From contig MFEK01000014.1 of NCBI GenBank assembly GCA_001779925.1, positions 152,168 through 216,167 of the forward strand: a stretch of 64,000 nt of DNA, written 5' to 3'. Source of the stretch: Candidatus Doudnabacteria bacterium RIFCSPHIGHO2_01_FULL_46_14 (lineage in GTDB: Bacteria; Patescibacteriota; Doudnabacteria; UBA920; 2-01-FULL-46-14). The position numbers were made by a program, and so were the translations under genes. The notes under the pieces are model-generated. The model was not told the origin of the DNA. It saw nothing but the letters and a program-made list of their open reading frames with translations, and did no database searches. This document shows, piece by piece, positions 1-64,000 of the stretch (the stretch's first letter is position 1; each line of letters begins with the position of its first letter).

Positions 1-2777
1 CGAGTGTTTCGACCAAGCTCAACATAAAAAACGCCAAACGGCAGGTGCAAAGTTGGGGCGTAGGTTTTGATTGGTCGCGCGAGATAAATACCACTGATCC
101 GGAATATTACAAATGGACACAGTGGATTTTCCTGCAGTTCTACAAAGCGGGACTCGCGTACGAAGCCGCGGGGCTTATCAACTGGTGTCCGCAGGACAAA
201 ACAGGACTCGCGAACGAAGAGGTGATAGACGGCAAATGCGAACGTTGCGGAACAGTGGTTGAGAAAAAAGAACTGCGCCAATGGTATCTGAAAATCACAG
301 CGTACGCCGAAAAGCTTCTTGAGGGATTGAAAAATCTTCCCGAATGGCCGGATCAGGTCAAGCTCCAGCAGGAAAACTGGATCGGGAAAAGCGAGGGCGC
401 GGAAATTGATTTTCCATTATTTGTTATTCCGGCCGCCGAGCCGGAATCCAGTCCGCCTCAGGCGGATGGATCCCGAAGACCCAAGTCCGGGATGACAAAC
501 TTTTTAATTCTCCATGGGTACACGGGCTCGGCAGGCAGGAATTTTATACCCTGGCTGAAAACAGAGCTTGAAAAACAGGGTTATAAAGTGCAAACACCTG
601 AGCTGCCGAATTCTGATGACCCAAAAGAATCTGAGCAGGTTGATTATATTTTAAAAAAATGCAGCATTGATGAGAATACGATTATAGTTGGTCATAGCCT
701 TGGCTGTATAGTCGCCATGAAAGCCCTGCAAAAATACGGAAAATCCGTTAAGGGGTTAATATTGCTGGATGCGGCCGTAGATCCTGCGTTTTCTGGCGCT
801 ACGCCTCGACCGTTCCACAAGAATTTTTCCTGGAATTTCGACTACGAAAGGTTAAAAAAATACGCACCTGCGCGGACCATACTTTCAGATTTAAAAGAGG
901 GCGAGCCGCGGGTGGGATATCTGAAAACTTTATCAAAGAAACTGGATGCGCAATTGATAACTGGGCGATCAACGGAGAATCACTTCACAGCTGAGCGAGA
1001 ACCATTGGTGTTAGAAATTCTCACCCCTCCCTCAATCCCTCCCCATCAAGGGGAGGGAAGAGGGGAAGGGATAAAAATTTTTACCACCAGGGTTGATACT
1101 TTACCAGGTGCGACCTTTATTGTAATTGCCCCGGAGCACCCTCTTATACAGAATTTTGCCTCAAGGATTTCGAATTTCAGCGAGGTGAGTAAATATATCG
1201 AGGAGGCAAAAAAGAAAACTGATATTGTCCGCTCCGCCAGGGACAAAGAAAAAACCGGGGTGGAATTGAAAGGTGTTAAAGTGGTTAATCCGGTTAATGG
1301 TGAAAAATTGCCGATTTGGGTTGCGGACTATGCTTTGATGGATTTTGGCACAGGCGCGTTATTTGGCGATGCGCACGACGAACGCGATCAAGCATTCGCC
1401 AAGAAATATAAAATTCCTTTAAAAGTAACTCTGAAGCCTGCAAACGGACGCGATGATTCAAAAATTCGGAATTTAGAAGAAGTCTTTATCGATGATGGTG
1501 TTTTGTATAATTCCGGAGAGTTCGATGGTCTATCTTCTGAAGAGGCTCGAAAAGTAATAACTAAATGGTTGGTAGATAAAAAATCAGGACGAGCGACTGT
1601 TTCTTACAAACTCCGCGATTGGGTGTTTTCCAGGCAGAGATATTGGGGCGAGCCGATTCCTATCATTCACTGCCCTGCGTGCGGAATAGTACCAGTACCG
1701 GAAAAAGATTTGCCGGTTCGGCTTCCGAACGTGAAAAAATATGAACCAACCGGAACAGGGGAATCGCCGCTCGCCGCGATAGACAAATGGGTGAAAGTGA
1801 AATGTCCAAACTGCAAAGGCCCAGCCAAACGCGAAACCAATACCATGCCGCAGTGGGCCGGCAGCTCTTGGTATTATTTGCGATACACTGACCCGAAAAA
1901 CAAGAACGAATTGGCAGATGATGAATTGATGAAACATTGGCTGCCGGTTGATGTGTATTTTGGCGGCACGGAACATACGACGCTTCACCTTTTGTATTCG
2001 CGTTTTTGGAATTTGTTTTTGCATGATCAGGGAATCGTGCCGGTAAGCGAGCCGTATACAAAGCGCGTGCCGCACGGGATTATTCTCGCCGAAGACGGGG
2101 AGAAGATGAGCAAAAGCCGGGGCAATGTAGTGAACCCTGATGAAATTGTGAACATATACGGCGCAGACACTTTGCGGATGTATGAGCTATTTTTGGGACC
2201 GCATGGGCAGACTGTTAGTTGGCATAGTCGCGGGATAATCGGTGTAAGGAGATTTTTGGAGAAAGTTTGGCGTCTCGCAAGCATAAAAGAATCATCAACA
2301 TCGCGGATTCAGAGTGATAAATTAGAGAGCATTATTCACAAGACTATTAAAAAAGTTACCGACGATATCGAAAATTTTCGTTTTAACACTGCGGTATCCG
2401 CACTGATGATTTTGGCGAATGAAATGGAAGGAAAACAAGTAAGCAAAAATGACATAACAAGACTGTTGAAATTATTAGCTCCATTTGCCCCCCATATGGC
2501 CGAAGATCTGTGGCGCGAATTGGGAAACAAAGTTTCAATTCATCTCGCACAGTGGCCGGAACATGATCCTGCTTTAGCTAAAGATGAATTTGTAAATGTT
2601 GCAGTGCAGATCAATGGCCGGGTTCGGGATACAGTGCGGATTGCAGTCGCGGCCAGCGAAGCCGAAGCAAGAAATTTTGCAGAAGCAAGCTCCCAAGTTC
2701 AAAAGCATCTGGTCGGTAAGCAAGTTGGGAAATTTATTTATATTCCCGGAAAAATTATTAATTTCGTCGTGAAATAA
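1..2777 (+). CDS. leuS: Leucyl-tRNA synthetase, 5'-truncated by the window edge; carries an inserted alpha/beta-hydrolase domain before the CP1 editing domain
   Basis: The frame is open from nt 3, so the N-terminus lies upstream of the window. Class-I LeuRS motifs are present: GFDWSRE, WCPQD, the CP1 entry motif FTTRxDTL, a KMSKS-like MSKSRGN, and a conserved C-terminal region. An extra stretch of about 220 aa lies between EGAEIDF and IFTTR. Confidence 0.9.
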   Translation, partial: SVSTKLNIKNAKRQVQSWGVGFDWSREINTTDPEYYKWTQWIFLQFYKAGLAYEAAGLINWCPQDKTGLANEEVIDGKCERCGTVVEKKELRQWYLKITAYAEKLLEGLKNLPEWPDQVKLQQENWIGKSEGAEIDFPLFVIPAAEPESSPPQADGSRRPKSGMTNFLILHGYTGSAGRNFIPWLKTELEKQGYKVQTPELPNSDDPKESEQVDYILKKCSIDENTIIVGHSLGCIVAMKALQKYGKSVKGLILLDAAVDPAFSGATPRPFHKNFSWNFDYERLKKYAPARTILSDLKEGEPRVGYLKTLSKKLDAQLITGRSTENHFTAEREPLVLEILTPPSIPPHQGEGRGEGIKIFTTRVDTLPGATFIVIAPEHPLIQNFASRISNFSEVSKYIEEAKKKTDIVRSARDKEKTGVELKGVKVVNPVNGEKLPIWVADYALMDFGTGALFGDAHDERDQAFAKKYKIPLKVTLKPANGRDDSKIRNLEEVFIDDGVLYNSGEFDGLSSEEARKVITKWLVDKKSGRATVSYKLRDWVFSRQRYWGEPIPIIHCPACGIVPVPEKDLPVRLPNVKKYEPTGTGESPLAAIDKWVKVKCPNCKGPAKRETNTMPQWAGSSWYYLRYTDPKNKNELADDELMKHWLPVDVYFGGTEHTTLHLLYSRFWNLFLHDQGIVPVSEPYTKRVPHGIILAEDGEKMSKSRGNVVNPDEIVNIYGADTLRMYELFLGPHGQTVSWHSRGIIGVRRFLEKVWRLASIKESSTSRIQSDKLESIIHKTIKKVTDDIENFRFNTAVSALMILANEMEGKQVSKNDITRLLKLLAPFAPHMAEDLWRELGNKVSIHLAQWPEHDPALAKDEFVNVAVQINGRVRDTVRIAVAASEAEARNFAEASSQVQKHLVGKQVGKFIYIPGKIINFVVK

Positions 2778-3451
2778 TGCAGGCTGTAATATTGGCTGCA
2801 GGATTCGGCACGCGAATGGGCGAGTTGACCAAAACCACGCCGAAGCCTCTTCTAAAAATCGGGAATAAAACCATTCTCGAACATAATCTTGAACAGCTTC
2901 CGGAAGAAATCGAAGAGGTGATTTTGGTTACTGGTTATTTGGGTGGACAAATTAAAAAAGCGATCGGGAATAATTTTGCGGGTAAAAAAATCACCTATGT
3001 AGATCAAAAAGAACTAAAGGGAACTGCTCACGCGCTTTATCAGAGCAAAGATTTGATTCGCGGGCGGTTTTTGGTGCTCATGGGCGATGATCTATATCAC
3101 AAACGCGATCTGGAAAAGCTTATTAAATATCCCCTGGCGATTCTTGTATGGCAGCTGCAAAATGGTGAAAGCGGGGAGGACCGGCACGCAATCGTGAAGG
3201 TCGATGAGGCTGGGGAACTTAGTGATATTGTCGAGCGACAACCTGCAAGAGAAGGGTCCCTAGTTAACACAGCGGCCTATATTTTAAATCAGAATTATTT
3301 CAACTACCCACTCGTTGGCGCTGGCATACCCGCGAAAGAATTTGGATTGCCTCAGACATTTTTGCAGATGGTTCGCGATGGCGCAAAATTTGCCGTAGTT
3401 CCTGCGGAAAAATGGCACAAGGTTGCTTCTCCTGAAGATTTAAAATTGTAA
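2777..3451 (+). CDS. Sugar-phosphate nucleotidyltransferase (NTP-transferase domain protein)
   Basis: The N-terminus MQAVILAAGFGTRMGELTKTTPKPLL matches the G-x-G-T-R nucleotidyltransferase signature. The ATG overlaps the leuS stop. Confidence 0.7.
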   Translation: MQAVILAAGFGTRMGELTKTTPKPLLKIGNKTILEHNLEQLPEEIEEVILVTGYLGGQIKKAIGNNFAGKKITYVDQKELKGTAHALYQSKDLIRGRFLVLMGDDLYHKRDLEKLIKYPLAILVWQLQNGESGEDRHAIVKVDEAGELSDIVERQPAREGSLVNTAAYILNQNYFNYPLVGAGIPAKEFGLPQTFLQMVRDGAKFAVVPAEKWHKVASPEDLKL

Positions 3452-3500
3452 TTCCCATTTTTGACGCAATTGCGTATATTTTGGGAATGATTTTATATTT

Positions 3501-4214
3501 ATGAATAAAGAACAAATAAGAATTGCTATTAATTACGTTAAAAATGGAAAGGCGGTGGTGTTTCCCACGGATACCGCCTATGGTCTTGGCGTGGATGCGA
3601 CGAACTCGAAAGCAGTAATGAGATTATTTAAGATTAAGAAGCGACGACCGACAAAACCGGTGCATATTGTAGTTTCAGGATTCGCAATGGCGAAGCGTTA
3701 TGCCAAGTTTTCGCCGCAGGCAGAGAAATTATTTAGAAAGTTTTTACCGGGAAAATTGACTTTGATTTTACCGTTCAAACCCCCTCCCTCCAGCCTTCGC
3801 GCGAGGCTACGGCGGACGCGGTCAGTCCCTCCCCAGATGGGGGAGGGAAGTTCATATCGAACTCTTTCCGCTGGCACCGGCACAATTGGTATCCGCATGC
3901 CGAAAGACAAGATTGCTCTGGGATTGGTGAAAAAATTGGGCAGGCCGATTACGGCAACCAGCGCCAATATATCCAGCGCGCCGACAGCTTATTCTGTTTC
4001 GCAAATAAAATGGCAGTATCGCAATAAAAAATTGAAACCGGATTTTTACCTGGATGGTGGAAAACTAAATAAGGTCAGGCCATCCACTATGGTAAGATTA
4101 ACTGGTAGCCGAATTGAAATTCTCAGACGCGGGCCGATAACCAAGAAGCAAATACTAAAATGTATCATTTCCGTTTCCCCCAATATTTCTCAATCTCGCC
4201 GAACCGCGAAGTAA
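3501..4214 (+). CDS. tsaC: L-threonylcarbamoyladenylate synthase (YrdC/Sua5 family), with an in-frame insertion of about 20 aa encoded by a palindromic repeat
   Basis: YrdC motifs are present: VVFPTDTAYGLG, KxRxxxKP and TSANxS. Relative to E. coli YrdC, an extra segment PPPSSLRARLRRTRSVPPQMGEGSS is encoded by the GC-rich palindrome at 3780-3850. Confidence 0.75.
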   Translation: MNKEQIRIAINYVKNGKAVVFPTDTAYGLGVDATNSKAVMRLFKIKKRRPTKPVHIVVSGFAMAKRYAKFSPQAEKLFRKFLPGKLTLILPFKPPPSSLRARLRRTRSVPPQMGEGSSYRTLSAGTGTIGIRMPKDKIALGLVKKLGRPITATSANISSAPTAYSVSQIKWQYRNKKLKPDFYLDGGKLNKVRPSTMVRLTGSRIEILRRGPITKKQILKCIISVSPNISQSRRTAK

Positions 4215-4258
4215 CTGAGGTCTACTGGTTCACGATCATTTCCAACCTGGCTTTGTCC

Positions 4259-5317
4259 ATGGTTTTTATTTTCGAGCCGATCTATCTCTATACCCTCGGC
4301 TACAGCCTCATAAAAATCATGGTGTTTTATCTCATGCTTTATGCCTGGTACCTGGTGCTGATCGGCTTTGGTGCGAAATTTGCCAGCCGTTTCGGATACA
4401 AACACTCGATTTTTTTGTCTACCATTTTTTTTGTCCTGTTTTGGTTCGCGCTTTATTTTACAAAAATCCATCCTTTTCTTTTTTATGTCGCGCCTTTTTT
4501 ATTCGCGATGCAAAAATCCTGGTTTTGGCCGGCGTATGATACTGACATGTCGCTTTTTTCCGCTAAGACTCAGCGCGGGCGCGAGGTGGGTGTGCTTTTC
4601 TCTTTGGTGCAAATTGCGTTTATCGCCGGCCCGTTTCTAGGTGGCATGATTTCGGAAAATTTCGGTTTTATGACCCTCTTTGTTTGCTCCTCGATATTAA
4701 TGATTCTCTCCGCGTACCCGCTCTTTTCCAGTCCGGAAATCTATTCGCCTCATCAATTCCGATTCACCAATCTCTGGAAAATGTTTCGGCTTTATCCTTC
4801 CAATTTTTTCGGCTATTGGGGTTATGCCGAGGATTTGATGCTTATGAGTTTGTGGCCGATCTTTATGTATACGGTTGTCGGTGATTTTCAGAGTATGGGC
4901 TTTATTACGACCATTGCGACCATAATCGGAACTGTTATAATGCTCTATGTGGGCAAGCTTATTGACCGCCGCGGCCACAGGCACCGACTCATCGAAAAAT
5001 CCGCCATAGTGTACGGGGTGACCTGGGTTTTGCGGTTTACCGCAAAAGTTCTCCCAATCGTTTTGTTGTTTGATATTTTGACCAAGACTGCCAAGAATAT
5101 CGTGGACGTGCCTATGTATTCTGTTACTTTTGAGAGAGCCTCCGAGCGCGACCCGGATCATGCCATCGCTTATAGCGTATTTTACGAATTCAGCTCGTCA
5201 GTTGGTAAGGTTATCACAGCTCTCGGGGCGATCGGTATTCTTGCCTGGACTGGAAACATTTTTTACGTTTTTGCTTTTGCTGGAGTCTTAACAATGTTTT
5301 ACGGGTTTCTCAAGTAG
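4259..5317 (+). CDS. Multi-pass membrane protein, MFS-transporter-like
   Basis: The whole ORF is strongly hydrophobic with about 10 predicted TM segments. The ORF-track start at 4160 overlaps tsaC; the internal Met at 4259 is the more likely start, but this is uncertain. Confidence 0.5.
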   Translation: MVFIFEPIYLYTLGYSLIKIMVFYLMLYAWYLVLIGFGAKFASRFGYKHSIFLSTIFFVLFWFALYFTKIHPFLFYVAPFLFAMQKSWFWPAYDTDMSLFSAKTQRGREVGVLFSLVQIAFIAGPFLGGMISENFGFMTLFVCSSILMILSAYPLFSSPEIYSPHQFRFTNLWKMFRLYPSNFFGYWGYAEDLMLMSLWPIFMYTVVGDFQSMGFITTIATIIGTVIMLYVGKLIDRRGHRHRLIEKSAIVYGVTWVLRFTAKVLPIVLLFDILTKTAKNIVDVPMYSVTFERASERDPDHAIAYSVFYEFSSSVGKVITALGAIGILAWTGNIFYVFAFAGVLTMFYGFLK

Positions 5318-5502
5318 CGACCCTAATTTACGAATCACATCCGAATGTCACGAATAAAGATCAAAAAACTGAATTTGAAAATACTGCCCTTTGTGTGAAA
5401 CAATCTCGCAACCCTCGCCCGTAATCGGGAGAGGGGGGAACTCCGATCCAGATCGGGGGTGGGTGAGGGTTTGGGGGGTAATATTATTAAATTTGAATCA
5501 AC

Positions 5503-6837
5503 ATGAAATATGAAGCACTAAAAAAAGAGGATCCGGAGATTTATGGTCTGATCCAAAAAGAAGCGAGGCGACAAAAAGAGGGTTTGGAAATGATTCCCTC
5601 GGAAAATTATGCTTCGTCCGCGGTTCTTGAAGCAATGGGTAGCATCCTCAACGTTAAATATGCTGAAGGCTATCCGGGAAAAAGATATTATGGAGGCAAC
5701 ATTTACATTGACGAGATTGAGAGGCTTTGCCAGAAGCGGGCACTCAAGGCGTTTGGGGCCGAAGGTTATCACGTCAATGTTCAGCCGCTTTCGGGAAGCC
5801 CGGCAAACCTGGCCGTGTATTTTGCGCTGCTCACACCCGGGGACACGATAATGTCACTCAAGCTCGATCACGGTGGACATCTCACGCATGGTTCCCCGAC
5901 GAATTTTTCCGGAAAAAATTATAACTTCGTCTTTTATCCTGTCGATCCGAAATTGGAAACACTTGATTATGACGTGATTGAAAAACTCGCGGCCGAACAC
6001 AAGCCGAAAATTATCCTTTCCGGTTATACGGCTTATCCGCGGAGCATCGATTTCGAGCGTATCGCAAAAATCGCCAAGCAAGTCGGAGCGATTTCTATGG
6101 CTGATATCTCACATATTTCGGGCCTGATCGTCGGCGGGGTTCATTCGTCACCGTTTCCATACACCGACGTGGTCATGACCACCACTCATAAAACTCTCCG
6201 TGGTCCGCGGGCGGCCATGCTTTTTTGCCGCGAGGAGTTCAAAGATCAGATCGATAAAGCCGTATTTCCCGGTATGCAGGGCGGTCCCCACGAGCATACG
6301 ATCGCCGGTATCGCTGTTGCTCTGCGCGAGGCGATGACAGATGGATTCAAAGAGTATGTGGCACAGATCTTGAAAAACGCTACAACCTTGGCCAAAAGTC
6401 TGCAGGGCCAGGGTTTGAAGCTTGTCACTGACGGGACTGATAATCATTTGATGTTGATCGACCTGCGGCCGTTTGCCGCAGGGAGTGGAATTTTCGTGGA
6501 AAAAGCTCTCGAAGAAGCGGAAATCAGCGTAAATAAAACCACAGTACCGAATGACCCGATGCCGCCGTACTATCCTTCCGGCATCAGATTAGGGCCGCCG
6601 GCTTTGACCAGCCGGGGTATGAAAGAGCAAGAAATGGAGCAAGCTGGTAAATTGATCGCGCGAATTGTCAAAGAGTTCGCAAAAATCAAATTGCCGGAAG
6701 AGAAAGAAAAACGCGCAGCATCCGTCAAAGAATTCTCAGCCAAGCTCGCGGATAACTCCTTGATTAAAGAGGTTAAATCACAAGTCATTGAACTTGCTAG
6801 TAAATTTCCCGTTCCGGGAATAGATTTACCCCATTAG
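5503..6837 (+). CDS. glyA: Serine hydroxymethyltransferase
   Basis: Full-length SHMT with the motifs SENY, YPGKRYYGG and the PLP-site HKTLRGPR. Confidence 0.95.
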   Translation: MKYEALKKEDPEIYGLIQKEARRQKEGLEMIPSENYASSAVLEAMGSILNVKYAEGYPGKRYYGGNIYIDEIERLCQKRALKAFGAEGYHVNVQPLSGSPANLAVYFALLTPGDTIMSLKLDHGGHLTHGSPTNFSGKNYNFVFYPVDPKLETLDYDVIEKLAAEHKPKIILSGYTAYPRSIDFERIAKIAKQVGAISMADISHISGLIVGGVHSSPFPYTDVVMTTTHKTLRGPRAAMLFCREEFKDQIDKAVFPGMQGGPHEHTIAGIAVALREAMTDGFKEYVAQILKNATTLAKSLQGQGLKLVTDGTDNHLMLIDLRPFAAGSGIFVEKALEEAEISVNKTTVPNDPMPPYYPSGIRLGPPALTSRGMKEQEMEQAGKLIARIVKEFAKIKLPEEKEKRAASVKEFSAKLADNSLIKEVKSQVIELASKFPVPGIDLPH

Positions 6838-6892
6838 ATAAGTTTGGAAAATGACCGATGATTCTACAAAATTAAAATATCTAACGGGGTAA

Positions 6893-7405
6893 ATGCGCAA
6901 TTTCGATCTTCAAGTTTTCGAGTATATTAATGGCCTTGCCCTGAAATATCCGCTCTGGGACAAGGTCGTCATTTACGCCAACGAGTATGGCCTTTATGTT
7001 TTCGCTGGGATTGTCGCGATACTGTTTTTCGTCAATCGCCGAGCTTTCTGGGGTGCTGCGATTTCCTCAATTCTTGCCCGCGGAATCATTACAGAGATCA
7101 TTCGCTATGCGTATAAACGGCCGAGGCCATTTGTCAACGATCAGTTGGAAAACGTCCGACAGCTTGTTGTAAAAAGTGTGATCAACGATTCATTTCCTTC
7201 GGGGCACGCCGCGTTCTATTTCGCAATTGCTTTCGCCGTGTATTTCCAGAACCGCAAGGCCGGTGCTGTTTTGATTATTCTGGCGGTGATTCTGGGAACG
7301 ACCCGAATCTACACGGGAATTCATTATCCATCAGATATTCTGGGGGGCGCTCTGATTGGTTTTGCTTCAGCGTGGGTTGCGGGTAAGCTGCTTTTTCGCC
7401 GGTAA
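6893..7405 (+). CDS. PAP2-family phosphatase, likely undecaprenyl/lipid-phosphate phosphatase
   Basis: PAP2 motifs KRPRPF, PSGH and SRxxxxxHxxxD are present in a membrane protein. Confidence 0.75.
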   Translation: MRNFDLQVFEYINGLALKYPLWDKVVIYANEYGLYVFAGIVAILFFVNRRAFWGAAISSILARGIITEIIRYAYKRPRPFVNDQLENVRQLVVKSVINDSFPSGHAAFYFAIAFAVYFQNRKAGAVLIILAVILGTTRIYTGIHYPSDILGGALIGFASAWVAGKLLFRR

Positions 7406-7451
7406 AAACTGTGCTAGTCTAAGAATAGACACGAGTAAAGAATCGCCAGAA

Positions 7452-7853
7452 ATGAAACAAAATCAACAATCCCTGCCAATTCTGTTTTTTGCTTGGTTTT
7501 TTGTTGCCCAGCCCGGTAAAATAATCGCCAGCGGTAAGAACACCATGCATTGGGTCTGGCAGTATTTTTCTATCGGCTTTTTACTGCCGCGGCTGTTTGC
7601 GTCCTGGCATCGGGATATTACCTCATACGGCCGCGGTTTTGATTTGAAGCGTTCCTTGCACGCGCTTGGCTGGAACATGATTTCCCGCGTAATCGGCGCG
7701 TTTCTGCGGGTGGTGTTTATCATTCTGGGATTGGCTTTTGAGCTTTGTGTTCTGATAGGAACAATTTTCGCGCTGGTCTTATGGTACTCTTTTCCTATTA
7801 TTGTCCTGTTTTTAGCCATTGGTAAAATCTCGCTCGAGATTCTTCAAACATGA
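7452..7853 (+). CDS. Hypothetical membrane protein
   Basis: An ORF with predicted TM segments; the start was chosen at the MKQNQQ Met. No recognisable family. Confidence 0.35.
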   Translation: MKQNQQSLPILFFAWFFVAQPGKIIASGKNTMHWVWQYFSIGFLLPRLFASWHRDITSYGRGFDLKRSLHALGWNMISRVIGAFLRVVFIILGLAFELCVLIGTIFALVLWYSFPIIVLFLAIGKISLEILQT

Positions 7854-7965
7854 CCACGTAATACATTTTGAGTTTACCAAGTAAGTATTAAAATATGTAT
7901 TTAAGTATAACTAATTCAGGATCAGCTTTTGTTCTCCGGCAGCAGTCGAAGATCTCCCAAGGCTG

Positions 7966-10425
7966 ATGTACGAGATGAATGATTATCTAAAACAATCCGG
8001 ATATCTTGGCGCGGCTCATTTGGAAAAAATATTTCCACGGCAGATCACTGCTGTCATGACAACCGTGTGCTTGGTAGCGGTTCTGGCTTGCGCTGTCATT
8101 GCGGTTATTTTGGGCAGCAAGTCTTTGTTCACAGTTGCGCTACTGCTGCTAGTTTTATTTTATTTTCTGGCAGCTTATTTCTTGTTTACAAATTTTTTGC
8201 AGGAAGATCGCAGTCTTAGCGCGAATGAAATCGCAGAGGCGCGTGCGGCAAAAAAGCTTGGCATGATTTTAAATTTCTCAGCTGTTCAGGTTTTGGAGAC
8301 AAGCGTGCAAGGGAATACTCTAAAGCTCTATGATTTTTTTAATCATACATTCAAGCTTCCGGAATTTGTCTGGATTTTACGCCGGCTGAACATTCTGCCT
8401 CAGGATTTTCAAAAAAGAGTTTTGATGAGCTGTGATACAAACTCAACCATGCTGATGACAGACGTGCTCGAAACTGCCTGGCAAATAGCCTTGTCGGCAA
8501 ACCATCTGAATATCAGCGAGTACGAGATTCTGGCCGCAGTTTACGAGCTTGATAAGAATTTTCAAAAAGTTCTTTTTAGTTTTGAGGCAGAACAGAAAGA
8601 TTTTTTCGAAGTGATATATTGGAGGCGCAGAAAAGACTTAGAGACGAAAATCAGGCGTCTCGATATCAAAGGCATTGGCAAAGATTGGTCAGGCGGATAT
8701 ACGGTTCAGCTCGACGAAACTGCGACAGATATAACAGCGGCTCTGGAAACCAGGCGCGTACCTTCGCATTTATACGGACAAAGCGCCAATCTTGAGCTTT
8801 TACAGCGAATGCTGGTGCGCGGAGCGGGATCCAGCAATGTCGTGCTGGTGGGACCGCCCGGCGTGGGTAAACATCATTTGATCGACGCTCTAGCGGAGCT
8901 CATCAATTCCGGGCAGACGTTCCCGTCCCTTCGTTATATGAGGCTGCTGCAAATCGATTCTTCCTCTCTTATTGCCGGCACGCTTTCGCCAAACCAGATT
9001 CTCTCTAAAATTGGAGCATTATTTATGGAAGCGTACGCCGCCGGAAACGTGATATTGGTGGTCAATGATATTGACGCGCTTCTTGATTCGGGACGGGACG
9101 CCGTGGGGCGCGTTAACGCCACGGAAGCGTTGCTGCGCTTTTTCCAGTCCAGCTTGCATATAATTGGTCTTACGACGCCTAGCGGATACCAAAATACAAT
9201 TGGTCGTAATCCCATGTTGCAAAAACTTATTGCCAAGCTGGAGCTTGATGAGCCGACGAACGCTGAGACCCTGATGATTTTGCAGGACCACGCGGTCCAA
9301 TTGGAAAGGGATTCAGGCTTATTTTTCACGCACCAGGCTTTGCAACAAATCGTGTTGCTTGCAGGCAAGCTGATCCAAAACCTGCCCAATCCGGAAAAGT
9401 CTCTTGAAGTGCTTTCCGAAACTGCGGTTTACGTTGCGGTTGATATTTCGTCACGGATCGTTTTGCCGGAGCATGTGCAGCATGTGGTTGCTGAGAAAAC
9501 CAAGGTTCCCGTGGAAAAAATTTCCATGGGAGAAAAAGATAAACTTCTAAACCTTGAGGAGATTTTGCATCGCAGGATAATTGGCCAGGATGAGGCTGTT
9601 AGGGAGCTCGCCGATTCTCTGCGGCGTGCACGGTCAGGCATTCGTTCCGAGAAAAAACCAATCGGTAGTTTTCTTTTCTTGGGGCCGACCGGCGTTGGCA
9701 AAACCGAAACTACTAAGGCGCTCGCGGAAACATATTTTGGCGACTATTCAAAGATCCTACGCTTTGATATGTCAGAATTTCAGGAAATTCATGCACTGAA
9801 CCGGCTCATTGGCGATGCTGATACCGGAACAGGCGGTCTGCTCACCGAGCAGGTCGTCGCAAATCCGTTTTCGTTGGTACTTCTTGATGAGCTGGAAAAA
9901 GCTCATCCCAAGATTCTCGATTTATTTTTGCAGGTTCTCGATGACGGCATCCTTACGGATTTTTTGGGCAGGAAAATCAGTTTTATTAACACCATGATAA
10001 TTGCGACCTCGAACGCCGGCTCGGAGATGATCCGCAATATAGTGAAAGAAGGGAACGACCCTCAGGCTTTCCGTGAACAGATTTTAGGCTCCTTGCAGAG
10101 CCAAAATATTTTCCGTCCGGAATTTCTAAATCGTTTTGACGGAGTGGTAATTTTCAAACCGCTCTCCCCGGAAGATCTCCTTCGTGTGGCTGGATTGCTT
10201 CTTGCCGAACTAAACAGCAGGCTGGCGGAAAAAGAGATTCAGGTCGAGATAACAGACGAGCTTTGTCAGACTGTAGTTTCCGGCGGTTATCAGCCCGAAT
10301 TTGGCGCGCGGCCCCTGCGGCGCTACATTCAGGAGCATTTGGAAAATTTTGTCGCCCGCGGCCTCATTGACGGCTCAATCAAAAAAGGCGATACGATAAG
10401 AATTGATCCGGGTCAATTGTCTTGA
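7966..10425 (+). CDS. Clp/Hsp100-family AAA+ ATPase (ClpB/ClpC-like) with an N-terminal transmembrane anchor and a degenerate first nucleotide-binding domain
   Basis: Two AAA modules are present. D2 is canonical: RIIGQDEAV, GPTGVGKTE, LLDELEKAH, a sensor region and ATSNAG. D1 has GPPGVGKH in place of GKT and VVNDID in place of the hhhhDE Walker-B motif. The first roughly 75 aa are hydrophobic (TM). There is no long M-domain coiled coil and no IGF loop. Confidence 0.8.
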   Translation: MYEMNDYLKQSGYLGAAHLEKIFPRQITAVMTTVCLVAVLACAVIAVILGSKSLFTVALLLLVLFYFLAAYFLFTNFLQEDRSLSANEIAEARAAKKLGMILNFSAVQVLETSVQGNTLKLYDFFNHTFKLPEFVWILRRLNILPQDFQKRVLMSCDTNSTMLMTDVLETAWQIALSANHLNISEYEILAAVYELDKNFQKVLFSFEAEQKDFFEVIYWRRRKDLETKIRRLDIKGIGKDWSGGYTVQLDETATDITAALETRRVPSHLYGQSANLELLQRMLVRGAGSSNVVLVGPPGVGKHHLIDALAELINSGQTFPSLRYMRLLQIDSSSLIAGTLSPNQILSKIGALFMEAYAAGNVILVVNDIDALLDSGRDAVGRVNATEALLRFFQSSLHIIGLTTPSGYQNTIGRNPMLQKLIAKLELDEPTNAETLMILQDHAVQLERDSGLFFTHQALQQIVLLAGKLIQNLPNPEKSLEVLSETAVYVAVDISSRIVLPEHVQHVVAEKTKVPVEKISMGEKDKLLNLEEILHRRIIGQDEAVRELADSLRRARSGIRSEKKPIGSFLFLGPTGVGKTETTKALAETYFGDYSKILRFDMSEFQEIHALNRLIGDADTGTGGLLTEQVVANPFSLVLLDELEKAHPKILDLFLQVLDDGILTDFLGRKISFINTMIIATSNAGSEMIRNIVKEGNDPQAFREQILGSLQSQNIFRPEFLNRFDGVVIFKPLSPEDLLRVAGLLLAELNSRLAEKEIQVEITDELCQTVVSGGYQPEFGARPLRRYIQEHLENFVARGLIDGSIKKGDTIRIDPGQLS

Positions 10426-10519
10426 TCTAAGAGCGGAATTTTGATAAAGTATTTAAACGATTATCATCCAGACCGAGGCTGGTAAAGTGGCGCTGGTAGA
10501 TTTACCCCGTACAGCTGGT

Positions 10520-10606
10520 GCCCGGGTGGCGGAACTGGCAGACGCAATGGACTCAAAATCCATCGGTCGCAAGATCATGAGGGTTCGACTCCCTCCTCGG
10601 GCACCA
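10520..10606 (+). tRNA. tRNA-Leu (anticodon CAA), type II with a long variable arm; CCA is encoded
   Basis: A 7-bp acceptor stem (one G-U pair), D-arm GGCGGAACTGGCAGACGC, anticodon loop CTCAAAA, a long variable arm, T-arm GAGGGTTCGACTCCCTC and 3' ACCA. The ORF track's 10487 ORF translates across this tRNA. Confidence 0.9.
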
Positions 10607-10672
10607 TTTGTACAGGACTCTTTACCCGCCTCTGGCGAGCCTCCTCGGGCACCGAAGTGCTATACTATATGC

Positions 10673-11578
10673 ATGGTATTTAATCCGCAAAATTTTAATT
10701 TTTCCAATATGCAAAACCGTTCCAAAAACCCAATAGGGTCGCTAGTTAGCACACTCATTTTTTTCTTTATTATTGCCACAGTGATTTCAGAAACTGGATT
10801 CGTCAGCGGCACGTCCGTGTTTGTACTGGTGATCGTTTTGCTGGTTTTAGTCTTCTTGCTTGGGGGACTGCGCATTGTTGACCAGTACGAGAGGGGAGTA
10901 GTACTAACCTTGGGAAAATATACAGGCACCAGGTCGCCGGGACTGACCTGGATTTTCATGGGTATTCAGCAGATGCAAAAGGTTGACCTGCGTATCACTA
11001 CAGTGGATATTCCCCAGCAGGAGGTTATCACTAAAGACAATGTGCCGGTCGGCATTAACGCAGTGGTTTATTTCCAGGTTGAATCTGCCGAACATGCCAT
11101 TCTCAATATCAAAGATTACACGCTGGCTGTTTCACAGTACGCGCAGGCTGCGCTTCGCGACGTTATCGGCGGCATCGAGCTTGATCCGCTTCTCTCTGAG
11201 CGCGAGCATATTTCTGAGGCCATCAAAAAAATCGTGGACGAAGCCACCAAGGTTTGGGGCATTAATATCACTGACATAAAGATCCAGGATATAGAGCTTC
11301 CGGCAGACATGAAACGCATCATGGCCAAACAGGCCGAGTCCGAGCGGGAACGCCGGGCTACGATAATCCGCGCGGAAGGCGAATTTGCCGCTGCTGAAAG
11401 GCTCGCCCAGGCGGCCGAGCGGCTAAGCCAGGTTCCAGGCGGTCTGTCCATGCGAACCTTGCAGACCATAGAGCGAATCAATCCTGATCCGTCCAAGACC
11501 GTGATCTTTGCCCTGCCCATAGAGTTTATGGAAGGCGTAAAATCGCTTACCGAGTACATGAGAAACAAGGTAAAGTAG
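10673..11578 (+). CDS. SPFH/Band-7 (stomatin/prohibitin-like) membrane protein
   Basis: An N-terminal TM segment precedes an SPFH domain (RIVDQYERGVVLTLGKY...) and a coiled-coil C-terminus. The start was moved to the first ATG downstream of the tRNA. Confidence 0.8.
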   Translation: MVFNPQNFNFSNMQNRSKNPIGSLVSTLIFFFIIATVISETGFVSGTSVFVLVIVLLVLVFLLGGLRIVDQYERGVVLTLGKYTGTRSPGLTWIFMGIQQMQKVDLRITTVDIPQQEVITKDNVPVGINAVVYFQVESAEHAILNIKDYTLAVSQYAQAALRDVIGGIELDPLLSEREHISEAIKKIVDEATKVWGINITDIKIQDIELPADMKRIMAKQAESERERRATIIRAEGEFAAAERLAQAAERLSQVPGGLSMRTLQTIERINPDPSKTVIFALPIEFMEGVKSLTEYMRNKVK

Positions 11579-11793
11579 ATGGATGGAATTTATTTAGCTG
11601 TTATCGTTATTCTTATGTTGTCCTTAGTTTTTTATCGCAGTCGAAAAAAACCTCTTTAGTAAATGAGAAGAAAGCCCAGCTGAAAAGCCTTCATAGGCAG
11701 GAGGTATTTTTTTTATGCGATGCTGCAGAAGAGCTTGGTGAAAATCTTATACAATTATATGGCGAACCTTTTGGGACGGCTGTTCGCCCTGGT

Positions 11794-11994
11794 ATGAAAA
11801 TTGTCGGCCCGAACGGCGTTCAGTACACAATCAAAGAAGTTTATTCAGATGATGATACTCCAAATGAGCCCGATGTGGAAATCCCGAATGGAACCGTAAA
11901 TTCAGCGATTGTTATTCAAACAGACCATTGGGACTGGACAAGTTTTCGGGAAAATAAAAAAAGGGAGGGTGTAATTGCGCTTAAATTAGGCTAG
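11794..11994 (+). CDS. Small hypothetical protein, possibly the C-terminal remnant of an NfeD-like partner of the Band-7 gene
   Basis: A 66-aa ORF with a weak RBS. Its reading frame is open with no start codon all the way back to the Band-7 stop (11579-11793). Confidence 0.25.
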   Translation: MKIVGPNGVQYTIKEVYSDDDTPNEPDVEIPNGTVNSAIVIQTDHWDWTSFRENKKREGVIALKLG

Positions 11995-11999
11995 GAGTT

Positions 12000-12701
12000 T
12001 CATTTGATTTCTTTGAGAAAATCCTCAATCAGACTAACGGTTTCTGAAGTGCTCTGAAAAACGGTTTTCCAGATGACGACTATGTCAGCGTCATTAAAGA
12101 TCGACCGCTGGACCTCGCGGATCGTGTCTCCGCCCGCGATAGAAATCATAATGTCATAAGCCCCCTTGATCCGCCGGATCTCATGAAGGGGAATTTGTTT
12201 TTCTCGGTTAAACTGCTCTTCGTCCACGCCGCGGTGGAGGATGACCACGGGCGGGAGTTTTTTGAGCTTGGAGAGAGTGTTTACCGGGTATTCAACATTC
12301 ATCATGTCAATCATGGCATCAATCCCAGCGCGTTCGCAGTTTTCCACAAATGAATTCAGAGTTTCAACCGGTGCGCTTCCGAGGGCAATGGCGGCCGTCG
12401 CTCCGGCATTGGCCGCAATATCCACCTCAGTGCTACCGCGGTCCATGGTTTTGAGGTCTGCGACCACATAAGGGGGAATCGGAACCTCGGCGTTTGCCAA
12501 GTGGCTCTGGTACCAATGAGTAATTTGTTCAATGCCGCGCGCGCCATAGCGCTTGATGAGCGGCGTTCCAGCCTCAACAATGATCCGATCGCTAAGCGGC
12601 AGATGTGAGATAATATTTTGCGCATCATCCAGCGTGCCGTTGAGCGCGATCTGCAAATACCGCTTTCGCTTGTCGAGTTTTGATTGTGGTGCAAAACGCA
12701 T
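12000..12701 (-). CDS. 3-hexulose-6-phosphate synthase-like (OMP-decarboxylase/KGPDC family)
   Basis: Motifs IIVEAGTPLIK and DLKTMD match the HPS/KGPDC TIM-barrel family. Confidence 0.55.
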   Translation of the reverse strand: MRFAPQSKLDKRKRYLQIALNGTLDDAQNIISHLPLSDRIIVEAGTPLIKRYGARGIEQITHWYQSHLANAEVPIPPYVVADLKTMDRGSTEVDIAANAGATAAIALGSAPVETLNSFVENCERAGIDAMIDMMNVEYPVNTLSKLKKLPPVVILHRGVDEEQFNREKQIPLHEIRRIKGAYDIMISIAGGDTIREVQRSIFNDADIVVIWKTVFQSTSETVSLIEDFLKEIK

Positions 12702-12782
12702 GAAATAATTATATATAAAAAATCAGAGTCCTGCGAGCGTGAAGCAAGCAGGACTCTTGAGATCCAATTTGGCGAACATTAC

Positions 12783-13265
12783 TCATTGCGGCGGCCGCCT
12801 CTGCTGGCGGCGGTTCATTTCCCGCATGGCATGAAGTCCATCGTGAACTTCGGGGTTATGGCGGTGGCATACCGATATACCCGAAATAAAGGCAATAGCG
12901 AACGCTGTGTCAGCTAAACTGGTAATTACCGCTGGGACCTTGATCCCCATCTTGATTATTACCGAGAACAGCAATGCCCCTGTTGCGCTAATGCTGAGAG
13001 CGAGCATGGTGCCACCGATCGGACCGTGGCTCAAAGAATACGGTCCGACGAGCAAGGCGCTCGCCATGATCCAGGGGATAAGACCGCCGATTGCTTTTGC
13101 CTTTTCGAATAGACAGATGACAACCATTAACCCCAAAAGCGCCATTGTGCTGACTATCATGAGGATCTGCAATGGCAAGACGAGGCTGTGAAAATCAGTG
13201 GTTAGCTTCTGTAAAAGCCATAAGATCACCAAGGCTAACATGAAAACCAAATGCTTCTTTTTCAT
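12783..13265 (-). CDS. Hypothetical membrane protein
   Basis: A 160-aa ORF with four predicted TM helices; family unknown. Confidence 0.4.
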   Translation of the reverse strand: MKKKHLVFMLALVILWLLQKLTTDFHSLVLPLQILMIVSTMALLGLMVVICLFEKAKAIGGLIPWIMASALLVGPYSLSHGPIGGTMLALSISATGALLFSVIIKMGIKVPAVITSLADTAFAIAFISGISVCHRHNPEVHDGLHAMREMNRRQQRRPPQ

Positions 13266-13366
13266 TGTTCATCTCCTCCTTTAGGATTTGCTTACTTTGG
13301 TTTATCAGAATTCCCACCTTAGGTCAAATTTGCTATATTATTACATCAATGTGCTAAGGAGGATAT

Positions 13367-13948
13367 ATGGACGAGAATATTCCCTATAGAGCAAGGCATC
13401 TGTATGAAAGAGCCGCGCTTTTTATTAAGCAAGATATGGAATTGTGCGCTGAATCATACCTTGTTGAGGCAATCGAAATCGAGCCTAATTACAATGAGGC
13501 TCTTTTGACACTGGCCATCATATATTGCCGTTTCCAATCATGGACTAAAACCAAAAACCTTTTGGAAAAGGCAGTGAAGCGCGGAGCAGAAGAGACCATG
13601 ATATTAACGCTTTACGCTCTAGCTTGTTGGCAGACAGGATTACTCTCGGAAGCTGAAAGCGTATGCAGGCGGGCATTGCAAATCCACGAAGCTGATTATC
13701 ATGCCAATTACATTCTGGGCATGATCATGATCGAGGCTGGAGCTTACCATACCGGCATAGTTTATCTACTGCGAGCTGTTCGTGTATTTTCCCGATTTGG
13801 TTACACGTGGTATGGCTTGGCTGTGGGATACTCAAAAGTCGGGCAAAACTCTACAGCTTGCCGTTGTTTGGCAAAAGCGCGGGCTTTATTGCCGGGATAT
13901 TATCCGATCGCCATGTTCGCCACTGAGCTGGGCATGGACAAGAATTAG
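13367..13948 (+). CDS. TPR-repeat protein
   Basis: Repeated 34-aa helical units with A/L/Y spacing typical of TPR repeats (e.g. EALLTLAIIYCRF, ACWQTG). Confidence 0.4.
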   Translation: MDENIPYRARHLYERAALFIKQDMELCAESYLVEAIEIEPNYNEALLTLAIIYCRFQSWTKTKNLLEKAVKRGAEETMILTLYALACWQTGLLSEAESVCRRALQIHEADYHANYILGMIMIEAGAYHTGIVYLLRAVRVFSRFGYTWYGLAVGYSKVGQNSTACRCLAKARALLPGYYPIAMFATELGMDKN

Positions 13949-14189
13949 GAGTGCGACATGCAAAGACAAAAGCTCCCGCTGGAACTGTTCATTCTGCTCG
14001 CCCTTGATAAGGAGGATTGGGATCAGTTTAGCGTTCTTTTAACCTGCGAGTTTCGTTCGCGGCCGCCGGGGTACTTTCCCAGGCGGTCTTTTTTTGCCCA
14101 CCCGAGACGGACAAGCTATAATAATTAACCAAATCCGGTATGGATTTGATGTTGTTTTACGCAGTTTTACATGCCAAAGGAGAGAACAT

Positions 14190-15644
14190 ATGGAGATGCA
14201 TGAAGTCAGAACAGCGCTCAACACCACTCTGCCTGGAAACCCTCGTTATCAACCCAAGCAGTTGGTTCCTTACTTCGGGTACGATTACACTTATAGAGGT
14301 GTTGGAGAGGTGGAGATTGCCACGATTCAGGTACTCGGTGATATTGAGGTGATTCCCAAGGGAGAAATCGAATTGCTGACGGCTGACTTGATCGAGGCCG
14401 TCCTTCGGATTACCGCGACGGAAGTTGATCACATCGAGAGAACTATCACAAAGCATGATATGCGAGCTTGGGTTAGAGCGGCTCAAGCCGTTGTGCAGAA
14501 TCGTCTGGGACAGTGGTTTCATATCCCATTGACCAGTTACGATCCTTTGACGACTGGCCGCGCTCTGCAGTTCCTGAGAGCGTATCGCGAAGTGATTCGG
14601 AAATCGCTCAAGGAAGTGATCACCCTGTTCGCCAAAATGACTCATGATTTCGCCGGTGACATTCAGATTGGCAGGACTCACGGCCGCCATGCTTTACCGA
14701 TCACTGTTGGTTTCTGGCTGGCTACTATTCTCGATCGGATTATTTTCAATTACGAAAAAATCGAACAGCATTCTCGCGAGCTCGTCGGCAAGATTTCTGG
14801 TGCTGTTGGGGCTAACAATGCTGTATTCGGTCTGAAGATCGCCGAGAAATGCGGCACGAAGAGCTTTGAGAATCGGGTGCTGGAAAAACTCGGCCTCCCG
14901 GCGCCGCGTATCAGTACTCAGATTGCCCCGCCCGAATCGCTTGCCTATTTCTTGTTTTCACATTGCATGCTCTCGGCCTCATTCGCGCAGTTCGGCGATG
15001 ATGCCCGCAATCTCATGCGCAGTGAAATAGACGAGCTTGCCGAGGGGTTTGACGCCACCCAAGTTGCCTCCTCGACCATGGCCCACAAACGCAATCCCTG
15101 GAATCTTGAGGAACTCGTGGGGCAGTGGATCAGGACAAAAAATGAGTTCGGCAAGGTTATGGATACGCTTAACTCTGGGCATCAACGCGATCTGATCGCT
15201 AGCTGTGTTTATCGGGATTTTCCGATCATTATGGTCAACGTTCAGGTGCAGATGAATAAAATGCTCGAGCGCGGCGATAAGGATGTGCCTTTTTTGTCCA
15301 GGCTGACCATTGATCGGCAAATCTGCCGAAGGAATTTCGATCACAGCGCCCACCTCATCTTGGCGGAGCCAATTTATATCGCTCTGCAAATGGCAGGCTA
15401 CCCTAAAGATGCTCATTTGTTGGTGGCGAAGAAACTCATGCCAGTCGCGGAAAAAAGACATATCTTGCTGGTGGAAGCTCTAGAGGAATTTGCAGCGCAG
15501 GATCCGGAAGTTGCAACCGCGCTGAGTGATATTCCGCCAGCTATAATAGAGCTTTTCCGTCATCCTGAGCAATACATAGGAAACGCGGAACAAAAGGCTA
15601 TTGAAATAGCGGAGTTGGCAGAATCGGTTGCGAATGAAATGTAA
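14190..15644 (+). CDS. purB: Adenylosuccinate lyase (fumarate-lyase family)
   Basis: Signatures HALPITVG, GKISGAVG and SSTMAHKRNP (the SSxMPxKxN lyase signature) are present. The start was set to the ATG at 14190, which follows an AAGGAG RBS. Confidence 0.8.
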   Translation: MEMHEVRTALNTTLPGNPRYQPKQLVPYFGYDYTYRGVGEVEIATIQVLGDIEVIPKGEIELLTADLIEAVLRITATEVDHIERTITKHDMRAWVRAAQAVVQNRLGQWFHIPLTSYDPLTTGRALQFLRAYREVIRKSLKEVITLFAKMTHDFAGDIQIGRTHGRHALPITVGFWLATILDRIIFNYEKIEQHSRELVGKISGAVGANNAVFGLKIAEKCGTKSFENRVLEKLGLPAPRISTQIAPPESLAYFLFSHCMLSASFAQFGDDARNLMRSEIDELAEGFDATQVASSTMAHKRNPWNLEELVGQWIRTKNEFGKVMDTLNSGHQRDLIASCVYRDFPIIMVNVQVQMNKMLERGDKDVPFLSRLTIDRQICRRNFDHSAHLILAEPIYIALQMAGYPKDAHLLVAKKLMPVAEKRHILLVEALEEFAAQDPEVATALSDIPPAIIELFRHPEQYIGNAEQKAIEIAELAESVANEM

Positions 15645-15687
15645 ACCCGAGCGCTCCGGCGCTCAAACTAACTGAAAGGAGAAGAAT

Positions 15688-16239
15688 GTGGACAAGCCAG
15701 AGTTCAGAGTTTTTATTGTTTTGGGAAGTGAGACGGATGATAAAATTTTAATTGAGTCCAAAATGACCGATATGCTGGATGCGGTCGGTTTGTATTGGGA
15801 AGTATGGATAGCTTCATCTCATCGGCACCTTCGAGAGCTCACAGAAGCGATTAACCTTAACAAGAGAACCTCGCAAGCCGCTAAATCAATCTTCGTTTCT
15901 GCAGCCAGCATGTCTGCTGCGTTACCAGGCGTGATGGAAGCAATCCTTGAAGGCGGTTGGCCGGTTATTGGCATAGCTTTGCCTTCGCCAGAGTTTCCCA
16001 ATGCCATGGATGCACTGCTTTCCATGGTGAGAATGCCGGGACGAATGCCAGTGATGTGCGCTGGCATTGGAAAATCCGGGTTCGTAAACGCCGCTACGAT
16101 CGCGTGTCAGCTTGTCGCATTTGCCGACTCGGATTTCGTAGGAGTTTTGGAAAGGAATCAACGGGATGCAAGCGAGGAAAAGCCGGCGAAAATCCCACTG
16201 CGTATTTCAACAAGAGTAATCCCAGGAGGAGGCGAGTGA
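15688..16239 (+). CDS. purE: PurE-family (N5-)carboxyaminoimidazole ribonucleotide mutase/carboxylase
   Basis: PurE motifs are present: VLGSETD, SSHRHL and AASMSAALPGV. The start codon is GTG. Confidence 0.7.
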   Translation: MDKPEFRVFIVLGSETDDKILIESKMTDMLDAVGLYWEVWIASSHRHLRELTEAINLNKRTSQAAKSIFVSAASMSAALPGVMEAILEGGWPVIGIALPSPEFPNAMDALLSMVRMPGRMPVMCAGIGKSGFVNAATIACQLVAFADSDFVGVLERNQRDASEEKPAKIPLRISTRVIPGGGE

Positions 16240-16299
16240 TGGCGTGAATACTGCCGCAAGCGGTTTAGAGCGGGAAAACGGAGGAAAGAGCTTATTTAT

Positions 16300-16362
16300 C
16301 TGGAGGAAAAGGGGACGGATTTTTGCAAAGCGCAATTCGCGCCGTGCAATCGTCTGCCCCTT
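16300..16362 (+). terminator. Rho-independent terminator after purE
   Basis: An A-run, a GGGGACGG...CGTCTGCCCC hairpin and a T6 tract. Confidence 0.5.
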
Positions 16363-16428
16363 TTTTCGTTAATTAAATTATTTGAAACTCCAAGCAATTG
16401 CCGGGTTTTTAAATATGTTTATGTTTGT

Positions 16429-16543
16429 GTAAAATTCGCGCGGCCACGCGAATTTTACACTTGGGGTTCAAAATTTCTATTGTACAATTCTAGCGAATTG
16501 TACAATGTCCGCAGTCAACGGCTCAAATCTGTTTGAGCCGTTG
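16429..16543. promoter_or_regulatory. Three consecutive perfect palindromes upstream of parB (candidate centromere/operator sites)
   Basis: GTAAAATTCGCG-N6-CGCGAATTTTAC at 16429-16458, TTGTACAATTC-N4-GAATTGTACAA at 16480-16505, and CAACGGCTCAAA-N4-TTTGAGCCGTTG at 16516-16543. Confidence 0.45.
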
Positions 16544-16583
16544 AATTGCTCTTTGCCAGTATTTTTGATAAGTTTAATTCACT

Positions 16584-17642
16584 ATGCCAGACGATGTTTT
16601 TAAATTGGGCAATTTCGAGGATTTAACCGGTTCGGACATGAAGGACGAGTTTGATAAATTCGACAAGCTCGACCAGGACATGTCGCAGGAGGTGGCCGCG
16701 GATATGCAGAGGATTGAGGATAGGCTGGAGGAGGCAGATTCTACACCTCCCGGCCATACGGTCATTCTCCCCTCTGACAAGGAGAGGGAAACAAGGAATG
16801 TAACTTTGCATTCAAAGATCAAAGCTGATCCGCAGGCCAAGTTTCGCTCGCCCTGGGACGGCCAGGCTCTTTTGGAAATAGATGTCAATAATATCGTGCC
16901 CAATGAATTTCAGCCGCGACGGATATTCAATCCCGAAAAACTTCAGGAGCTGGCGGAATCCATAAAAGAACACGGCATCATCCAGCCGATGGTTGTGACA
17001 GAGCGTGATGACGGCAAATACGAAATCCTTGTGGGGGAACGGCGGTTTCGCGCCTCCAAGCTGGCAGGACTCACGAAAGTCCCCGCTTTGGTCTCGCCAA
17101 AGATTAACGCAGAGCAGAAATTAGAAATCGCGCTTATTGAAAACGTCCAGCGCGCAGAGCTCAATCCCATTGAAGAAGCAAAGGCTTATGAGAGGCTGAT
17201 TAACGAATTTGGCTTGAAGGTTATTGATATTGCCAAACGCGTAGGTAAAAATCAATCGACTGTGTCGAATTTACTCCGCTTGCTTAACCTCCCTGTTGAG
17301 GTTCAGCGTGCGCTTATTGAGGAGAAAATCGCTGAGGGTCAAGCCCGGCCGCTCTTAACGCTGCGCGATAAAGAAGAGATGCTGGAAATGTTCAAGGTCG
17401 TTATGCGAGAGGGGATGAAGGTTCGGGACATCGAGGCCAAGGTTCGCGAGATTTCCCGGCGTAAAATCAAAGTGCGGGAAATGTTCACAGCAGACCCTTT
17501 CCTGACCTCGCTTGAGAACATGCTCCGAGGCAAGCTCGGTACTCGCGTTGAGGTCAGCAAAGGCGCAAAAGGCGCGGGTAGAATTACTATTGAGTTTTTC
17601 TCAGATGAAGAATTGAATAATATTGTGGGAAAAATTTCTTGA
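16584..17642 (+). CDS. parB: ParB/Spo0J-family partition protein with an acidic N-terminal extension; no adjacent parA
   Basis: ParB box motifs GERRFRAS and ENVQR, and an HTH segment KNQSTVSNLLRLL. Confidence 0.8.
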   Translation: MPDDVFKLGNFEDLTGSDMKDEFDKFDKLDQDMSQEVAADMQRIEDRLEEADSTPPGHTVILPSDKERETRNVTLHSKIKADPQAKFRSPWDGQALLEIDVNNIVPNEFQPRRIFNPEKLQELAESIKEHGIIQPMVVTERDDGKYEILVGERRFRASKLAGLTKVPALVSPKINAEQKLEIALIENVQRAELNPIEEAKAYERLINEFGLKVIDIAKRVGKNQSTVSNLLRLLNLPVEVQRALIEEKIAEGQARPLLTLRDKEEMLEMFKVVMREGMKVRDIEAKVREISRRKIKVREMFTADPFLTSLENMLRGKLGTRVEVSKGAKGAGRITIEFFSDEELNNIVGKIS

Positions 17643-17645
17643 TTT

Positions 17646-17736
17646 AATTTCCCCTCCTCATGAGGAGGGGCAGGGGAGGTCTGTGATTGCTCTGCGACCC
17701 CCTCTTAATCTCCCCCTCATGAGGGGGAGAAAACGG
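17646..17736. repeat. GC-rich double-hairpin repeat element (copy 1, directly after the parB stop)
   Basis: Contains the hairpins CCCCTCCTCATGAGGAGGGG and CTCCCCCTCATGAGGGGGAG. It is about 80% identical to 62091-62180. Confidence 0.7.
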
Positions 17737-18009
17737 ATTGAGATTGTGTTTATACCCTGTTTATATCTTGTGGAAAAGCTGTGAATTTGTGCTTGACGCC
17801 TCTCCTTGCTGCTGTTAATATTGCCATCAGAGATTAACTAATAGCGCAGAATGAAAGAGTTTCGCCACATTGTAGTCGCTACCCGCAAGCCGAGCATTCT
17901 CGGTCTTGTTGAGTTTCGGCTGCATTATCGCGGAACCTAAAATCTTAGCTAAAAGCTAATCCCGCAGCAAAAACCAAGGTTCCGCCAAAAGCGGAATTTT
18001 GGTTAATAT

Positions 18010-18081
18010 GACGAGATAGTTCAATTGGTAGAACGGCGGCTTCCAAGCCGTAGGTTGTAGGTTCGATGCCTGCTCTCGTCG
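18010..18081 (+). tRNA. tRNA with a non-canonical anticodon loop: probably Trp(CCA), alternatively Gly(UCC)
   Basis: A perfect 7-bp acceptor stem GACGAGA/TCTCGTC, a tRNA-Trp-like D-arm TAGTTCAATTGGTAGAAC and a T-arm GTAGGTTCGATGCCTGC. The anticodon region GGCGGCTTCCAAGCCGT folds only with a 6- or 8/9-nt loop. Confidence 0.6.
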
Positions 18082-18199
18082 TTCAAGCAGTACATCTCAC
18101 CCCTAAAGGAGGACAAATTTAGTTTCGAGAAAGAAGTATTCGCACTGCCCAGCAACATCGGGTTCACGTTAACATTCGAAAGTAGGATTAGCAGGGCTT

Positions 18200-18340
18200 A
18201 TGGCGTCACAAGGAATACAACAGGTAGGAAAAGCTGAACCGTTGGAAATTAACGGACACAAAGTCAAATGGTGTCGAGGTGAAACCAGCGGCACCGTTCG
18301 CACTCCAGGCGTTTTTCAGTGCCAGAAATGCGGCGAGTAA
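18200..18340 (+). CDS. Small zinc-ribbon protein (46 aa, absent from the ORF track)
   Basis: Translation MASQGIQQVGKAEPLEINGHKVKWCRGETSGTVRTPGVFQCQKCGE contains a CxxG...CxxC zinc-ribbon pattern. Confidence 0.35.
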   Translation: MASQGIQQVGKAEPLEINGHKVKWCRGETSGTVRTPGVFQCQKCGE

Positions 18341-18450
18341 CACAAGGATACGAAGCATTTTGAAAGCGAGCGCTGCCCAAAAATTCAGCCAAATCATTCG
18401 GTCGGTAAAATGTACATCGCGGAATAGAATACGGAGGAAAAGAAGCAGAA

Positions 18451-18753
18451 ATGGATCAAAGAATCACAATCCCTACTGAGTTGTTAAGGCAAATCGAGAC
18501 CAGAGAATCTCCCGATCTCGAGGCCTGGCTGAACAAAAGTGAGAAGATATTGCAGAATGTTCAGGATTACATTGTCCGTTTGGAATCGAAAGGTGATCCA
18601 CGTCATAAAGGCTCAATAGCGTACTTACAACCACGCTGTGATCGTCGGAAGCTGATGAATGAGCACATGCGTCGGGTCCTCAAGGAGCGGAATGATTCAG
18701 AAACCACCACACAACCGGCGCTAACTCTGAATTTTCGCGCCGCTGAAACTTAG
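18451..18753 (+). CDS. Hypothetical protein (100 aa)
   Basis: Preceded by a good GGAGG RBS 8 nt upstream of the ATG; no recognisable domain. Confidence 0.45.
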   Translation: MDQRITIPTELLRQIETRESPDLEAWLNKSEKILQNVQDYIVRLESKGDPRHKGSIAYLQPRCDRRKLMNEHMRRVLKERNDSETTTQPALTLNFRAAET

Positions 18754-18764
18754 AAAGGAGAATC

Positions 18765-18953
18765 ATGCGAACGACAGTGCAGAAAAGTCCGGAAGAAGAG
18801 CTGCGCGAAATTGACAGCAAGCTCGCAAGAATCTGTTTGCAGCTCCAGAGCCCCAGGACAAAAGTATGTCGACTTACACTTTTGAACGATCGCCAACATC
18901 GTCTGAACCTTGAAGCCGCAAAGTTAGCGAAGCAATTGCGATTTGTTAACTAA
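18765..18953 (+). CDS. Hypothetical small protein (62 aa), helical/coiled-coil
   Basis: Preceded by an AAAGGAG RBS; the start lies 12 nt after the previous stop. Confidence 0.4.
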   Translation: MRTTVQKSPEEELREIDSKLARICLQLQSPRTKVCRLTLLNDRQHRLNLEAAKLAKQLRFVN

Positions 18954-19004
18954 CAGACTTCGCCTGGTCTCGAAACAATACATAGCGTTTAGGCGCTGGC
19001 GGCC

Positions 19005-19055
19005 GCATGATTTTGGATGATTCCAAAATTGAGCGGCCGTTTCTCTTTTTTTATT
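19005..19055 (+). terminator. Rho-independent terminator
   Basis: A GGCGGCCGC...GAGCGGCCG hairpin with an inner ATTTTGG/CCAAAAT stem, followed by TTTCTCTTTTTTT. Confidence 0.55.
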
Positions 19056-19132
19056 GGTATAAAAATGATAAAATGACGAAGTCATTCTCGCGAAAGTGGG
19101 AATCCATCTCCTGATCGCAGTCGAGGACAAGT

Positions 19133-19161
19133 CTGGATTCCGGATCAAGTCCGGAATGACA
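19133..19161. repeat. 29-bp hairpin repeat CTGGATTCCGGATCAAGTCCGGAATGACA (copy 1)
   Basis: Identical 29-mer to 33515-33543; contains the hairpin TTCCGGA-N5-TCCGGAA. Confidence 0.8.
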
Positions 19162-19169
19162 ATACATGA

Positions 19170-19243
19170 CGGGCTGTCGTATAGTGGTAGTACGCATGCA
19201 TGGGGTGCATGTAGTCCGAGTTCGATTCTCGGCAGCCCGACCA
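19170..19243 (+). tRNA. tRNA-Pro (anticodon GGG); CCA is encoded
   Basis: Acceptor CGGGCTG/CAGCCCG with a C1:G72 pair, anticodon arm CATGC-ATGGGGT-GCATG, T-arm CCGAGTTCGATTCTCGG and 3' ACCA. Confidence 0.85.
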
Positions 19244-19265
19244 AAGGTGAATTAAGTTATTTAGC

Positions 19266-20453
19266 ATGAGCAAATACTTAGCAGATTATGGAGATAACAC
19301 AAATTTCGTGGACGGCGAAGGTTGTTTTTTGATTGATAAGAATGGTAAAAAATATATTGATTTTCTCGGCGGGTGGTGCGTTTCCACGGTAGGCTGGAAG
19401 CATCCGAAAATGATGGAGGTCTTGCAAAGCACGGGGAATCGCGGGTTCTATATCCCTCCTTCTTACAGTTGGCCGGAATGGGAGAGTTTTGCAAAACTTT
19501 TGGCAGATATCACACCTGGTAAATTGCAAAAAGTATTTCGCACAACGTCTGGATCAGAAGCAGTGGAGATGGCCATAAAAATTGCGAGAGCCGCAACTGG
19601 CAGAAAAAAAATCGTCTCTATTGATGAGGAGTACCATGGTCATACATACGGCGCGTTATCAGTCGGCTCGGCTTTGACCTCTGCTATTGCTCCAGGCGTG
19701 CCGGAGATGCTCAAGCTTCCGCTGCCGAACGTGGGCAACGCCGAGGACGTAATCGCGCAGTTTGAAAAAATAGCCAGTGCCGGAGATCTGGCCGCCTTTC
19801 TGGGCGAGCCGGTTTTTACGAACAGTGGTACATTTGTTCCCCCGGCAGATTTTTACCCGCGCATTGCTGAGATTTGTAAACAAAACGGCACCCTGTTCGT
19901 CATGGATGAGGTGGCAACCGGCTTTGGCAGAACAGGAAAATTGTTTGCCTCCGAGCATTGGAATCTCGAGCCAGACATTATGTGTCTGGCAAAAGGTTTT
20001 TCCGGCGGGTATGCAACCATTGGCGCTACCATTGTTACCGAGGAGGTGGCAAATAGAGTTTTTGAAAAAGGCGGATATTTTCCGTATTACTCGACCTTTG
20101 GGTGGATGCCTGATGATATGATTATAACCCGCAAGAATGTTGAGCTGGTTTGCGAGCTGAAACTTTGGGAAAACGCGGAATCGGTCGGAAAATATTTACT
20201 GACACTGCTCAAGCCACTCGAGGATCTCGCGAAAGTCAAAGAGGTCAGAGGTATCGGCATGTTGTTTGCTATTGAGCTAAAAGATAAAAGTTTAACAGGG
20301 AAGATTTCTTCTGAAGTTTTAAAAAATGGTCTGGTGGTAGATACTGCTTCACCGGAAATTTTATTTTTCAGCCCGCCGCTGATCATGGATAAGGAAACTG
20401 CGACAAAAGGCGCGAGGATTTTATCGGAAGTAATTAAAAAACACTGCTCATGA
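19266..20453 (+). CDS. Class-III PLP-dependent aminotransferase
   Basis: Motifs EEYHGHT, DEVATGFGRTGKLFA and the PLP-lysine context CLAKGFSGG. Confidence 0.8.
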   Translation: MSKYLADYGDNTNFVDGEGCFLIDKNGKKYIDFLGGWCVSTVGWKHPKMMEVLQSTGNRGFYIPPSYSWPEWESFAKLLADITPGKLQKVFRTTSGSEAVEMAIKIARAATGRKKIVSIDEEYHGHTYGALSVGSALTSAIAPGVPEMLKLPLPNVGNAEDVIAQFEKIASAGDLAAFLGEPVFTNSGTFVPPADFYPRIAEICKQNGTLFVMDEVATGFGRTGKLFASEHWNLEPDIMCLAKGFSGGYATIGATIVTEEVANRVFEKGGYFPYYSTFGWMPDDMIITRKNVELVCELKLWENAESVGKYLLTLLKPLEDLAKVKEVRGIGMLFAIELKDKSLTGKISSEVLKNGLVVDTASPEILFFSPPLIMDKETATKGARILSEVIKKHCS

Positions 20454-21652
20454 GAAATAAGATTATAATTGCAATATTAGGATTAGTAGTCGCAGGAATG
20501 GTTGCATACAAGATAACCTCCCTCAGCCATGTTCCTTCCCGAGGAGGGGAGAAGGAGGGAGCCGCGGAGTCTGTTCAGGATTTTGTAAATCAAACTTTCG
20601 TGGATAACAGGGGGGCGGATGTTGCGACTTCGACAACCCCCTCCCAACCCTCACACCGGCCGAATACAGCCGATCCCTCTCCCGAACCGGGAGAGGGTAA
20701 TAATGTTGCCGGTGCTGTGTGCACCGGCGCTGAACAGTCGGACTTTGATTGCTACCAGCTCTATTATCAGGGCATTGTCAAAGATCAGGGCTTGGCCATA
20801 GCTTTCGCAGATTTGCGTAAACGCTATGGCGAGAACAGTTATGTGCAGTCCCAATGCCACCCCTTAACGCACGTCATCGGCAATGAGGCTGCCAAAAAAT
20901 TCGCAGATGTGGCCGATGCATACGCGCAAGGCGATGCGTTTTGCTGGTCAGGTTATTATCACGGCGTACTCGAAGGAATCATCGGCCGAATTGGCCTCGG
21001 GAAACTCAATTCGCAAATGGATGATATCTGTAAATCGCTAGCGCAAAAAAGCCGTTATTCTTTTGACCATTACAACTGCGTGCACGGTTTAGGTCATGGG
21101 GTTATGGCAATTTATGATAATGAGCTATTTGAATCACTCGAGGTTTGCGATAAAGTCTCGGACAGCTGGGAGCGTTCTTCCTGCTGGAGCGGGGCGTTTA
21201 TGGAAAACGTAATCGTGGATAATAAATACCATTTTTCAAAATATTTGAAACCTGAGGATCCGCTTTATCCGTGCAATGCCGTGGGCGAGAATTACCGCGG
21301 AATCTGCTACCTCATGCAGACCTCATACATGCTCAAGGTCACCAACGGCGATTTTGCGCGGGTTTTTGAGCTGTGTTCCACAGTGGAAGAAATTCACCGC
21401 AATACCTGTTACCAGAGCCTTGGTCGTGATGTGTCAGGTCGCAGTCTTTCCAATGTCGCGCAGACCAAACTCAACTGCGGTCTCGGCAAAACCATAGATC
21501 AGCGGGAGCACTGCATCATTGGCGCGGTGAAAGATTTCATTTCATATCTGCATGATGATGTGCGCGCCAAAGAGCTTTGCGAGGTCATGGACGAGCAAAA
21601 ATTAAAAGACACCTGCTACAGTACCGCAGACTCGTACTACAAACTTTTTTGA
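20450..21652 (+). CDS. Secreted/membrane-anchored cysteine-rich protein with three internal domain repeats
   Basis: An N-terminal TM/signal segment, a Pro/Ser-rich linker, and three roughly 80-aa repeats each carrying C..H..G and C.S/W patterns. Confidence 0.5.
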   Translation: MRNKIIIAILGLVVAGMVAYKITSLSHVPSRGGEKEGAAESVQDFVNQTFVDNRGADVATSTTPSQPSHRPNTADPSPEPGEGNNVAGAVCTGAEQSDFDCYQLYYQGIVKDQGLAIAFADLRKRYGENSYVQSQCHPLTHVIGNEAAKKFADVADAYAQGDAFCWSGYYHGVLEGIIGRIGLGKLNSQMDDICKSLAQKSRYSFDHYNCVHGLGHGVMAIYDNELFESLEVCDKVSDSWERSSCWSGAFMENVIVDNKYHFSKYLKPEDPLYPCNAVGENYRGICYLMQTSYMLKVTNGDFARVFELCSTVEEIHRNTCYQSLGRDVSGRSLSNVAQTKLNCGLGKTIDQREHCIIGAVKDFISYLHDDVRAKELCEVMDEQKLKDTCYSTADSYYKLF

Positions 21653-22827
21653 AGGCGGCGGCGAAACCGCCATTCGTTGAGAAAATCCGCGAACAGAACA
21701 GTGAGGCCGGCGACTATTGACTCGGTAGAGCCGATACCTGCCAAAACCCAGCCGTTATGCATGAGTCCTGAGAGCGCGCCTGCGATGCCCATGAAAGGAG
21801 CAAGGCCAGCTCCCAACAACAGCCCCAGCCGGGCAGGGTTGGTAAAGTCTTGGCGGAGGGCGAGCCGGGCCAAGGAAGTGTTTCTGTTGGTTACAACCTT
21901 TCCTTCAATGGAGAGTTTTTTTAGGTTGGATAAATACATGAAATAGGACTGGATTGCCGTGGTTAGAGACAAAGCCACAGCAGACAGACCAAAGACAACA
22001 CCTGCGAGGATTAGCCTATCATGCTCAATAAAGCCTTCCACGGAAAAAGCGCCCCATGTAGCCAGTGCAAATACCGGAATAAGTATGCGCGATCTTTTAG
22101 CGAGTTGTTTCCAGGTAAATCCGCTTCCGCGCAGGGCGGAAAGTTCTGCGGTTTCGCCTAAAAGGTCGTCAGCGCTAGCCGCAAAGATTTTGCCGATCCC
22201 AGCCGCGAATTTTTCCAGGATATGGGCAACAGGACCGATGATCAAAAGCGCTTTGATGATGCCCTGGGCAATGCGGGTGCGCTCGCGCGCGTTGTCCGCA
22301 ACTACGCGGAACACCGAATAATCGATCGCGAGCGGGTAAATTATCTCGGAAAGCTCGGTCATGAATTGCTGTTCGTTTGGGGTGATGCCGATGTTTTCTT
22401 CGTCAATGAGCACGAGTCTTTTAAATCGCAGACGGTCGCGCAATATCGTTTCGACTGCTTTTTCCAGATTTTCGCCGCGCTCATTGGCTGCTTCCAAATC
22501 CTGGCGTATAAAAACCGGGCGGTGCTTGCTGCGCAGAAGCTCCGGAAGCCAGGTGATGATGTAATTGCCCTGGCTATGGACGCTGATGGTATGCACGGCC
22601 TGTAGAATATTTTCCGGCGTCCGGAGCACTGTACGAACGCCTATCGCTTTGCCCTCAGAGAGGATTTTTTTAATCCGGGGCTGGTACTGCGGATATTTTC
22701 TGAGAATGTATTGAATCTCGATAGGCAGATCGATTTCAAAATCGAGTTCTTCCGGCAGAGAAACCACGTCCACGCGGTATGTTCCGGCAGGCGATATTTT
22801 TTTTGGTCTAGTGAAGCGTTCGAGCAT
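21637..22827 (-). CDS. Hypothetical protein with a soluble N-domain and a C-terminal multi-TM region
   Basis: A 396-aa ORF, hydrophobic over its C-terminal roughly 200 aa; no recognised family. Confidence 0.5.
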   Translation of the reverse strand: MLERFTRPKKISPAGTYRVDVVSLPEELDFEIDLPIEIQYILRKYPQYQPRIKKILSEGKAIGVRTVLRTPENILQAVHTISVHSQGNYIITWLPELLRSKHRPVFIRQDLEAANERGENLEKAVETILRDRLRFKRLVLIDEENIGITPNEQQFMTELSEIIYPLAIDYSVFRVVADNARERTRIAQGIIKALLIIGPVAHILEKFAAGIGKIFAASADDLLGETAELSALRGSGFTWKQLAKRSRILIPVFALATWGAFSVEGFIEHDRLILAGVVFGLSAVALSLTTAIQSYFMYLSNLKKLSIEGKVVTNRNTSLARLALRQDFTNPARLGLLLGAGLAPFMGIAGALSGLMHNGWVLAGIGSTESIVAGLTVLFADFLNEWRFRRRLQKSL

Positions 22828-22938
22828 TTACCCGCCTAAATTTCCTGAATAAGTTGATGGAAAATTTTGATCATTGTATCTTTGTAAATTGCCCCGCCCC
22901 TCAAATTAAATCGCAAGGAAATTTTGGAGGGTAAATCA

Positions 22939-22960
22939 AATACCCCGTTAAACGGGGTAT
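22939..22960 (-). terminator. Terminator hairpin after rpmB
   Basis: ATACCCCG-TTAA-ACGGGGTAT, a perfect 8-bp stem flanked by A and T tracts. Confidence 0.5.
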
Positions 22961-23167
22961 TTATGCTGGCTGCAGGGTTTTAATTTTGCCAGCGGTAAAA
23001 GATTTGATACATTTGGTGCAGGCCTTGATTCTCTTGCCTGGGGCGATGGTCAGCCACTGAAGATTGACCTGCTGGCGTCTGATCGTTGCCTGCATTGAAT
23101 GTGAGCGGTCAAAAATTTTTTTGTATCCTTTGCCGCAGAGTCTGCAAGCTTTATTAGGTGTAATCAT
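22961..23167 (-). CDS. rpmB: 50S ribosomal protein L28
   Basis: C-terminal 68 aa MITPNKACRLCGKGYKK...SHSMQATIRRQQVNLQ... matches L28 (CxxCGKG, SHS, NLQ). The ORF-track N-terminal extension to 23299 is not supported. Confidence 0.75.
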   Translation of the reverse strand: MITPNKACRLCGKGYKKIFDRSHSMQATIRRQQVNLQWLTIAPGKRIKACTKCIKSFTAGKIKTLQPA

Positions 23168-23298
23168 AATTGTTCGTATATAATAACTAATGTTGGGGTT
23201 TTTGTAAAGTGCGAGCATTAACTTAGAACTCATAAGCTCAGATGTCAAAACATAATTCAAAGTTCTGAGTTCTGACATATAAGATTTAACATAAGCCA

Positions 23299-23916
23299 AT
23301 GGAAATCATAATCACGTTAGTCATTCTCTTATTTTCTGCAGTCATCCACGAGGTCTGCCACGGCGTTATGGCTTACCGGCTTGGAGATGACACTGCAAAG
23401 ATGTCCGGACGGCTGACCCTAAACCCTATTCCCCATCTCGACCCATTCGCCTCGATCTTACTCCCTCTTTTTCTCGTCTGGGCTGGTTCCCCGATCATTT
23501 TCGGTTCGGCCAAACCCGTGCCAGTAAATTTTTTCAACCTCAGAAATCCCAAGCGCGACATGGCGCTTGTGTCGCTTGCGGGTCCTGCGTCCAATTTTCT
23601 CCTAGCCCTGGCATTCGCAATTCCCATTCGTTTGGGATTTATTGATAGTTCCACTCTCGGTTACGCAATCCTCATTCAGGCCGTGATTTTGAATCTTTCT
23701 TTGGGGATTTTCAATCTCCTACCCATCCCGCCTCTCGACGGCTCGAAAATTTTTGCCAGTTTTCTGCCAGGGAATATGATGTACCAGATTCTAAGCCTGG
23801 AGCGGTTCGGATTTATTTTGATAATTTTATTTCTCTACACCGGAATCATCCACAGTGTTCTCATCCCGATTTTGAATTTTTTTCTTCAGCTTTTCGCGGG
23901 GATTTCGATTTTTTAA
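23299..23916 (+). CDS. Site-2 protease family (M50) membrane metalloprotease
   Basis: HEVCHG (HExxH) and the NLLPIPPLDGSKI motif in a multi-TM protein. Confidence 0.8.
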   Translation: MEIIITLVILLFSAVIHEVCHGVMAYRLGDDTAKMSGRLTLNPIPHLDPFASILLPLFLVWAGSPIIFGSAKPVPVNFFNLRNPKRDMALVSLAGPASNFLLALAFAIPIRLGFIDSSTLGYAILIQAVILNLSLGIFNLLPIPPLDGSKIFASFLPGNMMYQILSLERFGFILIILFLYTGIIHSVLIPILNFFLQLFAGISIF

Positions 23917-23990
23917 ACCTAAAATGACATAGTACAATTCCCTCCAAAGGCGGGCAAGCGCGCGAGTTGTACTATGCACAAAAAAATAAA

Positions 23991-24030
23991 AAACGGCCTT
24001 CAAGCATACTGTTTTAGCGAAGGCCGTTTT
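23991..24030. terminator. Bidirectional terminator between convergent genes
   Basis: ACGGCCTTC...GAAGGCCGT hairpin followed by TTTT. Confidence 0.55.
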
Positions 24031-24040
24031 GTAGTTGATA

Positions 24041-25573
24041 CTAGAGAGCGCTTTTTACGCGGCGGTTGAGTTCCGCGTCCGTTGCGGAAAGCGCGAGGCT
24101 TTTCGGCAGGGGAACCAGGTCATAACCGAAATGCTTCCGGCGCAGAGCGCGGTAGTCAGCGGCTGAATCCAGGCGGATGCGCCACACGCCGCCGGACATG
24201 GGATGAATGTGTTTGTGTCCCATGAACCGATTGAAAATCTGGAAAGCCCCCCCTTGCAGGCAAATGGAATCGAATTTGTTGCGCCCGAATCTCCGTAGCA
24301 TAGTCGCGCCCAGATGTGGCAGGGAATAAAACCTGCGGTAGCTTTCAAACAGCAGATCGTCGAGCTCGGTGCTGGAGAGATCGTGTTTCCAGGTGAGAGT
24401 CGTGGCATCGAAGCGGTCCAGGTTTGGCTCGGTGATCCGGCCTTCTGCCAGGAACTCGTCGTACTGCGCTGTGCCCGGGATCGGACAGAGGATGTAAAAC
24501 GAGACGATGTCAGGATCGATTTCACGCAGAATACGATTGTGATCGAGGATATCTTGGCGGCTCTGCCCGGGAAACCCGATGATGTTGGAAAAGTGGGTGG
24601 TAATGCCGTTTTCGCGGCATAGACGGACGATGTTTTTGTATTGACTGGGATGATTTTGGGTTTTGTGCGCGGCCAGCAAAACATCCCGCCGGAACGATTC
24701 CACCCCGACAAACATCTGGAAACAGCCGGCCCGTCCCAGCAGCCGCACCAGATTTTCATCCTTTGATATCTGAGTATCGCATTGCACGAAAAACGGAATG
24801 TTGATCTGTTCGGCAATCATCTGTTCGAGGAGTTCTTCTATTTCCGCGTATTTGTTGGCATTGTCCGAAACGAACGCGACCATTCGAATTTTAGCCGTTT
24901 TTGCCGCGCGGAGACTTGCCATGGTTGTTTCCACGCTTTGACTACGGATCTGCCGCCCCGCGATTTTGATCACGGAACAGAAATTGCATGTGAATGGGCA
25001 GCCGCGTGCCGGGTAAATCCCAAGCATCGGTACCACGTAGCGCCGCAGGGCCTCCCGGGAAGGCGGGATGAGCACTGGCGCATCAAGTTCTTTGGCCCAT
25101 CTCTGCGCGGCGCCGTAAACTGGCTGGAGCTGGCCGCGGATTGCATCTCTCAAAATCGTTGGCCAGATTGTTTCCGCTTCAGCGAGGGCAAAACTCACGC
25201 CACGGTTTTGGAGCATGCTGGTATCGCAAGTCATCGCATGCGGCCCGCCGATCACACAGTTTTGCACCCCGCTCTCGCGAGCCAAGGCCGCCAGGTCAAG
25301 CGATCGCTGGAATTGGTGGGACTGAGCCCCGACCACAGCCAGCAGAGTGGGGGTCGCTGGGTTTTTTAGCAGATCCAGGTAAGCGAGATCTGTCTGGACG
25401 TATTCATCGATAGAGTGCGTGTTTATCAGCACGCTATCCACCACGTCCGGAGTCATGCTCCGAATATACGGGACCGTGCTGTTCGGCATGAAACCTTTGA
25501 GGAATCTTTCAACATAGCCATCCGGTCCGTACTTGCTGGGTTTCAGGATCACTACATCTAGTGTCTGTTTCAT
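24041..25573 (-). CDS. B12-binding-domain radical SAM protein
   Basis: A CPFTCNFC (CxxxCxxC) radical SAM cluster motif preceded by a B12-binding-like N-domain. The start was set to the Met preceded by a GGAGG RBS. Confidence 0.75.
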   Translation of the reverse strand: MKQTLDVVILKPSKYGPDGYVERFLKGFMPNSTVPYIRSMTPDVVDSVLINTHSIDEYVQTDLAYLDLLKNPATPTLLAVVGAQSHQFQRSLDLAALARESGVQNCVIGGPHAMTCDTSMLQNRGVSFALAEAETIWPTILRDAIRGQLQPVYGAAQRWAKELDAPVLIPPSREALRRYVVPMLGIYPARGCPFTCNFCSVIKIAGRQIRSQSVETTMASLRAAKTAKIRMVAFVSDNANKYAEIEELLEQMIAEQINIPFFVQCDTQISKDENLVRLLGRAGCFQMFVGVESFRRDVLLAAHKTQNHPSQYKNIVRLCRENGITTHFSNIIGFPGQSRQDILDHNRILREIDPDIVSFYILCPIPGTAQYDEFLAEGRITEPNLDRFDATTLTWKHDLSSTELDDLLFESYRRFYSLPHLGATMLRRFGRNKFDSICLQGGAFQIFNRFMGHKHIHPMSGGVWRIRLDSAADYRALRRKHFGYDLVPLPKSLALSATDAELNRRVKSAL

Positions 25574-25730
25574 TATTGCCTCCTTGGGCAAAGGTTGTAC
25601 TGGCACAATCGTCCCATAAAATCGCCATATATACAAGATTTTTAACACCTCAACCGCTGGATGAGGCGTTGCTTCTACTGCTGGTATTTGCTAGTATTGT
25701 TTCTTGTTGACAAAAAAAGGGGGATTTGTG

Positions 25731-25952
25731 ATGGACGCAAAAATGAGCAGTTTGGAAAAAAAGGTGACCGTGGGCTTTGTATTCATGGGTTTCGGTTTGG
25801 GAGGGCTGGTAGGCATCGCAACCGTCGTCCTCTTCACCAATATAAAAGATCTATTGTCTGCGATTCTGGCCTCGCTGGCATCAGCCATCGTTGTGTCCTG
25901 GGTATTTACCGCAATGATGGTGCCAAGGCTGAAACGATTGAATCTGAAATGA
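25731..25952 (+). CDS. Small membrane protein
   Basis: Two predicted TM helices; preceded by an AAAGGGGGA RBS. Confidence 0.4.
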   Translation: MDAKMSSLEKKVTVGFVFMGFGLGGLVGIATVVLFTNIKDLLSAILASLASAIVVSWVFTAMMVPRLKRLNLK

Positions 25953-26241
25953 GAAAAAGGAGGTAAACGCGAATCGAACCAGACTTTGTTTTCCGAATGT
26001 GCCGCATGAGCGTACGCTAATGCGGCACTAATTTTATTATTGACAGCGTGGTATGTTATTTGTATAATATCTCTAATTGAATAAGAAACCCCTTAATTTA
26101 TTAAGGAAATCACTTTTTCAGTCGATTTTTCTGGGAATACATTATCCCGCGGTTTCGGGAGAGTACCAGCAAAACGAAATAGGCGAGAGCTGACTCGAGT
26201 CAGTTTTTATTACGCCCAACATCTAATCAATAAAGAACAGA

Positions 26242-26661
26242 ATGCCTACAATAAACCAGTTAATTCGAAAAAAGCGCCGGCCGCTGATTGCCAAATCAAA
26301 ATCTCCGGCTATGATGCGCGCCCTGAACCTGATCCACAACCGACCAGTGCTGTTGAAATTTGGCAGTCCGTTCAAACGCGGCGTCTGTCTCAAGGTCACT
26401 ACCACTACCCCGAAAAAGCCAAACTCTGCTCTCCGGAAGATTGCTCGTGTCCGATTGACCAATGGCATGGAGGTTACAGCTTACATTCCCGGAGTCGGAC
26501 ATAATCTCCAGGAACACTCAGTAGTAATGATCCGCGGCGGCCGCGTGAAAGATTTGCCGGGCGTTCGTTATCACATTGTCAGAGGAAAACTTGATGCCGC
26601 CGGAGTCGACGGGCGCAGACGCGGACGAAGCAAATACGGAACCAAGAGACCCAAACAATAA
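26242..26661 (+). CDS. rpsL: 30S ribosomal protein S12
   Basis: Near-universal S12 sequence: [11 protein letters not shown]...[10 protein letters not shown]. Confidence 0.97.
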
Positions 26662-26733
26662 GGCAGTAGGTGGTAGCTGGTAGTCAGTAGGAAATTCCTA
26701 CAAGCTACAAGCTAATCCCTACAAGCTAAACAT

Positions 26734-27219
26734 ATGCCACGCAAAGCACGATCATATAAAAAACATAAGATAGACCCAGATCCGAAATACAATAATGTTA
26801 AGGTTGCCAAATTCATCAACAACATTATGGAACGCGGCAAAAAATCTGTCGCGCAAAAAATCGTTTATGAGTCTTTCAATTACATTAAGGAAAAAATGAG
26901 CACAGAGCCGCGCCAGGTTTTTGACACAGCCCTCAAAAACGTCAGTCCGATTTTAGAAGTAAAAAGCAGGCGCATCGGCGGCGCCAATTACCAGGTGCCG
27001 CTTGAGGTTACAGAGCCGAGAAAAACCACTCTCGGCATGCGTTGGTTGATAAAAGCTGCGCGTTCCCAAAAAGGCAAGCCAATGCATATCAAGCTTGGCG
27101 AAGAAATAATGTCTGCTTACAAGAACGAAGGTGCAGCTATCAAAAAGAAAGAAGATACTCACAAAATGGCAGAAGCGAATAGAGCGTTCGCGCATTTCGC
27201 AAGATTTCAAAGAAAATAA
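26734..27219 (+). CDS. rpsG: 30S ribosomal protein S7
   Basis: S7 motifs, including the N-terminus [10 protein letters not shown]. Confidence 0.95.
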
Positions 27220-27227
27220 TTAAACCT

Positions 27228-27285
27228 CTCTCCCGTCCCTCGGTAAGCTCGGGACGGCACTCTCTCCTCGTCAGGAGAGAGTAAT
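27228..27285. repeat. Double-hairpin GC-rich element between rpsG and fusA
   Basis: CCGTCCCTCGG-TAAGC-TCGGGACGG and CTCTCTCCTCG-TC-AGGAGAGAG. Confidence 0.5.
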
Positions 27286-27299
27286 AATGAATAATACTA

Positions 27300-29435
27300 A
27301 TGCCTCGCGAAATACCAATAGAACAAACACGTAATATAGGAATCATTGCTCATATTGATGCCGGAAAAACTACTGTAACTGAGGGCATTTTGTATAACAC
27401 GGGTCTTATACACACAATTGGTTCAGTGCACGAGGGCGAAACCACCACAGACTGGATGGAACAGGAGCGCGAGCGCGGCATCACTATAACCGCCGCGGCG
27501 GTGACCTGTTTTTGGACGCCGAAATGGAGCTCTTCGACGGGCTCAGAGCAGGCAAAGAAGCACAAGATCAACATCATTGATACCCCAGGCCACGTCGATT
27601 TTACGGTAGAGGTTGAACGTAGCCTTCGCGTGCTCGACGGCGCGGTCGTGGTTTTTGACGGCAAAATGGGCGTAGAGCCCCAGTCCGAGACTGTCTGGCG
27701 CCAGGCAGATAAATATCATGTGCCGCGCATGTGTTTCATCAACAAGATCAACCAGACCGGCGGCGATTTTTATAAATCACTCGATTCCATACACAAACGC
27801 TTGTCTGAGGACGCACACCCGATCCAGATCCCCATTGGTTTTGAAAAAGAAATAGTCGGCTTCGTGGACCTCGTGCAGATGAAAGGCTATACGTACAAAG
27901 ACTACACTGACAAAGAGTTCACCATTGTTGATATTCCCGCTGACATGAAAGAGAAAGCCGAAAAGTACCGCCACAACCTTTTGGAAAAAGTTTTGGAGAG
28001 CGATGACGTGCTCATGGAAAAATATTTGGCCGGCGGCGAGATCACAGAAAAAGAATTTCTCGGCGCGATCCGCAAAGCTACGCAGTCCGGTAAATTTTTT
28101 CCAGTACTCGGCGGAGACGGTCGCGGCATTATCGTTCAGACCATTCTCGATGGCGTAACCAATTTTTTACCAAACCCCATTGATAAGGGAGCGGTGAAGG
28201 GAATCGATCTGAACACTCAGGTCGAAATTGAACGCCAGCCGAACGACAGCGAGCCTTTCGCCGCGTTGGCTTTTAAAATCGCGACTGATCCGTTCGTGGG
28301 CAAGCTGGCGTTTTTCCGAGTTTATTCTGGCACGCTCGCCGCAGGAAGCTACGTGCTCAATGGTCGCTCGCAAAATAAAGAACGTGTGGGCCGCATCGTG
28401 CGTATGCACGCGGACAGCCGCGAGGAGATTAAAGAAGTTTTTGCCGGAGATATTGCCGCGCTTGTCGGTCCGAAAGATACTTTCACGGGCGACACGCTTT
28501 GTGACATTGATAAACCAGTAGCGCTGGAAAATATTACTTTCCCTGAGCCGGTCATTTCCCAAGCCATTGAACCAAAAACTAAAGCTGACCAGGAGAAAAT
28601 GGGTATTGCCCTGCAAAAACTCGGCGAAGAAGACCCGACTTTTCATATCAAATCTGACGAGGAAACCGGGCAGACGATTATTTCCGGAATGGGCGAGCTG
28701 CATCTCGAAATCATTGTGGACCGGATGAAGCGCGAGTTCAAGGTGGAGGCTAATGTGGGCGCTCCCCAAGTGGCTTACAAGGAAACCTTCCGCAAAACTG
28801 TGGAGGTCGAAGGCAAATACATTCGCCAAACCGGCGGGCGCGGACAATACGGACATGTTTGGTTGCGCCTTGAGCCGCAAGAGCCAGGTCTTGGCCGCGA
28901 GTTTGTGGACGAGATTGTTGGAGGCACTATTCCCAAAGAATATATTCCCGCGGTCGGCAAAGGCATTATGGAAGCCGCGGACAACGGCGTAATCGCCGGG
29001 TTTCCGGTGGTAGATTTCAAGGTCGCGTTATATGACGGCTCTTTCCATGAGGTTGATTCTTCAGAAATCGCTTTCAAAATCGCAGGCAGCAAAGCTTTCC
29101 AGGAAGGCATGAAGCGCGCGGGTCCTGTGATCCTGGAGCCGGTTATGAAGGTAGAGGTTATCACGCCCGAAGAATATATGGGCGACGTGATGGGAGACAT
29201 CTCTGCCAAGCGCGGTGAAATAAAAGAAATGGCAGATCGTGGCAAAAACAAAATCATCACCGCCACAGTGCCTCTGGGCAGTATGTTTGGCTATGCTACC
29301 ACGATAAGAAGCATGTCCCAGGGACAGGCTTCTTATGTCATGGAATTTTCTCATTACGCCGAAGTGCCAAAGAATGTGGCCGAGAAGATCATAGGCGAAG
29401 GTGCAAAGATCCGCGTCGGCCAGGTTGGAAATTAA
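27300..29435 (+). CDS. fusA: Elongation factor G
   Basis: The G-domain signature AHIDAGKTT plus full-length EF-G domains. Confidence 0.97.
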
Positions 29436-29446
29436 AATCCAGAGTT

Positions 29447-29773
29447 ATGGAACTGAAAAATCTCGTAAATATTTTACGATTCGGCGGACGGTTTATCATC
29501 ATTGATACTGATGGTAATCCCAAGGCAGTACTCATGAGTTATCAAGAGTTTGAAGAGCTTATGGTTGATAAGGTCGCCGGAAAACTGATTGACGAACTCA
29601 AAGAGGTAGAGCGAGTCAACGAAGAGATAACCCGCGCCCAGCTCACTGATCTGCGCGAAGAGGTACTCAAAGAAGATTTCGTGATCACCACCCAGCAAAC
29701 CATGGCCTTTTCTCAATATCCTGAAATCCGCGTTGAACCCCTGCCTGACAACATCGAAGAAGAATTTGATTAA
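29447..29773 (+). CDS. Phd/YefM-antitoxin-like small protein with an acidic C-terminal tail; no cognate toxin
   Basis: The N-terminal region GRFIIIDTDGNPKAVLMSYQEFEEL resembles the YefM/Phd fold signature. It starts 11 nt after the fusA stop. Confidence 0.45.
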   Translation: MELKNLVNILRFGGRFIIIDTDGNPKAVLMSYQEFEELMVDKVAGKLIDELKEVERVNEEITRAQLTDLREEVLKEDFVITTQQTMAFSQYPEIRVEPLPDNIEEEFD

Positions 29774-29776
29774 AGC

Positions 29777-29803
29777 AAAACCCGCCGATGAGGCGGGTTT
29801 TAT
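29777..29803 (+). terminator. Rho-independent terminator
   Basis: AAAACCCGCC-GATG-AGGCGGGTTTT. Confidence 0.8.
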
Positions 29804-29857
29804 CATGCCCTATTTGGTGTTATACTCTGATTTATGTTTCAGACCAAAGGAGGTCAA

Positions 29858-30337
29858 ATGCTCGAAGACATGCTTGCTAATATGGACGACGGATTTTTGA
29901 TCCGGCAAAGCACTGCCATCGGTTCGGATAGTATCGGATACATTGATGAAGCTCGCAGCTTTCTCACTGTGCGCGCGAGGCCTGTATTTATTTTCCTCAC
30001 ATTCATCAATTCTGTCCTTAACGAGGCTGGAGTTATGGGTTGTTTGGTGATGGTGACAATGCTGAGGCGACAGCAACAATCTACCACGGACAGCAATTGG
30101 CTTGAGGATATACTTCCGCGATTGGATCACGATACCTGCATTCGCTATGCTGGGGAAATCGGTCAAGATCTGAAGATGTTTTCCGAATCTGTAAGACAAT
30201 TGATAGACAACAGGGCGGGTGCATTCAAAGCAGTGCTATCATGCATGACTCAGGTTTTTGGCGATGAATTCCTTGTCGGTGCTTTGGTCATGCTCGAAAT
30301 GATCCGCCGTGCCGAAGCAATGAAGGTGAATACTTGA
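29858..30337 (+). CDS. Hypothetical protein (island gene B)
   Basis: AAAGGAGG RBS 6 nt upstream of the ATG; no recognised domain. Confidence 0.5.
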   Translation: MLEDMLANMDDGFLIRQSTAIGSDSIGYIDEARSFLTVRARPVFIFLTFINSVLNEAGVMGCLVMVTMLRRQQQSTTDSNWLEDILPRLDHDTCIRYAGEIGQDLKMFSESVRQLIDNRAGAFKAVLSCMTQVFGDEFLVGALVMLEMIRRAEAMKVNT

Positions 30338-30437
30338 AAACAATGGATTCATTGAACGCGGTGCCACAATGCCCGCGTTTTTTTCACCCTTGTACCGCAC
30401 TTTAACCGATCGCGTAAACTGCAGTATATCCTAGCTA

Positions 30438-30475
30438 CCCTGCCAGTAATCCTCGGCCGAGGATTACTGGCAGGG
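30438..30475. repeat. 38-bp perfect palindrome with no spacer: CCCTGCCAGTAATCCTCGG|CCGAGGATTACTGGCAGGG
   Basis: Read directly from the sequence: two exact 19-bp reverse-complement arms with no spacer. Confidence 0.9.
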
Positions 30476-30494
30476 TGTTCCTGCAAAATCTTGG

Positions 30495-30559
30495 GCAAAA
30501 TAAAAAAAGCTGTCTCGCGTCGTGCGAAACAGCTTTTTAAAAACGAATCAAACTCCTCC
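30495..30559. terminator. Bidirectional terminator module (copy 1 of a roughly 65-bp direct repeat)
   Basis: A-run, GCTGTCTCGCG...GCGAAACAGC hairpin and T-run. It is nearly identical to 31419-31481. Confidence 0.7.
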
Positions 30560-30568
30560 GTAAAAACG

Positions 30569-31330
30569 TCAACGCACAATACTTAAATCGTGCAGATACT
30601 GCTTGCGGAACTCGAATATTTCGCTTAGCCGCCTTCCATCAAACTCGCGGCCGAATCGGAACACTATGGTATCGTCGGGAATTTCGTAGGAATAGACTCC
30701 GTTGACACCTCCGCCCACTACTTTCCAGCCCTCCATCCGAGATTCATCTATCTGGTTTGAGTATACGAGGACTGAAAATTCGGTTCCTTTGAAGAAGCGG
30801 GTTCGCCCAAGTTCAGCTTCATCAGCTTTTTCTTCGCTCCAGAGCATAATGGAATTGGGGACCTGCGGGTCCTGACTTTTTTTAGGGTAGAACACGAGAG
30901 TTCCGTCCCTCCTCCATAGCAAAGGTTGATTTCGGTTAAGGCCAACGTTCAGAAGATTTGGCCATAGCGCGTGCAGTGTTACCACGATCTTGTCGTGATG
31001 TTCGGCGAACCATCCCGAGAGAATCATAGGAAACGAGAACATCATGTTTTCATTCTTTCCGACAGACTCGCGGAGCCTCTTGCTCGTCAAGGCGGCCATG
31101 ACTCCATTGTTTTCTTCTTCTGTTTTGCGCTGGCAGACGCACAAACAGCATATGATCATAGACGCAAGTGTGTCATGACCGTACGTTACCAATAGACTCA
31201 ACGCCCACGCCAGAGTTGTGAATCCTTGCGTTTGAACCGTTTCTCGTATTTTCCTGCTATATAGCATGGCTTCTCTCCTCCTTCGGAGATTCTTTATGTA
31301 ATTCTGTTCTGTAATCCGTCCAATGGACAT
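30569..31330 (-). CDS. Hypothetical protein (island gene C)
   Basis: The start was set at the ATG at 31330 (GAGGA RBS, plus an upstream TTGCTT-17-TATTAT promoter-like sequence). A strong-RBS ATG at 31267 is an alternative. The ORF-track start at 31483 reads through the terminator repeat. Confidence 0.5.
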   Translation of the reverse strand: MSIGRITEQNYIKNLRRRREAMLYSRKIRETVQTQGFTTLAWALSLLVTYGHDTLASMIICCLCVCQRKTEEENNGVMAALTSKRLRESVGKNENMMFSFPMILSGWFAEHHDKIVVTLHALWPNLLNVGLNRNQPLLWRRDGTLVFYPKKSQDPQVPNSIMLWSEEKADEAELGRTRFFKGTEFSVLVYSNQIDESRMEGWKVVGGGVNGVYSYEIPDDTIVFRFGREFDGRRLSEIFEFRKQYLHDLSIVR

Positions 31331-31418
31331 TGGATCGGTGTCCTCACTATCTTCAGAATTAACAAAATATAATACATCGTTTTTCCCAAAAAAGCAAGGG
31401 CACAGTTTTCTCGACTTT

Positions 31419-31481
31419 GGCAAAATAAAAAAGCTGTCTCGCGTCGTGCGAAACAGCTTTTTAAAACGATCAAACTCCTCC
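31419..31481. terminator. Bidirectional terminator module (copy 2)
   Basis: Same A-run/hairpin/T-run sequence as 30495-30559; it ends the minus-strand operon. Confidence 0.7.
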
Positions 31482-31492
31482 ATAGAGTTTTG

Positions 31493-31690
31493 TTAGTAAG
31501 CTCCGACCGGGTTTCGAAGCCAATCAGCGCACTCCTTTCGATCGCGGCCGATATAGATCTCAGCACCGTTGAGAGAATGATCAACGATCACGAACGTTCC
31601 GTCGGTCGCGTTTTCAATCGTGCATTCGAGTGCGTTCCAGTGAGCCTGAAACTCAGGTGGGTACACAAATCCGAATTGTTTGTTTTCCAT
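31493..31690 (-). CDS. Hypothetical small protein (island gene G)
   Basis: A 65-aa ORF 22 nt downstream of gene F with a GAGGT RBS. Confidence 0.4.
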   Translation of the reverse strand: MENKQFGFVYPPEFQAHWNALECTIENATDGTFVIVDHSLNGAEIYIGRDRKECADWLRNPVGAY

Positions 31691-31712
31691 TTCTGGACCT
31701 CGTTTTTTGGGA

Positions 31713-32021
31713 TTACCAAGGTTTGATTTTCCAGTCGTCGGCTTGACCGGCTGTGGTGGCGAGAAAAGCAGATTTGAAGCTTTCGTAGTCAGCCCGCGTT
31801 AGTTCATCGTGTTGCCCGTACCCATCGATCGTCAGCCTTTCCGGCACGGTCTCACCTTCTCTCACGAGAAAATGATGTTTGCTGTACAGGTAGTCCCGAA
31901 GAGCCGGAAACTCGCCGATAGCGCCATTCCTTAGACTACTGAGCGCAAATAAGGCATCGTTGAATTGCTTGCGGTCTCGGGCCTTTGCGTCCTGGTTATT
32001 CCAAAATCTTCTGGCGTTCAT
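31713..32021 (-). CDS. Hypothetical protein (island gene F)
   Basis: GAGGAGG RBS; a 102-aa ORF with no recognised domain. Confidence 0.5.
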   Translation of the reverse strand: MNARRFWNNQDAKARDRKQFNDALFALSSLRNGAIGEFPALRDYLYSKHHFLVREGETVPERLTIDGYGQHDELTRADYESFKSAFLATTAGQADDWKIKPW

Positions 32022-32052
32022 GTGTCCTCCTCTAGAAAATTAGGGATCGTCT

Positions 32053-32137
32053 TTCTCCCTTCAAAATCCACTTTAGAAAAATGAACTTGGAAGGTCATAG
32101 AGCGAACCGCACGAATTGCGCGATTCGCTCTGTTGGG
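32053..32137. promoter_or_regulatory. Repeated operator-like module, copy 1
   Basis: An IR CCCTTCAAA-N-TTGGAAGG plus the nested palindrome AGAGCGAACCGC-N-GCGATTCGCTCT at 32098-32130. Confidence 0.5.
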
Positions 32138-32139
32138 TA

Positions 32140-32457
32140 TCACTGCGTTGGCTGGCTCGAGAGAATTCTGATGCTCAAAAACAAGAACACGACCCAGACT
32201 CCGTAAAACTTTATCCGGAACCAGAAGGCGGCGTTTCGCAGATTCTGGATTTCCATCCAAGCGCGGCCTGGGTTGGCGACTATCCAAGCCTGGGCTGGAT
32301 CAGCGGCTGGATGGCAAAGTGCCGTGAGCGACCGGCGAAGTCGCCGCTGGAAATGCATTTCAAAGACGATCGTGGCTGTCATGGTCGTGACTGCGAGAGC
32401 CATGACGTACCACAAGATTCCCGAAAGCCGGATTACATCTTCCATTTTCTCCTCCAA
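32140..32457 (-). CDS. Hypothetical small membrane protein (island gene E)
   Basis: GGAGG RBS; central TM helices. Confidence 0.45.
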   Translation of the reverse strand: MEEKMEDVIRLSGILWYVMALAVTTMTATIVFEMHFQRRLRRSLTALCHPAADPAQAWIVANPGRAWMEIQNLRNAAFWFRIKFYGVWVVFLFLSIRILSSQPTQ

Positions 32458-32479
32458 ACAATTGAATTTAGGTTTGCTG

Positions 32480-32571
32480 TCCCTTCCAAACCCACCTTAC
32501 TTAAATTTAAAAGTTGAACTTGGAAGGGTCACAGAGCGAATCGCAAATTGCGCGATTCGCTCTGTTGTGTT
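32480..32571. promoter_or_regulatory. Repeated operator-like module, copy 2
   Basis: An IR CCCTTCCAAA-N30-TTGGAAGGG plus the palindrome AGAGCGAATCGC-AAATTGC-GCGATTCGCTCT at 32533-32563, which overlaps the gene D stop. Confidence 0.5.
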
Positions 32572-33049
32572 ACTTGGTCGTTCGAGACATGAGCGCGAAA
32601 ATTTTTCCTGAACCGTCGCTGTAAAGGCCGCTTTTCTTGTTGCTATAGTGCGCGGTCAGAATAACTTTTCGTTTTGCCGGGATCAGGGTTGGGATGCCGC
32701 TCGCGTATACCCAGCCGGTATTAGCTCCCAAAGGGTAATTTGTCCCATTAGCCATGATTTCGAAATTGAGCGTACGCTCATGGGCGCAGACCTGCAGCAA
32801 GACTGCAGCGTCAGCGTATTGAAAACCCACAGGGCGCATCCAATCTCTCTCCACCTCCCACATGGGCCGATGGAAACGGCAGATCAAAACTTCCCGATTC
32901 ACGACTCCATGTCCCCAGTTGCGGAAATGTCCGAAGTGCTGGTCATCGAAATAATCAAAGGTGTCGACGATCTCAGCTTTTAAGAGCATTTCAGGAATTG
33001 TAAGGTCATAGTCAACGTGGCCAAAAAGTCTTGCCAATTTTTCAATCAT
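32570..33049 (-). CDS. Hypothetical protein (island gene D)
   Basis: The start was set at the Met preceded by AAAGGAG; His/Trp-rich; no confident family. Confidence 0.45.
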   Translation of the reverse strand: MIEKLARLFGHVDYDLTIPEMLLKAEIVDTFDYFDDQHFGHFRNWGHGVVNREVLICRFHRPMWEVERDWMRPVGFQYADAAVLLQVCAHERTLNFEIMANGTNYPLGANTGWVYASGIPTLIPAKRKVILTAHYSNKKSGLYSDGSGKIFALMSRTTK

Positions 33050-33218
33050 TTGGAATCTCCTTTCAAATTCAGACTTCACAGGTGCACTATGCACCTCCGT
33101 CCAAACCCTATTCAGAAACTCCGCAAAAAAAGTTTCGAAGGTGCTGTTTTAGAATATCCTCATTTTCATCTATACTAGGTCATGATTTCCTCCTTTAGAA
33201 AATCTCGGGTTTTGCATT

Positions 33219-33262
33219 CTCCTTTCCAAATTCACTAAACTCTTGTAGCAAACTTGGAAGGA
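33219..33262. promoter_or_regulatory. Repeated operator-like module, copy 3 (IR part only)
   Basis: CCTTTCCAAA-N-ACTTGGAAGG upstream of gene D. Confidence 0.4.
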
Positions 33263-33514
33263 AAAACGACTTCCAATCCTAGCATATTTTTGCGGTTTTG
33301 TCGAGCGGGGCTCCATCCTTCATAATCTCCCCCTTATCATGGGGGAGAGAACAGCGGAACATCAAAAAACCCGCCTAATTGGCGGATTGGGATTTTTGGG
33401 CACAGAGTATTATTTTACTCCTTTTTGGCGGTATTGTCAATACTCGAGTTGCTGCTTTTGGCTTAGATAAGCGAAAAGGGAACTTTATTTTGGCTAGGGT
33501 TAGCCAAAAGATGC

Positions 33515-33543
33515 CTGGATTCCGGATCAAGTCCGGAATGACA
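33515..33543. repeat. 29-bp hairpin repeat (copy 2)
   Basis: Identical to 19133-19161. Confidence 0.8.
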
Positions 33544-33670
33544 GGAATTAGGGGGAGAAAATAGCGGAAATCCTTGACTCTGCTGTTCGGAACTGCTATA
33601 TTTTGACAGTTAGCCTGAATTTAATTATAATCTTTAAACAATATTAATCTTTTAGGAGTTACATAAACGC

Positions 33671-34861
33671 ATGGCTGAAGGGAAATTTTCACGAAATAAG
33701 CCCCACATCAACGTTGGAACCATTGGACACGTTGACCACGGCAAGACCACGCTGACCGCAGCGATTACGCATTATTTGGTGTCCAAGGGCATTGCCGGAA
33801 ACAAAGAGCGCTCTTATGACTCCATTGATAACGCGCCGGAAGAAAAGGCTCGCGGCATCACTATCAACACCTCGCACGTCGAATACGAGAGCGAAAAGCG
33901 CCACTACGCGCACGTTGACGCTCCGGGACATGCTGATTACATCAAAAACATGATCACTGGCGCGGCCCAAATGGACGGCGCGGTTTTGGTCGTGTCTGCC
34001 GCTGACGGCCCAATGCCGCAGACTCGCGAACACATTCTGCTTGCGAGACAGGTAGGCGTGCCGCACATCATTGTGTTCCTCAACAAAGTAGACATGGTTG
34101 ATGATAAAGAACTTATTGACCTCGTAGAAGAAGAGGTCCGCGATTTGCTTAACAAATATCAGTACCCGGGTAAAGACACTCCGATCATCCGCGGCTCTGC
34201 TCTCAAAGCTGTTGAAAACGATGCTGCCGGCCTCGAATCTATCGGCAAGCTTGTCGAAACCATGGACACTTATTTCCCAGAGCCGACACGTGACACTGAC
34301 AAGCCGTTCCTCATGCCGATCGAAGACATTTTTTCCATTGAAGGACGCGGCACTGTGGTTACCGGAAGAATCGAGCGTGGCATGATCAAGCTTAACGATG
34401 AGGTGGAAATCATCGGTCTCAAAGACACACAGAAGACTGTGGTGACCGGCATTGAAATGTTCAACAAATCCCTGGACGAAGGCAGAGCTGGCGACAACGC
34501 CGGCATCCTTATCCGCGGCACCAAAAAAGAAGACGTGGAACGAGGCCAGGTTTTGGCCAAGCCCGGTTCAATCACTCCGCATACCGAGTTCGAAGCTGAG
34601 GTATACATTCTGACCAAAGAAGAAGGCGGCAGACATACAGCATTCTTTTCCGGTTACAAACCGCAGTTTTATATCCGCACCACTGATGTTACCGGTGATG
34701 TTACCTTGGCTGCCGGCAAAGAAATGGTTATGCCTGGCGATACAGTTAACCTTACAATCAAGCTCATCAGCCCGGTTGCTTTGGAAGAGAAATCCAAATT
34801 CGCCATCCGCGAAGGCGGGCACACTGTCGGCGCGGGCGTTGTAACCAAGATTCTGAAATAA
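33671..34861 (+). CDS. tuf: Elongation factor Tu
   Basis: [17 protein letters not shown] and NKVD motifs; full-length EF-Tu. Confidence 0.98.
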
Positions 34862-34865
34862 CACA

Positions 34866-35204
34866 GTGAGCGCCAAGGCAAAAATAGCAACAGAAGAGGC
34901 AGTTCAGCGGATTCGGATTAAGATCCGGGCATATGACCACAAACTCATAGATCAAAGCGCAAAGCAGATTGTGGATACCGCGCGCAAAAGCGGTGCCTCG
35001 ATCGCAGGACCAGTGCCGTTGCCGACCGAAAAAACCAAATACACGGTTCTGAAATCCACGTTTGTGCACAAAGATTCCCGAGATCAGTATGAGATGCGCA
35101 TTCATAAACGTCTTATAGATATTCTTTCTCCAACGCAAAAAACTATTGATTCGCTAACAAACCTGAATCTCCCGGCGGGCGTGGATGTAGAGATAAAAAT
35201 GTAG
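34866..35204 (+). CDS. rpsJ: 30S ribosomal protein S10
   Basis: The [16 protein letters not shown] motif; GTG start. Confidence 0.95.
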
Positions 35205-35401
35205 TAAGCTTGACGAATTACGAATAGGTGCGAATATATAATCCGTACCAAAGTAAGTAGGTTCTAAGAAGATTTAGTTTAGAAAACTCTTCTTCTCAGA
35301 TAACGATTTACTGGTGATAAAATCTGACATTCAAGATTTATTGCTGGTCGATCATGACCAGCTTTTTCGTAAATTCATAAACATTCGTTATTCCTAAAAC
35401 T

Positions 35402-35965
35402 ATGGATAAATATATCCAAGCAAAAAAAGTAAATATGACCCAGGTGTGGACAGCAGAAGGCAAGGTTGTGCCAGTGACGGTGTTGCACGTTGACGCAGGC
35501 TCTGAAATTTCTGATCTGCAACCAGGAACAGTCATTCACATCAGCGGGCGTAGCCGCGGCCGCGGTTTTGCCGGGCCGGTAAAGCGGCATGGGTTTCATG
35601 GTGCTCCGGCATCCCACGGACATGACCATCCTCGAGCTGTCGGGTCTATTGGTAACCGCTTTCCCCAGCACACTAGGCCTGGGATGCGCATGGCCGGCCG
35701 CATGGGCGGGAAGAACGCGACTGTAAAAAATTCGATTGTCATTACCGTGGATGTGGAAAACAAGCTCATTGTTGTTAAAGGCGGAGTGCCGGGGCACCCG
35801 GAGAGTAAGGTTAAAATCGGCGTAACTGCAGAAAAAAAGACTGCTCCGGAGATAGTGAAATACGTGACAGCACCGACCAGCCAAACCTTTCTCACTGAAA
35901 CCAAAGCTCAGACTGAGGTTCCAGAGAGTCCGAAAGCTCAAGAAGGAGAAGCAAATGCAAGCTAA
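35402..35965 (+). CDS. rplC: 50S ribosomal protein L3
   Basis: KVNMTQVW...GKVVPVTV, matching the L3 N-terminus. Confidence 0.9.
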   Translation: MDKYIQAKKVNMTQVWTAEGKVVPVTVLHVDAGSEISDLQPGTVIHISGRSRGRGFAGPVKRHGFHGAPASHGHDHPRAVGSIGNRFPQHTRPGMRMAGRMGGKNATVKNSIVITVDVENKLIVVKGGVPGHPESKVKIGVTAEKKTAPEIVKYVTAPTSQTFLTETKAQTEVPESPKAQEGEANAS

Positions 35966-36620
35966 GGTTTATAGTCAATCAGGTGAAGATAAAGGCACGG
36001 TCGAGCTGAACTCGAAGATCTTTGGCTTGGAAAAAATTAAACCAGAGGTCGTGCATCAGACAGTAACGAGCTTACTGTCTTCGAGGCGTAATGTAGTAGC
36101 CAGCACTAAAACCAAAGGCGAGGTCAGAGGCGGCGGCAAAAAACCGCACCAGCAAAAAGGCACGGGACGGGCGCGCGCCGGTTCGATTCGTTCTCCATTG
36201 TGGCGCGGCGGCGGTATCACTTTCGGACCGCGGGCCAATCGTAATTTTGAGCGCAAGATTAATAAAAAAGAGAAGATTCTCACATTGTTTTCTGTTTTGA
36301 GCGATAAAGCCAAAAGCGGACAGCTCGTGGTTCTTGATGACCTCGCACTTTCAGCCCCGAAAACCAAGGAGCTGGCAGGTAAGCTCAAAGACTTGCAGGC
36401 CAAAATTCCGGCTCTCGGCCGTTCACTTACTATTGTTATTTCCGAGAAGCAAAAGGATTTGGTCAGAGCAGGAAAAAATCTGCCGAACATTAATATATTA
36501 TCGGCTTCGAGCCTGAATATTTTACAGCTTTTGTCAGCGCAGGGAGTTGTGGTCATGCAGGACGCGCTCGCTGGCATTGAAAAAACTTATTTAAGGAATA
36601 AGGCAGCTAAGGGTAATTAG
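35955..36620 (+). CDS. rplD: 50S ribosomal protein L4
   Basis: L4 family similarity and the expected position after rplC. Confidence 0.9.
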   Translation: MQAKVYSQSGEDKGTVELNSKIFGLEKIKPEVVHQTVTSLLSSRRNVVASTKTKGEVRGGGKKPHQQKGTGRARAGSIRSPLWRGGGITFGPRANRNFERKINKKEKILTLFSVLSDKAKSGQLVVLDDLALSAPKTKELAGKLKDLQAKIPALGRSLTIVISEKQKDLVRAGKNLPNINILSASSLNILQLLSAQGVVVMQDALAGIEKTYLRNKAAKGN

Positions 36621-36626
36621 GGAAAT

Positions 36627-37031
36627 ATGGGACTATTTGATAAATTCAAAAAGAAACCAGAGATCAAACCAGCGCAGACGGGCGGAGAAGGCGTGCCTTC
36701 GGCAGTGCCTGCTTCTTCAGAAAAAAAGGCTGATATCGTCTCACATGCCTCCGAAGTTTTAGTTAAACCGTTGTTGTCTGAGAAAGGCACGCACCTTGCA
36801 AGCACCGGACGTTACGTGTTTATGGTAAAAAAACAGGCCAACAAGCCGGAAATCAAGAAAAGCATTCAGCGAGTCTATAAGGTCCATGTGGAAGGCATAA
36901 GAATCGTGAACTTGCCGGCGAAAAAACGCCGCTATGGCCGAGCGAGCGGGCAAACTTCGGAACACAAGAAAGCCATCATCACCCTTAAGAAAGGGGAAAA
37001 GATCCCCGGCATCATTGAATCAGTAGGATGA
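36627..37031 (+). CDS. rplW: 50S ribosomal protein L23 with an N-terminal extension of about 35 aa
   Basis: The L23 core (VLVKPLLSEKG...) and its position between rplD and rplB. Confidence 0.85.
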   Translation: MGLFDKFKKKPEIKPAQTGGEGVPSAVPASSEKKADIVSHASEVLVKPLLSEKGTHLASTGRYVFMVKKQANKPEIKKSIQRVYKVHVEGIRIVNLPAKKRRYGRASGQTSEHKKAIITLKKGEKIPGIIESVG

Positions 37032-37108
37032 ATTAGCGAGCAGCGATAAGCAATCAGCGAGTGGGGAAGCACAAATCGCTCATCGCCGGTCGCTCATCGC
37101 AAACAATT

Positions 37109-37945
37109 ATGGCAATTAAAATCTACAAACCAACAACGGCAGGCAGACGCAAACATTCGGTTACGGATTATTCCGTTCTGCGCTCCACATCCAAAGCCCC
37201 TCGAGGTTTGTTTGTGGCGAAAAAACGTAGCGGCGGCCGTAATTCCAGCGGTAAAATAACAGTCCGGCATATTGGCGGCGGATTCAAAAAAATGCTGCGT
37301 GTTATTGACAGCAAACGCGACAAACTCGATATACCGGCCAGAGTTGCCTCCCTGGAATATGATCCGGGAAGAAGCGCATTTCTTTCTTTGCTTGTTTACC
37401 GCGACGGGGAAAAGCGTTATATTATATCACCGGCAGGAGTGAAAATCGGCGATACAATCATGGCCTCAGAAAAGTCTGTGGAAATCAAACCAGGCAACCG
37501 TTCCCGATTAGGCAACATGCCTGGAGGCACATTTGTGCATGATATTGAGCTGACCGCAGGCCGCGGCGGGCAAATGGCCAGGGGGGCCGGGAACTACGCC
37601 ATCGTTACAGCGGTTGAGGGCGGTATGGTGATATTGAAACTTCCCTCCGGCGAGATTCGCCGCGTGTTTGCAAACAACATGGCCACTATCGGTCAAGCTT
37701 CCAACACTGACCACATGAATGTTCGCATTGGCAAAGCCGGCCGTTCGCGCCTTATGGGGATACGTCCAACGGTTCGCGGCAAGGCTATGAACCCGGTTGA
37801 TCACCCGCACGGTGGTGGCGAAGGCCGCAACCCGATCGGTATGAAATATCCGAAAACTCCATGGGGCAAACACGCGCTCGGGGTTCATACTCGCAAAAAG
37901 AAGAAATCTTCCAGTAAATTTATAGTTCAGCGCAGAAAGAAATAA
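37109..37945 (+). CDS. rplB: 50S ribosomal protein L2
   Basis: The start was set at MAIKIYKPTTAGRR; the GMKYPKTPWGK motif is present. Confidence 0.95.
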   Translation: MAIKIYKPTTAGRRKHSVTDYSVLRSTSKAPRGLFVAKKRSGGRNSSGKITVRHIGGGFKKMLRVIDSKRDKLDIPARVASLEYDPGRSAFLSLLVYRDGEKRYIISPAGVKIGDTIMASEKSVEIKPGNRSRLGNMPGGTFVHDIELTAGRGGQMARGAGNYAIVTAVEGGMVILKLPSGEIRRVFANNMATIGQASNTDHMNVRIGKAGRSRLMGIRPTVRGKAMNPVDHPHGGGEGRNPIGMKYPKTPWGKHALGVHTRKKKKSSSKFIVQRRKK

Positions 37946-38047
37946 TTAACCCACCAAAATTTTTAAACTATGATTAAATTGATTAACATCCCAGTAAATA
38001 ACCCTAGAAATATGCTTTATTTTAGAATTAAAAATTTAGGCGGGTAA
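37946..38047 (+). promoter_or_regulatory. Leader repeat, family 1 copy A (upstream of rpsS)
   Basis: A roughly 100-bp element ending in AATTTAGGCGGGTAAATG, about 85% identical to 40961-41062. Its ends are complementary (ACCCACC / GGCGGGT). Confidence 0.6.
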
Positions 38048-38383
38048 ATGTCGAGATCACTGAAAAAAGGTCCATATGTTGACCCAAGGCTTCTCAAAAA
38101 GATGGCGAACCTCAAGCCGGGCGTGAAAACCGCGATTAAAACCTGGTCGCGCGACTCTACGATCACTCCGGAAATGGTGGGCTTTACCTTTGCGGTTCAC
38201 AATGGCAAGATTTTTATAGATGTGTTCGTTACAGAAGACATGGTGGGCTATAAACTCGGCAGTTTTGCGCTTACTCGTAAATTCACGAGACACGGCGGAA
38301 GAATGGCCCGCGAAGAAGCAGCTGCAGCCGCGGAAGCGGACAAAGCCAAACTGGCTGCAGTTCAGGCTGAGCCGAAAAAGTAA
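38048..38383 (+). CDS. rpsS: 30S ribosomal protein S19 with an Ala/Lys-rich C-terminal tail
   Basis: S19 core ([11 protein letters not shown]...). Confidence 0.95.
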
Positions 38384-38416
38384 CTTATAACTGATAATTG
38401 ATAACTCATAACTAAC

Positions 38417-38977
38417 ATGGCGGAAGAAGTAAAGAAAACCACAGAAGTCAAAGCATTTGCACGCGGCATTCACATGTCCGCGCGCAAAGTCAGGCTCGTG
38501 GCAAATCTGCTTCGAAACATGCCGGTTGACGAAGCCCTCAATAATCTGACATTCATGACCAAAAAAGCCGCATTACCGATCAGAAAGCTTGTTGATTCCG
38601 GCGTGGCCAATGCCAAGCATAACTTTCAGGTTGAAATGGAAAGATTGTTTGTAAAAAGTTTGACCGTTGATTCCGGGCAGGTTATGAAACGGTTCCGGCC
38701 ACGAGCGCAAGGACGAGCTTTCCCGGTGCGTCGCCGCACCAGCCATATCAATTTGGTTTTAGGGGTCTTGGAAAAGGCGCGTGCACCCAAGCGCAAAGTC
38801 GTCGAAGCTCCGAAATCTGATAAGCCAAAGCCGGTAAAGACTCCCGCTGCTGAGGAGCCCAAGAGCAGGTTTGGCATTTTTAGGCCCAAGACCGAAGGAC
38901 ACACTGAACAGAAACCCGCCAAATTGGATCCAGAAGGCAAACATTATACTTCATTTGATAGAAGGGCGGGCGAGTAA
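38417..38977 (+). CDS. rplV: 50S ribosomal protein L22 with a long basic C-terminal extension
   Basis: L22 core (ARGIHMSARKVRLVANLLRNMPV). Confidence 0.9.
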   Translation: MAEEVKKTTEVKAFARGIHMSARKVRLVANLLRNMPVDEALNNLTFMTKKAALPIRKLVDSGVANAKHNFQVEMERLFVKSLTVDSGQVMKRFRPRAQGRAFPVRRRTSHINLVLGVLEKARAPKRKVVEAPKSDKPKPVKTPAAEEPKSRFGIFRPKTEGHTEQKPAKLDPEGKHYTSFDRRAGE

Positions 38978-38979
38978 AT

Positions 38980-39660
38980 ATGGGTCATAAAGTCAATCCG
39001 CAAAGTTTTAGAATGAAAATCACTGATACGTGGAAATCACGGTGGTTTGCTCGTGGTAAAAAATTCTCGACTGCTCTCCGGGAAGATAATTCGATTCGCG
39101 ACATGGTTGTAAAGAAAATGTCACGTGCGGGATTGGTACGAGTGGATATCGAACGGCTGAATCGCGAAATCAATGTGATCATTCATTCCACCAGACCGGG
39201 GATGATTATCGGCAAGGGCGGTGCTGGCATTGAGGATCTCAAAAAGCAGCTTAAAAAAATGTTGAAGCTTAAAACCGATCTGAAGGTCACTATTGAGGAA
39301 TCAAAGAATATTAATCTTGAATCACAGGTTTGGGCCAATACTCTTGCCGAGCAGATTGAAAAACGCATGTCTTTTCGGCGCATTGTAAAAAACGCTTTGG
39401 AACAAATTATGGATGCCGGCGCTCAGGGCGTAAAGATCGCGGTTTCCGGCAGGCTTGGCGGTGCTGAGATTGCCCGCACTGAATGGCTGTACCGCGGCAA
39501 ATTGCCACTACACACGTTGAGAGCTAATATTGATTTTGCCCGCGCCACAGCATTTACTACATACGGCACGGTCGGAATCAAAGTCTGGATTAATAAGGGG
39601 GAGGTTTTTTCCGCCCAAGGTGGATCGGCCTCTGGCCGGGAAAAGGCCGGGTTGAAATAA
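38980..39660 (+). CDS. rpsC: 30S ribosomal protein S3
   Basis: KH/S3 motifs: [11 protein letters not shown] and [12 protein letters not shown]. Confidence 0.95.
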
Positions 39661-39661
39661 T

Positions 39662-40075
39662 ATGCTTATTCCAAAAAAATTAAAACACCGCAAAGCGCAT
39701 CGCGGTCATACCAAGGGCAAAGCCACTGCAGGAAACTATCTCAGCTTTGGCCAGTATGGACTGCGAGCGCTTTCCAACGGCTGGGTAACGTCTCGGCAGA
39801 TCGAGGCGGCCCGCAGAGCCATGACCCGTTATGTTCAACGCGGGGGCAAGATTTGGATTCGGATTTTTCCCGATAAACCCATTACCATGAAAGGCAATGA
39901 AATTCCTATGGGCGGGGGTAAAGGCGCGGTGGATCATTTTGTGGCGATTGTAAAAAAAGGTAGAATGCTTTTTGAAATCGACGGGGTAACGCCGCCTCAG
40001 GCCCGTGAAGCCATGAGGCTAGCCAGCCACAAATTGCCGGTTGAAACACGTTTTGAAGAAAGGAAGTCCGTATGA
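39662..40075 (+). CDS. rplP: 50S ribosomal protein L16
   Basis: [15 protein letters not shown], matching the L16 N-terminus. Confidence 0.95.
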
Positions 40076-40269
40076 GCCAAGCGGCGGATATTAGAAAGAA
40101 ATCTGAAAGCGATCTGAAAAAAATGCTTGTCGAAATGCAGGCTAGCGTTCGCGATCTGCGTTTTCGCAACGCAGCTAAAGAGCTGAAGAATCATCAGCAA
40201 ATGCGTGGTGTACGCAAAGACATAGCGCGCATCCTCACGATTTTAAAAGAGAAAGGGGCAAAGTTATGA
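40072..40269 (+). CDS. rpmC: 50S ribosomal protein L29
   Basis: Size, helical character and position between rplP and rpsQ. Confidence 0.85.
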
Positions 40270-40502
40270 GCAGCCGCAAAATGACAGGCACGGTAGTCAG
40301 CGACAAAATGACCAAGACTGTAGTGGTCAAAGTCACAACCCACAAGCGCCACCCCAAATATTTCAAACAGTATTCTGTTTCTAAAAAATATAAAGCCCAT
40401 GATGAGAAAGCCGAGTATCACACAGGCGACATGGTAGAGATACAGGAAACCAAGCCTATGTCCAAGGAAAAAAAATGGGTTGTTACGAGAAAGATTAAAT
40501 AA
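40266..40502 (+). CDS. rpsQ: 30S ribosomal protein S17
   Basis: GTVVSDKMTKTVVVKV, matching the S17 OB-fold. Confidence 0.9.
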   Translation: MSSRKMTGTVVSDKMTKTVVVKVTTHKRHPKYFKQYSVSKKYKAHDEKAEYHTGDMVEIQETKPMSKEKKWVVTRKIK

Positions 40503-40588
40503 TCCACCCACCAAAATTTCTCCGGTGGGAGAGCAAATACTATGAATTACGTTCAAACAATAATTAATCAAGAAATTTAGGCGGGTAA
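40503..40588 (+). promoter_or_regulatory. Leader repeat, family 1 copy B (upstream of rplN, shorter)
   Basis: Shares the CCACCCACCAAAATTT start and the AATTTAGGCGGGTAAATG end with copies A and C; contains the hairpin CCCACC-N11-GGTGGG. Confidence 0.55.
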
Positions 40589-40960
40589 ATGCTTCATTTA
40601 CGTAGTAGGTTAAAAGTCGCGGATAATACAGGCGCAAGAGAGATAGCTTTGTTCAGCATGTCCGGAAAGAACGGCCAGCGCCATGTGCGGCTTGGCGATG
40701 TAGTTGTGGCTTCGGTAAAGATCGCTGCGCCAACCGGCAGTGTAAAAAAAGGTGAAAAAGTCTACGCAGTGATTGTCCGTACCCGCAAAGAGGTGCGAAG
40801 GTCTGACGGTTCTTACATTCGATTTGATGAAAATGCGGCCGTGCTCATTAATAAGGAATCCAAAGAACCGAAAGGTACTCGCATTTTTGGACCGATCCCC
40901 AGGGAGCTACGAGACCTTGGGTTTACCAAGATCGTTAGCCTTGCCCCAGAGGTAATTTAA
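40589..40960 (+). CDS. rplN: 50S ribosomal protein L14
   Basis: [13 protein letters not shown], matching the L14 signature. Confidence 0.95.
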
Positions 40961-41062
40961 TTCACCCACCAAAATTTCCCAATTATGATTATACTGATTA
41001 ACATCCAAGTAAATAACCCAAGAAATATGCCTTATATTAGAAGTAAAAATTTAGGCGGGTAA
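40961..41062 (+). promoter_or_regulatory. Leader repeat, family 1 copy C (upstream of rplX)
   Basis: About 85% identical to 37946-38047 over roughly 105 bp. Confidence 0.6.
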
Positions 41063-41377
41063 ATGACCCACATCAAAAAAGGCGACATGGTAAAAATATT
41101 GTCAGGAAAGGACCGTACAAAAACCGGGAAGGTTTTGTCTGTGGACGGCCAGCAAGGCAAAGCAATCGTGGAAGGACGAAATATCATGACCCGCCATGAA
41201 CGACCAAAAAAATCCGGACAAAAAGGCCAAAAGGTTCAGTTCCCGGGAGCGATTAATATTTCTAACCTAACTATTATTTGCCCAAACTGCGGTAAACCGA
41301 CAAGAGCTGGAAGTAAAATTGATGATAAGAGTGTTAAGGTTCGTATTTGTAAAAAGTGCGGGAAGGGGATCAAATGA
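41063..41377 (+). CDS. rplX: 50S ribosomal protein L24 with a C-terminal CxxC...CxxC zinc-ribbon extension
   Basis: KOW motif KKGDMVKILSGKD; the C-terminal segment reads CPNCGKPTRAG...CKKCGKG. Confidence 0.9.
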   Translation: MTHIKKGDMVKILSGKDRTKTGKVLSVDGQQGKAIVEGRNIMTRHERPKKSGQKGQKVQFPGAINISNLTIICPNCGKPTRAGSKIDDKSVKVRICKKCGKGIK

Positions 41378-41928
41378 GCAGATTAATCCAGCAATATAAA
41401 GAAAAAATTCTGCCTGAGCTCAAAGAAGAGCTAAAGGTTAGCAATATACATGCTGTACCGCGCATTGAAAAGATTGTTATTAACGCAGGTATTGGTAAGG
41501 TCCTCCAGCAGAATCCTAAAGCGCTCGATACACTGACAGAGACTTTTCGTAAGATTACCGGACAGCAGCCGGTGGTGACCCGTGCTTCCAAAGCAATCGC
41601 GGGGTTTAAAATCAGGCAAGGGCAGACGGTTGGCCTGACTGTTACGCTACGCAGCAAGCGAATGTATGACTTTTTGGATAAATTTATTAACGTAGTAATG
41701 CCTCGTACGCGAGATTTTCGGGGATTGTCACCTAAAGGTTTTGACGGGCGAGGCAATTATAACTGCGGAATAAAAGAAGTGCTGGTATTCCCGGAAGCTG
41801 GAGAAACAGCAGAAGCGAGTTTTGGTCTCGAGATAACGATCGTCACGACCGCCAAGAGTAACGCCCAAGGTTTTGCCCTTCTTAAAAAATTTGGCTTTCC
41901 ATTTAACGATTCAGTAACTCAAAAATAG
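41374..41928 (+). CDS. rplE: 50S ribosomal protein L5
   Basis: The start was set at [11 protein letters not shown], overlapping the rplX stop; L5 family. Confidence 0.9.
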
Positions 41929-41929
41929 T

Positions 41930-42115
41930 ATGGCTACTAAATCACAGATCGCAAAATCGAAAAGAAAGCCAAAGTTCTCCACTAGGCTAGTCAGGCGTTG
42001 CAACCGCTGCGGCCGGCACCGCGGTTATATGCGTGATTTTGACATTTGCAGAATTTGTTTTCGCGAATTGGCAAGCAAAGGGGAAATTCCCGGTATTATT
42101 AAATCAAGCTGGTAA
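41930..42115 (+). CDS. rpsN: 30S ribosomal protein S14, zinc-binding (type Z)
   Basis: [23 protein letters not shown], a 61-aa Zn-ribbon S14. Confidence 0.95.
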
Positions 42116-42120
42116 AAAAT

Positions 42121-42510
42121 ATGGATCCAATATCAGATATGCTAACAAGAATACGAAATGCCCTTGCTGTGAAAAAAACAGAGGTGGTGCTTCCGTATTC
42201 GAAGCTGAAATTCAATCTGGCCCAGGTTTTACAGAGAAGCGGATGGATTGGAAAGGTTGCCGATGACCAGGAAGGCAAGATGAAAGTATTGCGCATCGGG
42301 CTGCGCTATGACGAAACAGGTATGCCGACAATCTCCGGAATCACAAGGCTTTCCAAGCCTGGCCAGCGGATTTATTCTAAGGTGACAAAAATCCCGCGCG
42401 TGACCTTGGGAAGTGGTGCGACCATTGTTTCGACCTCAAAGGGACTGATGACCTCTGACCAGGCGCGTAAAGAAAAACTCGGCGGCGAATTAATCTGCCA
42501 GATATGGTAA
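42121..42510 (+). CDS. rpsH: 30S ribosomal protein S8
   Basis: MDPISDMLTRIRNA, matching the S8 N-terminus. Confidence 0.95.
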   Translation: MDPISDMLTRIRNALAVKKTEVVLPYSKLKFNLAQVLQRSGWIGKVADDQEGKMKVLRIGLRYDETGMPTISGITRLSKPGQRIYSKVTKIPRVTLGSGATIVSTSKGLMTSDQARKEKLGGELICQIW

Positions 42511-42576
42511 GATAGTAGTTCGTAGCCAGTAGACAGTAAAAATTGTTAACTAGCTACATCTCCACCACCTACAAAT

Positions 42577-43125
42577 ATGTCCAAAATTGGCAAAAAAATA
42601 ATAGTTATTCCAGACAGCGTGCAGACCACTGTGAGCGATCAAATCGTGTCTTTCAAGGGTCCAAAAGGAGAGCTTAGCGTCGTGGTGCATCCCAAAGTAA
42701 AGGCCGTACTCGCAGATTCACAGCTTCAGGTCAGCGTTAAAAACCCCGATGACCGTCGTCAAAAAGCTTTGTGGGGTACGTTTCGTTCTCTTCTCAACAA
42801 CGCGCTCGTTGGGGTGACCGCCGGTTTTGGGAAAAAGCTGGAAATTGTCGGCGTGGGGTACAAGGCGCAGGCTACTGCTGACAAACTCACATTGAACCTT
42901 GGATATTCCCATCCGATAGAGCTTTCAGTGCCGAAAGGACTGGAGGTTAAGGTTGAAAAAAATACAATCACTGTGGGGGGCATTGATAAGCAACTGGTCG
43001 GTGAGTTTTCGGCACTCATCCGCAGCAAGCGTAAACCAGAACCGTATAAGGGCAAGGGGATTAAATATTCCGACGAAGTGATCCGCCGCAAGGCAGGAAA
43101 AGTTGTTAAAGCAGTCGGAGGATAG
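42577..43125 (+). CDS. rplF: 50S ribosomal protein L6
   Basis: SKIGKKIIVIPDSV, matching the L6 N-terminus. Confidence 0.95.
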   Translation: MSKIGKKIIVIPDSVQTTVSDQIVSFKGPKGELSVVVHPKVKAVLADSQLQVSVKNPDDRRQKALWGTFRSLLNNALVGVTAGFGKKLEIVGVGYKAQATADKLTLNLGYSHPIELSVPKGLEVKVEKNTITVGGIDKQLVGEFSALIRSKRKPEPYKGKGIKYSDEVIRRKAGKVVKAVGG

Positions 43126-43199
43126 AGAGCGAATAGCGATAAGCTATCAGCGATCAGAAAAACAGTCGCTCATCGCTCGTCGCCGATTGCAAAGATATT

Positions 43200-43514
43200 A
43201 TGAATAATAAACGCAACAAGAGAATAACAAGACACAGAAGGATCCGAGCAAAGGTTCACGGTACTGCTTCTCGTCCGCGCTTGGCGGTTTTTCGAAGCAA
43301 TAAGCATTTGCATCTTCAGCTTATCGATGACGCGGCCAGTAAAACGCTTGCCTCAGCCTCCACGCTCAAGAGCAAGGATGTCGCCAAAGCTCTTTCCGAT
43401 AAGGCCGACTCCTTGGGAATAAAAGAGATAGTATTTGATAGAGGCGGCTATCAATATCATGGGCGGATTACAAAAATTGCAGAAGCGCTTCGCGGTTCAG
43501 GATTAAAATTTTAA
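43200..43514 (+). CDS. rplR: 50S ribosomal protein L18
   Basis: [20 protein letters not shown], matching L18. Confidence 0.9.
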
Positions 43515-43516
43515 AC

Positions 43517-44029
43517 ATGAGACCAAGAGATCAAAAACGAGACGGCAGAGAATTTGTCAAGAGGGAATTCGAAACCAAGGTAGTAGAGATTAAACGTGTT
43601 ACTCGCGTAGTTGCCGGTGGCAAGCGCATGCGTTTTCGCGCGTTGGTTGTAATCGGAGACCGCAATGGCCGAGTTGGCATTGGCCTGAAAAAAGGCACGG
43701 ATGTTGCGGAGGCGGTCGCCAAAGCTACCTCGCAAGCCAAAAAAACCATGGTGCGGGTGCTAATCAAAGAAGGCACGATCCCGCATGCGGTGAAGCTCAA
43801 ATATAAAGCCGCAGTAGTGTTCCTAAAACCTGCAAGGACCGGATCAGGTATTACTGCCGGCGGCCCGGTTCGTGCTGTTGTGAATCTCGCGGGAATCAAG
43901 AATATCTCGAGTAAGATGTTAGGTGCATCTAACAAGGTTAGCAACGTGAGAGCTACATTCGAGGCATTAAAGACATTTAAGAATAAGGAATCTGAAATTA
44001 CGAATCAAGGGCAAAGCCTTAATTCTTAA
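43517..44029 (+). CDS. rpsE: 30S ribosomal protein S5
   Basis: KRVTRVVAGGKRMRFRALVVIGD, matching S5. Confidence 0.95.
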   Translation: MRPRDQKRDGREFVKREFETKVVEIKRVTRVVAGGKRMRFRALVVIGDRNGRVGIGLKKGTDVAEAVAKATSQAKKTMVRVLIKEGTIPHAVKLKYKAAVVFLKPARTGSGITAGGPVRAVVNLAGIKNISSKMLGASNKVSNVRATFEALKTFKNKESEITNQGQSLNS

Positions 44030-44053
44030 TTCTTACCTCATAATTTTAAAGCT

Positions 44054-44491
44054 ATGTTCAATCTTTCAAACCTCAAGCCGAAAATAAAAAAACCTAAACA
44101 GGTGCGGCGCGGGCGGGGACTCGGCAGCGGACGCGGTGCATATTCTGGACGCGGTATCAAGGGGCAGAAGGCCCGCACAGGCGGCAATATCAAGCCTGGT
44201 TTTGAAGGCGGTCGTCAGCCAATGATCCGGCAGATGCCGAAAATCAAAGGCTTCCGCTCAATGCATAGTAAATCCCAGACTGTGGATTTGGCCTTGCTGG
44301 CTAAAGCGTTTGCGGACGGAGCGCTCGTTTCCCCTAAAACTCTTGAAAGCAAAGGACTCATCCGATCTGCTGGAAAACCAATCAAAATATTGGGCAAGAC
44401 GGAATTAACGCGGCGTTTTCAGTTCGAAGGCGTACGCTTTTCTGAATCTGCAAAAGCCGCGATAACTAAGGCTGGCGGAACAATCAAATAG
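44054..44491 (+). CDS. rplO: 50S ribosomal protein L15; no L30 gene lies between rpsE and rplO
   Basis: [17 protein letters not shown], matching L15. Confidence 0.9.
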
Positions 44492-44501
44492 TAGAATACT
44501 A

Positions 44502-45785
44502 ATGATCAAAAAGTTTTTTCAAATCTGGCGACTGGCTGACCTGAGGAAAAAGATCCTTATGGTTCTATTTTTACTCGCCGCGACCAGGGTGCTAGCCGCG
44601 ATCCCGATTCCCGGGGTCAACGCGGGCGCTCTTCAGCAGTTTTTTGCGCAAAACCAGCTTTTTGGGCTTTTGGATATTTTTTCCGGCGGCGGTCTTTCCA
44701 ATTTTTCCATTGCCATGCTTGGCGTGGGGCCCTACATTACCGCCTCGATCATAATGCAGCTTTTGGCCATCATTGTGCCGTCACTGGCAGAACTGCAAAA
44801 GGAAGGAGAACAGGGCCGCGCCAAGGTTAACCAGTACACGCGTTATCTTGCAGTGCCTTTGGCTATTCTCCAGGGCTTCGGCACGATTTCGCTCATTGCT
44901 AGAGGCGCGGGCGGTGGGCCGAGAGTTCTGGGCCTTTTAACGCCGATTGACTGGGCAGTGATTCTTGTCTCCATTACTGCCGGTACCATGATCCTGATGT
45001 GGATCGGCGAGCTTATTACCGAATATGGCATTGGCAACGGACTGTCACTGATAATTTTCGCAGGTATAGTTGCACAAGTTCCGACATTTATTTCTCAGAC
45101 TGCTTTGACCTTCAACCCTTCTCTACTCCCTACAATAATCGGTTTTGTGTTGATTAGCGCGGTCGTGATTCTGGCTGTGGTGGTGATGACAGAAGCCACG
45201 CGCAATATTCCGATTTCGTACGCCAAACGCGTGCGCGGCAACAAGCTTTATGGGGGCGTTGATACGCATCTGCCGATCCGACTCAATACTGCGGGCGTTA
45301 TCCCTATAATTTTTGCGATTTCTGTTTTGCTGTTTCCGGGAGTGATCGCCAATTTTTTGGTTAACGCCAAGACTCCGGCGATCGCGGATTTTGCCCAGAA
45401 AATTACCGCGCTTTTTCAAAACCAGACTTTTTACGGCATCGCATATTTTGTATTGGTCATTGCTTTTACCTATTTTTATACTGCGGTTATTTTTAACCCT
45501 CAGGATATTTCAGAAAATATTCAAAAACAGGGCGGGTTTATCCCGGGATTGCGTCCCGGACAGCAGACTGCCGCGTTTTTGTACCGGGTTTTGAATCGCA
45601 TTACTCTGGCGGGAGCAATTTTTTTGGGACTTATAGCTGTCCTGCCGTTTCTGATGCAGGTTGTGACCAAGAGCCAAGCCCTGACCCTGGGCGGAACTTC
45701 CTTGCTCATCGTGGTCGCGGTTGTAATCGAAACTGTCAAACAAATCGAATCCCAGCTCGTCATGCGCGATTACGAGGGGTTCTAG
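44502..45785 (+). CDS. secY: Preprotein translocase subunit SecY
   Basis: Ten TM helices and SecY-conserved segments (GVNAGALQ..., SQLVMRDYEGF). Confidence 0.95.
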   Translation: MIKKFFQIWRLADLRKKILMVLFLLAATRVLAAIPIPGVNAGALQQFFAQNQLFGLLDIFSGGGLSNFSIAMLGVGPYITASIIMQLLAIIVPSLAELQKEGEQGRAKVNQYTRYLAVPLAILQGFGTISLIARGAGGGPRVLGLLTPIDWAVILVSITAGTMILMWIGELITEYGIGNGLSLIIFAGIVAQVPTFISQTALTFNPSLLPTIIGFVLISAVVILAVVVMTEATRNIPISYAKRVRGNKLYGGVDTHLPIRLNTAGVIPIIFAISVLLFPGVIANFLVNAKTPAIADFAQKITALFQNQTFYGIAYFVLVIAFTYFYTAVIFNPQDISENIQKQGGFIPGLRPGQQTAAFLYRVLNRITLAGAIFLGLIAVLPFLMQVVTKSQALTLGGTSLLIVVAVVIETVKQIESQLVMRDYEGF

Positions 45786-45812
45786 GCCAAGCGCCAACAA
45801 ATAACCGATAAC

Positions 45813-45838
45813 AAACCCGCCAACCATGTTTGGCGGGT
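45813..45838 (+). terminator. Rho-independent terminator after secY
   Basis: AACCCGCCAA-CCATG-TTTGGCGGGTT. Confidence 0.7.
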
Positions 45839-46021
45839 TAAATTAGTATAAGAAGTTAGTCGCAAGGCCAATGAGGTTGCTTTCAGCTAGCCCCCGGGAA
45901 GCTTTTCATTTTCAATAGTCATCAGACGGCGCGAATGACACATTCTACGCCAATTTGAATTTGACCGTCAACATCTTAACCACGGTTGAGGTGTTTGTTT
46001 TTTCACGGTATAATTGTACGC

Positions 46022-46591
46022 ATGGACAAGCCTTTAAATTTAATAATTCTCGGACCGCAAGGATCAGGCAAGGGAACGCAGGCGCAGATGCTGGCCAAGC
46101 GATTCAATTTGGCATTTCTGGGTTCTGGTGATTTACTGCGCGAGATTGCCAAAACCGACACACTGCTAGGGCGAGAAGTGCACCAAACGATTAATGTCGA
46201 AGGGCGCCACATGCGATCCGAGGTTATCTCCCAGGTGATAAAGGAAAAATTGCATGCACTGCCCAGAGATCAAGGCGTGATCCTCGAAAGCTACCCGCGC
46301 AACCTTGAGCAGTACGAAGAATTTAAAAAATTCTGGCCGGAAACCGAACGGGGCGATTATCTTATTCTCTATATTCATCTCTCGGAAGAGGAATCGATCA
46401 AAAGAATGATGCTCCGCAAGCGGCTTGACGATACAGATGACACTATCCATAAACGTTTGGAATTGTTTAATAGCCTGACAAAGCCTATGATTGAAGAAAT
46501 GGACAAGCAGAATCGAGTGATCCGCATAGACGGCGCGCCGTCAATCGAGCAGGTCAATGAGGAAATATTGTCGAAACTAAATGAAAAATAA
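46022..46591 (+). CDS. adk: Adenylate kinase
   Basis: The start was set at MDKPLNLIILGPQGSGKGTQ (P-loop). A TTGAGG-17-TATAAT promoter ends 8 nt before the ATG, so the mRNA is probably leaderless or nearly so. Confidence 0.85.
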   Translation: MDKPLNLIILGPQGSGKGTQAQMLAKRFNLAFLGSGDLLREIAKTDTLLGREVHQTINVEGRHMRSEVISQVIKEKLHALPRDQGVILESYPRNLEQYEEFKKFWPETERGDYLILYIHLSEEESIKRMMLRKRLDDTDDTIHKRLELFNSLTKPMIEEMDKQNRVIRIDGAPSIEQVNEEILSKLNEK

Positions 46592-47156
46592 AAACTCAAT
46601 TACTTTAGTGCTTTTAGGCGACATTGCGGCAGGCAAGGGCACGCAGGCCAAGATTTTAGCAAAAACATACAAGCTGAAATATATCGGAGTGGGCGATTTT
46701 TCCCGCAAAATGGCTCGCAAAAACTCCAGCTTTACTCGAATCAACAAAGGAGTGCTGGCGCCCTCGGATGCGGTGCAGAGCTATCTCAAATCTCAAATTT
46801 CAAAACTCAAAACTAATCAAGGCGTGCTCGTGGACGGCGGAAAGATGCCGGCTGAGGCAAGGCTCATCCGAGATTTGTTGCGAAAGCAGAAGCGCAGAGT
46901 CTTAGTAATTTATCTGAACCTTTCTCATAAAGAAAGTTTTCGACGCACCGCGGGGCGCCTCAAACACCAGGGCCGTGCAGACGATACGCCGCAAGCCCTC
47001 CGAAACCGTATCAAATATTACCGGCTGGTGTATTCCAAGACCGTGAGATTTTGGCAGAAACAGGGGGTATTACGAAGAGTAAGCGGTCTAGGTACTGTCG
47101 AGTCGGCGACTCAAAGATTGAAAGGAATCATAAATAAATATTGTGGCGATAATTAA
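46581..47156 (+). CDS. Adenylate-kinase-like paralog (divergent second P-loop NMP kinase)
   Basis: Motifs LLGDIAAGKGTQ, VDGGKMP and ADDTPQALRNR; in tandem with and overlapping adk. Confidence 0.7.
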   Translation: MKNKNSITLVLLGDIAAGKGTQAKILAKTYKLKYIGVGDFSRKMARKNSSFTRINKGVLAPSDAVQSYLKSQISKLKTNQGVLVDGGKMPAEARLIRDLLRKQKRRVLVIYLNLSHKESFRRTAGRLKHQGRADDTPQALRNRIKYYRLVYSKTVRFWQKQGVLRRVSGLGTVESATQRLKGIINKYCGDN

Positions 47157-47910
47157 AACCGCGAAAGAAATTGAGCTGCTCGCTGAAGGCGGCAAAATCC
47201 TCGCCGATATTTTACATACAGTGGCCGCGGCTGTAAAACCGGGCGTATCGACTCTGGATTTGGATCATCTTGCCCGCGAGGAAATGAAAAAATTCGGGGT
47301 AAAGCCGGCTTTCGAAGGTTATCGGATGGGCAACCAGGGGCCTAAATACCCTGCCGTGCTTTGCTCTTCAGTAGATCACGAGGTTGTACATGGGATACCT
47401 AGCCATAAGAAAATTTTAAAGGAAGGGCAAATAATAGGGCTTGATCTTGGAATAATTCATAAAGAACTATATACAGATTCGGCGCTATCAGTGGCTGTTG
47501 GTAAAGCGAGCAAGGAGAATGAAAAATTACTGCGGGTCACACGTGAAGCGTTAGAGGCAGGAATTGCCCAGGTAAGGCCTGGAAATAAAATCGGGGACAT
47601 AGCACATGCGATTCAATCGTGTGCAAAAAAAGCGGGATTTGCCGTGATTCGGGATCTCATCGGGCACGGTGTGGGACATGAATTGCATGAAAAACCAGAT
47701 GTGCCAAACTATGGCCGTGCAGGTACGCTTGAAGAACTAATGCCCGGTATGGTCATTGCCATCGAGCCAATGTTTACGAGAGGGGATTGGCGCATTACTT
47801 TTTTGGACGATGGTTGGACAGTGGTCACAGCTGACGGTAGTCCTTCAGCGCATTTTGAACATACAGTGGCAGTTACAACAGCAGGTCATAAGGTCTTGAC
47901 AGCAAAATAA
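47143..47910 (+). CDS. map: Type I methionine aminopeptidase
   Basis: MetAP pita-bread motifs, including the GHGVGHELHE metal-site context; GTG start. Confidence 0.9.
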   Translation: MAIIKTAKEIELLAEGGKILADILHTVAAAVKPGVSTLDLDHLAREEMKKFGVKPAFEGYRMGNQGPKYPAVLCSSVDHEVVHGIPSHKKILKEGQIIGLDLGIIHKELYTDSALSVAVGKASKENEKLLRVTREALEAGIAQVRPGNKIGDIAHAIQSCAKKAGFAVIRDLIGHGVGHELHEKPDVPNYGRAGTLEELMPGMVIAIEPMFTRGDWRITFLDDGWTVVTADGSPSAHFEHTVAVTTAGHKVLTAK

Positions 47911-47983
47911 ACCCCTTTCAGACAGTCTCCGGTAATGTTATTCTATGGGTACAAAGTCCACATTTGAGAAGGAGGTCCCAACT

Positions 47984-48190
47984 ATGCGTCGAGATATATC
48001 TTGGCAGTTTTTACGGGTTGCCCTGTTCGTCCTTTCTGTGTTTGTTGGCATTCAGTTTGGCAAGTCTCTTCAGAAACAGAACGCCCAAGCGCAGATTGCG
48101 AAACCTGTTTCAGTAAGTTTCACTATCCAAGTTCCACCTCATGTTGCCGCTCAGATTGCCGAACAATTTGTGAGGCAAAATGAGCGTTAG
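47984..48190 (+). CDS. Small membrane protein
   Basis: GAAGGAGG RBS; one TM helix. Confidence 0.4.
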   Translation: MRRDISWQFLRVALFVLSVFVGIQFGKSLQKQNAQAQIAKPVSVSFTIQVPPHVAAQIAEQFVRQNER

Positions 48191-48344
48191 ACCTCGACCA
48201 TATTGGAAAGCAGTAGAAAGGCATGTCTTTTCTACTGCTACGCTTCTCAAAAAAAAAGCGGCAAAAAAAGAAGGCGAGCTCGTGGAGGCCGCCTTCTTTG
48301 GATTGTGTGTGAGAATTTATTTCTCTCCTCTGGAAGCTGTTCGT

Positions 48345-48650
48345 TCATGTCCTCTCTGCGGGCCGTTTGGAAGGCTGTACGCGGACTTTTGTGGGACTAA
48401 CATGCCGTGAAATAGAGATCGAAGGCTTATCTGTAGTTGTGGGATGAGTCATCACGCAGACCAGCCCCGAGCCCTTGGTATTTAGCAGTTCGCGTTTGTC
48501 TCTCGGCGCCCTCCAGACACCGTTCTCAACAAAGAGTTTTGTAAAATACTCTTCTCCAAAAGACATCTTTTCGCAAGGTATCACGTAGCCGGGGTTCCCC
48601 GGGTAGGTAATCACCATACCAACATTAGGCAGTTTCCGATTCAGCTCCAT
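48345..48650 (-). CDS. Hypothetical protein
   Basis: GGAGG RBS; a hairpin terminator at about 48257-48300 lies downstream of the stop. Confidence 0.4.
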   Translation of the reverse strand: MELNRKLPNVGMVITYPGNPGYVIPCEKMSFGEEYFTKLFVENGVWRAPRDKRELLNTKGSGLVCVMTHPTTTDKPSISISRHVSPTKVRVQPSKRPAERT

Positions 48651-48659
48651 GTTTAATCC

Positions 48660-49460
48660 TCCGTTTTTAGTAGTCGTGCCAGTTATTTTGCCCTTTAATT
48701 CCCAAGCTTAGCTTAAAGAGGTTGTTTCGTCAAAAGTGTTTCGTAATCTCCACGGACACGGACATCATTCCTGCGATTTTAGATGCCATTTCTCTAGGCA
48801 AAGCCGTAATTTACGCTGAAGGCTAATTCATCCGATACCAAAATTATCACCAAAGATATGTTAACCTCTTGTTTAAAAATAAATAGGTTGAGCATAAATT
48901 AAATTAGTCTTTTGCCAGGACGTTTTGATACGCCGGACAAAACATGAAATTGCGCAGTGTGGTGCAAAACGAACTGTATGCGTTTCGCCGAGCCCTCTCT
49001 GACAAGATTTCTTACGTACCATACCGCCATTCCTGGGCTCACTCTGACAAAATGAATCCGTTCGCTGAAATCATATTCAGGAACGGATTTTGAGAAATTG
49101 AGCGGTTGAGGTTCAAGGGGAATTTGGGCTAAAGAAAGAGAAAAATCAAGGAGAGGGTGTCCCAACTTTAGAAAAGAGAATAGAGAGTAGTGGTTTTGGC
49201 CATCTCTCTTCTATTGCTCCTCCTTGCTCATTTTAGGGGCTTCCAAGCTCAGCTTGGAGATTTACGGGGTTTTCCCACAAACTTAAAGCTTCGAGAATAG
49301 CGTCATTTAAGCCGCTACCCTGGTATGGGCAGGCCGGTTACGAATCCCCGGGGCTTTTATCTTCCCCGGGCGACCTGGAAGAACAGTGCAGGGTAAGGAG
49401 AAGGGGGAGTCAAGGGAGTTTTAGTATTGGCATAGGGAGTTATTTTATATAAGATTAACT
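48660..49460. ncRNA. ORF-poor, hairpin-dense region of about 800 bp; candidate structured RNA gene(s), identity unresolved
   Basis: There is no convincing ORF. GC-rich stems include TCCAAG-CTCAG-CTTGGA and CCCGGGG-N10-CCCCGGG, plus the segments GGGCAGGCCGGTTACG and AACAGTGCAGGGTAAGG. Weak resemblance to RNase P and SRP consensus motifs was noted; no assignment could be made. Confidence 0.3.
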
Positions 49461-49461
49461 T

Positions 49462-49671
49462 ATGATGTATTACATTTGTACTGGCGGGTGCCACGGGGAA
49501 TCAGACGTCCCTGGAACTTGTCAGGCCATAATCAGCCCCAAACATGGTCAGCCTCTCACCGCGTGCGATTGTAGGGATGGCAAGCACTACGGCCGCATGG
49601 ACCAGGATACGGCTTCCGGCCTCGACTCGTCTCAGCGAGGCGGGCAAACACCGTCTGAACCGAAATCATGA
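49462..49671 (+). CDS. Small cysteine-rich, putative metal-binding protein
   Basis: ICTGGCHG...C...CDC Cys pattern; the stop overlaps the next start. Confidence 0.45.
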   Translation: MMYYICTGGCHGESDVPGTCQAIISPKHGQPLTACDCRDGKHYGRMDQDTASGLDSSQRGGQTPSEPKS

Positions 49672-50228
49672 CCAGAAAATATCTCCTCGTTTCTCTGCTG
49701 ATAATCATCGCGGCCGCAGTGATTCTGTTGGCTATGGGACGGATTCCGTTTTGTAAATGCGGGGTTATCAGCATCTGGTCGAGCGACGTAACCTCCAACC
49801 AGCAGTCCCAGCAGTTTGCTGATCCCTATACCGTGACGCACATATTGCACGGCACTATTTTATATTTGTTCATCTGGATAGCGTTTGGCAGGCGTTTGTC
49901 TGTCGGGCAGCGCCTAGTCCTTGCCGTAGCCGTTGAAGGGGTATGGGAGATTCTGGAAAATACGGATTTTATCATCAATCGTTACCGCGAACAGACATTT
50001 TCTTATGACTATTACGGAGATAGCGTGTTCAACTCGGTTGGCGATATTATTGCCATGATGATTGGTTTCATAGCGGCCGCCAAGCTGCCAGTGAAGGTAT
50101 CTGTTATCTGCTCGATCCTTCTCGATCTAGCACTTTTGTTTTTAATCCGAGACAGTTTAGCTGTAAATATCATCATGCTTATCCATCCGATTGAGGCAAT
50201 TAAAACTTGGCAGCTGGGGAAACTATGA
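49668..50228 (+). CDS. Membrane protein (DUF2585/UPF0314-like)
   Basis: Four or five TM helices; translationally coupled to its neighbours. Confidence 0.5.
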   Translation: MTRKYLLVSLLIIIAAAVILLAMGRIPFCKCGVISIWSSDVTSNQQSQQFADPYTVTHILHGTILYLFIWIAFGRRLSVGQRLVLAVAVEGVWEILENTDFIINRYREQTFSYDYYGDSVFNSVGDIIAMMIGFIAAAKLPVKVSVICSILLDLALLFLIRDSLAVNIIMLIHPIEAIKTWQLGKL

Positions 50229-50758
50229 TAAAAACCATTGCCTTTGGCGGCGGGTGTTTTTGGTGTACCGAGGCGGTTTTTAAAATGCTCAAAGGCGTTT
50301 CATCTGTATTGCCGGGGTACTCGGGCGGGCAGTCAGCAAATCCGACTTATGAACAAATTTCCACAGGTAGCACCGGCCATGTTGAGGTGGCAAAGGTCGA
50401 TTACGACCCTTCGCTGGTGTCATTTCGGGATTTACTGACAGTATTTTTTTCTTCGCATGACCCTACAACCCTGGATCGCCAAGGTGATGACATTGGATCC
50501 CAGTACCGGTCAGTTATTTTTTATGAGGACCCAGAGCAGAAACGGGAGATTGAAAAATTCATCGCTGAATTGAATGCTGCAAACGAACACGGAGCACCTA
50601 TAATCACCCAAATCGAGCAGTTGGGAAAATTTTATCCAGCGGAGGATTACCACCGGGATTATTACGCTCAAAACTCAGACAAGCCGTACTGTCAGATTGT
50701 CATTAACCCGAAACTCGCCAAACTTCGAGGAAAATTTGCCAAGCTCTTGAAAGGTTGA
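50225..50758 (+). CDS. msrA: Peptide methionine sulfoxide reductase MsrA
   Basis: GGGCFWC active-site motif; the start was set at MIKTIAF. Confidence 0.9.
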   Translation: MIKTIAFGGGCFWCTEAVFKMLKGVSSVLPGYSGGQSANPTYEQISTGSTGHVEVAKVDYDPSLVSFRDLLTVFFSSHDPTTLDRQGDDIGSQYRSVIFYEDPEQKREIEKFIAELNAANEHGAPIITQIEQLGKFYPAEDYHRDYYAQNSDKPYCQIVINPKLAKLRGKFAKLLKG

Positions 50759-50855
50759 GTGGTTTAATATATGAGCCACGTATGGAATCTAAAGTTGCTA
50801 ACGGGAGGAGGAAATGAGGCTTCTAATTAACTAAGATTACAGGATTTTTAACAGA

Positions 50856-51692
50856 GTGAAGCACTTCAAACTTTTCGTGATACTAGTCTTTATCCTAGTT
50901 GGTTTTACCCTCAAGGACCGTTTCACTTTGCCCAAGGTGGAATATCTTGGCGCTCGGATAGATGATCTGGAAAAACGGATTTCCACGTCTGATCCTTTGC
51001 GCGCTGGTGGAGATTCCCCAGCCGCTTTTCTCACACGCGCCGGGATCATAAAACACACGAATGACCATCGCCAGGAAAACGGTTTGGCGATATTGCTGGG
51101 AAATACAAAACTCAATGAAGCTGCCAGCAAAAAGGTTCAGGATATGTTTGCTGGCCAGTATTTTGCCCATGTTTCGCCGGAAGGCAAACAAGCTTCGGAT
51201 TTGGCGACATTTGTTGGTTATGAATACATTGCCATAGGCGAGAACCTCGCGCTTGGTAATTTTGAAAATGACCAGGTTCTTGTCCAGGCTTGGATGGATT
51301 CCCCAGGACACCGAGCAAACATTTTAGATAAAAAATTTCAAGAGATTGGGGTGGCGGCATCCAAAGGAATTTTTGAAGGAAAGAGCACATGGCTGGCGGT
51401 GCAGATTTTTGGTTTATCCAAATCGGCTTGCCCAACACCAAACTCTGACCTAAAAACCAGAATCGATAATAACGAAAAAACCTTAAAAGAAATACAGACA
51501 CAGCTCGTAGAGTTGAAAAACGAAATTGAAGCGAGTGGATGGTCGCCGCGCCGCAGGGACGAATACAATCAAAAAGTCAAAGAGTACAACGATCTGGCGG
51601 AGAAATATAATTCTCTTTTGGAAATGACCAAAAATTTAATCGAACAGTACAACGAACAGGCAAAGGCGTTTAATTCTTGCGTAAAAAGGTAG
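50856..51692 (+). CDS. CAP/SCP/PR-1-domain secreted protein with a C-terminal coiled coil
   Basis: N-terminal signal/TM segment; CAP motifs GHRANIL and FQEIGVA. Confidence 0.7.
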   Translation: MKHFKLFVILVFILVGFTLKDRFTLPKVEYLGARIDDLEKRISTSDPLRAGGDSPAAFLTRAGIIKHTNDHRQENGLAILLGNTKLNEAASKKVQDMFAGQYFAHVSPEGKQASDLATFVGYEYIAIGENLALGNFENDQVLVQAWMDSPGHRANILDKKFQEIGVAASKGIFEGKSTWLAVQIFGLSKSACPTPNSDLKTRIDNNEKTLKEIQTQLVELKNEIEASGWSPRRRDEYNQKVKEYNDLAEKYNSLLEMTKNLIEQYNEQAKAFNSCVKR

Positions 51693-51825
51693 TCAGATTT
51701 TGACATTGCGCGCACGCCAAACCAGCGAGATTCGTCGTTGCGCGGTACATGGTGGAATCTGATTCCCGAGCATCTCCATTTTTTTGAGTTTTTTGAGTTT
51801 TGTGTTATAGTTTATTTTACTTGTT

Positions 51826-53028
51826 ATGATAGAAAACGAAACAAAACCGTCGGAAAACCCAATAAAAAAACCCATTAATCCAAGACAACTCACGGCCTTG
51901 ATCGGTATAGTTGCGGGTTTTGCAGGTGGGGTTATCGGCTCGCTCTATTTGGCCCCGTGGTACCAGCAGAATATTCTTCACCAGATGCCAGGCCAGTCTG
52001 TCGAGCGCAAGCAGGTAGTAATTGACGAGCAATCAGCGATTATCAGCGCGGTAGAAAAGGTGAACCCGAGCGTGGTTTCGATAGTTATCAGCAAGGATTT
52101 GCCCGAGTTTGAACAGTTCGGCTCTCCGTTCGGATTTTTTCGGGCGCCATCGGGCGAAATTCAGGAACAACAGATCGGCGCTGGCAGTGGATTTATTATT
52201 ACTGCAGACGGGATGATCGTGACCAACAAGCATGTGGTTTCCGATACAGAAGCAGAATACACAGTTGTAACCAACGATAACAAAAAATATCCAGCCCGCG
52301 TGGTCGCGACCGATCCCGTTAACGATGTGGCAGTAGTCAAGATTGAGGTAAAAAATTTGCCGGTTGTGACCTTTGGCGATTCAGACAAACTCAAACTCGG
52401 GCAAGGAGTGGTGGCCATAGGAAATGCGCTCGGCGAGTTTCAGAATACCGTTACCTCAGGCGTGGTTTCGGGAATCGGTCGCAATATTACAGCGGGCGGC
52501 GGCGCGCAGACAGAGAATCTCTTGGAGGTCATCCAGACTGACGCGGCCATCAATCCAGGCAATTCCGGAGGGCCGCTTGCAGATATGGATGGCAATGTCA
52601 TTGGGGTGAACTCGGCGGTCAGCATGCAAGGGCAGCTTATTGGTTTTGCGATTCCCATAAACCAAGTGAAAAAAGCTGTGGATGATATCAAGCAGTTTGG
52701 AAAAGTGCGCCGGGCGTTTCTTGGCGTACGGTATGTCATTGTGACTGAATCTGTGGCTCGCGAAGAAAATCTGTCGGTAGATTATGGAGCGCTTATCCTT
52801 CGCGGGCAAAACCCACGCCAGCCCGGGGTCGTGCCGGACAGCCCGGCGGACAAATCAGGCCTCAGGGAAAGAGATATCATTTTAGAGGTTGATGCTCAGA
52901 AAATTACCGCAGACAATACGCTTTCCGAGATTATGAGGGACTACAATCCGGGAGACAGAGCGACTCTGAAAATCAGAAGAGAAGCCAGGGAAATGTCTGT
53001 GGCAGTAATTTTGGGAGATGCTGAGTAG
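51826..53028 (+). CDS. htrA: HtrA/DegP-family serine protease with a PDZ domain
   Basis: Catalytic context TNKHVV, D..., GNSGGPL; a C-terminal PDZ domain. Confidence 0.9.
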   Translation: MIENETKPSENPIKKPINPRQLTALIGIVAGFAGGVIGSLYLAPWYQQNILHQMPGQSVERKQVVIDEQSAIISAVEKVNPSVVSIVISKDLPEFEQFGSPFGFFRAPSGEIQEQQIGAGSGFIITADGMIVTNKHVVSDTEAEYTVVTNDNKKYPARVVATDPVNDVAVVKIEVKNLPVVTFGDSDKLKLGQGVVAIGNALGEFQNTVTSGVVSGIGRNITAGGGAQTENLLEVIQTDAAINPGNSGGPLADMDGNVIGVNSAVSMQGQLIGFAIPINQVKKAVDDIKQFGKVRRAFLGVRYVIVTESVAREENLSVDYGALILRGQNPRQPGVVPDSPADKSGLRERDIILEVDAQKITADNTLSEIMRDYNPGDRATLKIRREAREMSVAVILGDAE

Positions 53029-53052
53029 TTTTAAGAAACTTATAACTAATAA

Positions 53053-53445
53053 TTGATAACTTATAACTTGGGCAGGATATTAGCTTTAGATTACGGCACG
53101 AAAAGAATAGGGATCGCAGTTACCGATGAAACAAAAACCATAAGCATCCCCAAACCTTATATTTTAAATGCTGAAAAAGAAAAATTAAATGAATTCGTCA
53201 AAGAAAATGAAGTGGAAGAAATTTTGCTCGGGTTGCCATTGGGCCTCTCCGGCCAGGAAACTGAATCAACGAAAAAAGTGCGCGAGTTTGGAGCTTGGCT
53301 GAAAGAAACAATCAATTTACCGGTGAGACTTATTGACGAAAGACTGACTACTCAGGAAATAAGAAGAACAGAAACAAATAAAGAATTAATTGACAGTTTG
53401 GTGGCGCAAAAAATGCTGGAAAGATATTTGGAAAAAATAAGATGA
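53053..53445 (+). CDS. ruvX: Holliday-junction resolvase-like YqgF/RuvX
   Basis: ALDYGTKRIGIAV, matching the YqgF N-terminal motif. Confidence 0.8.
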   Translation: MITYNLGRILALDYGTKRIGIAVTDETKTISIPKPYILNAEKEKLNEFVKENEVEEILLGLPLGLSGQETESTKKVREFGAWLKETINLPVRLIDERLTTQEIRRTETNKELIDSLVAQKMLERYLEKIR

Positions 53446-54437
53446 GTGAATTTCGCCAAGATATCGTCACAAAAAATTGGGTTTTGATCGCACAAGGCCG
53501 GGATAAACGACCTACGGATTTCAAACAGCTGGCAGCAAGCCCCATCGAAATGCCGGAAATTTCCAAAGAATGTGCGTTTTGTCCTGGTAATGAGGAAAAG
53601 ACAGGCCAGGAAATAGTGCGCTATCCGGAGACCGGTGATTGGCAGGTTCGTGTCGTTCCTAACAAATATGAAGCAGTCGGCCATATAATCGGCAAACGTA
53701 CTGAGGATTTTTATATCTCCCGACCGGGAATCGGCGATCACGAAGTGGTTATTTCCAGGTATCATAATCAGCCCGTTGCCCAGCAAGATATAGAACTCAT
53801 AGACACAACCCTGCGAGCGTACATTGACCGTTATCATGACCTTGCGCTTCATGATGAGGTGCAGTATATTCACATCATTCAAAATCACGGTATGCAGGCC
53901 GGCGCTTCGGTTGTGCATCCGCATTCTCAGATTTTTGCGATTCCGTTTTTCCCCCACCGCATCTCCGGGGAGATTTCCGGAACGCGGGATTTTTTTGAAG
54001 TAAATAACGCTTGCGTTTATTGCGAGATGATCATGTTCGAAATGAAGGAAGGGTCGCGGGTGATTTTTGATACCCCGGATTTTTTAGTAGTCGCCCCGTA
54101 CGCTTCAAAAATGCCTTTTGAGATTCACATTCTGCCGAAAATTCACCGCTCGTCTTTCAGCAAGATCACCATTTCAGAACGAAAAGCCTTGGCGTGGGTC
54201 ATGAAAGACGTATTTGGGCGGCTTTATGAACGCATGAAAAATCCTGCGTATAATTATTACATCCACACTTTACCTACCAGGCTCAGCTCGGGACGGCGTA
54301 CATTTTCTGATCAGGAATGCTATCATTGGCATATTGTTGTTTTGCCGCGCGTAAATGTCTGGGCGGGCTTTGAGCTTGGCACAGAGGTGTACGTCAACCC
54401 CATGCCTCCGGAAAAAGCCGCGAAGTTTTTTCATTAA
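53442..54437 (+). CDS. GalT-family hexose-1-phosphate uridylyltransferase (HIT superfamily)
   Basis: CAFCPGNE zinc motif and the HPHSQI (HxHxQ) active site. Confidence 0.75.
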   Translation: MSEFRQDIVTKNWVLIAQGRDKRPTDFKQLAASPIEMPEISKECAFCPGNEEKTGQEIVRYPETGDWQVRVVPNKYEAVGHIIGKRTEDFYISRPGIGDHEVVISRYHNQPVAQQDIELIDTTLRAYIDRYHDLALHDEVQYIHIIQNHGMQAGASVVHPHSQIFAIPFFPHRISGEISGTRDFFEVNNACVYCEMIMFEMKEGSRVIFDTPDFLVVAPYASKMPFEIHILPKIHRSSFSKITISERKALAWVMKDVFGRLYERMKNPAYNYYIHTLPTRLSSGRRTFSDQECYHWHIVVLPRVNVWAGFELGTEVYVNPMPPEKAAKFFH

Positions 54438-55184
54438 TTGAATACAATGCGTTTAATCGCCGCAAATTGGAAAATGAATCCGCAGACCATGGAAGAAGCA
54501 AGGCGTCTTGCTTCGCAGATGGAGCATGGCAGCATGCATGAGAGCCACAAGGTGGAAATTGCGCTATGCGTGCCGTTCGTATTTCTGACTGCGCTGAAGC
54601 ACACGGTCCATCACGTGAAACTTGGCGCGCAAAACATGAGCGAGCACGAGAAAGGACCGCATACCGGGGAAATTTCTGCACTCCAGCTCAAACATCTGGG
54701 AATAAAATATGTAATCGTCGGTCATTCGGAGCGCAGAGCGCTTGGCGAAGACGATGAATTCATCAGTAATAAATTGAAAATGGCGCACGCACACAAGCTT
54801 CATCCGATTTTGTGCGTAGGTTACGGCACTACCCAAAAAACCATGTTCACTGCGGAAAAAAAACTTCTAACCAAACAGTTGCAAGCTGCGCTCAAAGGCG
54901 TAAATTTTGAGCGCGGAGGTTTGACGATTGCTTATGAGCCGGCTTGGACTATCAGCCGGGGCTTAGGCACCGCAAAGCCTGTGGCTGCCGAGCGCTCTGC
55001 CAGCGTTATCGAATTTATTAAAGATAAATACCCGGAAGCGCGGGTCATCTATGGAGCGAGTGTTACGGGCGAGAATGTTGATACGCTTTCCAGATTTCGA
55101 GTCATCGAAGGAGCGCTCGTGGGCGGCGCAAGCCTTGATGCTATACAATTTCTAAAAATTATTAAATCGTTTGCAAAGGAGTAA
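54438..55184 (+). CDS. tpiA: Triosephosphate isomerase
   Basis: Motifs NWKMN, GHSERR and AYEPAWTI. Confidence 0.9.
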   Translation: MNTMRLIAANWKMNPQTMEEARRLASQMEHGSMHESHKVEIALCVPFVFLTALKHTVHHVKLGAQNMSEHEKGPHTGEISALQLKHLGIKYVIVGHSERRALGEDDEFISNKLKMAHAHKLHPILCVGYGTTQKTMFTAEKKLLTKQLQAALKGVNFERGGLTIAYEPAWTISRGLGTAKPVAAERSASVIEFIKDKYPEARVIYGASVTGENVDTLSRFRVIEGALVGGASLDAIQFLKIIKSFAKE

Positions 55185-55187
55185 AAT

Positions 55188-55631
55188 ATGGTTTATTTAG
55201 GGGCAGATCACAGGGGGTTCAAACACAAAGAAAAATTAAAAGCGTTTCTGGATGAGCAGGGTTACCAAGTAACGGACATTGGCACCAATTCGGAAAAATC
55301 CGTGGACTATCCGGTAATCGCGCAAAAGGTAGCCAAGAAAGTTTCCGAGGATCCAAACAACCGCGGCATTTTGCTGTGTGGTTCAGGCGTGGGCGTGTGT
55401 ATTGCGGCCAACAAATTCAAAGGCATCCGCGCAGGCAGCGCCTGGACAGAAGAGGTGGCAAGATCCGCGCGTGCGGATGACAATGTCAATGTTCTCTGTT
55501 TGGCCGCTGATGATATTACCGTTGATGATACCAAGCAAATTGCGCGTGCTTTTCTAAATACCTCGTTTCGTGGTGAGGACCGTTACAAGCGCCGCATCGC
55601 ACAGATTGAGGAAATAGAGAAGGGAAATTAA
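55188..55631 (+). CDS. rpiB: Ribose-5-phosphate isomerase B
   Basis: RpiB/LacAB motifs GADHRGF and LLCGSGVGV. Confidence 0.9.
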   Translation: MVYLGADHRGFKHKEKLKAFLDEQGYQVTDIGTNSEKSVDYPVIAQKVAKKVSEDPNNRGILLCGSGVGVCIAANKFKGIRAGSAWTEEVARSARADDNVNVLCLAADDITVDDTKQIARAFLNTSFRGEDRYKRRIAQIEEIEKGN

Positions 55632-55743
55632 CAATTTCTAATTACTCTAATTTCTAATTGACCTAAATAATGACCCAAATTCCAATTTCCCAAGCATTAA
55701 ACACTAGTTATTATTTAGAAATTAGGTCAATTAGAAATTCATC

Positions 55744-56391
55744 ATGGCTCAATTAATTCCTGCAATTCTATCTAAAGAAGTAAGTGAGGTGGAGGAAAAA
55801 ATCCGCTTCCTGGAACAGATCCCCGAGATCACCGAGGTTCATATTGATTTTGAAGACGGGCTGTTTGTGCCGAATGACACGGTTTTGCCAAAAGATCTTT
55901 TTGGCATTAAAACCCGCCTTGCGATTGACGCGCACATGATGGTCGTGAGTCCGCAGGATTATTTTCATGACCTTGAACATCTGGGAGCATCTGCCGCTGA
56001 CATTCATTTCGAAAGTTTCATCGGATTTACTGAGCTCCTCAATGCAGTGAGTAATCTTCACACCATGAAAATAAAGGTTGGCGTGGTGGTGAACCCGGAG
56101 ACAGATGTGGAAATATTTAAAAGTTTGATTCCGGAAATTGACGTCGCGTTTATTATGAGCGTGTATCCCGGGTTCCAGGGCAAGCCTTTTTTACCGCAGA
56201 GCCTTGATAGGTGTTCTGTTTTGCGAAAAAGCTATCCGAATGCCATAATACAAATAGATGGCGGCGTGAGCAAAGCCAATATTGAAGCCGTTCGCGCGCA
56301 CGGCGCGGACCGCATCGTGGTAGGTAGCGGCATCTGGAAGAATCTCGATCCGAAACAAACAATTTATGAACTATTGGAAAAGATTAAATAG
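55744..56391 (+). CDS. rpe: Ribulose-phosphate 3-epimerase
   Basis: RPE motifs: HIDFEDG, MSVYPGFQGKPF and IQIDGGV. Confidence 0.85.
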   Translation: MAQLIPAILSKEVSEVEEKIRFLEQIPEITEVHIDFEDGLFVPNDTVLPKDLFGIKTRLAIDAHMMVVSPQDYFHDLEHLGASAADIHFESFIGFTELLNAVSNLHTMKIKVGVVVNPETDVEIFKSLIPEIDVAFIMSVYPGFQGKPFLPQSLDRCSVLRKSYPNAIIQIDGGVSKANIEAVRAHGADRIVVGSGIWKNLDPKQTIYELLEKIK

Positions 56392-56453
56392 GAGCATGTC
56401 ATCCTGAGGTACTTGCGAAGGATCATGAGTTTCTTCGGCGATTACGCTTCAGA

Positions 56454-57668
56454 ATGACAGATAAAAAAATGGAAACACAAACACCAATTCAAACACAAAA
56501 CCCTGTGATCATAACCCCACCTCCTCCTGAGGTTCCTCTACTTTCCAAGGAGGGGCCTAGTGAGGTAAAACCGCATCACCACATCACCTCCTGGGTGGCT
56601 TTGGTGATCATTGCTACAATCGCAGCTACGACTGGTTATCTGCTCTGGGCCAAATCTCAGGAAGCCTGGCCGTTTGATTTTGACGGGCCGTGGAGTGAGG
56701 TCAAGAGAATAGGTTCTCAAAGTGAAACTGCAGGGTGGAACATATGCAAGAATGAGGCTTACGGTTTTGAGGTAAAATATCCTCCGAATTGGAAAGTATG
56801 GAGAGTTGGCGCTCCTGAAGCAAGCGTAAGCTCGTGCGAAGTTGGCTTGCGAACTGCAGGATTTTCGCCTAATCTCCTTGAATTGTCTCTTGAAACGATA
56901 CAACAAATTAATGTTGACGTTGATAGCGAGACGGTAAAAACAATCGAAGATTATAGAGCCAAGCACCCCGAGTTTTTCTATTTTAACGAGATAACTCGAG
57001 AGTCCACTATTGATGGACAGAAGCTGTACTGGTTTGGAGAGAGACTAGCGATTACTTTTTACGATGGCAAGATGTTCAGATTTAGTATGATTCAAAACAT
57101 TGACGAGTCAACCCTCAATCTTTTTTTCTCTACTTTTAAATTTATTAAACAGACCCCGAAGGTGAATGCTTCGAATTGGAATGAGTACTACTATGAAGAT
57201 CAGTTTGAGATACGGTACCCTACAGATTTTCGTTTTATTGATGCCGATGATTCAGGTACTTATCATAATAATTTTTTTCCAAATGACGGCATTGTCATGG
57301 GAACAATTTTGTTTCCCGATCAAAAAGGAACAAATCTTTCCAGCGCTTCAATCAGCATGGCCCGCTATGATGGGTATTTGACCGCAGAAGATTGTAAACT
57401 GTATCGCAACGTCGACAAAATTTCAAAAATGACAGAAACAGAAACTGTTGAATATGAGTTTTATAAGGCAACGATAACTGGTGCAGCAGCTGGTACAAAA
57501 GTTACCCAGTATATTTATCGGCTTTACAATAGCAATTGTTTTGAAATTTCCTTGGATATACGCGTAGGCAACATTGCAAATTATGAGACGGGAACAGTTA
57601 ATGAAGTTGATGAAGACACAATCCTGGATCAATTTAAATCTATATTATCAACCGTTGGAATAATATGA
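56454..57668 (+). CDS. Hypothetical membrane-anchored protein, AT-rich
   Basis: N-terminal TM helix; no recognised domain; noticeably lower GC than its neighbours. Confidence 0.5.
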   Translation: MTDKKMETQTPIQTQNPVIITPPPPEVPLLSKEGPSEVKPHHHITSWVALVIIATIAATTGYLLWAKSQEAWPFDFDGPWSEVKRIGSQSETAGWNICKNEAYGFEVKYPPNWKVWRVGAPEASVSSCEVGLRTAGFSPNLLELSLETIQQINVDVDSETVKTIEDYRAKHPEFFYFNEITRESTIDGQKLYWFGERLAITFYDGKMFRFSMIQNIDESTLNLFFSTFKFIKQTPKVNASNWNEYYYEDQFEIRYPTDFRFIDADDSGTYHNNFFPNDGIVMGTILFPDQKGTNLSSASISMARYDGYLTAEDCKLYRNVDKISKMTETETVEYEFYKATITGAAAGTKVTQYIYRLYNSNCFEISLDIRVGNIANYETGTVNEVDEDTILDQFKSILSTVGII

Positions 57669-58534
57669 TCGGCGAAGACATACACGAAAAGAAAATAAAA
57701 AAGCTTGAAAAGATCGCGAACCAGATTCGCGAGGATATTATTGTCGCGCTTCTGAATGCCAAATCTGGTCATTCTGCGGGACCTTTGGGTATGGCTGATG
57801 TTTTTACCGCGTTATATTTTCACGTTTTAAATATCCGTCCCAAACAGCCGAAATGGGAGGATCGCGACCGGCTAACGCTATCGTGCGGGCACATTAACCC
57901 TGTGCTGTACGCTGCTTTGGCCAATGCAGGATATTTTTCGCGTGATGAGTTCCGGAAAACACTTCGCCGGTTTGGTACGCGCCTTCACGGGCACCCGCAT
58001 AACCTTGTGACTCCTGGCGTGGAAAATTCTTCTGGCCCTTTGGGACAGGGGCTGTCGCAGGCGATTGGTATGGCACTTGCTGCCAAAATGGACGGCAAGA
58101 AGCGCCAGATTTACTGCATCATGTCTGATGGGGAACAGCAGGAAGGGCAGATCTGGGAAGCTGTGATGTTTGCCGGCAAAAACCGCCTGGACAACCTCAC
58201 CGCGATTATGGATCGCAATAGCATTCAGATCGATGGCTTTACTGAGGATGTTATGCCGCTCGAGCCTCTGCGTGCCAAATACGAAGCCTTCAACTGGCAT
58301 GTCATTGAAATTGATGGCAATAACATTCGTCAGGTGGTGGAAGCTTGTAACCAGGCTTATGGTATTTACGAGCGTCCGGTTTTGATTATCGCTCACACAG
58401 TACCGGGCAAGGGCGTGGATTTTATGGAGCAGGATTATAAATGGCATGGAAATCCGCCGAATAAAGATCAGGCTGGCGAGGCGCTAAAACAACTGCGCAC
58501 TTTGGGCGGAAAAATTAAATCCGAGCACGAATAA
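57665..58534 (+). CDS. Transketolase, N-terminal subunit (split tkt)
   Basis: TPP-binding motifs GHSAGPLGMAD, DGEQQEG and NLTAIMDRN. Confidence 0.9.
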   Translation: MIGEDIHEKKIKKLEKIANQIREDIIVALLNAKSGHSAGPLGMADVFTALYFHVLNIRPKQPKWEDRDRLTLSCGHINPVLYAALANAGYFSRDEFRKTLRRFGTRLHGHPHNLVTPGVENSSGPLGQGLSQAIGMALAAKMDGKKRQIYCIMSDGEQQEGQIWEAVMFAGKNRLDNLTAIMDRNSIQIDGFTEDVMPLEPLRAKYEAFNWHVIEIDGNNIRQVVEACNQAYGIYERPVLIIAHTVPGKGVDFMEQDYKWHGNPPNKDQAGEALKQLRTLGGKIKSEHE

Positions 58535-60274
58535 ATGACTGTATTAGTTTTATTTTTGGTAATTTTTTGTTTGATGTGGATCGCGCGGCTTAGCGGCCGG
58601 TTAAGCGATTTGGAAAAGGAAAGGTCTCCCGCGCAGACAAAACAAGGAGCATCCGCGTCTATAGCACCTTCTATCCCACAGGCGCCGGTCACGCAGCCGA
58701 TGTCTAAGCAGGAAGCCGCTGCTCCAAAGCCGCAAACAGAAAAGCGTGCGGAGGAGGAGATTGCCACCAATTGGCTGACAAGGATCGGGGTAGTGGCCTT
58801 GCTCTTTGGCGTGGGCTTTTTTTTGAAATACGCGATTGACCAAGGCTGGATCAATGAGCTTATGCGCGTCATGATTGGTGTTTCAGTAGGTGTGCTCCTC
58901 ATCATCCTCGGCGAGATATGGAAATCAAAATATCGAGATTACGCGCTCAGCCTTTCCGGCGGCGGAATTGGCATTTTATATTTCAGCGTTACCGCGGCTT
59001 ACCAGTTTTACGGGCTTGTTTCACATGGCGCAGCTTTCGGGCTTGCGATTCTGATCACCCTGGTGGCTGCGTTTTTAGCGTATCGTTATCAGAGCCTGCC
59101 GCTCGCCCTTCTTTCTACTATTGGCAGCTACGCCTCGCCGCTCTTGCTTTATTCTGGCAGAGACCAGCAGATCCAACTTTTTTTTTACATGACGATTCTC
59201 AATATGGGAATACTTACTGTTCTGGTAAAAAAATACTGGTTCGAGCTTTTGTACGTGGCGTTTATCGGCACGGGTTTGAATTTTTTGGTTTGGGTTTTGA
59301 GATTTTCCAATTCCGATAACACCCTGGAAAGCGTAGTATTTTTGCTAACCACTCTCGCCCTATTCTGGGTGATCACTATGCTTCTCCTGCGGCTCCATGA
59401 AACCGAACAACCCCTGCAAAAAAGTGCGGACGACAAGCAGGGTATGTTTATGGTGTTGAGCGCGATTTATTTTGTGATTGCTGTGTTTACCCTGCTTTAT
59501 GGCAATTTCCATCATCGCCTAGCTCTTGTTTCTTTTTTGGAAGCCGCAGTAGCGCTCGTTACCTATCTTTTTGCAGCTAGACAAAACTGGCCTGTGACGC
59601 GTTATACCGCGGCCTTTAGTGCATTTGTGTTGTTCGTAATGTTTAATTTTTGGCAGTTTGACGGAGCAGGAACAGATGTTTCAATTTTCGTATTGGCAAT
59701 AGCAGGAATCTTTGCCGGGGCTTTTCTCGGCAAACCAGAGCTGCGCGTGGCAGGCGTATCAACGCTCTTTTTCGGCATGATCAAGACTTTTGCCAATTCA
59801 TACGAAATGCAATCGTATACCTTTCTTTTAAATGAAAAGTTTTCGCTTTCTGCCTTATATATTGTTGGCGGTTGGATTGTTTCCCGATTCTGGAACCGGG
59901 ATGGTCAAAAAATCAAAGCAATTTCGGCTTTGGCTTTATGGTTTGCAGTAACCTGGGAAATCGTGGCGTATTTCCAGCAATTCCCTGGTTCAGGTAATAG
60001 TTTAAACCTGTCTATCAGTATATGGTGGATTACCTACGCGGTTGTTGTATTGATATATGGGGTGATGATGCGCGACGCGTTTTTCCGCAAACTTGCAATA
60101 ATCTTATTCGGGCTGAGTATAGTGAAAGTTTTTGTTTATGATGTGCAAAGTCTTGACACGGGATACCGCATCGTTTCATTTATAACGCTCGGTGTGATTT
60201 TATTGTCCGTATCATTTGCCTATCACAAAAATAAAGAAAAAATCACGTTTTTTTTGGAAGGTAAAAGCAAATGA
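58535..60274 (+). CDS. Large polytopic membrane protein (DUF2339-like)
   Basis: At least 12 TM helices and an N-terminal Pro/Ala/Gln-rich region; the start directly abuts the tktN stop. Confidence 0.6.
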   Translation: MTVLVLFLVIFCLMWIARLSGRLSDLEKERSPAQTKQGASASIAPSIPQAPVTQPMSKQEAAAPKPQTEKRAEEEIATNWLTRIGVVALLFGVGFFLKYAIDQGWINELMRVMIGVSVGVLLIILGEIWKSKYRDYALSLSGGGIGILYFSVTAAYQFYGLVSHGAAFGLAILITLVAAFLAYRYQSLPLALLSTIGSYASPLLLYSGRDQQIQLFFYMTILNMGILTVLVKKYWFELLYVAFIGTGLNFLVWVLRFSNSDNTLESVVFLLTTLALFWVITMLLLRLHETEQPLQKSADDKQGMFMVLSAIYFVIAVFTLLYGNFHHRLALVSFLEAAVALVTYLFAARQNWPVTRYTAAFSAFVLFVMFNFWQFDGAGTDVSIFVLAIAGIFAGAFLGKPELRVAGVSTLFFGMIKTFANSYEMQSYTFLLNEKFSLSALYIVGGWIVSRFWNRDGQKIKAISALALWFAVTWEIVAYFQQFPGSGNSLNLSISIWWITYAVVVLIYGVMMRDAFFRKLAIILFGLSIVKVFVYDVQSLDTGYRIVSFITLGVILLSVSFAYHKNKEKITFFLEGKSK

Positions 60275-60576
60275 GCAGCCACGGCCCGAGCTGGTACAAA
60301 GTTTTTGCTACCGGCCTCGCGATTACCTATCTGTTTTTTCTCATCATGGTTTCGCAGTGCACATTTTCTCTTTCCGATCCAATCTCGCTTTTCAACACAT
60401 TTCTCTGTGTGCTGTACGTCGGATTTTCCTTGCTTTGTTTGATTATGGGGCTGGCAGTATCATTGGTCGGCTTTGAACATGCAAAAAAACAGGGAAAAAA
60501 CCGGGGTTTTTATCTGATGTTGATGGTTTATTTAATCGCAGGTTTGTTTGCCATCATTTTTTATCGCTTCCTATGA
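60271..60576 (+). CDS. Small membrane protein
   Basis: Three TM helices; overlapping start and stop (ATGA) with its neighbours. Confidence 0.45.
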   Translation: MSSHGPSWYKVFATGLAITYLFFLIMVSQCTFSLSDPISLFNTFLCVLYVGFSLLCLIMGLAVSLVGFEHAKKQGKNRGFYLMLMVYLIAGLFAIIFYRFL

Positions 60577-60818
60577 GTATTCAGATAACGCAAAATGACA
60601 AAAAGGTCATCAGCGCTGCCCTGCTTGCTGTGGTTTTACTCGTCGGACTATTCTATGCGGAACGCGCAAGGAAAGAGCAGTCAAAGAGCGTTAAAAATGA
60701 TATGATATGCATACAGGTCGTCACGAAGGCCCGCAATCCCAAAACTGGAGAGATTCGAGAATTTTCCACTCCGTGTGATGTGCCTGTCGGCTGGATTAAA
60801 TCGGGTATTAATAATTAA
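60573..60818 (+). CDS. Small membrane-anchored protein
   Basis: One TM helix; overlapping start. Confidence 0.45.
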   Translation: MSIQITQNDKKVISAALLAVVLLVGLFYAERARKEQSKSVKNDMICIQVVTKARNPKTGEIREFSTPCDVPVGWIKSGINN

Positions 60819-60832
60819 TTGACAATTAACCC

Positions 60833-60905
60833 CGTTAGAAATCTAAGCAAGATCTTTAGCGGCATCTCACGTTTTTAGGACCTCTAGCCACAGAGATTTC
60901 TAACG
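60833..60905. promoter_or_regulatory. 12-bp inverted repeat whose 3' arm overlaps the RBS of the next gene
   Basis: Arms CGTTAGAAATCT (60833-60844) and AGATTTCTAACG (60894-60905). Confidence 0.5.
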
Positions 60906-60907
60906 AG

Positions 60908-61096
60908 GTGAATCAAAATAAAATGAAAGCAATGAAAAAAAATCTATCGCCGGAATTCTGGGTTACGACCATTGTTCTTGCTGCGTTTATGGCCGGATTT
61001 GTGGTCTGGACAAAGACCGCCGCGTTAGCAAGCGATGATTTTGGCAGCTTTACTTATCATAAAAAACTGCTCCCCAAAAAAGCCAGCAGAAGATAA
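60908..61096 (+). CDS. Small membrane protein
   Basis: One TM helix; GAGGTG RBS. Confidence 0.4.
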   Translation: MNQNKMKAMKKNLSPEFWVTTIVLAAFMAGFVVWTKTAALASDDFGSFTYHKKLLPKKASRR

Positions 61097-62083
61097 ATGC
61101 TTAGCGCAAAGGCAAAACTTTCAAAAAAAATTTTTCACGGCGGCATTGATATGTTGCCGACCCGAGATGGGTATGGCCTCGGCTTGGTTTGGCTTGGGGA
61201 AAACAACCCGAACGTTGTTGTATTGACTGGGGATTTGTCAGAGTCAACAAGGTCCAGCTGGTTCGCGGAAAAATTTCCAAAACGGTTTATCGAGGTTGGC
61301 GTGGCCGAGCAGAATATGATGGGCATTGCCGCGGGTCTAGCGCTATCAGGGAAGATTCCGTTTGTCTCCTCTTATGCGACGTTTAACCCTGGCCGCAATT
61401 GGGATCAGTTGCGAGTCTCGGTTTGTTACAGCGGAGCAAACGTAAAAATCGCAGGAGCGCATGCCGGTATTTCAGTGGGTCCGGACGGCGCGACTCACCA
61501 GGCTTTGGAGGATATTGCGATTACGCGCGTCCTGCCCGATCTGGTGGTAATCGTTCCCTGTGACAAAATAGAAGCGCAGAAAGCCACGATTGCTATGGCG
61601 GTAGAGATAAAAGGACCCGCATACATTCGTTTTGGCCGGGAAAAGAGTCCGGTTTTTACCACAGAAGATACGCCTTTTAAAATCGGCCGGGCAGAGGTTT
61701 TTCGGGAGGGAGATGATGTTGCCATCATTGGCAGTGGGATGCTAGTTTATAACGCGCTCCAGGCAGCTGAGGAGTTACATAAAGAAGGGATTAGCTGTCA
61801 GGTAGTCAACAACCATACTATCAAGCCGATTGACCGAAAAACCATTGCTGCGGCAGCTAGGAAATGCGGCGCAGTGGTGACAGTCGAGGAACATCAGATA
61901 AACGGGGGAGCCGGGAGCGCAGTCATCGAGGTTCTCGCTGAGGAATATCCTGTCCCAGTGGAGCGGGTAGGCATGCCTGACAGTTTTGGGCAGTCAGGCC
62001 AGCCGGCGGAGCTCATTGAACATTATGGCATGGGCAAGAGTGCTATAATCAAAGCAGTGAAGAAAGTGTTAAAGAGAAAATAA
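61097..62083 (+). CDS. Transketolase, C-terminal subunit (split tkt)
   Basis: Pyrimidine-binding/C-terminal domain motifs GADGATHQ and MPDSFGQSG; the internal ATG at 61151 is an alternative start. Confidence 0.9.
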   Translation: MLSAKAKLSKKIFHGGIDMLPTRDGYGLGLVWLGENNPNVVVLTGDLSESTRSSWFAEKFPKRFIEVGVAEQNMMGIAAGLALSGKIPFVSSYATFNPGRNWDQLRVSVCYSGANVKIAGAHAGISVGPDGATHQALEDIAITRVLPDLVVIVPCDKIEAQKATIAMAVEIKGPAYIRFGREKSPVFTTEDTPFKIGRAEVFREGDDVAIIGSGMLVYNALQAAEELHKEGISCQVVNNHTIKPIDRKTIAAAARKCGAVVTVEEHQINGGAGSAVIEVLAEEYPVPVERVGMPDSFGQSGQPAELIEHYGMGKSAIIKAVKKVLKRK

Positions 62084-62090
62084 TCTCAAT

Positions 62091-62180
62091 TAATTTCCCC
62101 TCCTTATGAGGAGGGGTTAGGGGAGGTCAAAGTGATTCGCTATGACCCCCTCTCAATCTCCCCCTCATGAGAGGGAGAAG
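62091..62180. repeat. GC-rich double-hairpin repeat element (copy 2, directly after the tktC stop)
   Basis: About 80% identical to 17646-17736. Confidence 0.7.
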
Positions 62181-62191
62181 GAAAGGCAAAA

Positions 62192-62932
62192 ATGGAACCG
62201 CCAAAAGTCGGAGAGCTTTTCAAACAAGCCTGGGAAATATTCAAACAAAAAATAAAACCTTTGGTGCTTATTCAACTACCTTCCTTTGTGGTCGGCACTT
62301 TATTCGGCGGGTTTATTGGTTTCGCAGGGTTTGTTGACGTTAATGGTAGATTTGTGATGCCAGCGGTCTGGGACGAGAAAACAATCGCAATCGCGTCGAT
62401 TGGGGGCGTGTTGGCGATCGCTACCTTGGTAGTATCGATCTGGACGCAGATGGCCACAATGGTAGCGATAAAAGATTTAGATACTGTATTGAGTTTTAGA
62501 GAAGCCTACAAACAGAGCTCCGGTCTGATCTTATCGTCTCTTGTAATCTCAATACTAACCGGACTGGCTTTAATGGGAGGGTTTATTCTTTTGGTGATAC
62601 CGGGGATTATTTTCCTAGTGTGGTTTTCTTTTGGAAATTACGTTCTGGTCAACGAAGGCAAAAAAGGCAGCGAGGCTTTACAAGCGAGCAAGGAATACGT
62701 GAAAGGTAATTTTTGGGCAGTACTGGGCAGGTACATTGTGCTCATTTTGGTGGCAATCGTTGTTTTTGCGGTCCCTTCAGGGATTTTGAGCATGACCGGT
62801 TTAAAAATCCTCGAGGATGTCTACACGACAGTTGCGTCCCTGTTTTTTTCACCGCTCGCTGTAATATATACTTTTCTGATGTATCGAAGCTTGCGTGATA
62901 TGAAATTAACCCCAACTCTACACAGTGTCTAA
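62192..62932 (+). CDS. Hypothetical multi-TM membrane protein
   Basis: Five or six TM helices; no recognised family. Confidence 0.5.
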   Translation: MEPPKVGELFKQAWEIFKQKIKPLVLIQLPSFVVGTLFGGFIGFAGFVDVNGRFVMPAVWDEKTIAIASIGGVLAIATLVVSIWTQMATMVAIKDLDTVLSFREAYKQSSGLILSSLVISILTGLALMGGFILLVIPGIIFLVWFSFGNYVLVNEGKKGSEALQASKEYVKGNFWAVLGRYIVLILVAIVVFAVPSGILSMTGLKILEDVYTTVASLFFSPLAVIYTFLMYRSLRDMKLTPTLHSV

Positions 62933-63917
62933 AAAATACGATCTGATTTCCATAGGCGACACGACGATTGATGCTTTTATTAGACTCCACGAAGCATCAA
63001 TCCATTGCGATATCAACAAAAAGAACTGCCAGATCTGCATGTCTTTTGCTGACAAAATTCCCTACGAAACTCTGGACGTTGTCCCGGCTGTGGGCAATTC
63101 TTCAAATGTCGCGGTTGGTGTCGCGAGGTTAGGACTCAAATCCGCGCCTTTTACTGCTGTAGGCGGCGATGTTTTTGGTAAGCAAATTTTGGATACCTAC
63201 CACAAAGAAAAGGTCAGCACAGAGTTTGTAAAGATTAATCCCAAAGCCCAGACTAATTATCATTTTGTCCTAAATTTTCAAGCAGAGCGAACCATCCTCA
63301 TCAAACATAACGAGTTTCAATATTTTGACGTAAAGAAAATCGGGGACACGCCATGGGTTTATTTTTCCTCCATGCCGCCGAATTTGTTTTCCTTTCACGA
63401 AAAACTAGCAACCTATCTGGTGAAACATCCAAAAATCAAAATGGGCTTCAATCCTGGAAACCAGATGAAACTTGGTGTGGAAAAAATAAAGAAAGTTTAC
63501 CGTCAGACCCATGTGCTTTTTGTGAACCGCGAGGAAGCGCAAAAAATACTGAAAATAAAAAATCCCAACCCAAAGGTTTTATTCGCTGGCCTGCACAAGC
63601 TTGGTCCGAAAATCATTCTCATCACTGACGGTCCGGACGGCTCGTATGTTTCTGACGGCAAAGATGCATTCTACATGCCAATTTACCCTGATCCCAAGCC
63701 GCCGATCTCCCGGACTGGGGCAGGGGATGCCTCTTCAAGCAGTTTTATGGCCGCCTTGATTTACGGATTGTCGCCTGTGGAGGCAGCTCAGTGGGCGCCG
63801 ATCAACAGCATGAATGTAGTTCAGCACATTGGCGCGCAAAAAGGATTACTGACGAAATCCCAACTTTTAAGTCTGCTCAAAAAATCCCCGAAGAATTATT
63901 TGCCGAAAAAAATATGA
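62925..63917 (+). CDS. PfkB-family carbohydrate kinase (ribokinase-like)
   Basis: C-terminal TGAGDA ATP-binding motif and N-terminal sugar-binding region. Confidence 0.8.
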   Translation: MSKKYDLISIGDTTIDAFIRLHEASIHCDINKKNCQICMSFADKIPYETLDVVPAVGNSSNVAVGVARLGLKSAPFTAVGGDVFGKQILDTYHKEKVSTEFVKINPKAQTNYHFVLNFQAERTILIKHNEFQYFDVKKIGDTPWVYFSSMPPNLFSFHEKLATYLVKHPKIKMGFNPGNQMKLGVEKIKKVYRQTHVLFVNREEAQKILKIKNPNPKVLFAGLHKLGPKIILITDGPDGSYVSDGKDAFYMPIYPDPKPPISRTGAGDASSSSFMAALIYGLSPVEAAQWAPINSMNVVQHIGAQKGLLTKSQLLSLLKKSPKNYLPKKI

Positions 63918-64000
63918 AAAAATATATCGGAATCGTACCCCTGATTTTAAGTCTCGTGATGTCCTATCAAGCTTTCTACTCGCGCGATGCAAGCGCTGAT

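Follow-up and report, generated by a model that had tools for sequence, protein, structure and literature searches.

Genomes of the Patescibacteria (CPR) are about 1 Mb in size and tightly packed, yet the most essential and most highly expressed operon of Candidatus Doudnabacteria bacterium RIFCSPHIGHO2_01_FULL_46_14 holds at least 13 hairpin inserts. What are these inserts, and how does the operon bear them? The window, i.e. the complete stretch of 64,000 nucleotides that was analysed, had been described from its sequence alone as carrying four families of short repeats directly upstream of the start codons of ribosomal-protein genes and ruvX, with translational operators, RNase processing sites and insertion relics offered as explanations. 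The repeats before these start codons are real, and all four families lie far above chance; the gene names given (S19, L14, L24, L2, L18, S7, L6, and L22) were upheld by Pfam on the identical public contig. As the best reading, to which we assign a probability of roughly 0.5, the four families are two classes of small non-coding palindromic repeats that have colonised the gaps of str-S10-spc, REP/MITE-like insertions that fill intergenic space and are no gene-specific regulators. Both classes are common in Patescibacteria.

Class A corresponds to family 1 (86–108 nt) and has imperfect inverted ends of the form TT(C)ACCC(N)CC(A)AAATTT ... AAATTT(A)GGCGGGTAA. The sequence-only reading had placed W1, W2, and W3 correctly and had missed W4.

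37946–38047, plus strand: family 1 copy W1, fills the rplB-rpsS gap exactly (TAA, TTAACCCACCAAAATTT...AAATTTAGGCGGGTAA, ATG)
40503–40588, plus strand: family 1 copy W2, rpsQ-rplN gap, arms as in the other copies, interior unrelated
40961–41062, plus strand: family 1 copy W3, rplN-rplX gap, 89% identical to W1
22828–22935, minus strand: family 1 copy W4, between rpmB (L28) and an ORF of 396 aa
6825–6892, plus strand: variant and fifth copy of family 1, with compensatory arms ATTTACCCCATTAGATA...TATCTAACGGGGTAAAT (TTTACCCCATTAGATA...TATCTAACGGGGTAA)

The exact 19-mer AAATTTAGGCGGGTAAATG occurs four times in the window against 0.03 occurrences expected. The identity of W1 and W3 extends over 108 nt (alignment z = 45.6), and W2 has the arms alone in common with the other window copies. 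W4 is located downstream of rpmB, adjoins the ATG of the 396-aa ORF and has ACCCTCC in its 5' arm. In the variant at 6825–6892, the stop codon of the upstream ORF lies inside the 5' arm and the 3' end adjoins the ATG of a PAP2-family gene. The conserved, inverted arms (TTcACCCnCCaAAATTT...AAATTTaGGCGGGTAA) flank a variable, AT-rich and fast-evolving interior of 53–75 nt in the class A elements of the window operon; across the copies analysed, the arms stand 53–80 nt apart and the element is about 100 nt long. Every copy carries imperfect terminal inverted repeats of 15–20 nt, as MITEs do, and the layout of two inverted conserved units with a predicted closing stem and a mostly unpaired interior is that of a REPIN. 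The sole palindrome in the arms is the 6-nt AAATTT; a single arm forms no hairpin.

Class B comprises families 2–4 and further copies, all of them hairpins or lone arms built of degenerate 7-nt words.

37032–37108, plus strand: family 2 hairpin, rplW-rplB gap, heptamer words GCGAnnn (four) and nnnTCGC (four)
43126–43199, plus strand: family 2 heptamer-word hairpin, rplF-rplR gap
26662–26733, plus strand: family 3 hairpin, rpsL-rpsG gap, heptamer words GTAGnnn and nnnCTAC
42511–42576, plus strand: family 3 heptamer-word hairpin, rpsH-rplF gap
38378–38416, plus strand: family 4 tract before rplV, CTnATAA heptamers
53033–53067, plus strand: family 4 tract before ruvX, adjoins the TTG at 53068
23215–23290, minus strand: further heptamer-word hairpin upstream of rpmB, CAGAACT words
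44030–44053, plus strand: short heptamer tract at the rpsE-rplO junction, CTTAATT words, within a period-7 segment (44005–44053)

Pairwise alignment supports family 2 (37032–37108 versus 43126–43199, z = 16.7), family 3 (26662–26733 versus 42511–42576, z = 8.9), and family 4 (38378–38413 versus 53033–53068, 33 of 36 positions identical, z = 14.4), compared with z = 0.1 for a control alignment of family 2 with family 3. Common to families 2, 3, and 4 is a 7-nt periodicity (z = 3.2–5.7) that the earlier description did not remark on. The family 3 hairpin at 26662–26733 folds with z = –5.05 and takes the start codon into the base of its stem, while the family 4 tract before rplV is a G-poor, unstructured single arm with no predicted fold. 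Before ruvX, the repeat adjoins no ATG; translation probably begins at the TTG at 53068 (translated N-terminus MGRILALDYGTKRIG). The hairpin at 23215–23290 resembles the S17-L14 insert of relative L009. The fetched CPR loci contain heptamer-word tracts at about five times the density seen in the other bacteria fetched. An L22-alignment search of genome contigs, whose patterns were too generic, gave mainly Streptomyces and Bdellovibrio; L012 was the sole useful match, and the rest were used as negative controls.

The elements lie within one transcription unit; promoter matches of 12/12 occur only upstream of rpsL and of tuf and the sole plus-strand terminator-like site in these spacers belongs to the gap between S10 and L3.

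35205–35401, plus strand: rpsJ-rplC (S10-L3) spacer, variable word arms CGAAT and ATTCG round a conserved core RNA

The core RNA ends in the terminator-like hairpin (35343–35362), and the spacer contains the only conserved leader in the operon. No plus-strand terminator was called in the family 1–4 spacers. W1 and W3 have weak 9/12 promoter-like matches only, and an internal promoter (TTCACC, 17 nt, TATGAT in W1 and W3) was rejected, as a –10-like hexamer at this spacing was found in only 14 of 96 copies and was not enriched by position. Genes downstream of inserts have no canonical SD; AGGAGG is used elsewhere in the genome. Ahead of the rplN-rplX insert, the end of rplN still carries the ancestral SD (GAGGT). 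A split ribosome-binding site was rejected as a general explanation; rplN-rplX and, in part, rplF-rplR conform to it with a retained upstream SD, but several junctions have none. Likewise rejected was a mini-ORF relay, in which an ATG ORF of 12–25 codons has its stop codon (TAG or TAA) in the 3' arm (copies in the window and in L009 and L197). The mini-ORF is not a general feature, since an ORF of at least 10 codons was present in only 26 of 108 copies (12 ± 3.5 after shuffling).

Every insert in the operon spans the distance from stop codon to start codon, and both of its ends are complementary. The earlier proposal of pairing with GGCGGGT was borne out: in minimum free energy folds the 5' arm pairs with this region beside the start codon, and the pairing is kept through compensatory changes. 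In the folds of the four window copies of family 1, ACCC(A/T)CC-AAAAUUU pairs with AAAUUU-A-GGCGGGU; W2 also has a local alternative hairpin (CCCACC...GGTGGG). The closing stem is about 20 bp long with fixed, conserved mismatches, and in it a weak SD-like run in the 3' arm (AGGCGGGTAAATG) by the start codon is masked by the anti-SD-like 5' arm. Folding of whole family 1 elements is weak and unexceptional (z = –1.7 to +0.1). Pairing between the two ends of an expanded spacer is far stronger than between ends taken from different spacers (mean –13.4 versus –6.8 kcal/mol, p = 2e-12), and the pairing of own ends lies beyond the 5th percentile in 20 of 34 expanded spacers. The first three base pairs inward of the fixed arms form in 61–90% of copies versus 39–72% after shuffling. 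Complete alternative arm versions exist (ACCCCGTTAGAAATC/GATTTCTAACGGGGT and ACCCAGCACCTATTT/AAATAGGTGCTGGGT), with 284 matches versus none in shuffles. An RNA-level role, be it masking, coupling or processing, is plausible.

The spacer table spans seven relatives. At equivalent junctions of close relatives, inserts are present, absent or swapped for another family. The operon of L213, which comes from a sample in common with the window genome, is fully compact with at most 15 nt at every measured junction. Relative L009 has family 1 at L2-S19 and L14-L24, a different hairpin at S17-L14, and apparently a further family 1 copy at L23-L2, where its contig begins within the element. Word-hairpins occupy in L008 the positions that hold family 1 in the window, and in L210 three junctions carry another repeat, about 160 nt long. 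Copies of the same genome are more alike than copies at the equivalent position in a relative. Eight further sequences (L001–L007 and L215) are uninformative on insertion polymorphism because they are 99.98–100% identical to the window. The sequence-only reading had made its case dependent on presence of the repeats in close relatives and on a conserved structure; the repeats are absent from these junctions in some relatives, and pairing is kept by compensatory changes. Among its three explanations, insertion relics are favoured by repeats that are multicopy, non-specific and variable in relatives, and ribosomal-protein operators are unsupported.

Beyond the window, the matches listed for the exact family 1 arms span more than 116 metagenome contigs that come from different candidate phyla. 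They represent at least 119 copies of 82–107 nt each, 104 after deduplication and 108 including the four window copies, and their hosts include at least Doudnabacteria and Taylorbacteria. Most interiors have no relation to one another (71 of the 108 copies are singletons). Genome-specific subfamilies also occur, such as eight nearly identical copies that lie on, or match, a single contig of 320 kb (Ga0082335_1000067). Similar copies per genome together with presence or absence at orthologous junctions are a further property of MITEs. Ribosomal contexts of family 1 are L3-L4, S13-S11, L36-S13, rpoA-L17, S12-S7, and L13-S9; elements of this type also precede mreB, metG, clpB, ruvA, smc, gyrB, a PAP2 gene and tRNAs. 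Both orientations occur with a bias to sense (39 versus 15 between co-directional genes), and tandem and nested copies exist. tRNA remnants were considered as a source of the non-tRNA interiors and rejected, as ARAGORN found no tRNA in six loci with such copies. A 2-nt flank repeat in the best frame was present in 29 of 106 copies (27%) versus 15.2 expected (z = 5), a value that is confounded by related copies, and no clear target-site duplication was found among the 106. An autonomous element with the same ends and a transposase was not found in 739 kb of loci, nor a transposase domain in the ten window ORFs tested, nor the 19-mer AAATTTAGGCGGGTAAATG among viral contigs. Spread via a transposase and spread via recombination and gene conversion are both possible. 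Literature searches on the arm sequences or on CPR in combination with MITE, REP or heptamer repeats gave nothing relevant; family 1 is part of a large family of which we found no description.

If the elements are palindromic insertions, the operon may tolerate them because the closing helix would bring stop and start codons side by side. Each insert would be looped out of the polycistronic mRNA as a closed hairpin that buries roughly –1 to –20. Ribosomes ending the upstream cistron would melt the outer stem and re-initiate, i.e. translation would be coupled, so that only self-closing inserts would survive in an essential operon. Such coupling is not a general rule, because roughly half of the ATG-abutting copies have no upstream gene within a few nt and W4 lies 25 nt from the rpmB stop codon.

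In the main rival reading, which is possible though unlikely, the closing helix instead acts as "punctuation": an endoribonuclease, either RNase III or an enzyme specific to CPR, would recognise it, with ligation possibly following. Processing of this kind would cut free embedded tRNAs, separate or trim cistrons, and perhaps leave short-leader or leaderless mRNAs. The closing stem has the size of an RNase III substrate, and the lack of an SD in genes downstream agrees with this reading. Arm sequence, and not just pairing, is conserved across candidate phyla and round orthologous tRNAs, which fits recognition by a factor rather than passive tolerance. At least 12 copies have a complete tRNA between family 1 arms, the arm helix being stacked on its acceptor stem, and some of these elements sit within loops of another, outer tRNA gene; nested tRNA-in-tRNA genes were found in at least five species. 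After deletion of the element in silico, the outer genes show cloverleaf covariation (6 of 20 pairs double-changed among four species) and up to 7 of 10 are then called as tRNAs by ARAGORN, which suggests that the insert is handled at the RNA level. Against processing, close relatives lack elements at the same junctions, so no junction needs them, and both orientations of the element occur. Moreover, residual anticodon loops after removal of the element measure 10–12 nt, and for Ala, Glu, and Pro no single splice rule gives back the 7-nt loop. The elements are also not group I introns; Rfam searches of six tRNA-nested loci gave tRNA hits only, and the element is about 100 nt long and consists of arms and tRNA.

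A more far-reaching version, which we regard as decidedly improbable, takes the family 1-type arms as the recognition helix of a CPR system that excises the bracketed insert from RNA, like an intron or a "punctuation" cassette. Excision would explain the siting from stop to start between essential cistrons, the same arms round functional tRNAs, and the tolerance of inserts in tRNA loops with co-varying cloverleafs.

Sites that act solely on DNA, such as uptake signals, attC-like recombination sites or sites of nucleoid proteins, with an incidental RNA hairpin, are very unlikely. In their favour, different lineages have the arm sequence in common, entire elements can be turned round between flanks that are identical (L136 versus L174), and the 3'-arm part TTAGGC resembles the attC R' core, GTTRRRY. 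However, in the 739 kb of loci the arms never stand singly and always form inverted pairs 50–100 nt apart. The sense bias, the compensatory change by which alternative arm versions keep pairing, and the fact that ribosomal-protein genes are no cassettes likewise argue against it.

Dedicated cis-regulatory leaders of ribosomal-protein genes, either operators to which a ribosomal protein binds or thermosensor-like hairpins that mask the SD, would account for the masked SD-like run and the conserved stem mismatches but are hardly tenable, as the elements have no positional conservation, are not limited to ribosomal-protein genes, and belong to different families that are interchangeable at one junction; the only truly conserved leader lies elsewhere in the operon, within the S10-L3 spacer. 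The window and the fetched loci contain no rRNA gene against which mimicry of an rRNA binding site could be compared. A classical operator is unsupported because inserts are gained, lost and swapped, one relative is compact, and Rfam, searched at the gathering threshold and at E ≤ 5, returned only tRNAs and chance-level hits and no family for the elements; comparison with relatives largely refutes it.

If palindromic insertions are tolerated only through self-closing that keeps stop and start codons together, they would offer a natural experiment on how translation is coupled and on how far selfish DNA can go in a minimal genome. Should the arms instead be a processing or excision signal, for which the case is that the same arms occur in at least two candidate phyla, round tRNAs and inside tRNA genes, they would constitute a new level of RNA maturation within a bacterial branch that is major and poorly understood. 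The elements mislead gene callers (L2, L16, and L15 are truncated on the public contig), conceal tRNA genes from tRNA finders, and are markers for strain typing.

Several known systems resemble these elements in part. The ribosomal-protein leaders in Rfam (S8/spc, L4/S10, and S7/str) are likewise structured RNAs at start codons in str, S10, and spc, but they are position-specific, conserved mimics of rRNA sites, whereas the families described here are unconserved and non-specific and have no Rfam match; in the operon, such behaviour is confined to the S10-L3 spacer core. As at the RNase III sites of phage T7 and the split ribosome-binding site of T4 genes 38/25, an intercistronic hairpin would loop out the RNA in between, so that upstream signals come near the start codon, or would mark a cleavage site. 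The T4 geometry fits some junctions only; the spacing would be 12–16 nt or more, and an upstream SD is missing at several junctions. Like the known intervening sequences in the anticodon loops of CPR tRNAs, nested elements are missed by standard tRNA finders. In contrast to them, the elements of L160, L133, L203, and further loci measure about 100 nt, show no group I fold or Rfam hit, enclose a whole second tRNA and have arms in common with intercistronic elements. The STRR sequences of heterocystous cyanobacteria are intergenic 7-nt tandem repeats whose function is not known and which sometimes form inverted arrays; the heptamers described here belong to another phylum, use other words, and are degenerate; in most cases they face a complementary arm with which they form a stop-to-start hairpin. 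Bacterial MITEs (Neisseria Correia elements, ERIC, RUP) are intergenic, co-transcribed sequences of about 100–150 bp with terminal inverted repeats that form long hairpins. Correia hairpins are cut by RNase III, and insertion polymorphism among strains is typical of such MITEs. Family 1 differs from them in having no clear target-site duplication, no conserved interior and no known parent insertion sequence. REP and REPIN sequences (REP/BIME of E. coli and the REPINs of Pseudomonas, which are moved by RAYT) are short extragenic palindromes, often between cistrons of an operon. A REPIN measures about 110 nt altogether and has two conserved inverted ends round a spacer of about 70 nt that is less conserved; transcripts of REP and REPIN form hairpins that affect mRNA stability and translation, and subfamilies are particular to each genome. 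Family 1 is unlike REPINs in that its sequence is unrelated, a single arm forms no hairpin, and no RAYT was seen in the 64 kb; it also abuts start codons, can carry a tRNA, and has an arm sequence common across candidate phyla. With REPINs it shares the inverted ends, the intercistronic position and the genome-specific subfamilies.

The ribosomal-protein genes of the window fall into the following blocks.

Gene blocks of the window
26242-29435, plus strand: rpsL-rpsG-fusA
29436-33670: unrelated genes, about 4.2 kb, between fusA and tuf
33671-47910, plus strand: tuf-rpsJ-rplC...secY-adk-map

The window is identical to a scaffold from the Rifle aquifer, and its S19 protein is listed by NCBI as OGE78272.1 under Candidatus Doudnabacteria (CPR/Patescibacteria). 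Perfect 12/12 matches to the sigma-70 consensus were identified only upstream of rpsL (26040-26068) and tuf (33603-33631), and the repeats were therefore taken to lie inside polycistronic units. The genes between fusA and tuf are mostly unannotatable, with several on the minus strand, and include a Phd/YefM-antitoxin-like ORF (29447-29773) and a 304-aa ORF without Pfam match between two 96%-identical terminator-like hairpins (30498-30542 and 31422-31466); the whole segment is possibly an island that was inserted. On the contig identical to the window (L001/L002), public gene calls truncate L2 (217 vs 278 aa from ATG 37109; 37109-37945), L16 (84 vs 137 aa; 39662-40075), and L15 (89 vs 145 aa; 44054-44491), and S10, S14, and L18 are absent from the calls in some records.

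The four repeat families described in the sequence-only reading are real, with alignment z-scores against shuffles of 45.6 (family-1 copies at 37946-38047 and 40961-41062), 16.7 (family 2), 8.9 (family 3), and 14.4 (family 4), and of 0.1 in a cross-family control. The coordinates of its three family-1 copies (37946-38047, 40503-40588, and 40961-41062, all plus strand) were correct, and a fourth copy lies between rpmB and an unknown ORF (22828-22935, minus strand). The 19-mer AAATTTAGGCGGGTAAATG occurs 4 times in the window versus 0.03 expected. A family-1 variant at 6825-6892 has fully compensated arms (the conserved inverted ends), with the stop codon of the upstream gene within the 5' arm. 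As proposed for the terminal ACCCACC, ACCC(A/U)CC-AAAAUUU pairs with AAAUUU-A-GGCGGGU in the predicted fold of all four copies, and their overall folding energy is unremarkable because the interior is AT-rich. Just past rpmB lies a short hairpin of variant arms alone (ATACCCCGTTTAACGGGGTAT; 22941-22961, minus strand). Within 10495-10645 (plus strand), a tRNA-Leu has arm-like TTTACCCCG and TTTACCCGCC on its two sides, and its flanks are predicted to be able to pair (duplex -21 kcal/mol). GC-rich perfect palindromes of another repeat family (CCCCTCCTCATGAGGAGGGG, CTCCCCCTCATGAGGGGGAG) are intergenic at 17631-17731, 33313-33348, and 62077-62179, and one copy precedes the tuf promoter.

Lag-7 autocorrelation was significant (z 3.2-5.7) for families 2-4, the hairpin upstream of rpmB, and the rpsE-rplO tract, and not significant for family 1. 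The window contains nine period-7 segments, compared with at most one in shuffles, and none at period 5, 6, or 8. Period-7 tracts numbered 128 in 675 kb of CPR loci versus 46 in 1310 kb of other bacteria fetched, where periods 6 and 9 dominate; many of the CPR tracts are hairpins of degenerate 7-nt words (word-hairpins), e.g. (TATGAAG)n ... (CATAATT)n. Two adenylate-kinase-like ORFs stand in tandem; the second includes, in frame, the tract (ATCTCAA)(ATCTCAA)(ATTTCAA)(AACTCAA) at 46776-46823, coding for ...YLKSQISKLKTNQ..., and heptamer repeats thus also occur in coding sequence.

The operon was mapped in seven relatives. In L213, a relative from the same sample (L22 identity 66%), spacers are at most 15 nt at all junctions measured. 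In L009 (L22 identity 72%), family 1 is retained at L2-S19 and L14-L24, and apparently also at L23-L2, the junction at which the L009 contig begins within the element; S17-L14 has a CAGAACT word-hairpin, and S14-S8 has a variant of family 1. In L008 (L22 identity 72%), the L2-S19, S3-L16, and S17-L14 junctions contain word-hairpins, and the S19-L22 and L22-S3 junctions contain GATAA heptamer tracts. The S10 operon of L210 contains a repeat of about 160 nt three times, at three junctions (8502-8706, 10577-10780, 11456-11616), and a further family, GTCATCCTGA...GGATGAAGGATCC, is common to L210 (9544-9644) and L212 (9035-9138); a motif loosely similar by eye, TCCGGATCAAGTCCGGAATGACA, occurs in the window at about 19130-19165 and 33520-33560. 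By unscored visual comparison, two family-1 copies of the window are closer to each other than to their positional counterparts in L009, and the two L009 copies likewise; such likeness within a genome suggests concerted evolution or re-insertion. None of the inserts is a conserved leader. Only the S10-L3 spacer is conserved (129-540 nt in all relatives measurable there), with a core and terminator-like hairpin.

Core RNA of the rpsJ-rplC spacer
35240-35385, hairpin at 35343-35362: kept in four species as AGGTTCT..., AGATAACGATTTACCGGTAGTGAAAATCT, then CTGGTCGATCnnGACCAG and a T run

The core is flanked by variable word arms in the window and L008, has no Rfam match, and is a possible leader of the attenuator type for the L3-L4... 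genes.

A scan of JGI metagenomes for the exact pattern ACCCNCCAAAATTT, a 50-80 nt gap, and AAATTTAGGCGGG yielded, among the matches listed, more than 116 contigs with at least 119 copies (at least 104 without duplicates) of 82-107 nt each. Among these listed matches, most copies have ACCCGCC, the perfect complement of GGCGGGT, as 5' arm form, and the window forms ACCCACC and ACCCTCC are in the minority. With the four window copies included, few interiors are related (singletons make up 71 of 108). Of the 119 listed copies, 29 are followed by TAAATG, and orientation between co-directional genes is sense in 39 and antisense in 15. Genome-specific subfamilies occur; one comprises eight near-identical copies that lie on, or match, a single 320-kb contig. 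Candidatus Taylorbacteria is one host, and the family is therefore present in at least two candidate phyla. Elements occupy the L3-L4, L36-S13, rpoA-L17, S12-S7, L13-S9, S8-L6, and nusG-L11 gaps, stand in tandem in S13-S11, and also lie upstream of mreB, metG, clpB, ruvA, smc, and gyrB. In 739 kb of loci the arms were never single and never around large cargo. Three base pairs directly inside the fixed arms co-vary among copies. Alternative versions of the whole arms occur, each closed by ACCC...GGGT (ACCCCGTTAGAAATC/GATTTCTAACGGGGT, ACCCAGCACCTATTT/AAATAGGTGCTGGGT, and ACCCCCTCACTCGAA/TTCGAGTGAGGGGGT). Matches totalled 284 in 0.9 Mb of CPR sequence, none in block-shuffled copies, and one palindrome only in 1.3 Mb of other bacteria.

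Pairing between the first and last 30 nt, stop and start codons included, was calculated for 34 expanded spacers (at least 60 nt). Own ends paired with a mean of -13.4 kcal/mol versus -6.8 kcal/mol with ends of other spacers (Mann-Whitney p=2e-12), past the 5th percentile in 20 of 34, and every insert thus forms a self-closing module from stop to start. Genes downstream of inserts have no canonical SD; AGGAGG is used elsewhere in the genome. Compact relatives have the SD for L24, L18, and L22 within the end of the preceding gene, and in the window this SD is still present upstream of the insert for L24 and L18. The closing helix would loop out the insert, holding the stop beside the start, and would mask the initiation region until the upstream ribosome opens the outer stem; it may be what makes inserts tolerable in intercistronic gaps.

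A complete tRNA (Ala-CGC, Pro-CGG, Arg-CCG, Glu-CUC, or Met) forms the interior of at least 12 copies. Most of these family-1-type elements lie entirely within an outer tRNA-like gene that matches the inner tRNA in amino-acid type, in the anticodon loop (Ala, Pro, and Glu cases), the D loop (L118), or at the variable region/T stem junction (L108).

Nested tRNA genes in fetched loci
L160:6051-6201, minus strand
L133:626-775, minus strand
L199:812-957, plus strand
L190:461-607, minus strand
L203:~2340-2530, plus strand
L187, L118, and L108

Once the element is removed in silico, the flanks of the Ala type (four species) are predicted to fold as cloverleafs; the Ala-type outer genes have an invariant G3:U70 and compensatory double changes in 6 of 20 pairs. 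The outer gene escapes standard tRNA finders; after removal of the element, up to 7 of 10 cases gave an ARAGORN tRNA call. Residual loops are 10-12 nt. These nested genes, with their co-varying outer stems, keep alive the alternative in which the arms serve as a signal for RNA processing or excision. No single splice rule restored a canonical anticodon loop. Group I tRNA introns were recently described in Patescibacteria (PMC13011429); the nested elements, for which an Rfam scan of six loci gave only tRNA matches, are not such introns. A tRNA detected by Rfam at 18009-18082 (58.6 bits), to which ARAGORN assigns no anticodon ('cc'), may have an unusual anticodon loop and is CCA/Trp-like by eye.

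The best fit is that the elements are REP/MITE-like palindromic repeats that spread inside CPR genomes and from one to another, and that persist in the gaps between cistrons. Its weak points are that family-1-type copies show no clear target-site duplication, that no transposase was found (739 kb of loci searched for arms, ten window ORFs for domains), that many copies have no gene closely upstream, and that strong conservation of the arm sequence suggests a recognising factor. Among the options of the sequence-only reading, insertion is best supported, and the closing stem is under genuine structural constraint; translational operators found no support, as inserts differ among the seven relatives and flanking genes are diverse. 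No Rfam family matches the elements and literature searches on them found nothing; the element families appear undescribed, and of a kind, palindromic intergenic repeats, that is already known.

What the first reader, a model, noticed from the sequence alone, without database searches (positions are those of the whole stretch)
29447..33300. The str operon is split: a 3.9-kb accessory island of unknown-function genes lies between fusA and tuf
rpsL-rpsG-fusA-tuf is normally contiguous. Here fusA is followed by a Phd-like gene, a terminator, a hypothetical gene (B), a 38-bp perfect palindrome, duplicated terminator modules, one opposite-strand gene (C), and a four-gene opposite-strand operon (D, E, F, G). 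Only then does tuf follow. None of genes B-G has a recognisable domain, and there is no integrase or transposase. The island is studded with repeats, which suggests recent acquisition or rearrangement. Its contents could be a novel system such as a defence, toxin or stress module.
Basis: partly seen in the sequence, partly recalled or inferred. Interest (0 to 1): 0.7.

Follow-up and report, generated by a model that had tools for sequence, protein, structure and literature searches.

The report
Swappable gene-cassette array between fusA and tuf
In this groundwater Doudnabacteria (candidate phyla radiation, CPR) genome, the gap between two core translation genes holds a hypervariable array of orphan genes separated by conserved hairpin elements, and close relatives carry different genes or none at the same site.

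Summary
rpsL-rpsG-fusA (to 29435) is separated from tuf (33671) by about 4.2 kb, assembled identically in several independent metagenomes.

The interpretation needs correcting:
- Gene A (29447-29773, YefM/Phd-like) is not cargo. It is a conserved Patescibacteria gene found between fusA and tuf in 15 related loci, under strong purifying selection (dN/dS about 0.1).
- The variable part is 29774 to about 33550.
- Its genes B, C, E and G are orphans. C and G match only themselves in billions of proteins.
- D is a small domain, and F a two-transmembrane protein. Both were found only in the equivalent islands of relatives.
- One close relative (EF-G 94-97% identical) has fusA-A-tuf contiguous. Four others carry unrelated cargo, including a HicAB pair, at the same site.
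- Homology between relatives ends exactly at these elements or at start codons. R1 and H+J flank C and F as direct repeats.

My best reading is a hyperplastic cassette array shuffled by recombination at conserved regulatory hairpins. This resembles the PeSL (promoter-early stem-loop) regions of T4-type phages. Cargo function is unknown. Composition is host-like, and there is no integrase and no phage or plasmid similarity.

The parts
27300..29435 (+). fusA (EF-G). This is the conserved left anchor of the locus.
   Evidence: 711-aa ORF. Pfam EF-G domains are recorded on the public contig. It is 77% identical to the nearest GTDB species and 94% identical to L099/L096.
29447..29773 (+). Gene A. 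It has a YefM/Phd-like N-terminal domain and an acidic tail. It is a conserved Patescibacteria str-locus gene, not island cargo. It starts 11 nt after the fusA stop codon.
   Evidence: PF02604 E=4e-5, below the gathering score. 8 of 13 family members hit PF02604. A-like genes lie between fusA and tuf in 15 of 80 EF-G loci, all of CPR type. dN/dS is 0.07-0.11.
29777..29799 (+). Terminator hairpin after A. This is the left edge of the variable segment.
   Evidence: D4/I1. An equivalent hairpin follows A in L096. It is absent in the empty-site relative L100.
29858..30337 (+). Cargo gene B, a 159-aa orphan with its own RBS. A terminator hairpin follows at 30355-30384.
   Evidence: No family hit. 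Codon score is 0.131, against a host mean of 0.147. A nonsense variant at codon 17 occurs in one sample. The same slot holds a 99-aa protein in L096/L110 and a HicB/HicA-like pair in L107.
30437..30476 (.). Perfect 40-bp palindrome with no spacer. Its role is unknown.
   Evidence: (I4). It is unique in the window. Contigs of one sample break at it.
30490..30562 (.). R1a, a copy of the bidirectional intrinsic terminator module (hairpin 30504-30538 with T-runs on both sides). It lies directly 3' of C.
30569..31267 (-). Cargo gene C, a 232-aa orphan. It forms its own transcription unit, with an inferred promoter (TTGCTT-17-TATTAT) at 31369-31397 on the minus strand. It is bounded by R1a and R1b.
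   Evidence: Only a self-hit among 5.8 billion clusters. Coding-like in frame. AF2 pLDDT 38. The promoter was read from the sequence and is an inference.
31415..31484 (.). R1b, the second R1 copy. It is orthologous to the single R1 of L096, L098 and L110, and it terminates the G-F-E-D unit.
   Evidence: 93% identical to R1a. 94-97% identical to R1 of L096/L110, although synonymous sites differ by 44-56%.
31493..31690 (-). Cargo gene D, 65 aa. It is a stand-alone copy of a roughly 55-aa domain (FGFVxP..W..DGT..VID..IY.G..EC..WL).
   Evidence: The domain also occurs in L110's 146-aa protein and twice in its 319-aa protein (E 1e-9 to 4e-6). No Pfam or PDB match.
31713..32021 (-). Cargo gene E, a 102-aa orphan. 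It has a strong RBS and lies 22 nt upstream of D.
   Evidence: The only IMG/VR hit is spurious.
32046..32140 (-). Junction element copy R2b. It is hairpin H (stem bases ACAGAGC...GCTCTAT) followed by hairpin J (32052-32098, CCTTCCAAG...TTTTGAAGG).
   Evidence: z = -5.8; CM 49.7 bits, E 1.5e-8.
32140..32445 (-). Cargo gene F, 101 aa with two predicted transmembrane segments. It is bounded by direct repeats R2a and R2b.
   Evidence: Homologues occur only in other islands: L107 (57% identity, E 3e-33) and L103. dN/dS is 0.23.
32470..32572 (-). Junction element copy R2a. It is H (32531-32565) plus J (32476-32531).
   Evidence: z = -7.7; 54.5 bits, E 1e-9.
32570..33049 (-). Cargo gene G, a 159-aa strict orphan.
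   Evidence: Only a self-hit in a full HMMER scan of 1.84 billion representatives. Coding-like. AF2 pLDDT 29.
33050..33306 (-). Conserved leader and promoter block of the leftward array. It contains a promoter-like TCGACA-17-TAGGAT (33276-33304), a J hairpin (33216-33265), a 2-codon mini-ORF with a strong RBS, and a GGTGCAnAGnGCACC hairpin.
   Evidence: It is 77% identical to the leader of the unrelated 146-aa gene of L110, and that homology ends at the start codon. The 31-nt block 33276-33306 is 100% identical to L110 and 93% to L096. The CM hit is 52 bits.
33307..33550 (.). Rest of the conserved right framework, which is absent from the empty site. It holds hairpin 33326-33349, hairpin-terminator 33368-33388, a minus-strand TTGACA-17-TAAAAT promoter (33412-33440), an inverted repeat at 33455-33510, and the 19-nt direct repeat GGGGGAGARAAYAGCGGAA at 33341 and 33551.
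   Evidence: about 80% column identity to L096 over the whole right-flank alignment, window 33150-33680; missing in L100/L101.
33574..33631 (+). Two consensus sigma-70-type tuf promoters. tuf is transcribed independently of fusA.
   Evidence: 10/12 and 12/12 matches. They are conserved in L096, L100 and L110.
33671..34861 (+). tuf (EF-Tu). This is the conserved right anchor of the locus.

Best explanation
The segment from 29774 to about 33550 is a hyperplastic gene-cassette array at a fixed chromosomal site, between the conserved YefM-like gene A and the tuf promoters. It occurs in a clade of groundwater Doudnabacteria (Patescibacteria).

The non-coding framework is conserved. It comprises:
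- the terminator after A;
- the bidirectional terminator R1;
- a double-hairpin junction element (H+J) between successive leftward genes;
- a leader of about 190 nt;
- a promoter block divergent from the tuf promoters.

The open reading frames held between these elements are lineage-specific orphans, and they are replaced wholesale between close relatives.

Inferred mechanism. The repeated framework elements supply short patches of homology, and cassettes are gained, lost or swapped by recombination at them. An exchange between R1a and R1b would excise C on a 924-bp circle. An exchange between R2a and R2b would excise F on a 432-bp circle.

Inferred expression. G-F-E-D is read leftward from the conserved promoter block and ends at R1b. 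The H and J hairpins act at the RNA level as stabilisers, partial terminators or processing sites. C and B are separate transcription units.

The cargo proteins are small accessory proteins of unknown function. My guess is niche-specific, host-interaction or toxin/immunity-type functions.
For: Shown:
1. Empty site. L100/L101 (EF-G 94-97% identical) have A followed after about 175 nt by tuf. Their homology to the window resumes at about 33552.
2. Same site, different cargo. L096 and L110 (A about 90% identical), L103-L106 (A 55%) and L107 (A 69%) carry unrelated genes.
3. The framework is conserved far above neutral expectation. Between the window and L110, synonymous sites in A and fusA differ by 44-56%. 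R1 is 94-97% identical and the 31-nt promoter block is 100% identical.
4. Breakpoints fall at element edges. Two strains that are 98.9% identical (L103, L104) lose homology exactly at the outer base of hairpin H, and a different gene follows in each. The leaders of window G and of L110's 146-aa gene align up to the RBS and diverge at the ATG.
5. Direct repeats flank single genes. R1 flanks C and H+J flanks F. F homologues sit in different contexts in L103 and L107.
6. J is specific to these islands. A regex and a covariance model find it only there, always on the cargo strand. There are no hits in more than 30 other Patescibacteria loci or in the other 60 kb of the window.
7. H+J fold as tandem hairpins with z-scores of -5.8 to -8.0. 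The stem has many G.U pairs and two compensatory pairs.
8. The cargo genes look real. They have strong RBSs, host-like codon usage in frame and purifying selection where homologues exist.

Background: the same logic is documented for PeSL elements in T4-type phages (PMC2839356, PMC4122927).
Against: - Recombination at the elements is inferred from comparisons of static sequences. No excision circle or alternative junction was seen in the window's own population, which is nearly clonal.
- Only 64 kb of this genome could be examined. H, J and R1 could be generic intergenic repeats found genome-wide.
- J and H carry no recognisable sigma-70 promoter, so the parallel with PeSL is incomplete.
- Most comparison contigs are short (1-6 kb) and come from metagenomes.
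- The J covariance evidence rests on 9 related copies.
- Nothing is known about cargo function. Both structure predictions failed.
Confidence: 0.55

Rival explanations
1. This is an ordinary replacement-type flexible genomic island. The whole fusA-tuf interval is exchanged between lineages by homologous recombination in the highly conserved flanking genes. The internal repeats are only terminators and 5' UTR structures, with no role in recombination.
For: fusA and tuf are ideal recombination anchors. Contig L009 switches from about 78% to 100% identity to the window in mid-fusA (last mismatch at 27641), then carries the identical island to its end. Variable inserts of unrelated content occupy the fusA-tuf gap across Patescibacteria.
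Against: The L009 switch cannot be told apart from an assembly chimera. Breakpoints also lie inside the island, at hairpin and leader edges. Single genes are bracketed by direct repeats. The framework is shared while the cargo differs, which whole-island replacement does not predict.
Confidence: 0.2
2. This is an integron-like, site-specific cassette system. The hairpin elements are recombination sites, folded as single strands, for a recombinase encoded elsewhere in the genome.
For: Small, mostly same-strand, orphan ORFs are each followed by a structured imperfect palindrome. A conserved promoter sits at one end. Breaks occur at the ORF/hairpin boundary. G.T/G.U pairing makes the fold strand-specific.
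Against: No tyrosine recombinase is found in the island or within about 10 kb. The elements lack the RYYYAAC/GTTRRRY boxes of attC (by inspection). Two different repeat families are involved. J is a near-perfect 17-20-bp stem, not an attC-type bulged hairpin.
Confidence: 0.1
3. This is a toxin-antitoxin, defence or immunity islet. The cargo genes are small toxins, immunity proteins or membrane effectors, and A is the antitoxin of a local module.
For: A has a YefM/Phd-like domain. L107 carries a HicB-like protein (PF15919, E 9e-8) plus a HicA-like ORF in the slot occupied by B. F is a small two-transmembrane protein. The N-terminus of C weakly resembles the L107 HicB (28% over 64 aa).
Against: A is conserved next to fusA/tuf in genomes that have no adjacent toxin, and it is under strong purifying selection as a core gene. 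There are no PADLOC hits. The HicB resemblance of C and D is not significant in profile tests.
Confidence: 0.1
4. This is a remnant of an integrated mobile element or prophage, or part of the ORFs are non-coding.
For: Orphan content and repeats. F scores ambiguously for coding potential. One sample carries a nonsense allele of B.
Against: There are no mobility genes. There is no similarity to IMG/VR, GenBank phages or PLSDB plasmids. GC and codon usage are host-like. F and the D domain are conserved under purifying selection. The framework is shared vertically among relatives.
Confidence: 0.05

Closest known systems
PeSL (promoter-early stem-loop) regulatory cassettes in the hyperplastic regions of T4-type phages (PMC2839356, PMC4122927)
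   Same: Short, conserved, composite regulatory motifs containing stem-loop terminators are repeated between small orphan genes. These genes are clustered between blocks of core genes. Indels and replacements between close relatives have their end-points in the motifs. Direct repeats flank single ORFans, which could loop out as mini-circles.
   Different: This locus is a bacterial (CPR) chromosome, not a phage. The H+J element has two hairpins and no recognisable sigma-70 promoter. Only R1b with the inferred C promoter resembles a terminator-promoter pair. Mini-circles and terminator activity have not been shown here.
Chromosomal integron cassette arrays (IntI, attI, Pc, attC)
   Same: An array of small, mostly same-strand genes of unknown function. 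Each gene is followed by a structured palindromic repeat. There is a conserved promoter at one end, and content turns over rapidly between strains. Toxin-antitoxin cassettes occur in such arrays, as with the HicAB-like pair in relative L107.
   Different: No integrase is nearby and there is no attC consensus. There are two repeat families. Some cargo lies on the opposite strand with its own promoter.
Replacement flexible genomic islands between conserved core genes (a concept from marine and freshwater pangenomics; cited from my own knowledge)
   Same: A fixed location between conserved genes, host-like composition, no mobility genes, and different content in closely related lineages.
   Different: This locus is only about 3.8 kb. 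It has an internally conserved non-coding scaffold, and breakpoints fall at the internal repeats.
Phd/YefM type II antitoxins (PF02604)
   Same: The N-terminal roughly 40 residues of gene A align with the Phd/YefM fold.
   Different: The score is below Pfam's gathering threshold, and the match starts at profile position 13. There is no cognate toxin gene. A is conserved as part of the fusA-tuf locus in many Patescibacteria and has an acidic C-terminal tail.

Membership tests
Integron | An IntI tyrosine recombinase gene adjacent to the array | tested here: not met
   No Pfam or NCBIfam hit for any island ORF. Precomputed Pfam for all called genes within about 10 kb shows no integrase. The rest of the genome was not examined.
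Integron | attC sites with R''/R' boxes (RYYYAAC ... GTTRRRY) and a bulged hairpin | tested here: inconclusive
   By inspection, H and J lack these boxes and form near-perfect stems. No attC covariance model was available.
Integron | Cassettes of one ORF plus a repeat, with turnover between strains | tested here: met
   F is bounded by H+J and C by R1. There is a strain-level swap at the edge of H.
PeSL-type hyperplastic region | Repeated composite motifs with a stem-loop terminator, flanking ORFans between core genes | tested here: met
   R1 has 15-bp stems with T-runs on both strands. H+J fold with z-scores of -5.8 to -8.0. The cargo genes are orphans.
PeSL-type hyperplastic region | A strong sigma-70-like promoter inside each motif | tested here: not met
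   The promoter scan finds none in H, J or R1. Only an inferred promoter follows R1b.
PeSL-type hyperplastic region | Indel and replacement end-points between relatives lie in the motifs | tested here: met
PeSL-type hyperplastic region | Circular excision products arise from recombination between motifs | not testable with these tools
   This needs read-level data or PCR.
Type II toxin-antitoxin (Phd/YefM with Doc/YoeB/ParE-type toxin) | The antitoxin domain scores above the family threshold | tested here: not met
   A scores 23.6 bits against PF02604, whose cut-off is 29.8. It scores 16.7 bits against TIGR01552, whose cut-off is 20.8.
Type II toxin-antitoxin (Phd/YefM with Doc/YoeB/ParE-type toxin) | An adjacent cognate toxin gene | tested here: not met
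   B has no toxin-family hit. In many genomes A-like genes are followed directly by tuf.
Classical horizontally acquired genomic island | Deviant composition, a tRNA or integrase boundary, and mobility genes | tested here: not met
   GC is 0.44-0.52, like the flanks. Codon scores are within the host range. There is no tRNA in or beside the island. No mobility genes are present.
REP/BIME-type dispersed intergenic repeats | Many copies dispersed around the chromosome | tested here: inconclusive
   There are zero copies of J, R1 or the palindrome outside the island in the 64-kb window. The remaining roughly 90% of the genome was not available.

The most novel reading that the evidence does not exclude
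The locus is a dedicated cassette capture-and-expression site, analogous to an integron but mechanistically distinct. In this reading, a conserved promoter/leader 'slot' and strand-specific double-hairpin elements (H+J, R1) are recognised by a recombination activity that is not yet identified. That activity would continually load orphan, possibly de novo or fast-evolving, genes between two of the most conserved genes of a CPR bacterium.
Probability: 0.15. Interest if true: 0.85.

Novelty: new variant of a known kind. Interest (0 to 1): 0.6.

Why it matters
CPR/Patescibacteria genomes are small and full of genes with no known relatives. How such genes arise, move and are expressed is an open question.

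This locus gives a compact, alignable example. It is a fixed site in the translation-factor operon, where orphan ORFs are exchanged precisely from start codon to stop codon. The surrounding hairpins, leader and promoter stay conserved well above the neutral level.

It yields concrete, searchable elements: a covariance model for J, the R1 core and the H stem bases. These can be used to look for cassette turnover in time-series metagenomes from the same aquifer.

It also shows that a YefM-like gene is a conserved member of the fusA-tuf locus in many Patescibacteria. Automated annotation would mislabel that gene as an antitoxin.

Tried and rejected
- A concatenated B+D+E+F+G query to the protein database returned nothing, not even self-hits. 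It is uninformative and wasted one search.
- AlphaFold2 single-sequence models of C and G had pLDDT 38 and 29, so no fold search was attempted.
- IMG/VR scans for G, C, B, E, the D domain and F found no relatives. The one hit for E (L095) is an out-of-frame match in a high-GC contig.
- tblastn and blastn against GenBank phages and PLSDB plasmids found no match.
- A JGI metagenome scan with the F alignment found nothing.
- The R1 core pattern recovered one contig, L110, which proved very useful.
- Rfam gave no hit at gathering thresholds. At E<1 it gave only weak chance matches on terminators.
- I tested whether the N-terminus of C or the D domain is HicB-like. There is a pairwise BLAST hit of 25.8 bits. 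Pfam, PDB and hhalign give no support. I keep this only as a weak lead.
- I considered contig L009 as evidence of horizontal transfer of the island. I rejected it as evidence, because an abrupt switch from 78% to 100% identity inside fusA is equally well explained by an assembly chimera.
- I considered J as a -35/-10 promoter and rejected it. The spacing between its conserved halves varies from 18 to 26 nt, and no -10 element is conserved.

Full report
**What is there**

The window is part of a Rifle aquifer metagenome scaffold (ANAN16-1 scaffold_981, 73.7 kb). The public protein record names the organism Candidatus Doudnabacteria.

- rpsL 26242-26661, rpsG 26734-27219 and fusA 27300-29435.
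- A 108-aa gene A at 29447-29773, starting 11 nt after the fusA stop, followed by a terminator hairpin at 29777-29799.
- Gene B on the plus strand.
- A perfect palindrome at 30437-30476. It is 40 bp, not 38.
- Gene C on the minus strand.
- Genes D, E, F and G on the minus strand.
- About 620 bp of non-coding DNA, then tuf at 33671.

Shine-Dalgarno sites and the gene calls on public contigs give corrected coordinates: B 29858-30337, C 30569-31267, D 31493-31690, E 31713-32021, F 32140-32445 and G 32570-33049.

The same sequence was assembled 100% identically from several samples and assemblers, so the arrangement is not a misassembly.

There are two duplicated repeat families:
- R1 (30490-30562 and 31415-31484, 93% identical) is a 15-bp hairpin with T-runs on both sides.
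- R2 (about 32046-32140 and 32470-32572, 87% identical).

**Gene A is not cargo**

A matches Phd/YefM only weakly: PF02604 E 4e-5, below the gathering score, starting at profile position 13.

Scanning one genome per GTDB species with EF-G returned 80 loci. In ordinary bacteria the fusA-tuf gap is 17-190 bp. In Patescibacteria-type MAGs it ranges from 81 to 5057 bp.

An A-like gene lies in that gap in 15 loci. These genes share the N-terminal motif xLxxIIxLxKKTGDRxIVxD...VLMxxxEYExL and an acidic tail. Each sits either right after fusA or right before tuf. Eight of 13 aligned members hit PF02604 weakly.

Between the window and its closest relatives, A has dN/dS of 0.07-0.11. No toxin gene accompanies it.

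A is therefore a conserved, lineage-specific member of this operon, not an accessory antitoxin.

**The cargo genes are orphans but look real**
- B-G have no Pfam, NCBIfam, PHROG or PADLOC match.
- C finds only itself among 5.8 billion protein clusters.
- G finds only itself in a full HMMER pass over 1.84 billion representatives.
- There is no similarity to IMG/VR, GenBank phages or PLSDB plasmids.
- GC content and a codon-usage log-odds score trained on the rest of the window are host-like for B, C, D, E and G, in the annotated frame. F is ambiguous.
- AlphaFold2 without an alignment failed for C and G.

**Closer relatives show a hypervariable site with a conserved scaffold**

Homologues of A led to contigs from closer relatives. 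An exact-match scan for the R1 core found a complete 5.3-kb locus, L110.

- L100/L101 (EF-G 94-97% identical): A is followed after about 175 nt of purine-rich spacer by tuf. Homology to the window resumes at about 33552, just upstream of the tuf promoters. This is an empty site.
- L096 and L110 (A about 90% identical): the same site holds other genes. L096 has a 99-aa gene (+), R1, a 311-aa gene (-) and a 144-aa gene (-). L110 has a 186-aa gene (-), the 99-aa gene (+), R1, then 319-aa, 146-aa and 135-aa genes (-).
- L103-L106 (A 55%) and L107 (A 69%) hold yet other genes. L107 carries a HicB-like protein (PF15919, E 9e-8) and a HicA-like ORF in the slot occupied by B.

Only two cargo elements recur. 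F has homologues in L107 (57% identity, E 3e-33, dN/dS 0.23) and L103. The 65-aa D corresponds to a domain present once in L110's 146-aa protein and twice in its 319-aa protein.

The non-coding scaffold, in contrast, is shared:
- R1 is 94-97% identical between the window, L096, L098 and L110.
- The right flank (33207-33670) aligns with L096 at about 80% column identity.
- A 31-nt block (33276-33306) carrying a promoter-like TCGACA-17-TAGGAT is 100% identical in L110.

Synonymous sites of A and fusA differ by 44-56% between the same genomes. These elements are therefore either selected or recently exchanged.

**The junction element**

The R2 repeat is a composite of two parts:
- Hairpin H has conserved stem bases (ACRGAGC...GCTCYGT) and a variable inner stem.
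- Hairpin J follows 2-4 nt later, with the form CCTTCYAAGTTCA...TGRATTTGGAAGG.

A regex and a covariance model built from nine copies find J only in these islands, and always on the cargo strand. The window has three copies (32052-32098, 32476-32531, 33216-33265). Further copies occur in L096, L102-L106 and L110. There are none in more than 30 other Patescibacteria loci or in the remaining 60 kb of the window.

As RNA, H+J fold into tandem hairpins with z-scores of -5.8 to -8.0. The consensus J stem has 17 pairs, many of them G.U, and two with compensatory changes. This favours a structure on the cargo-sense strand.

**Breakpoints coincide with the scaffold**
- L103 and L104 are 98.9% identical through fusA, A, a 101-aa gene, J and H. 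They lose all similarity at the outer base of H. L103 continues with an F-like gene, and L104 with a 135-aa membrane protein.
- Window G and L110's unrelated 146-aa gene share a 190-nt leader. The leader includes J, a mini-ORF and a GGTGCAnAGnGCACC hairpin. It aligns up to the RBS, and similarity ends at the start codon.
- In the window, C is bracketed by direct R1 copies 924 bp apart. F is bracketed by direct H+J copies 432 bp apart. L096 and L110 have a single R1, orthologous to R1b.

**Interpretation**

The best-supported reading is a hyperplastic cassette array. A conserved scaffold of terminator, hairpins, leader and promoter provides both the expression signals and the homology patches at which cassettes are exchanged.

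The closest documented parallel is the PeSL system in the hyperplastic regions of T4-type phages. There, composite terminator/promoter motifs flank ORFans and mediate modular shuffling and mini-circle formation (PMC2839356, PMC4122927). The differences are the bacterial chromosomal setting, the double-hairpin architecture and the lack of a recognisable promoter in H, J or R1.

An integron-like, site-specific mechanism is not excluded, but it lacks an integrase and an attC consensus. Whole-island replacement through the conserved flanks may also occur. Contig L009 switches from about 78% to 100% identity in mid-fusA, but this is equally consistent with an assembly chimera.

Arrays occur in lineages both closer to the window and more distant from it than the empty-site relative. 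The site is therefore probably ancestral to the clade, and only its content is recent. That does not fit 'recent acquisition' of the island as a unit.

The function of the cargo remains unknown. The HicAB pair in L107 and the small membrane protein F are the only hints of a toxin/immunity-type role.

**Limits**
- All inferences about recombination come from comparing static assemblies, most of them short.
- Only 64 kb of this genome was available to test whether the repeats are locus-specific.
- No expression or read-level data could be used.

Noticed in passing
L009 (ERZ27254754 k141_1932348) versus window 26037-33758: A 40.7-kb contig is only 68-80% identical to the window upstream. It becomes 100% identical from window position 27642 (mid-fusA) to its end in tuf. 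This is either an assembly chimera between two co-occurring species or a very recent inter-species recombinant carrying the whole island.
   Followed up: partly
window 56398-56459; L110 1209-1270: A palindromic element of about 62 bp (GTCATCCTGAGG...CAGAATGACA) lies in an intergenic region of the window. An 86% identical copy is inserted between fusA and gene A in relative L110. It looks like a small dispersed hairpin repeat or MITE-like element.
   Followed up: no
window 33050-33440 (minus strand): A near-consensus promoter (TTGACA-17-TAAAAT, 33440-33412) is followed about 25 nt later by a hairpin with a T-run (33388-33368). A hairpin at the same place in L096 has a different sequence. This could be a short RNA, an attenuator, or a bidirectional terminator shielding tuf. 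Further downstream, a strong RBS is followed by a 2-codon ORF (ATG ACC TAG). L110 has a 4-codon equivalent.
   Followed up: partly
window 33341-33359 and 33551-33569: A 19-nt direct repeat, GGGGGAGARAAYAGCGGAA, occurs exactly twice in the window, 210 bp apart. The second copy abuts the tuf -35 box. The empty-site relative has similar purine-rich sequence at the corresponding place.
   Followed up: partly
window 29906: One metagenome (ERZ4903137, contig L012) carries a C>T change that turns codon 17 of gene B into a stop. This suggests B is dispensable in part of the population, or it may be a sequencing error.
   Followed up: no
window 18010-18081: ARAGORN reports a 'tRNA-???' with a two-base anticodon. 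Rfam scores it as a normal tRNA (58.6 bits). The anticodon loop reads CTTCCAA, so it is tRNA-Trp(CCA).
   Followed up: partly
L032, L036, L041, L046, L049, L055 (fusA-tuf gaps of other Patescibacteria): In more distant CPR genomes the variable insert lies between fusA and the A-like gene instead. It carries quite different cargo: prepilin-type N-terminal proteins, a methyltransferase-like and a kinase-like protein, and a 1251-aa surface-type protein. The fusA-tuf interval therefore appears to be a general insertion hotspot in this phylum.
   Followed up: partly
window 30569-31483 (public annotation A2751_03875): The deposited protein for gene C is 304 aa. Its first 72 residues are translated through the R1b terminator repeat and the promoter region. 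The start with a strong RBS gives 232 aa.
   Followed up: yes

Follow-up and report, generated by a model that had tools for sequence, protein, structure and literature searches.

The gene island described here lies between fusA and tuf, in a window of 64,000 nucleotides that represents the whole stretch of DNA analysed. Its features, from the promoter to the most distal terminator, are as follows.

33276 to 33304, minus strand: island promoter P1 (TCGACA-17-TAGGAT with a TG extension), from the promoter scan
33221 to 33261, minus strand: hairpin 2, copy 3, a 5'-UTR copy (49.4 bits, E 1e-11)
33175 to 33220, minus strand: leader after copy 3, conserved in the leader alignment, with the ribosome-binding site GGAGGA
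33175 to 33183, minus strand: 2-codon mini-ORF ATG ACC TAG, within the copy 3 leader
32570 to 33049, minus strand: gene D (159 aa), an ORFan with no Pfam or PHROG match
32531 to 32565, minus strand: hairpin 1, copy 2, with a perfect 14-bp stem and a 7-nt loop, 4 nt past the D stop codon
32481 to 32527, minus strand: hairpin 2, copy 2 (52.5 bits, E 1e-12)
32446 to 32480, minus strand: leader and ribosome-binding site of gene E, from the leader alignment
32140 to 32445, minus strand: gene E (101 aa), a predicted membrane ORFan with no Pfam or PHROG match
32099 to 32131, minus strand: hairpin 1, copy 1, with a 14-bp stem including one sense-strand G.U pair, 8 nt past the E stop codon
32057 to 32094, minus strand: hairpin 2, copy 1, with one C.U mismatch (50.6 bits)
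32022 to 32056, minus strand: leader and ribosome-binding site of gene F, from the leader alignment
31713 to 32021, minus strand: gene F (102 aa), an ORFan with no Pfam or PHROG match
31493 to 31690, minus strand: gene G (65 aa), an ORFan 22 nt past F with no intervening module
31415 to 31484, minus strand: type-2 module, a canonical two-way intrinsic terminator (stem 31428 to 31462 plus a U-tract)
30569 to 31267, minus strand: gene H (232 aa), with 32% identity to L059 732-1457
30490 to 30562, minus strand: type-2 terminator module again, following gene H (93% identity to the first copy across 73 nt)

P1 is conserved in two related loci, L059 and L096, and its start site would precede hairpin 2 copy 3 by about 8 nt; this copy has no hairpin 1 because it has no upstream gene. 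The D-G transcription unit ends at the type-2 module at 31415 to 31484, and the same element closes the L096 island. The leader of gene F is nearly identical to that of L103 copy A, which belongs to another population. Gene H is the only island protein in common with another module-bearing genome, and no other protein common to the module-bearing loci was found; a word-indexed search for homologues of H returned only the self-match. None of the flanking proteins matched PHROG.

A sequence-only reading of this DNA had described an inverted repeat in three copies on the minus strand, and all three are present. The pattern CCTTCCAAGTT-N15-30-TTTKGAARGG gave three matches against 0.00 expected (100 shuffles), and a covariance model trained on 12 copies drawn from several genomes recovered copies 1 to 3 at E values of about 1e-12 and no further copy in the 64-kb window. 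A degenerate fourth copy at 33057 to 33143 was considered and rejected (8.4 bits, E 5.8; not the minimum-energy fold). Several details of the original description change. The left arm is not CCCTTCCAAA throughout, reading CCCTTCAAAA in copy 1 and CCTTTCCAAA in copy 3, and the arms as first drawn are separated by 19, 27 and 21 nt rather than by a fixed N30. Of two palindromes reported as perfect, the one at 32531 to 32565 is so (14+14 nt around a 7-nt loop), whereas that at 32099 to 32131 contains a single C.A mismatch on the plus strand that pairs as G.U on the minus strand. Both lie beside the inverted repeat, not nested within it, and they stop 4 nt (stop codon 32570 to 32572) and 8 nt (stop codon 32140 to 32142) short of the stop codons that they were thought to overlap. 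Copy 3 is 172 nt upstream of D, directly after the promoter, and is followed by the 2-codon mini-ORF. Copies 1 and 2 are 87% identical across 68 nt and have hairpin 1 and the 5' arm in common, though not the loop or the downstream sequence. Decay of a simple tandem duplication, raised earlier as a competing origin of the copies, fails because the flanking genes are mutually unrelated and the module is found in other genomes.

The repeat is a conserved two-hairpin-plus-leader unit separating unrelated small genes in a fast-changing island beside the EF-Tu gene of Doudnabacteria (CPR). This module is intergenic and about 100 to 130 nt long and, read on the gene-sense (minus) strand, runs from the stop codon of the upstream gene through hairpin 1 and hairpin 2 to either a leader with a ribosome-binding site or a U-tract. 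The distance from the stop codon to the start of hairpin 1 is between a few and about 50 nt, the window values being 4 and 8 nt; the stem of this hairpin, of 6 to 19 bp, varies in sequence between genomes, with at least eight unrelated sequences among the copies, and is perfect every time. After a gap of 1 to 4 nt comes hairpin 2, a 17-bp helix whose lower 9 to 11 bp are conserved in sequence (CCUUCCAAGUU / UUUGGAAGG) and include an invariant G.U pair. The pattern behind the first finds fixed the arms and so inflates this apparent arm conservation, but the later model-based search yielded copies with C-to-U variants only. In 15 copies the hairpin 2 loops measure between a few and about 50 nt. 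The leader and ribosome-binding site after hairpin 2 are conserved across genomes in the leader alignment, and a U-tract follows hairpin 2 in four of the 15 copies (L059, L018b, L103B and L103C) and in none of the three in the window.

Pairing in hairpin 2 is strongly maintained. Across the alignment, 95.7% of its helix cells are paired, none of 500 shuffles matched the observed pairing or covariation score, and sliding the partner columns reduced pairing to 33-62%; RNAalifold independently predicted the same 17 pairs. The interior between the conserved arms co-varies, preserving a continuous 17-bp helix, and in the stem base the only changes among eight populations are pairing-preserving transitions. 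In the L096 orthologue of copy 3, pairing is kept through C-to-U and U-to-C/G changes. G.U pairs occupy 52 of 255 helix cells (about 20%), comprising the invariant G.U pair and 37 other cells, and these become A.C mismatches on the opposite strand; hairpin 2 therefore favours the sense strand. It is more stable on that strand in 14 of the 15 copies, and the strand preference always agrees with the sense of the flanking genes. Single-stranded DNA folded from the same strand would give an equal strand asymmetry.

The 15 copies, which adjoin unrelated ORFans, come from eight CPR populations (the window, L059/L014, L018, L033, L046, L083, L096 and L102-106). There are about one to three copies per locus and apparently one locus per genome, and as far as sampled the module is specific to Doudnabacteria-like CPR bacteria. 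Exact-pattern scans gave 17 matches in the 185,579-species set of reference genomes, of which two loci are real (with one and two copies), 59 in JGI metagenomes, five of them real, and 7 in IMG/VR, none of them real. The remaining matches are close to the estimated chance yield and include tRNA-Gly(UCC) genes with CCTTCCAAGTT in the anticodon arm. More loci were recovered by using a Phd-like neighbour protein as the search anchor. Rfam 15 in gathering mode identified no family in the window except three tRNAs; in E-value mode, positions 31900 to 33400 gave weak chance matches, all far under the gathering scores, the best of which (19.8 bits, E 0.51) is a terminator-like stem outside the module. 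A phage or plasmid origin was rejected, with no blastn match and no PHROG match for the flanking proteins.

The fusA-tuf locus holds the module in four populations, and modules lie between unrelated ORFans in the window, L096, L059 and L102-106. Among close relatives the promoter, modules and terminator are kept and the genes between them are unrelated, with homology breaking at the module edges. The window and L096 match from the tuf side to 14 nt past hairpin 2, and the match resumes at the terminator, the genes enclosed by these stretches being unrelated; L096a, like copy 3, stands about 8 nt past the conserved promoter. L103 and L104 match at 98.9% identity as far as hairpin 1, itself included, but upstream of that hairpin they are unrelated. 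Since the same hairpins 1 and 2, identical in these two loci, follow different upstream genes, the module is not tied to one gene. The earlier suggestion of cassette-like acquisition is thus borne out in part: relatives do carry unrelated genes between shared modules, but the module behaves as a shared spacer and not as each gene's own site. Assemblies of Doudnabacteria metagenomes visibly break at the fusA-tuf locus.

On balance, we favour a reading of the module as an RNA punctuation element and recombination anchor that resembles the promoter-early stem-loop (PeSL) of phages. Judged from the sequence comparisons, it most likely acts in mRNA and marks the sites of gene swapping, and is not a repressor operator. 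The module would work in the transcript, where hairpin 1 would cap the 3' end of the upstream cistron and hairpin 2 would form the leader or 5'-end stem-loop of the next, so that the polycistronic RNA of the island would be punctuated gene by gene. Together with a U-tract, hairpin 2 would serve as the stem-loop of an intrinsic terminator. Candidate activities of the module are processing, stabilisation and termination, and the U-tract variants point to an RNA role. The window copies are not intrinsic terminators, because they have no U-tract (hairpin 2 is followed by GACAGC..., GAGAAAG... and AGAATG...); the true terminators of the island are the type-2 modules. Purely structural roles do not account for the lack of covariation in the basal 9 to 11 bp. 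These require a sequence-specific partner, and such a factor probably recognises the invariant stem base. The low copy number is unusual for the site of a housekeeping RNase. At the DNA level, comparison of relatives shows that the modules, promoter and terminator are the conserved anchors between which strains exchange unrelated ORFans.

Other roles were considered and rejected. A promoter in hairpin 2 or its 3' arm was dismissed, as a -10 box 16-18 nt past TTGGAA, judged by eye, is not consistently present among the copies, and the promoter scan was negative. Mimicry of the tRNA-Gly(UCC) anticodon loop by the 5' arm was discarded, as the flanking 'stem' is not conserved and the 7-mer match is chance-expected. 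Paired DNA uptake sequences were dismissed with the motif missing from the remaining 62 kb of the window.

The sequence-only reading had proposed coordinated regulation by one DNA-binding protein, that is, a double-stranded DNA operator at which one dimeric regulator co-regulates D, E and F. Conserved inverted arms do stand ahead of each of the three genes, copy 3 spans roughly +8 to +48 relative to P1, and genes next to a module code for a winged-helix protein in the relative L018 and for a PaaX-like protein in the relative L059. We nevertheless regard an operator as very improbable. Half-site spacing is unfixed, the loops measuring anything from a few to about 50 nt, and with wobble pairs at 20% of positions neither arm is the true reverse complement of the other; variable loops and a G.U-based strand bias argue against a double-stranded operator, and the spacing and wobble data largely refute it. 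The interior covariation keeps a pairing for which a duplex operator has no need. Only copy 3 is near a promoter, the scan placing none near copies 1 and 2; some copies (L018b and L103C) stand at the end of an operon, where a U-tract or a convergent gene follows, and Pfam detected no DNA-binding domain in the window island. Were the copies instead inert leftovers from local duplication or from a tiny palindromic mobile element (MITE- or REP-like), with no host function, the 87% identity of copies 1 and 2 over 68 nt would be expected, as would the other duplicated blocks in the island (the type-2 terminator) and the IS200-like transposase fragment in the L059 island. That IS200-like element, however, has its own, different hairpins, and target-site duplications were not seen at the module flanks. 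The stem base has stayed invariant in eight populations in which the loops, hairpin 1 and flanking genes have fully diverged; there is no genome-wide spread, with three copies in 64 kb and one or two exact copies in only two reference genomes, and phage or plasmid matches are absent. This explanation is improbable.

Hairpin 2 might also be a site-specific recombination site that acts as folded single-stranded DNA, as attC does, which would make the island an integrase-less cassette array behind one promoter. In its favour, small promoterless ORFans in the same direction follow a single conserved promoter, and every junction bears a conserved hairpin; copies are few and clustered at one locus per genome, and close relatives differ in gene content. 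The structure is strand-asymmetric, with a conserved stem base and an apical stem and loop (a few to about 50 nt) that vary as in attC, and the sharing of only hairpin 1 and the 5' arm by copies 1 and 2 hints at crossovers within hairpin 2. Pfam nevertheless found no recombinase within 10 kb on either side, the called genes there encoding only ribosomal proteins, EF-G, EF-Tu, a radical SAM protein and a peptidase M50. By eye, the arms CCTTCCAAG and TTTGGAAGG do not match RYYYAAC/GTTRRRY; the position equivalent to the C-G that closes AAC/GTT is the invariant G.T (G.U) pair, and the stable-strand helix has neither extrahelical bases nor an unpaired central spacer. Hairpin 1 has no counterpart in attC, the breakpoints fall at the outer edges of the module (the 5' edge of hairpin 1 and the 3' end of the leader) and not within hairpin 2, and the U-tract variants indicate an RNA role. 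An attC should also travel with its upstream gene, and the L103 and L104 hairpins follow unrelated ones. We find such a site rather unlikely. It is unlikely, too, that hairpin 2 is the folded-DNA site of a new CPR gene-capture platform, with a fixed promoter by tuf, ORFan cassettes delimited by that site and an unlinked, non-integron recombinase; if true, this would be an independent functional analogue of integrons in ultra-small symbiotic bacteria.

CPR genomes are tiny, and how accessory genes are gained, expressed and discarded in them is poorly known. The island is a defined hot spot within the otherwise very conserved rpsL-rpsG-fusA-tuf-rpsJ cluster, where unrelated ORFans lie between copies of one structured module, with a shared promoter before them and a shared terminator after. 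As an RNA punctuation and expression cassette, the module would be a new candidate structured RNA motif with a sequence-specific partner. If it also drives gene exchange, it would carry the 'mobile regulatory cassette' principle of T4-type phages over into cellular genomes and provide a practical marker for strain-variable genes in Doudnabacteria metagenomes.

Among known systems, integron attC arrays and CALINs, which are attC clusters without an integrase (an adjacent integrase being optional), likewise place hairpin sites at each junction of small same-direction ORFans behind one promoter, with a conserved stem base, a variable top, strand asymmetry and variable gene content. The module differs in having no nearby integrase, unmatched core sequences, a perfect helix without extrahelical bases and an extra upstream hairpin, and in its breakpoints at the module edges and its inheritance independent of the upstream gene. 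Intercistronic stem-loops that process or stabilise mRNA, such as the RNase III sites of the phage T7 early region and REP hairpins (e.g., malE-malF), are also stable hairpins just past stop codons in polycistronic units, one per junction, and by analogy discrete, differentially stable cistron RNAs would be expected here. Cleavage of the present module is putative only, and those stems are not known to be conserved in sequence between species with an invariant G.U pair. REPs occur in hundreds of copies per genome, whereas the module, in contrast to REP, BIME and REPIN elements, is not dispersed, its three copies in 64 kb all falling inside 1.2 kb; tblastn found no Y1 transposase (RAYT) in the window. 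Correia elements of Neisseria are, like the module, short intergenic inverted-repeat elements. They are MITEs of 100-155 bp with 26-bp terminal repeats and TA target duplications, number in the hundreds, and can be a source of promoters or terminators as well as of transcript hairpins cleaved by RNase III; the module has no target duplication and is limited to one locus.

PeSLs are mobile regulatory cassettes of T4-type phages, in which a strong sigma-70 promoter is combined with a terminator stem-loop (Arbiol et al. 2010, PMC2839356; Comeau et al. 2014, PMC4122927). Like them, the module is a small composite motif with a stem-loop, repeated between non-essential ORFans in a variable region bounded by core genes (here fusA and tuf), and the breakpoints of insertion, deletion and replacement fall at the motifs (here window versus L096 and L103 versus L104). 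Unlike them, it resides in a bacterial chromosome and joins two adjacent hairpins to a leader and a ribosome-binding site. The internal copies in the window have no detectable promoter or U-tract, and the conserved part is the stem of hairpin 2 rather than a promoter.

The Candidatus Doudnabacteria genome (CPR) that supplied the window comes from the Rifle aquifer. Its fusA and tuf genes, a pair normally contiguous, are separated by a 4.2-kb island (29436-33670) containing minus-strand ORFan genes D to H. The features are as follows:

27300-29435, plus strand, fusA
30504-30538, duplicate, after H, of the D-G terminator
30569-31267, minus strand, gene H
31428-31462, minus strand, stem of the canonical two-way intrinsic terminator closing the D-G unit
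31493-31690, minus strand, gene G
31713-32021, minus strand, gene F
32140-32445, minus strand, gene E
32570-33049, minus strand, gene D
33304-33276, minus strand, island promoter (TCGACA-17-TAGGAT with a TG extension)
33671-34861, plus strand, tuf

Pfam and PHROG searches with proteins D, E, F, G, and H gave no match. Directly after fusA is a Phd/YefM-like gene (29447-29773, plus strand) with a long acidic C-terminal tail, a sub-threshold Pfam assignment (E 4e-5, 23.6 bits against a 29.8-bit cut-off). All Doudnabacteria relatives recovered keep it at that position, and no partner toxin gene adjoins it. Elsewhere in the window, a tRNA gene (18009-18082, plus strand) scores 58.6 bits in Rfam and is given a 2-base anticodon, "(cc)", by ARAGORN; a canonical 5-bp anticodon stem leaves a loop of only 6 nt (UUCCAA), and the gene looks like a tRNA-Gly(UCC) without position 32.

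The inverted repeat that the sequence-only reading reported before F, E, and D is real and significant: CCTTCCAAGTT-N15-30-TTTKGAARGG has three minus-strand matches (copies 1 to 3, at 32057-32094, 32481-32527, and 33221-33261), against 0 expected in shuffles. The gap between its arms, described as a fixed 30 nt, measures 19-27 nt between those same arms. Two perfect palindromes were said to be nested in the repeat and to overlap stop codons; each instead lies beside the repeat, 4 and 8 nt from the stop codons, and the one at 32531-32565 is perfect, while that at 32099-32131 has one C.A mismatch on the plus strand. Read on the gene-sense strand, repeat and palindrome form a module of two hairpins. 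Internal copies run from a stop codon through hairpin 1 (h1), a 2-4-nt linker, hairpin 2 (h2), and a leader of about 35 nt to GGAGGA and ATG, and their h1 is a perfect 14-bp stem, in which the plus-strand mismatch reads as a G.U pair. Copy 3 lacks h1 and starts about 8 nt past the inferred transcription start of the island promoter; after it come the leader of the internal copies, a perfect ribosome-binding site, and a mini-ORF of 2 codons. This strong site, AAAGGAGGA, and ATG ACC TAG (33175-33195, minus strand) stand where a real gene starts in other leader copies, and the mini-ORF may be left over from a lost cassette or may be a leader element of the start-stop type. The window's h1-h2 modules have no U-tracts. 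Since a canonical intrinsic terminator closes the D-G unit, the organism uses ordinary terminators, and these modules are internal to a transcription unit.

An arm-pattern scan of 185,579 reference genomes gave 17 matches, about the number estimated for chance; the full two-hairpin module was present at two of the matching loci, both in CPR and both adjoining tuf. The module lies downstream of an H homologue in L014 (Doudnabacteria 01_48_18), and at locus L018 an M50 peptidase gene, located between tuf and rpsJ, has one copy on each side. A metagenome scan contributed loci L033, L046, and L083, and no genuine module turned up in a viral collection or among GenBank phages and plasmids. Searching with the Phd/YefM-like gene after fusA as an anchor brought up the same locus twice more: in L096, a close relative whose Phd-like protein is 90% identical, and in L102-L106, which represent another Rifle population. 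An h2 covariance model then detected three more copies, in L103, whose 5' arm, CCTTCTAAG, is outside the reach of the pattern scan, so these copies are independent of search bias. The total is 15 copies in 8 populations, in 4 of which the fusA-tuf locus holds the module.

Across copies, h1 has at least eight unrelated sequences (e.g., AGAGCGAATCGC, GGGCGACTGCAC, GACGGGACGTTCA, GGGACAGGC, TGGCGCACC, CCGGAGCGGCGGCGCGAAAC, and GGAGCATTG), every time a perfect stem ending 1-4 nt ahead of h2. h2 is a 17-bp helix with 95.7% of cells paired over the 15 copies, and neither its pairing nor its covariation score was matched in any of 500 shuffles; pairing falls to 33-62% once partner columns are slid, and RNAalifold, run independently, predicts the same pairs. 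The only variation in the lower 9-11 bp consists of C-to-U changes that retain U.G pairing; all 15 copies have G.U as their tenth pair, and the upper pairs covary. Wobble pairs fill 52 of 255 cells, where the opposite strand would have A.C mismatches; in 14 of the 15 copies h2 folds more stably on the sense strand, frequently by some 10 kcal/mol or more, and the favored strand always matches the sense of the neighboring genes. Loop length varies from a few nt to about 50 nt. The operator suggested earlier is thus unsupported, since variable loops, upper-pair covariation, wobble pairs, and strand bias rule out a duplex operator of fixed geometry.

A conserved leader, GGGAGAA..AAAACCCTAAATTT..CTAGAGGAGGA..ATGAA, follows h2 in the window copies and in L096a, L103A, and L033a (letters denote copies within a locus), ahead of mutually unrelated ORFs. 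In L059 (same population as L014), L018b, L103B, and L103C, a U-tract follows, making h2 an intrinsic-terminator stem. Depending on the site, then, h2 is a leader or intercistronic stem-loop or a terminator stem; both roles are RNA level, and we infer an RNA function.

The window and L096 align from the tuf side across the promoter and h2, up to 14 nt past h2 (33207), and again at the terminator and the Phd-like gene. The stretch between holds D-E-F-G in the window versus unrelated 144-aa and 311-aa genes in L096, with an h1-h2 module of new h1 sequence between those two genes. The H leader in L059 directly follows the same promoter as the window's, so relative to L059 the window has about 1.95 kb inserted between promoter and H. 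Upstream of H (about 31330-31415, minus strand), the island promoter and 5' UTR occur a second time in degenerate form. This copy is similar to the promoter region of L059, suggesting insertion of the D-G block between promoter and H. The strains L103 and L104 share 98.9% identity between the Phd-like gene and h1 of one module, h1 included, and are unrelated immediately upstream of that h1, with different upstream genes. Contig or scaffold breaks fall at modules, and the L103 N-gap begins within an h1. Cassette-like acquisition, also proposed from the sequence, thus holds insofar as ORFs are the part exchanged between modules, but the conserved spacer is the whole module. Homologous exchange between repeated modules fits these alignments better than crossover inside h2; some exchange inside h2 is possible, as window copies 1 and 2 have h1 and the 5' arm in common but not the loop and downstream sequence. 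The fusA-tuf island of L059 also contains a truncated IS200-like Y1 transposase gene (2266-2607; Pfam Y1_Tnp, E 5e-22), flanked by hairpins of its own, so the locus accepts insertion sequences too.

The window island and its relatives hold further motifs. The terminator module, AAAAAGCTGTTTCGCACGACGCGAGACAGCTTTTTT plus a conserved flank of about 20 nt on its upstream side, is duplicated in the window (31415-31484 and 30490-30562, minus strand; 73 nt, 93% identical), and the same element closes the L096 island (4255-4326). One gene caller runs through it, lengthening H to 304 aa, a version that is probably wrong. A near-consensus promoter, TTGACA-17-TAAAAT (33440-33412, minus strand), is followed about 25 nt on by a terminator-like hairpin and U-tract (33388-33368, minus strand). 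This unit (33360-33440) is conserved between tuf and the island promoter in three Doudnabacteria genomes (window; L059, about 470-560; L096, about 6125-6210). Its transcript could be about 45 nt long, and the unit may represent a small RNA. A perfect 40-bp palindrome without spacer, ACCCTGCCAGTAATCCTCGG / CCGAGGATTACTGGCAGGGT (30437-30476), lies just past the last island terminator. A conserved intergenic motif with a CGATCG core (consensus about GTTTTACACGATCGTTAAAA) is seen repeatedly right behind terminators and, in L059, on both sides of the PaaX-like gene; it may be part of an operator or a promoter. Its sites are:

window, 30396-30424, minus strand
L059, about 1570-1595 and about 2160-2190
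L103, about 2025-2045
L096, about 4225-4245

The h2 data point to a sense-strand hairpin acting as RNA, single-stranded DNA being less likely, and the invariant stem presumably has a sequence-specific partner. From the observed structure, strand, conservation, and breakpoints, the mechanism we consider most likely, with slightly better than even confidence, is that the module would act as RNA-level punctuation and an expression element and would double as a recombination anchor in ORFan exchange. The main rival, a folded-DNA recombination site belonging to an unrecognized gene-capture system, appears unlikely. No integrase lies within 10 kb of the island, and unlike integron attC sites, the module does not match attC core sequences, has no extrahelical bases in h2, and is not tied to the upstream gene. 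REP-like elements and DNA uptake sequences were excluded, the module being low in copy number and single locus.

No Rfam family matched. Among described systems, T4-type phages have small conserved promoter/terminator motifs (PeSLs) between the ORFans of their variable regions, and recombination between PeSLs shuffles genes (PMC2839356, PMC4122927). The module differs from PeSLs in host, architecture, and the absence of an internal promoter; alike in layout and breakpoint behavior, the PeSL cassette is its closest described analogue.
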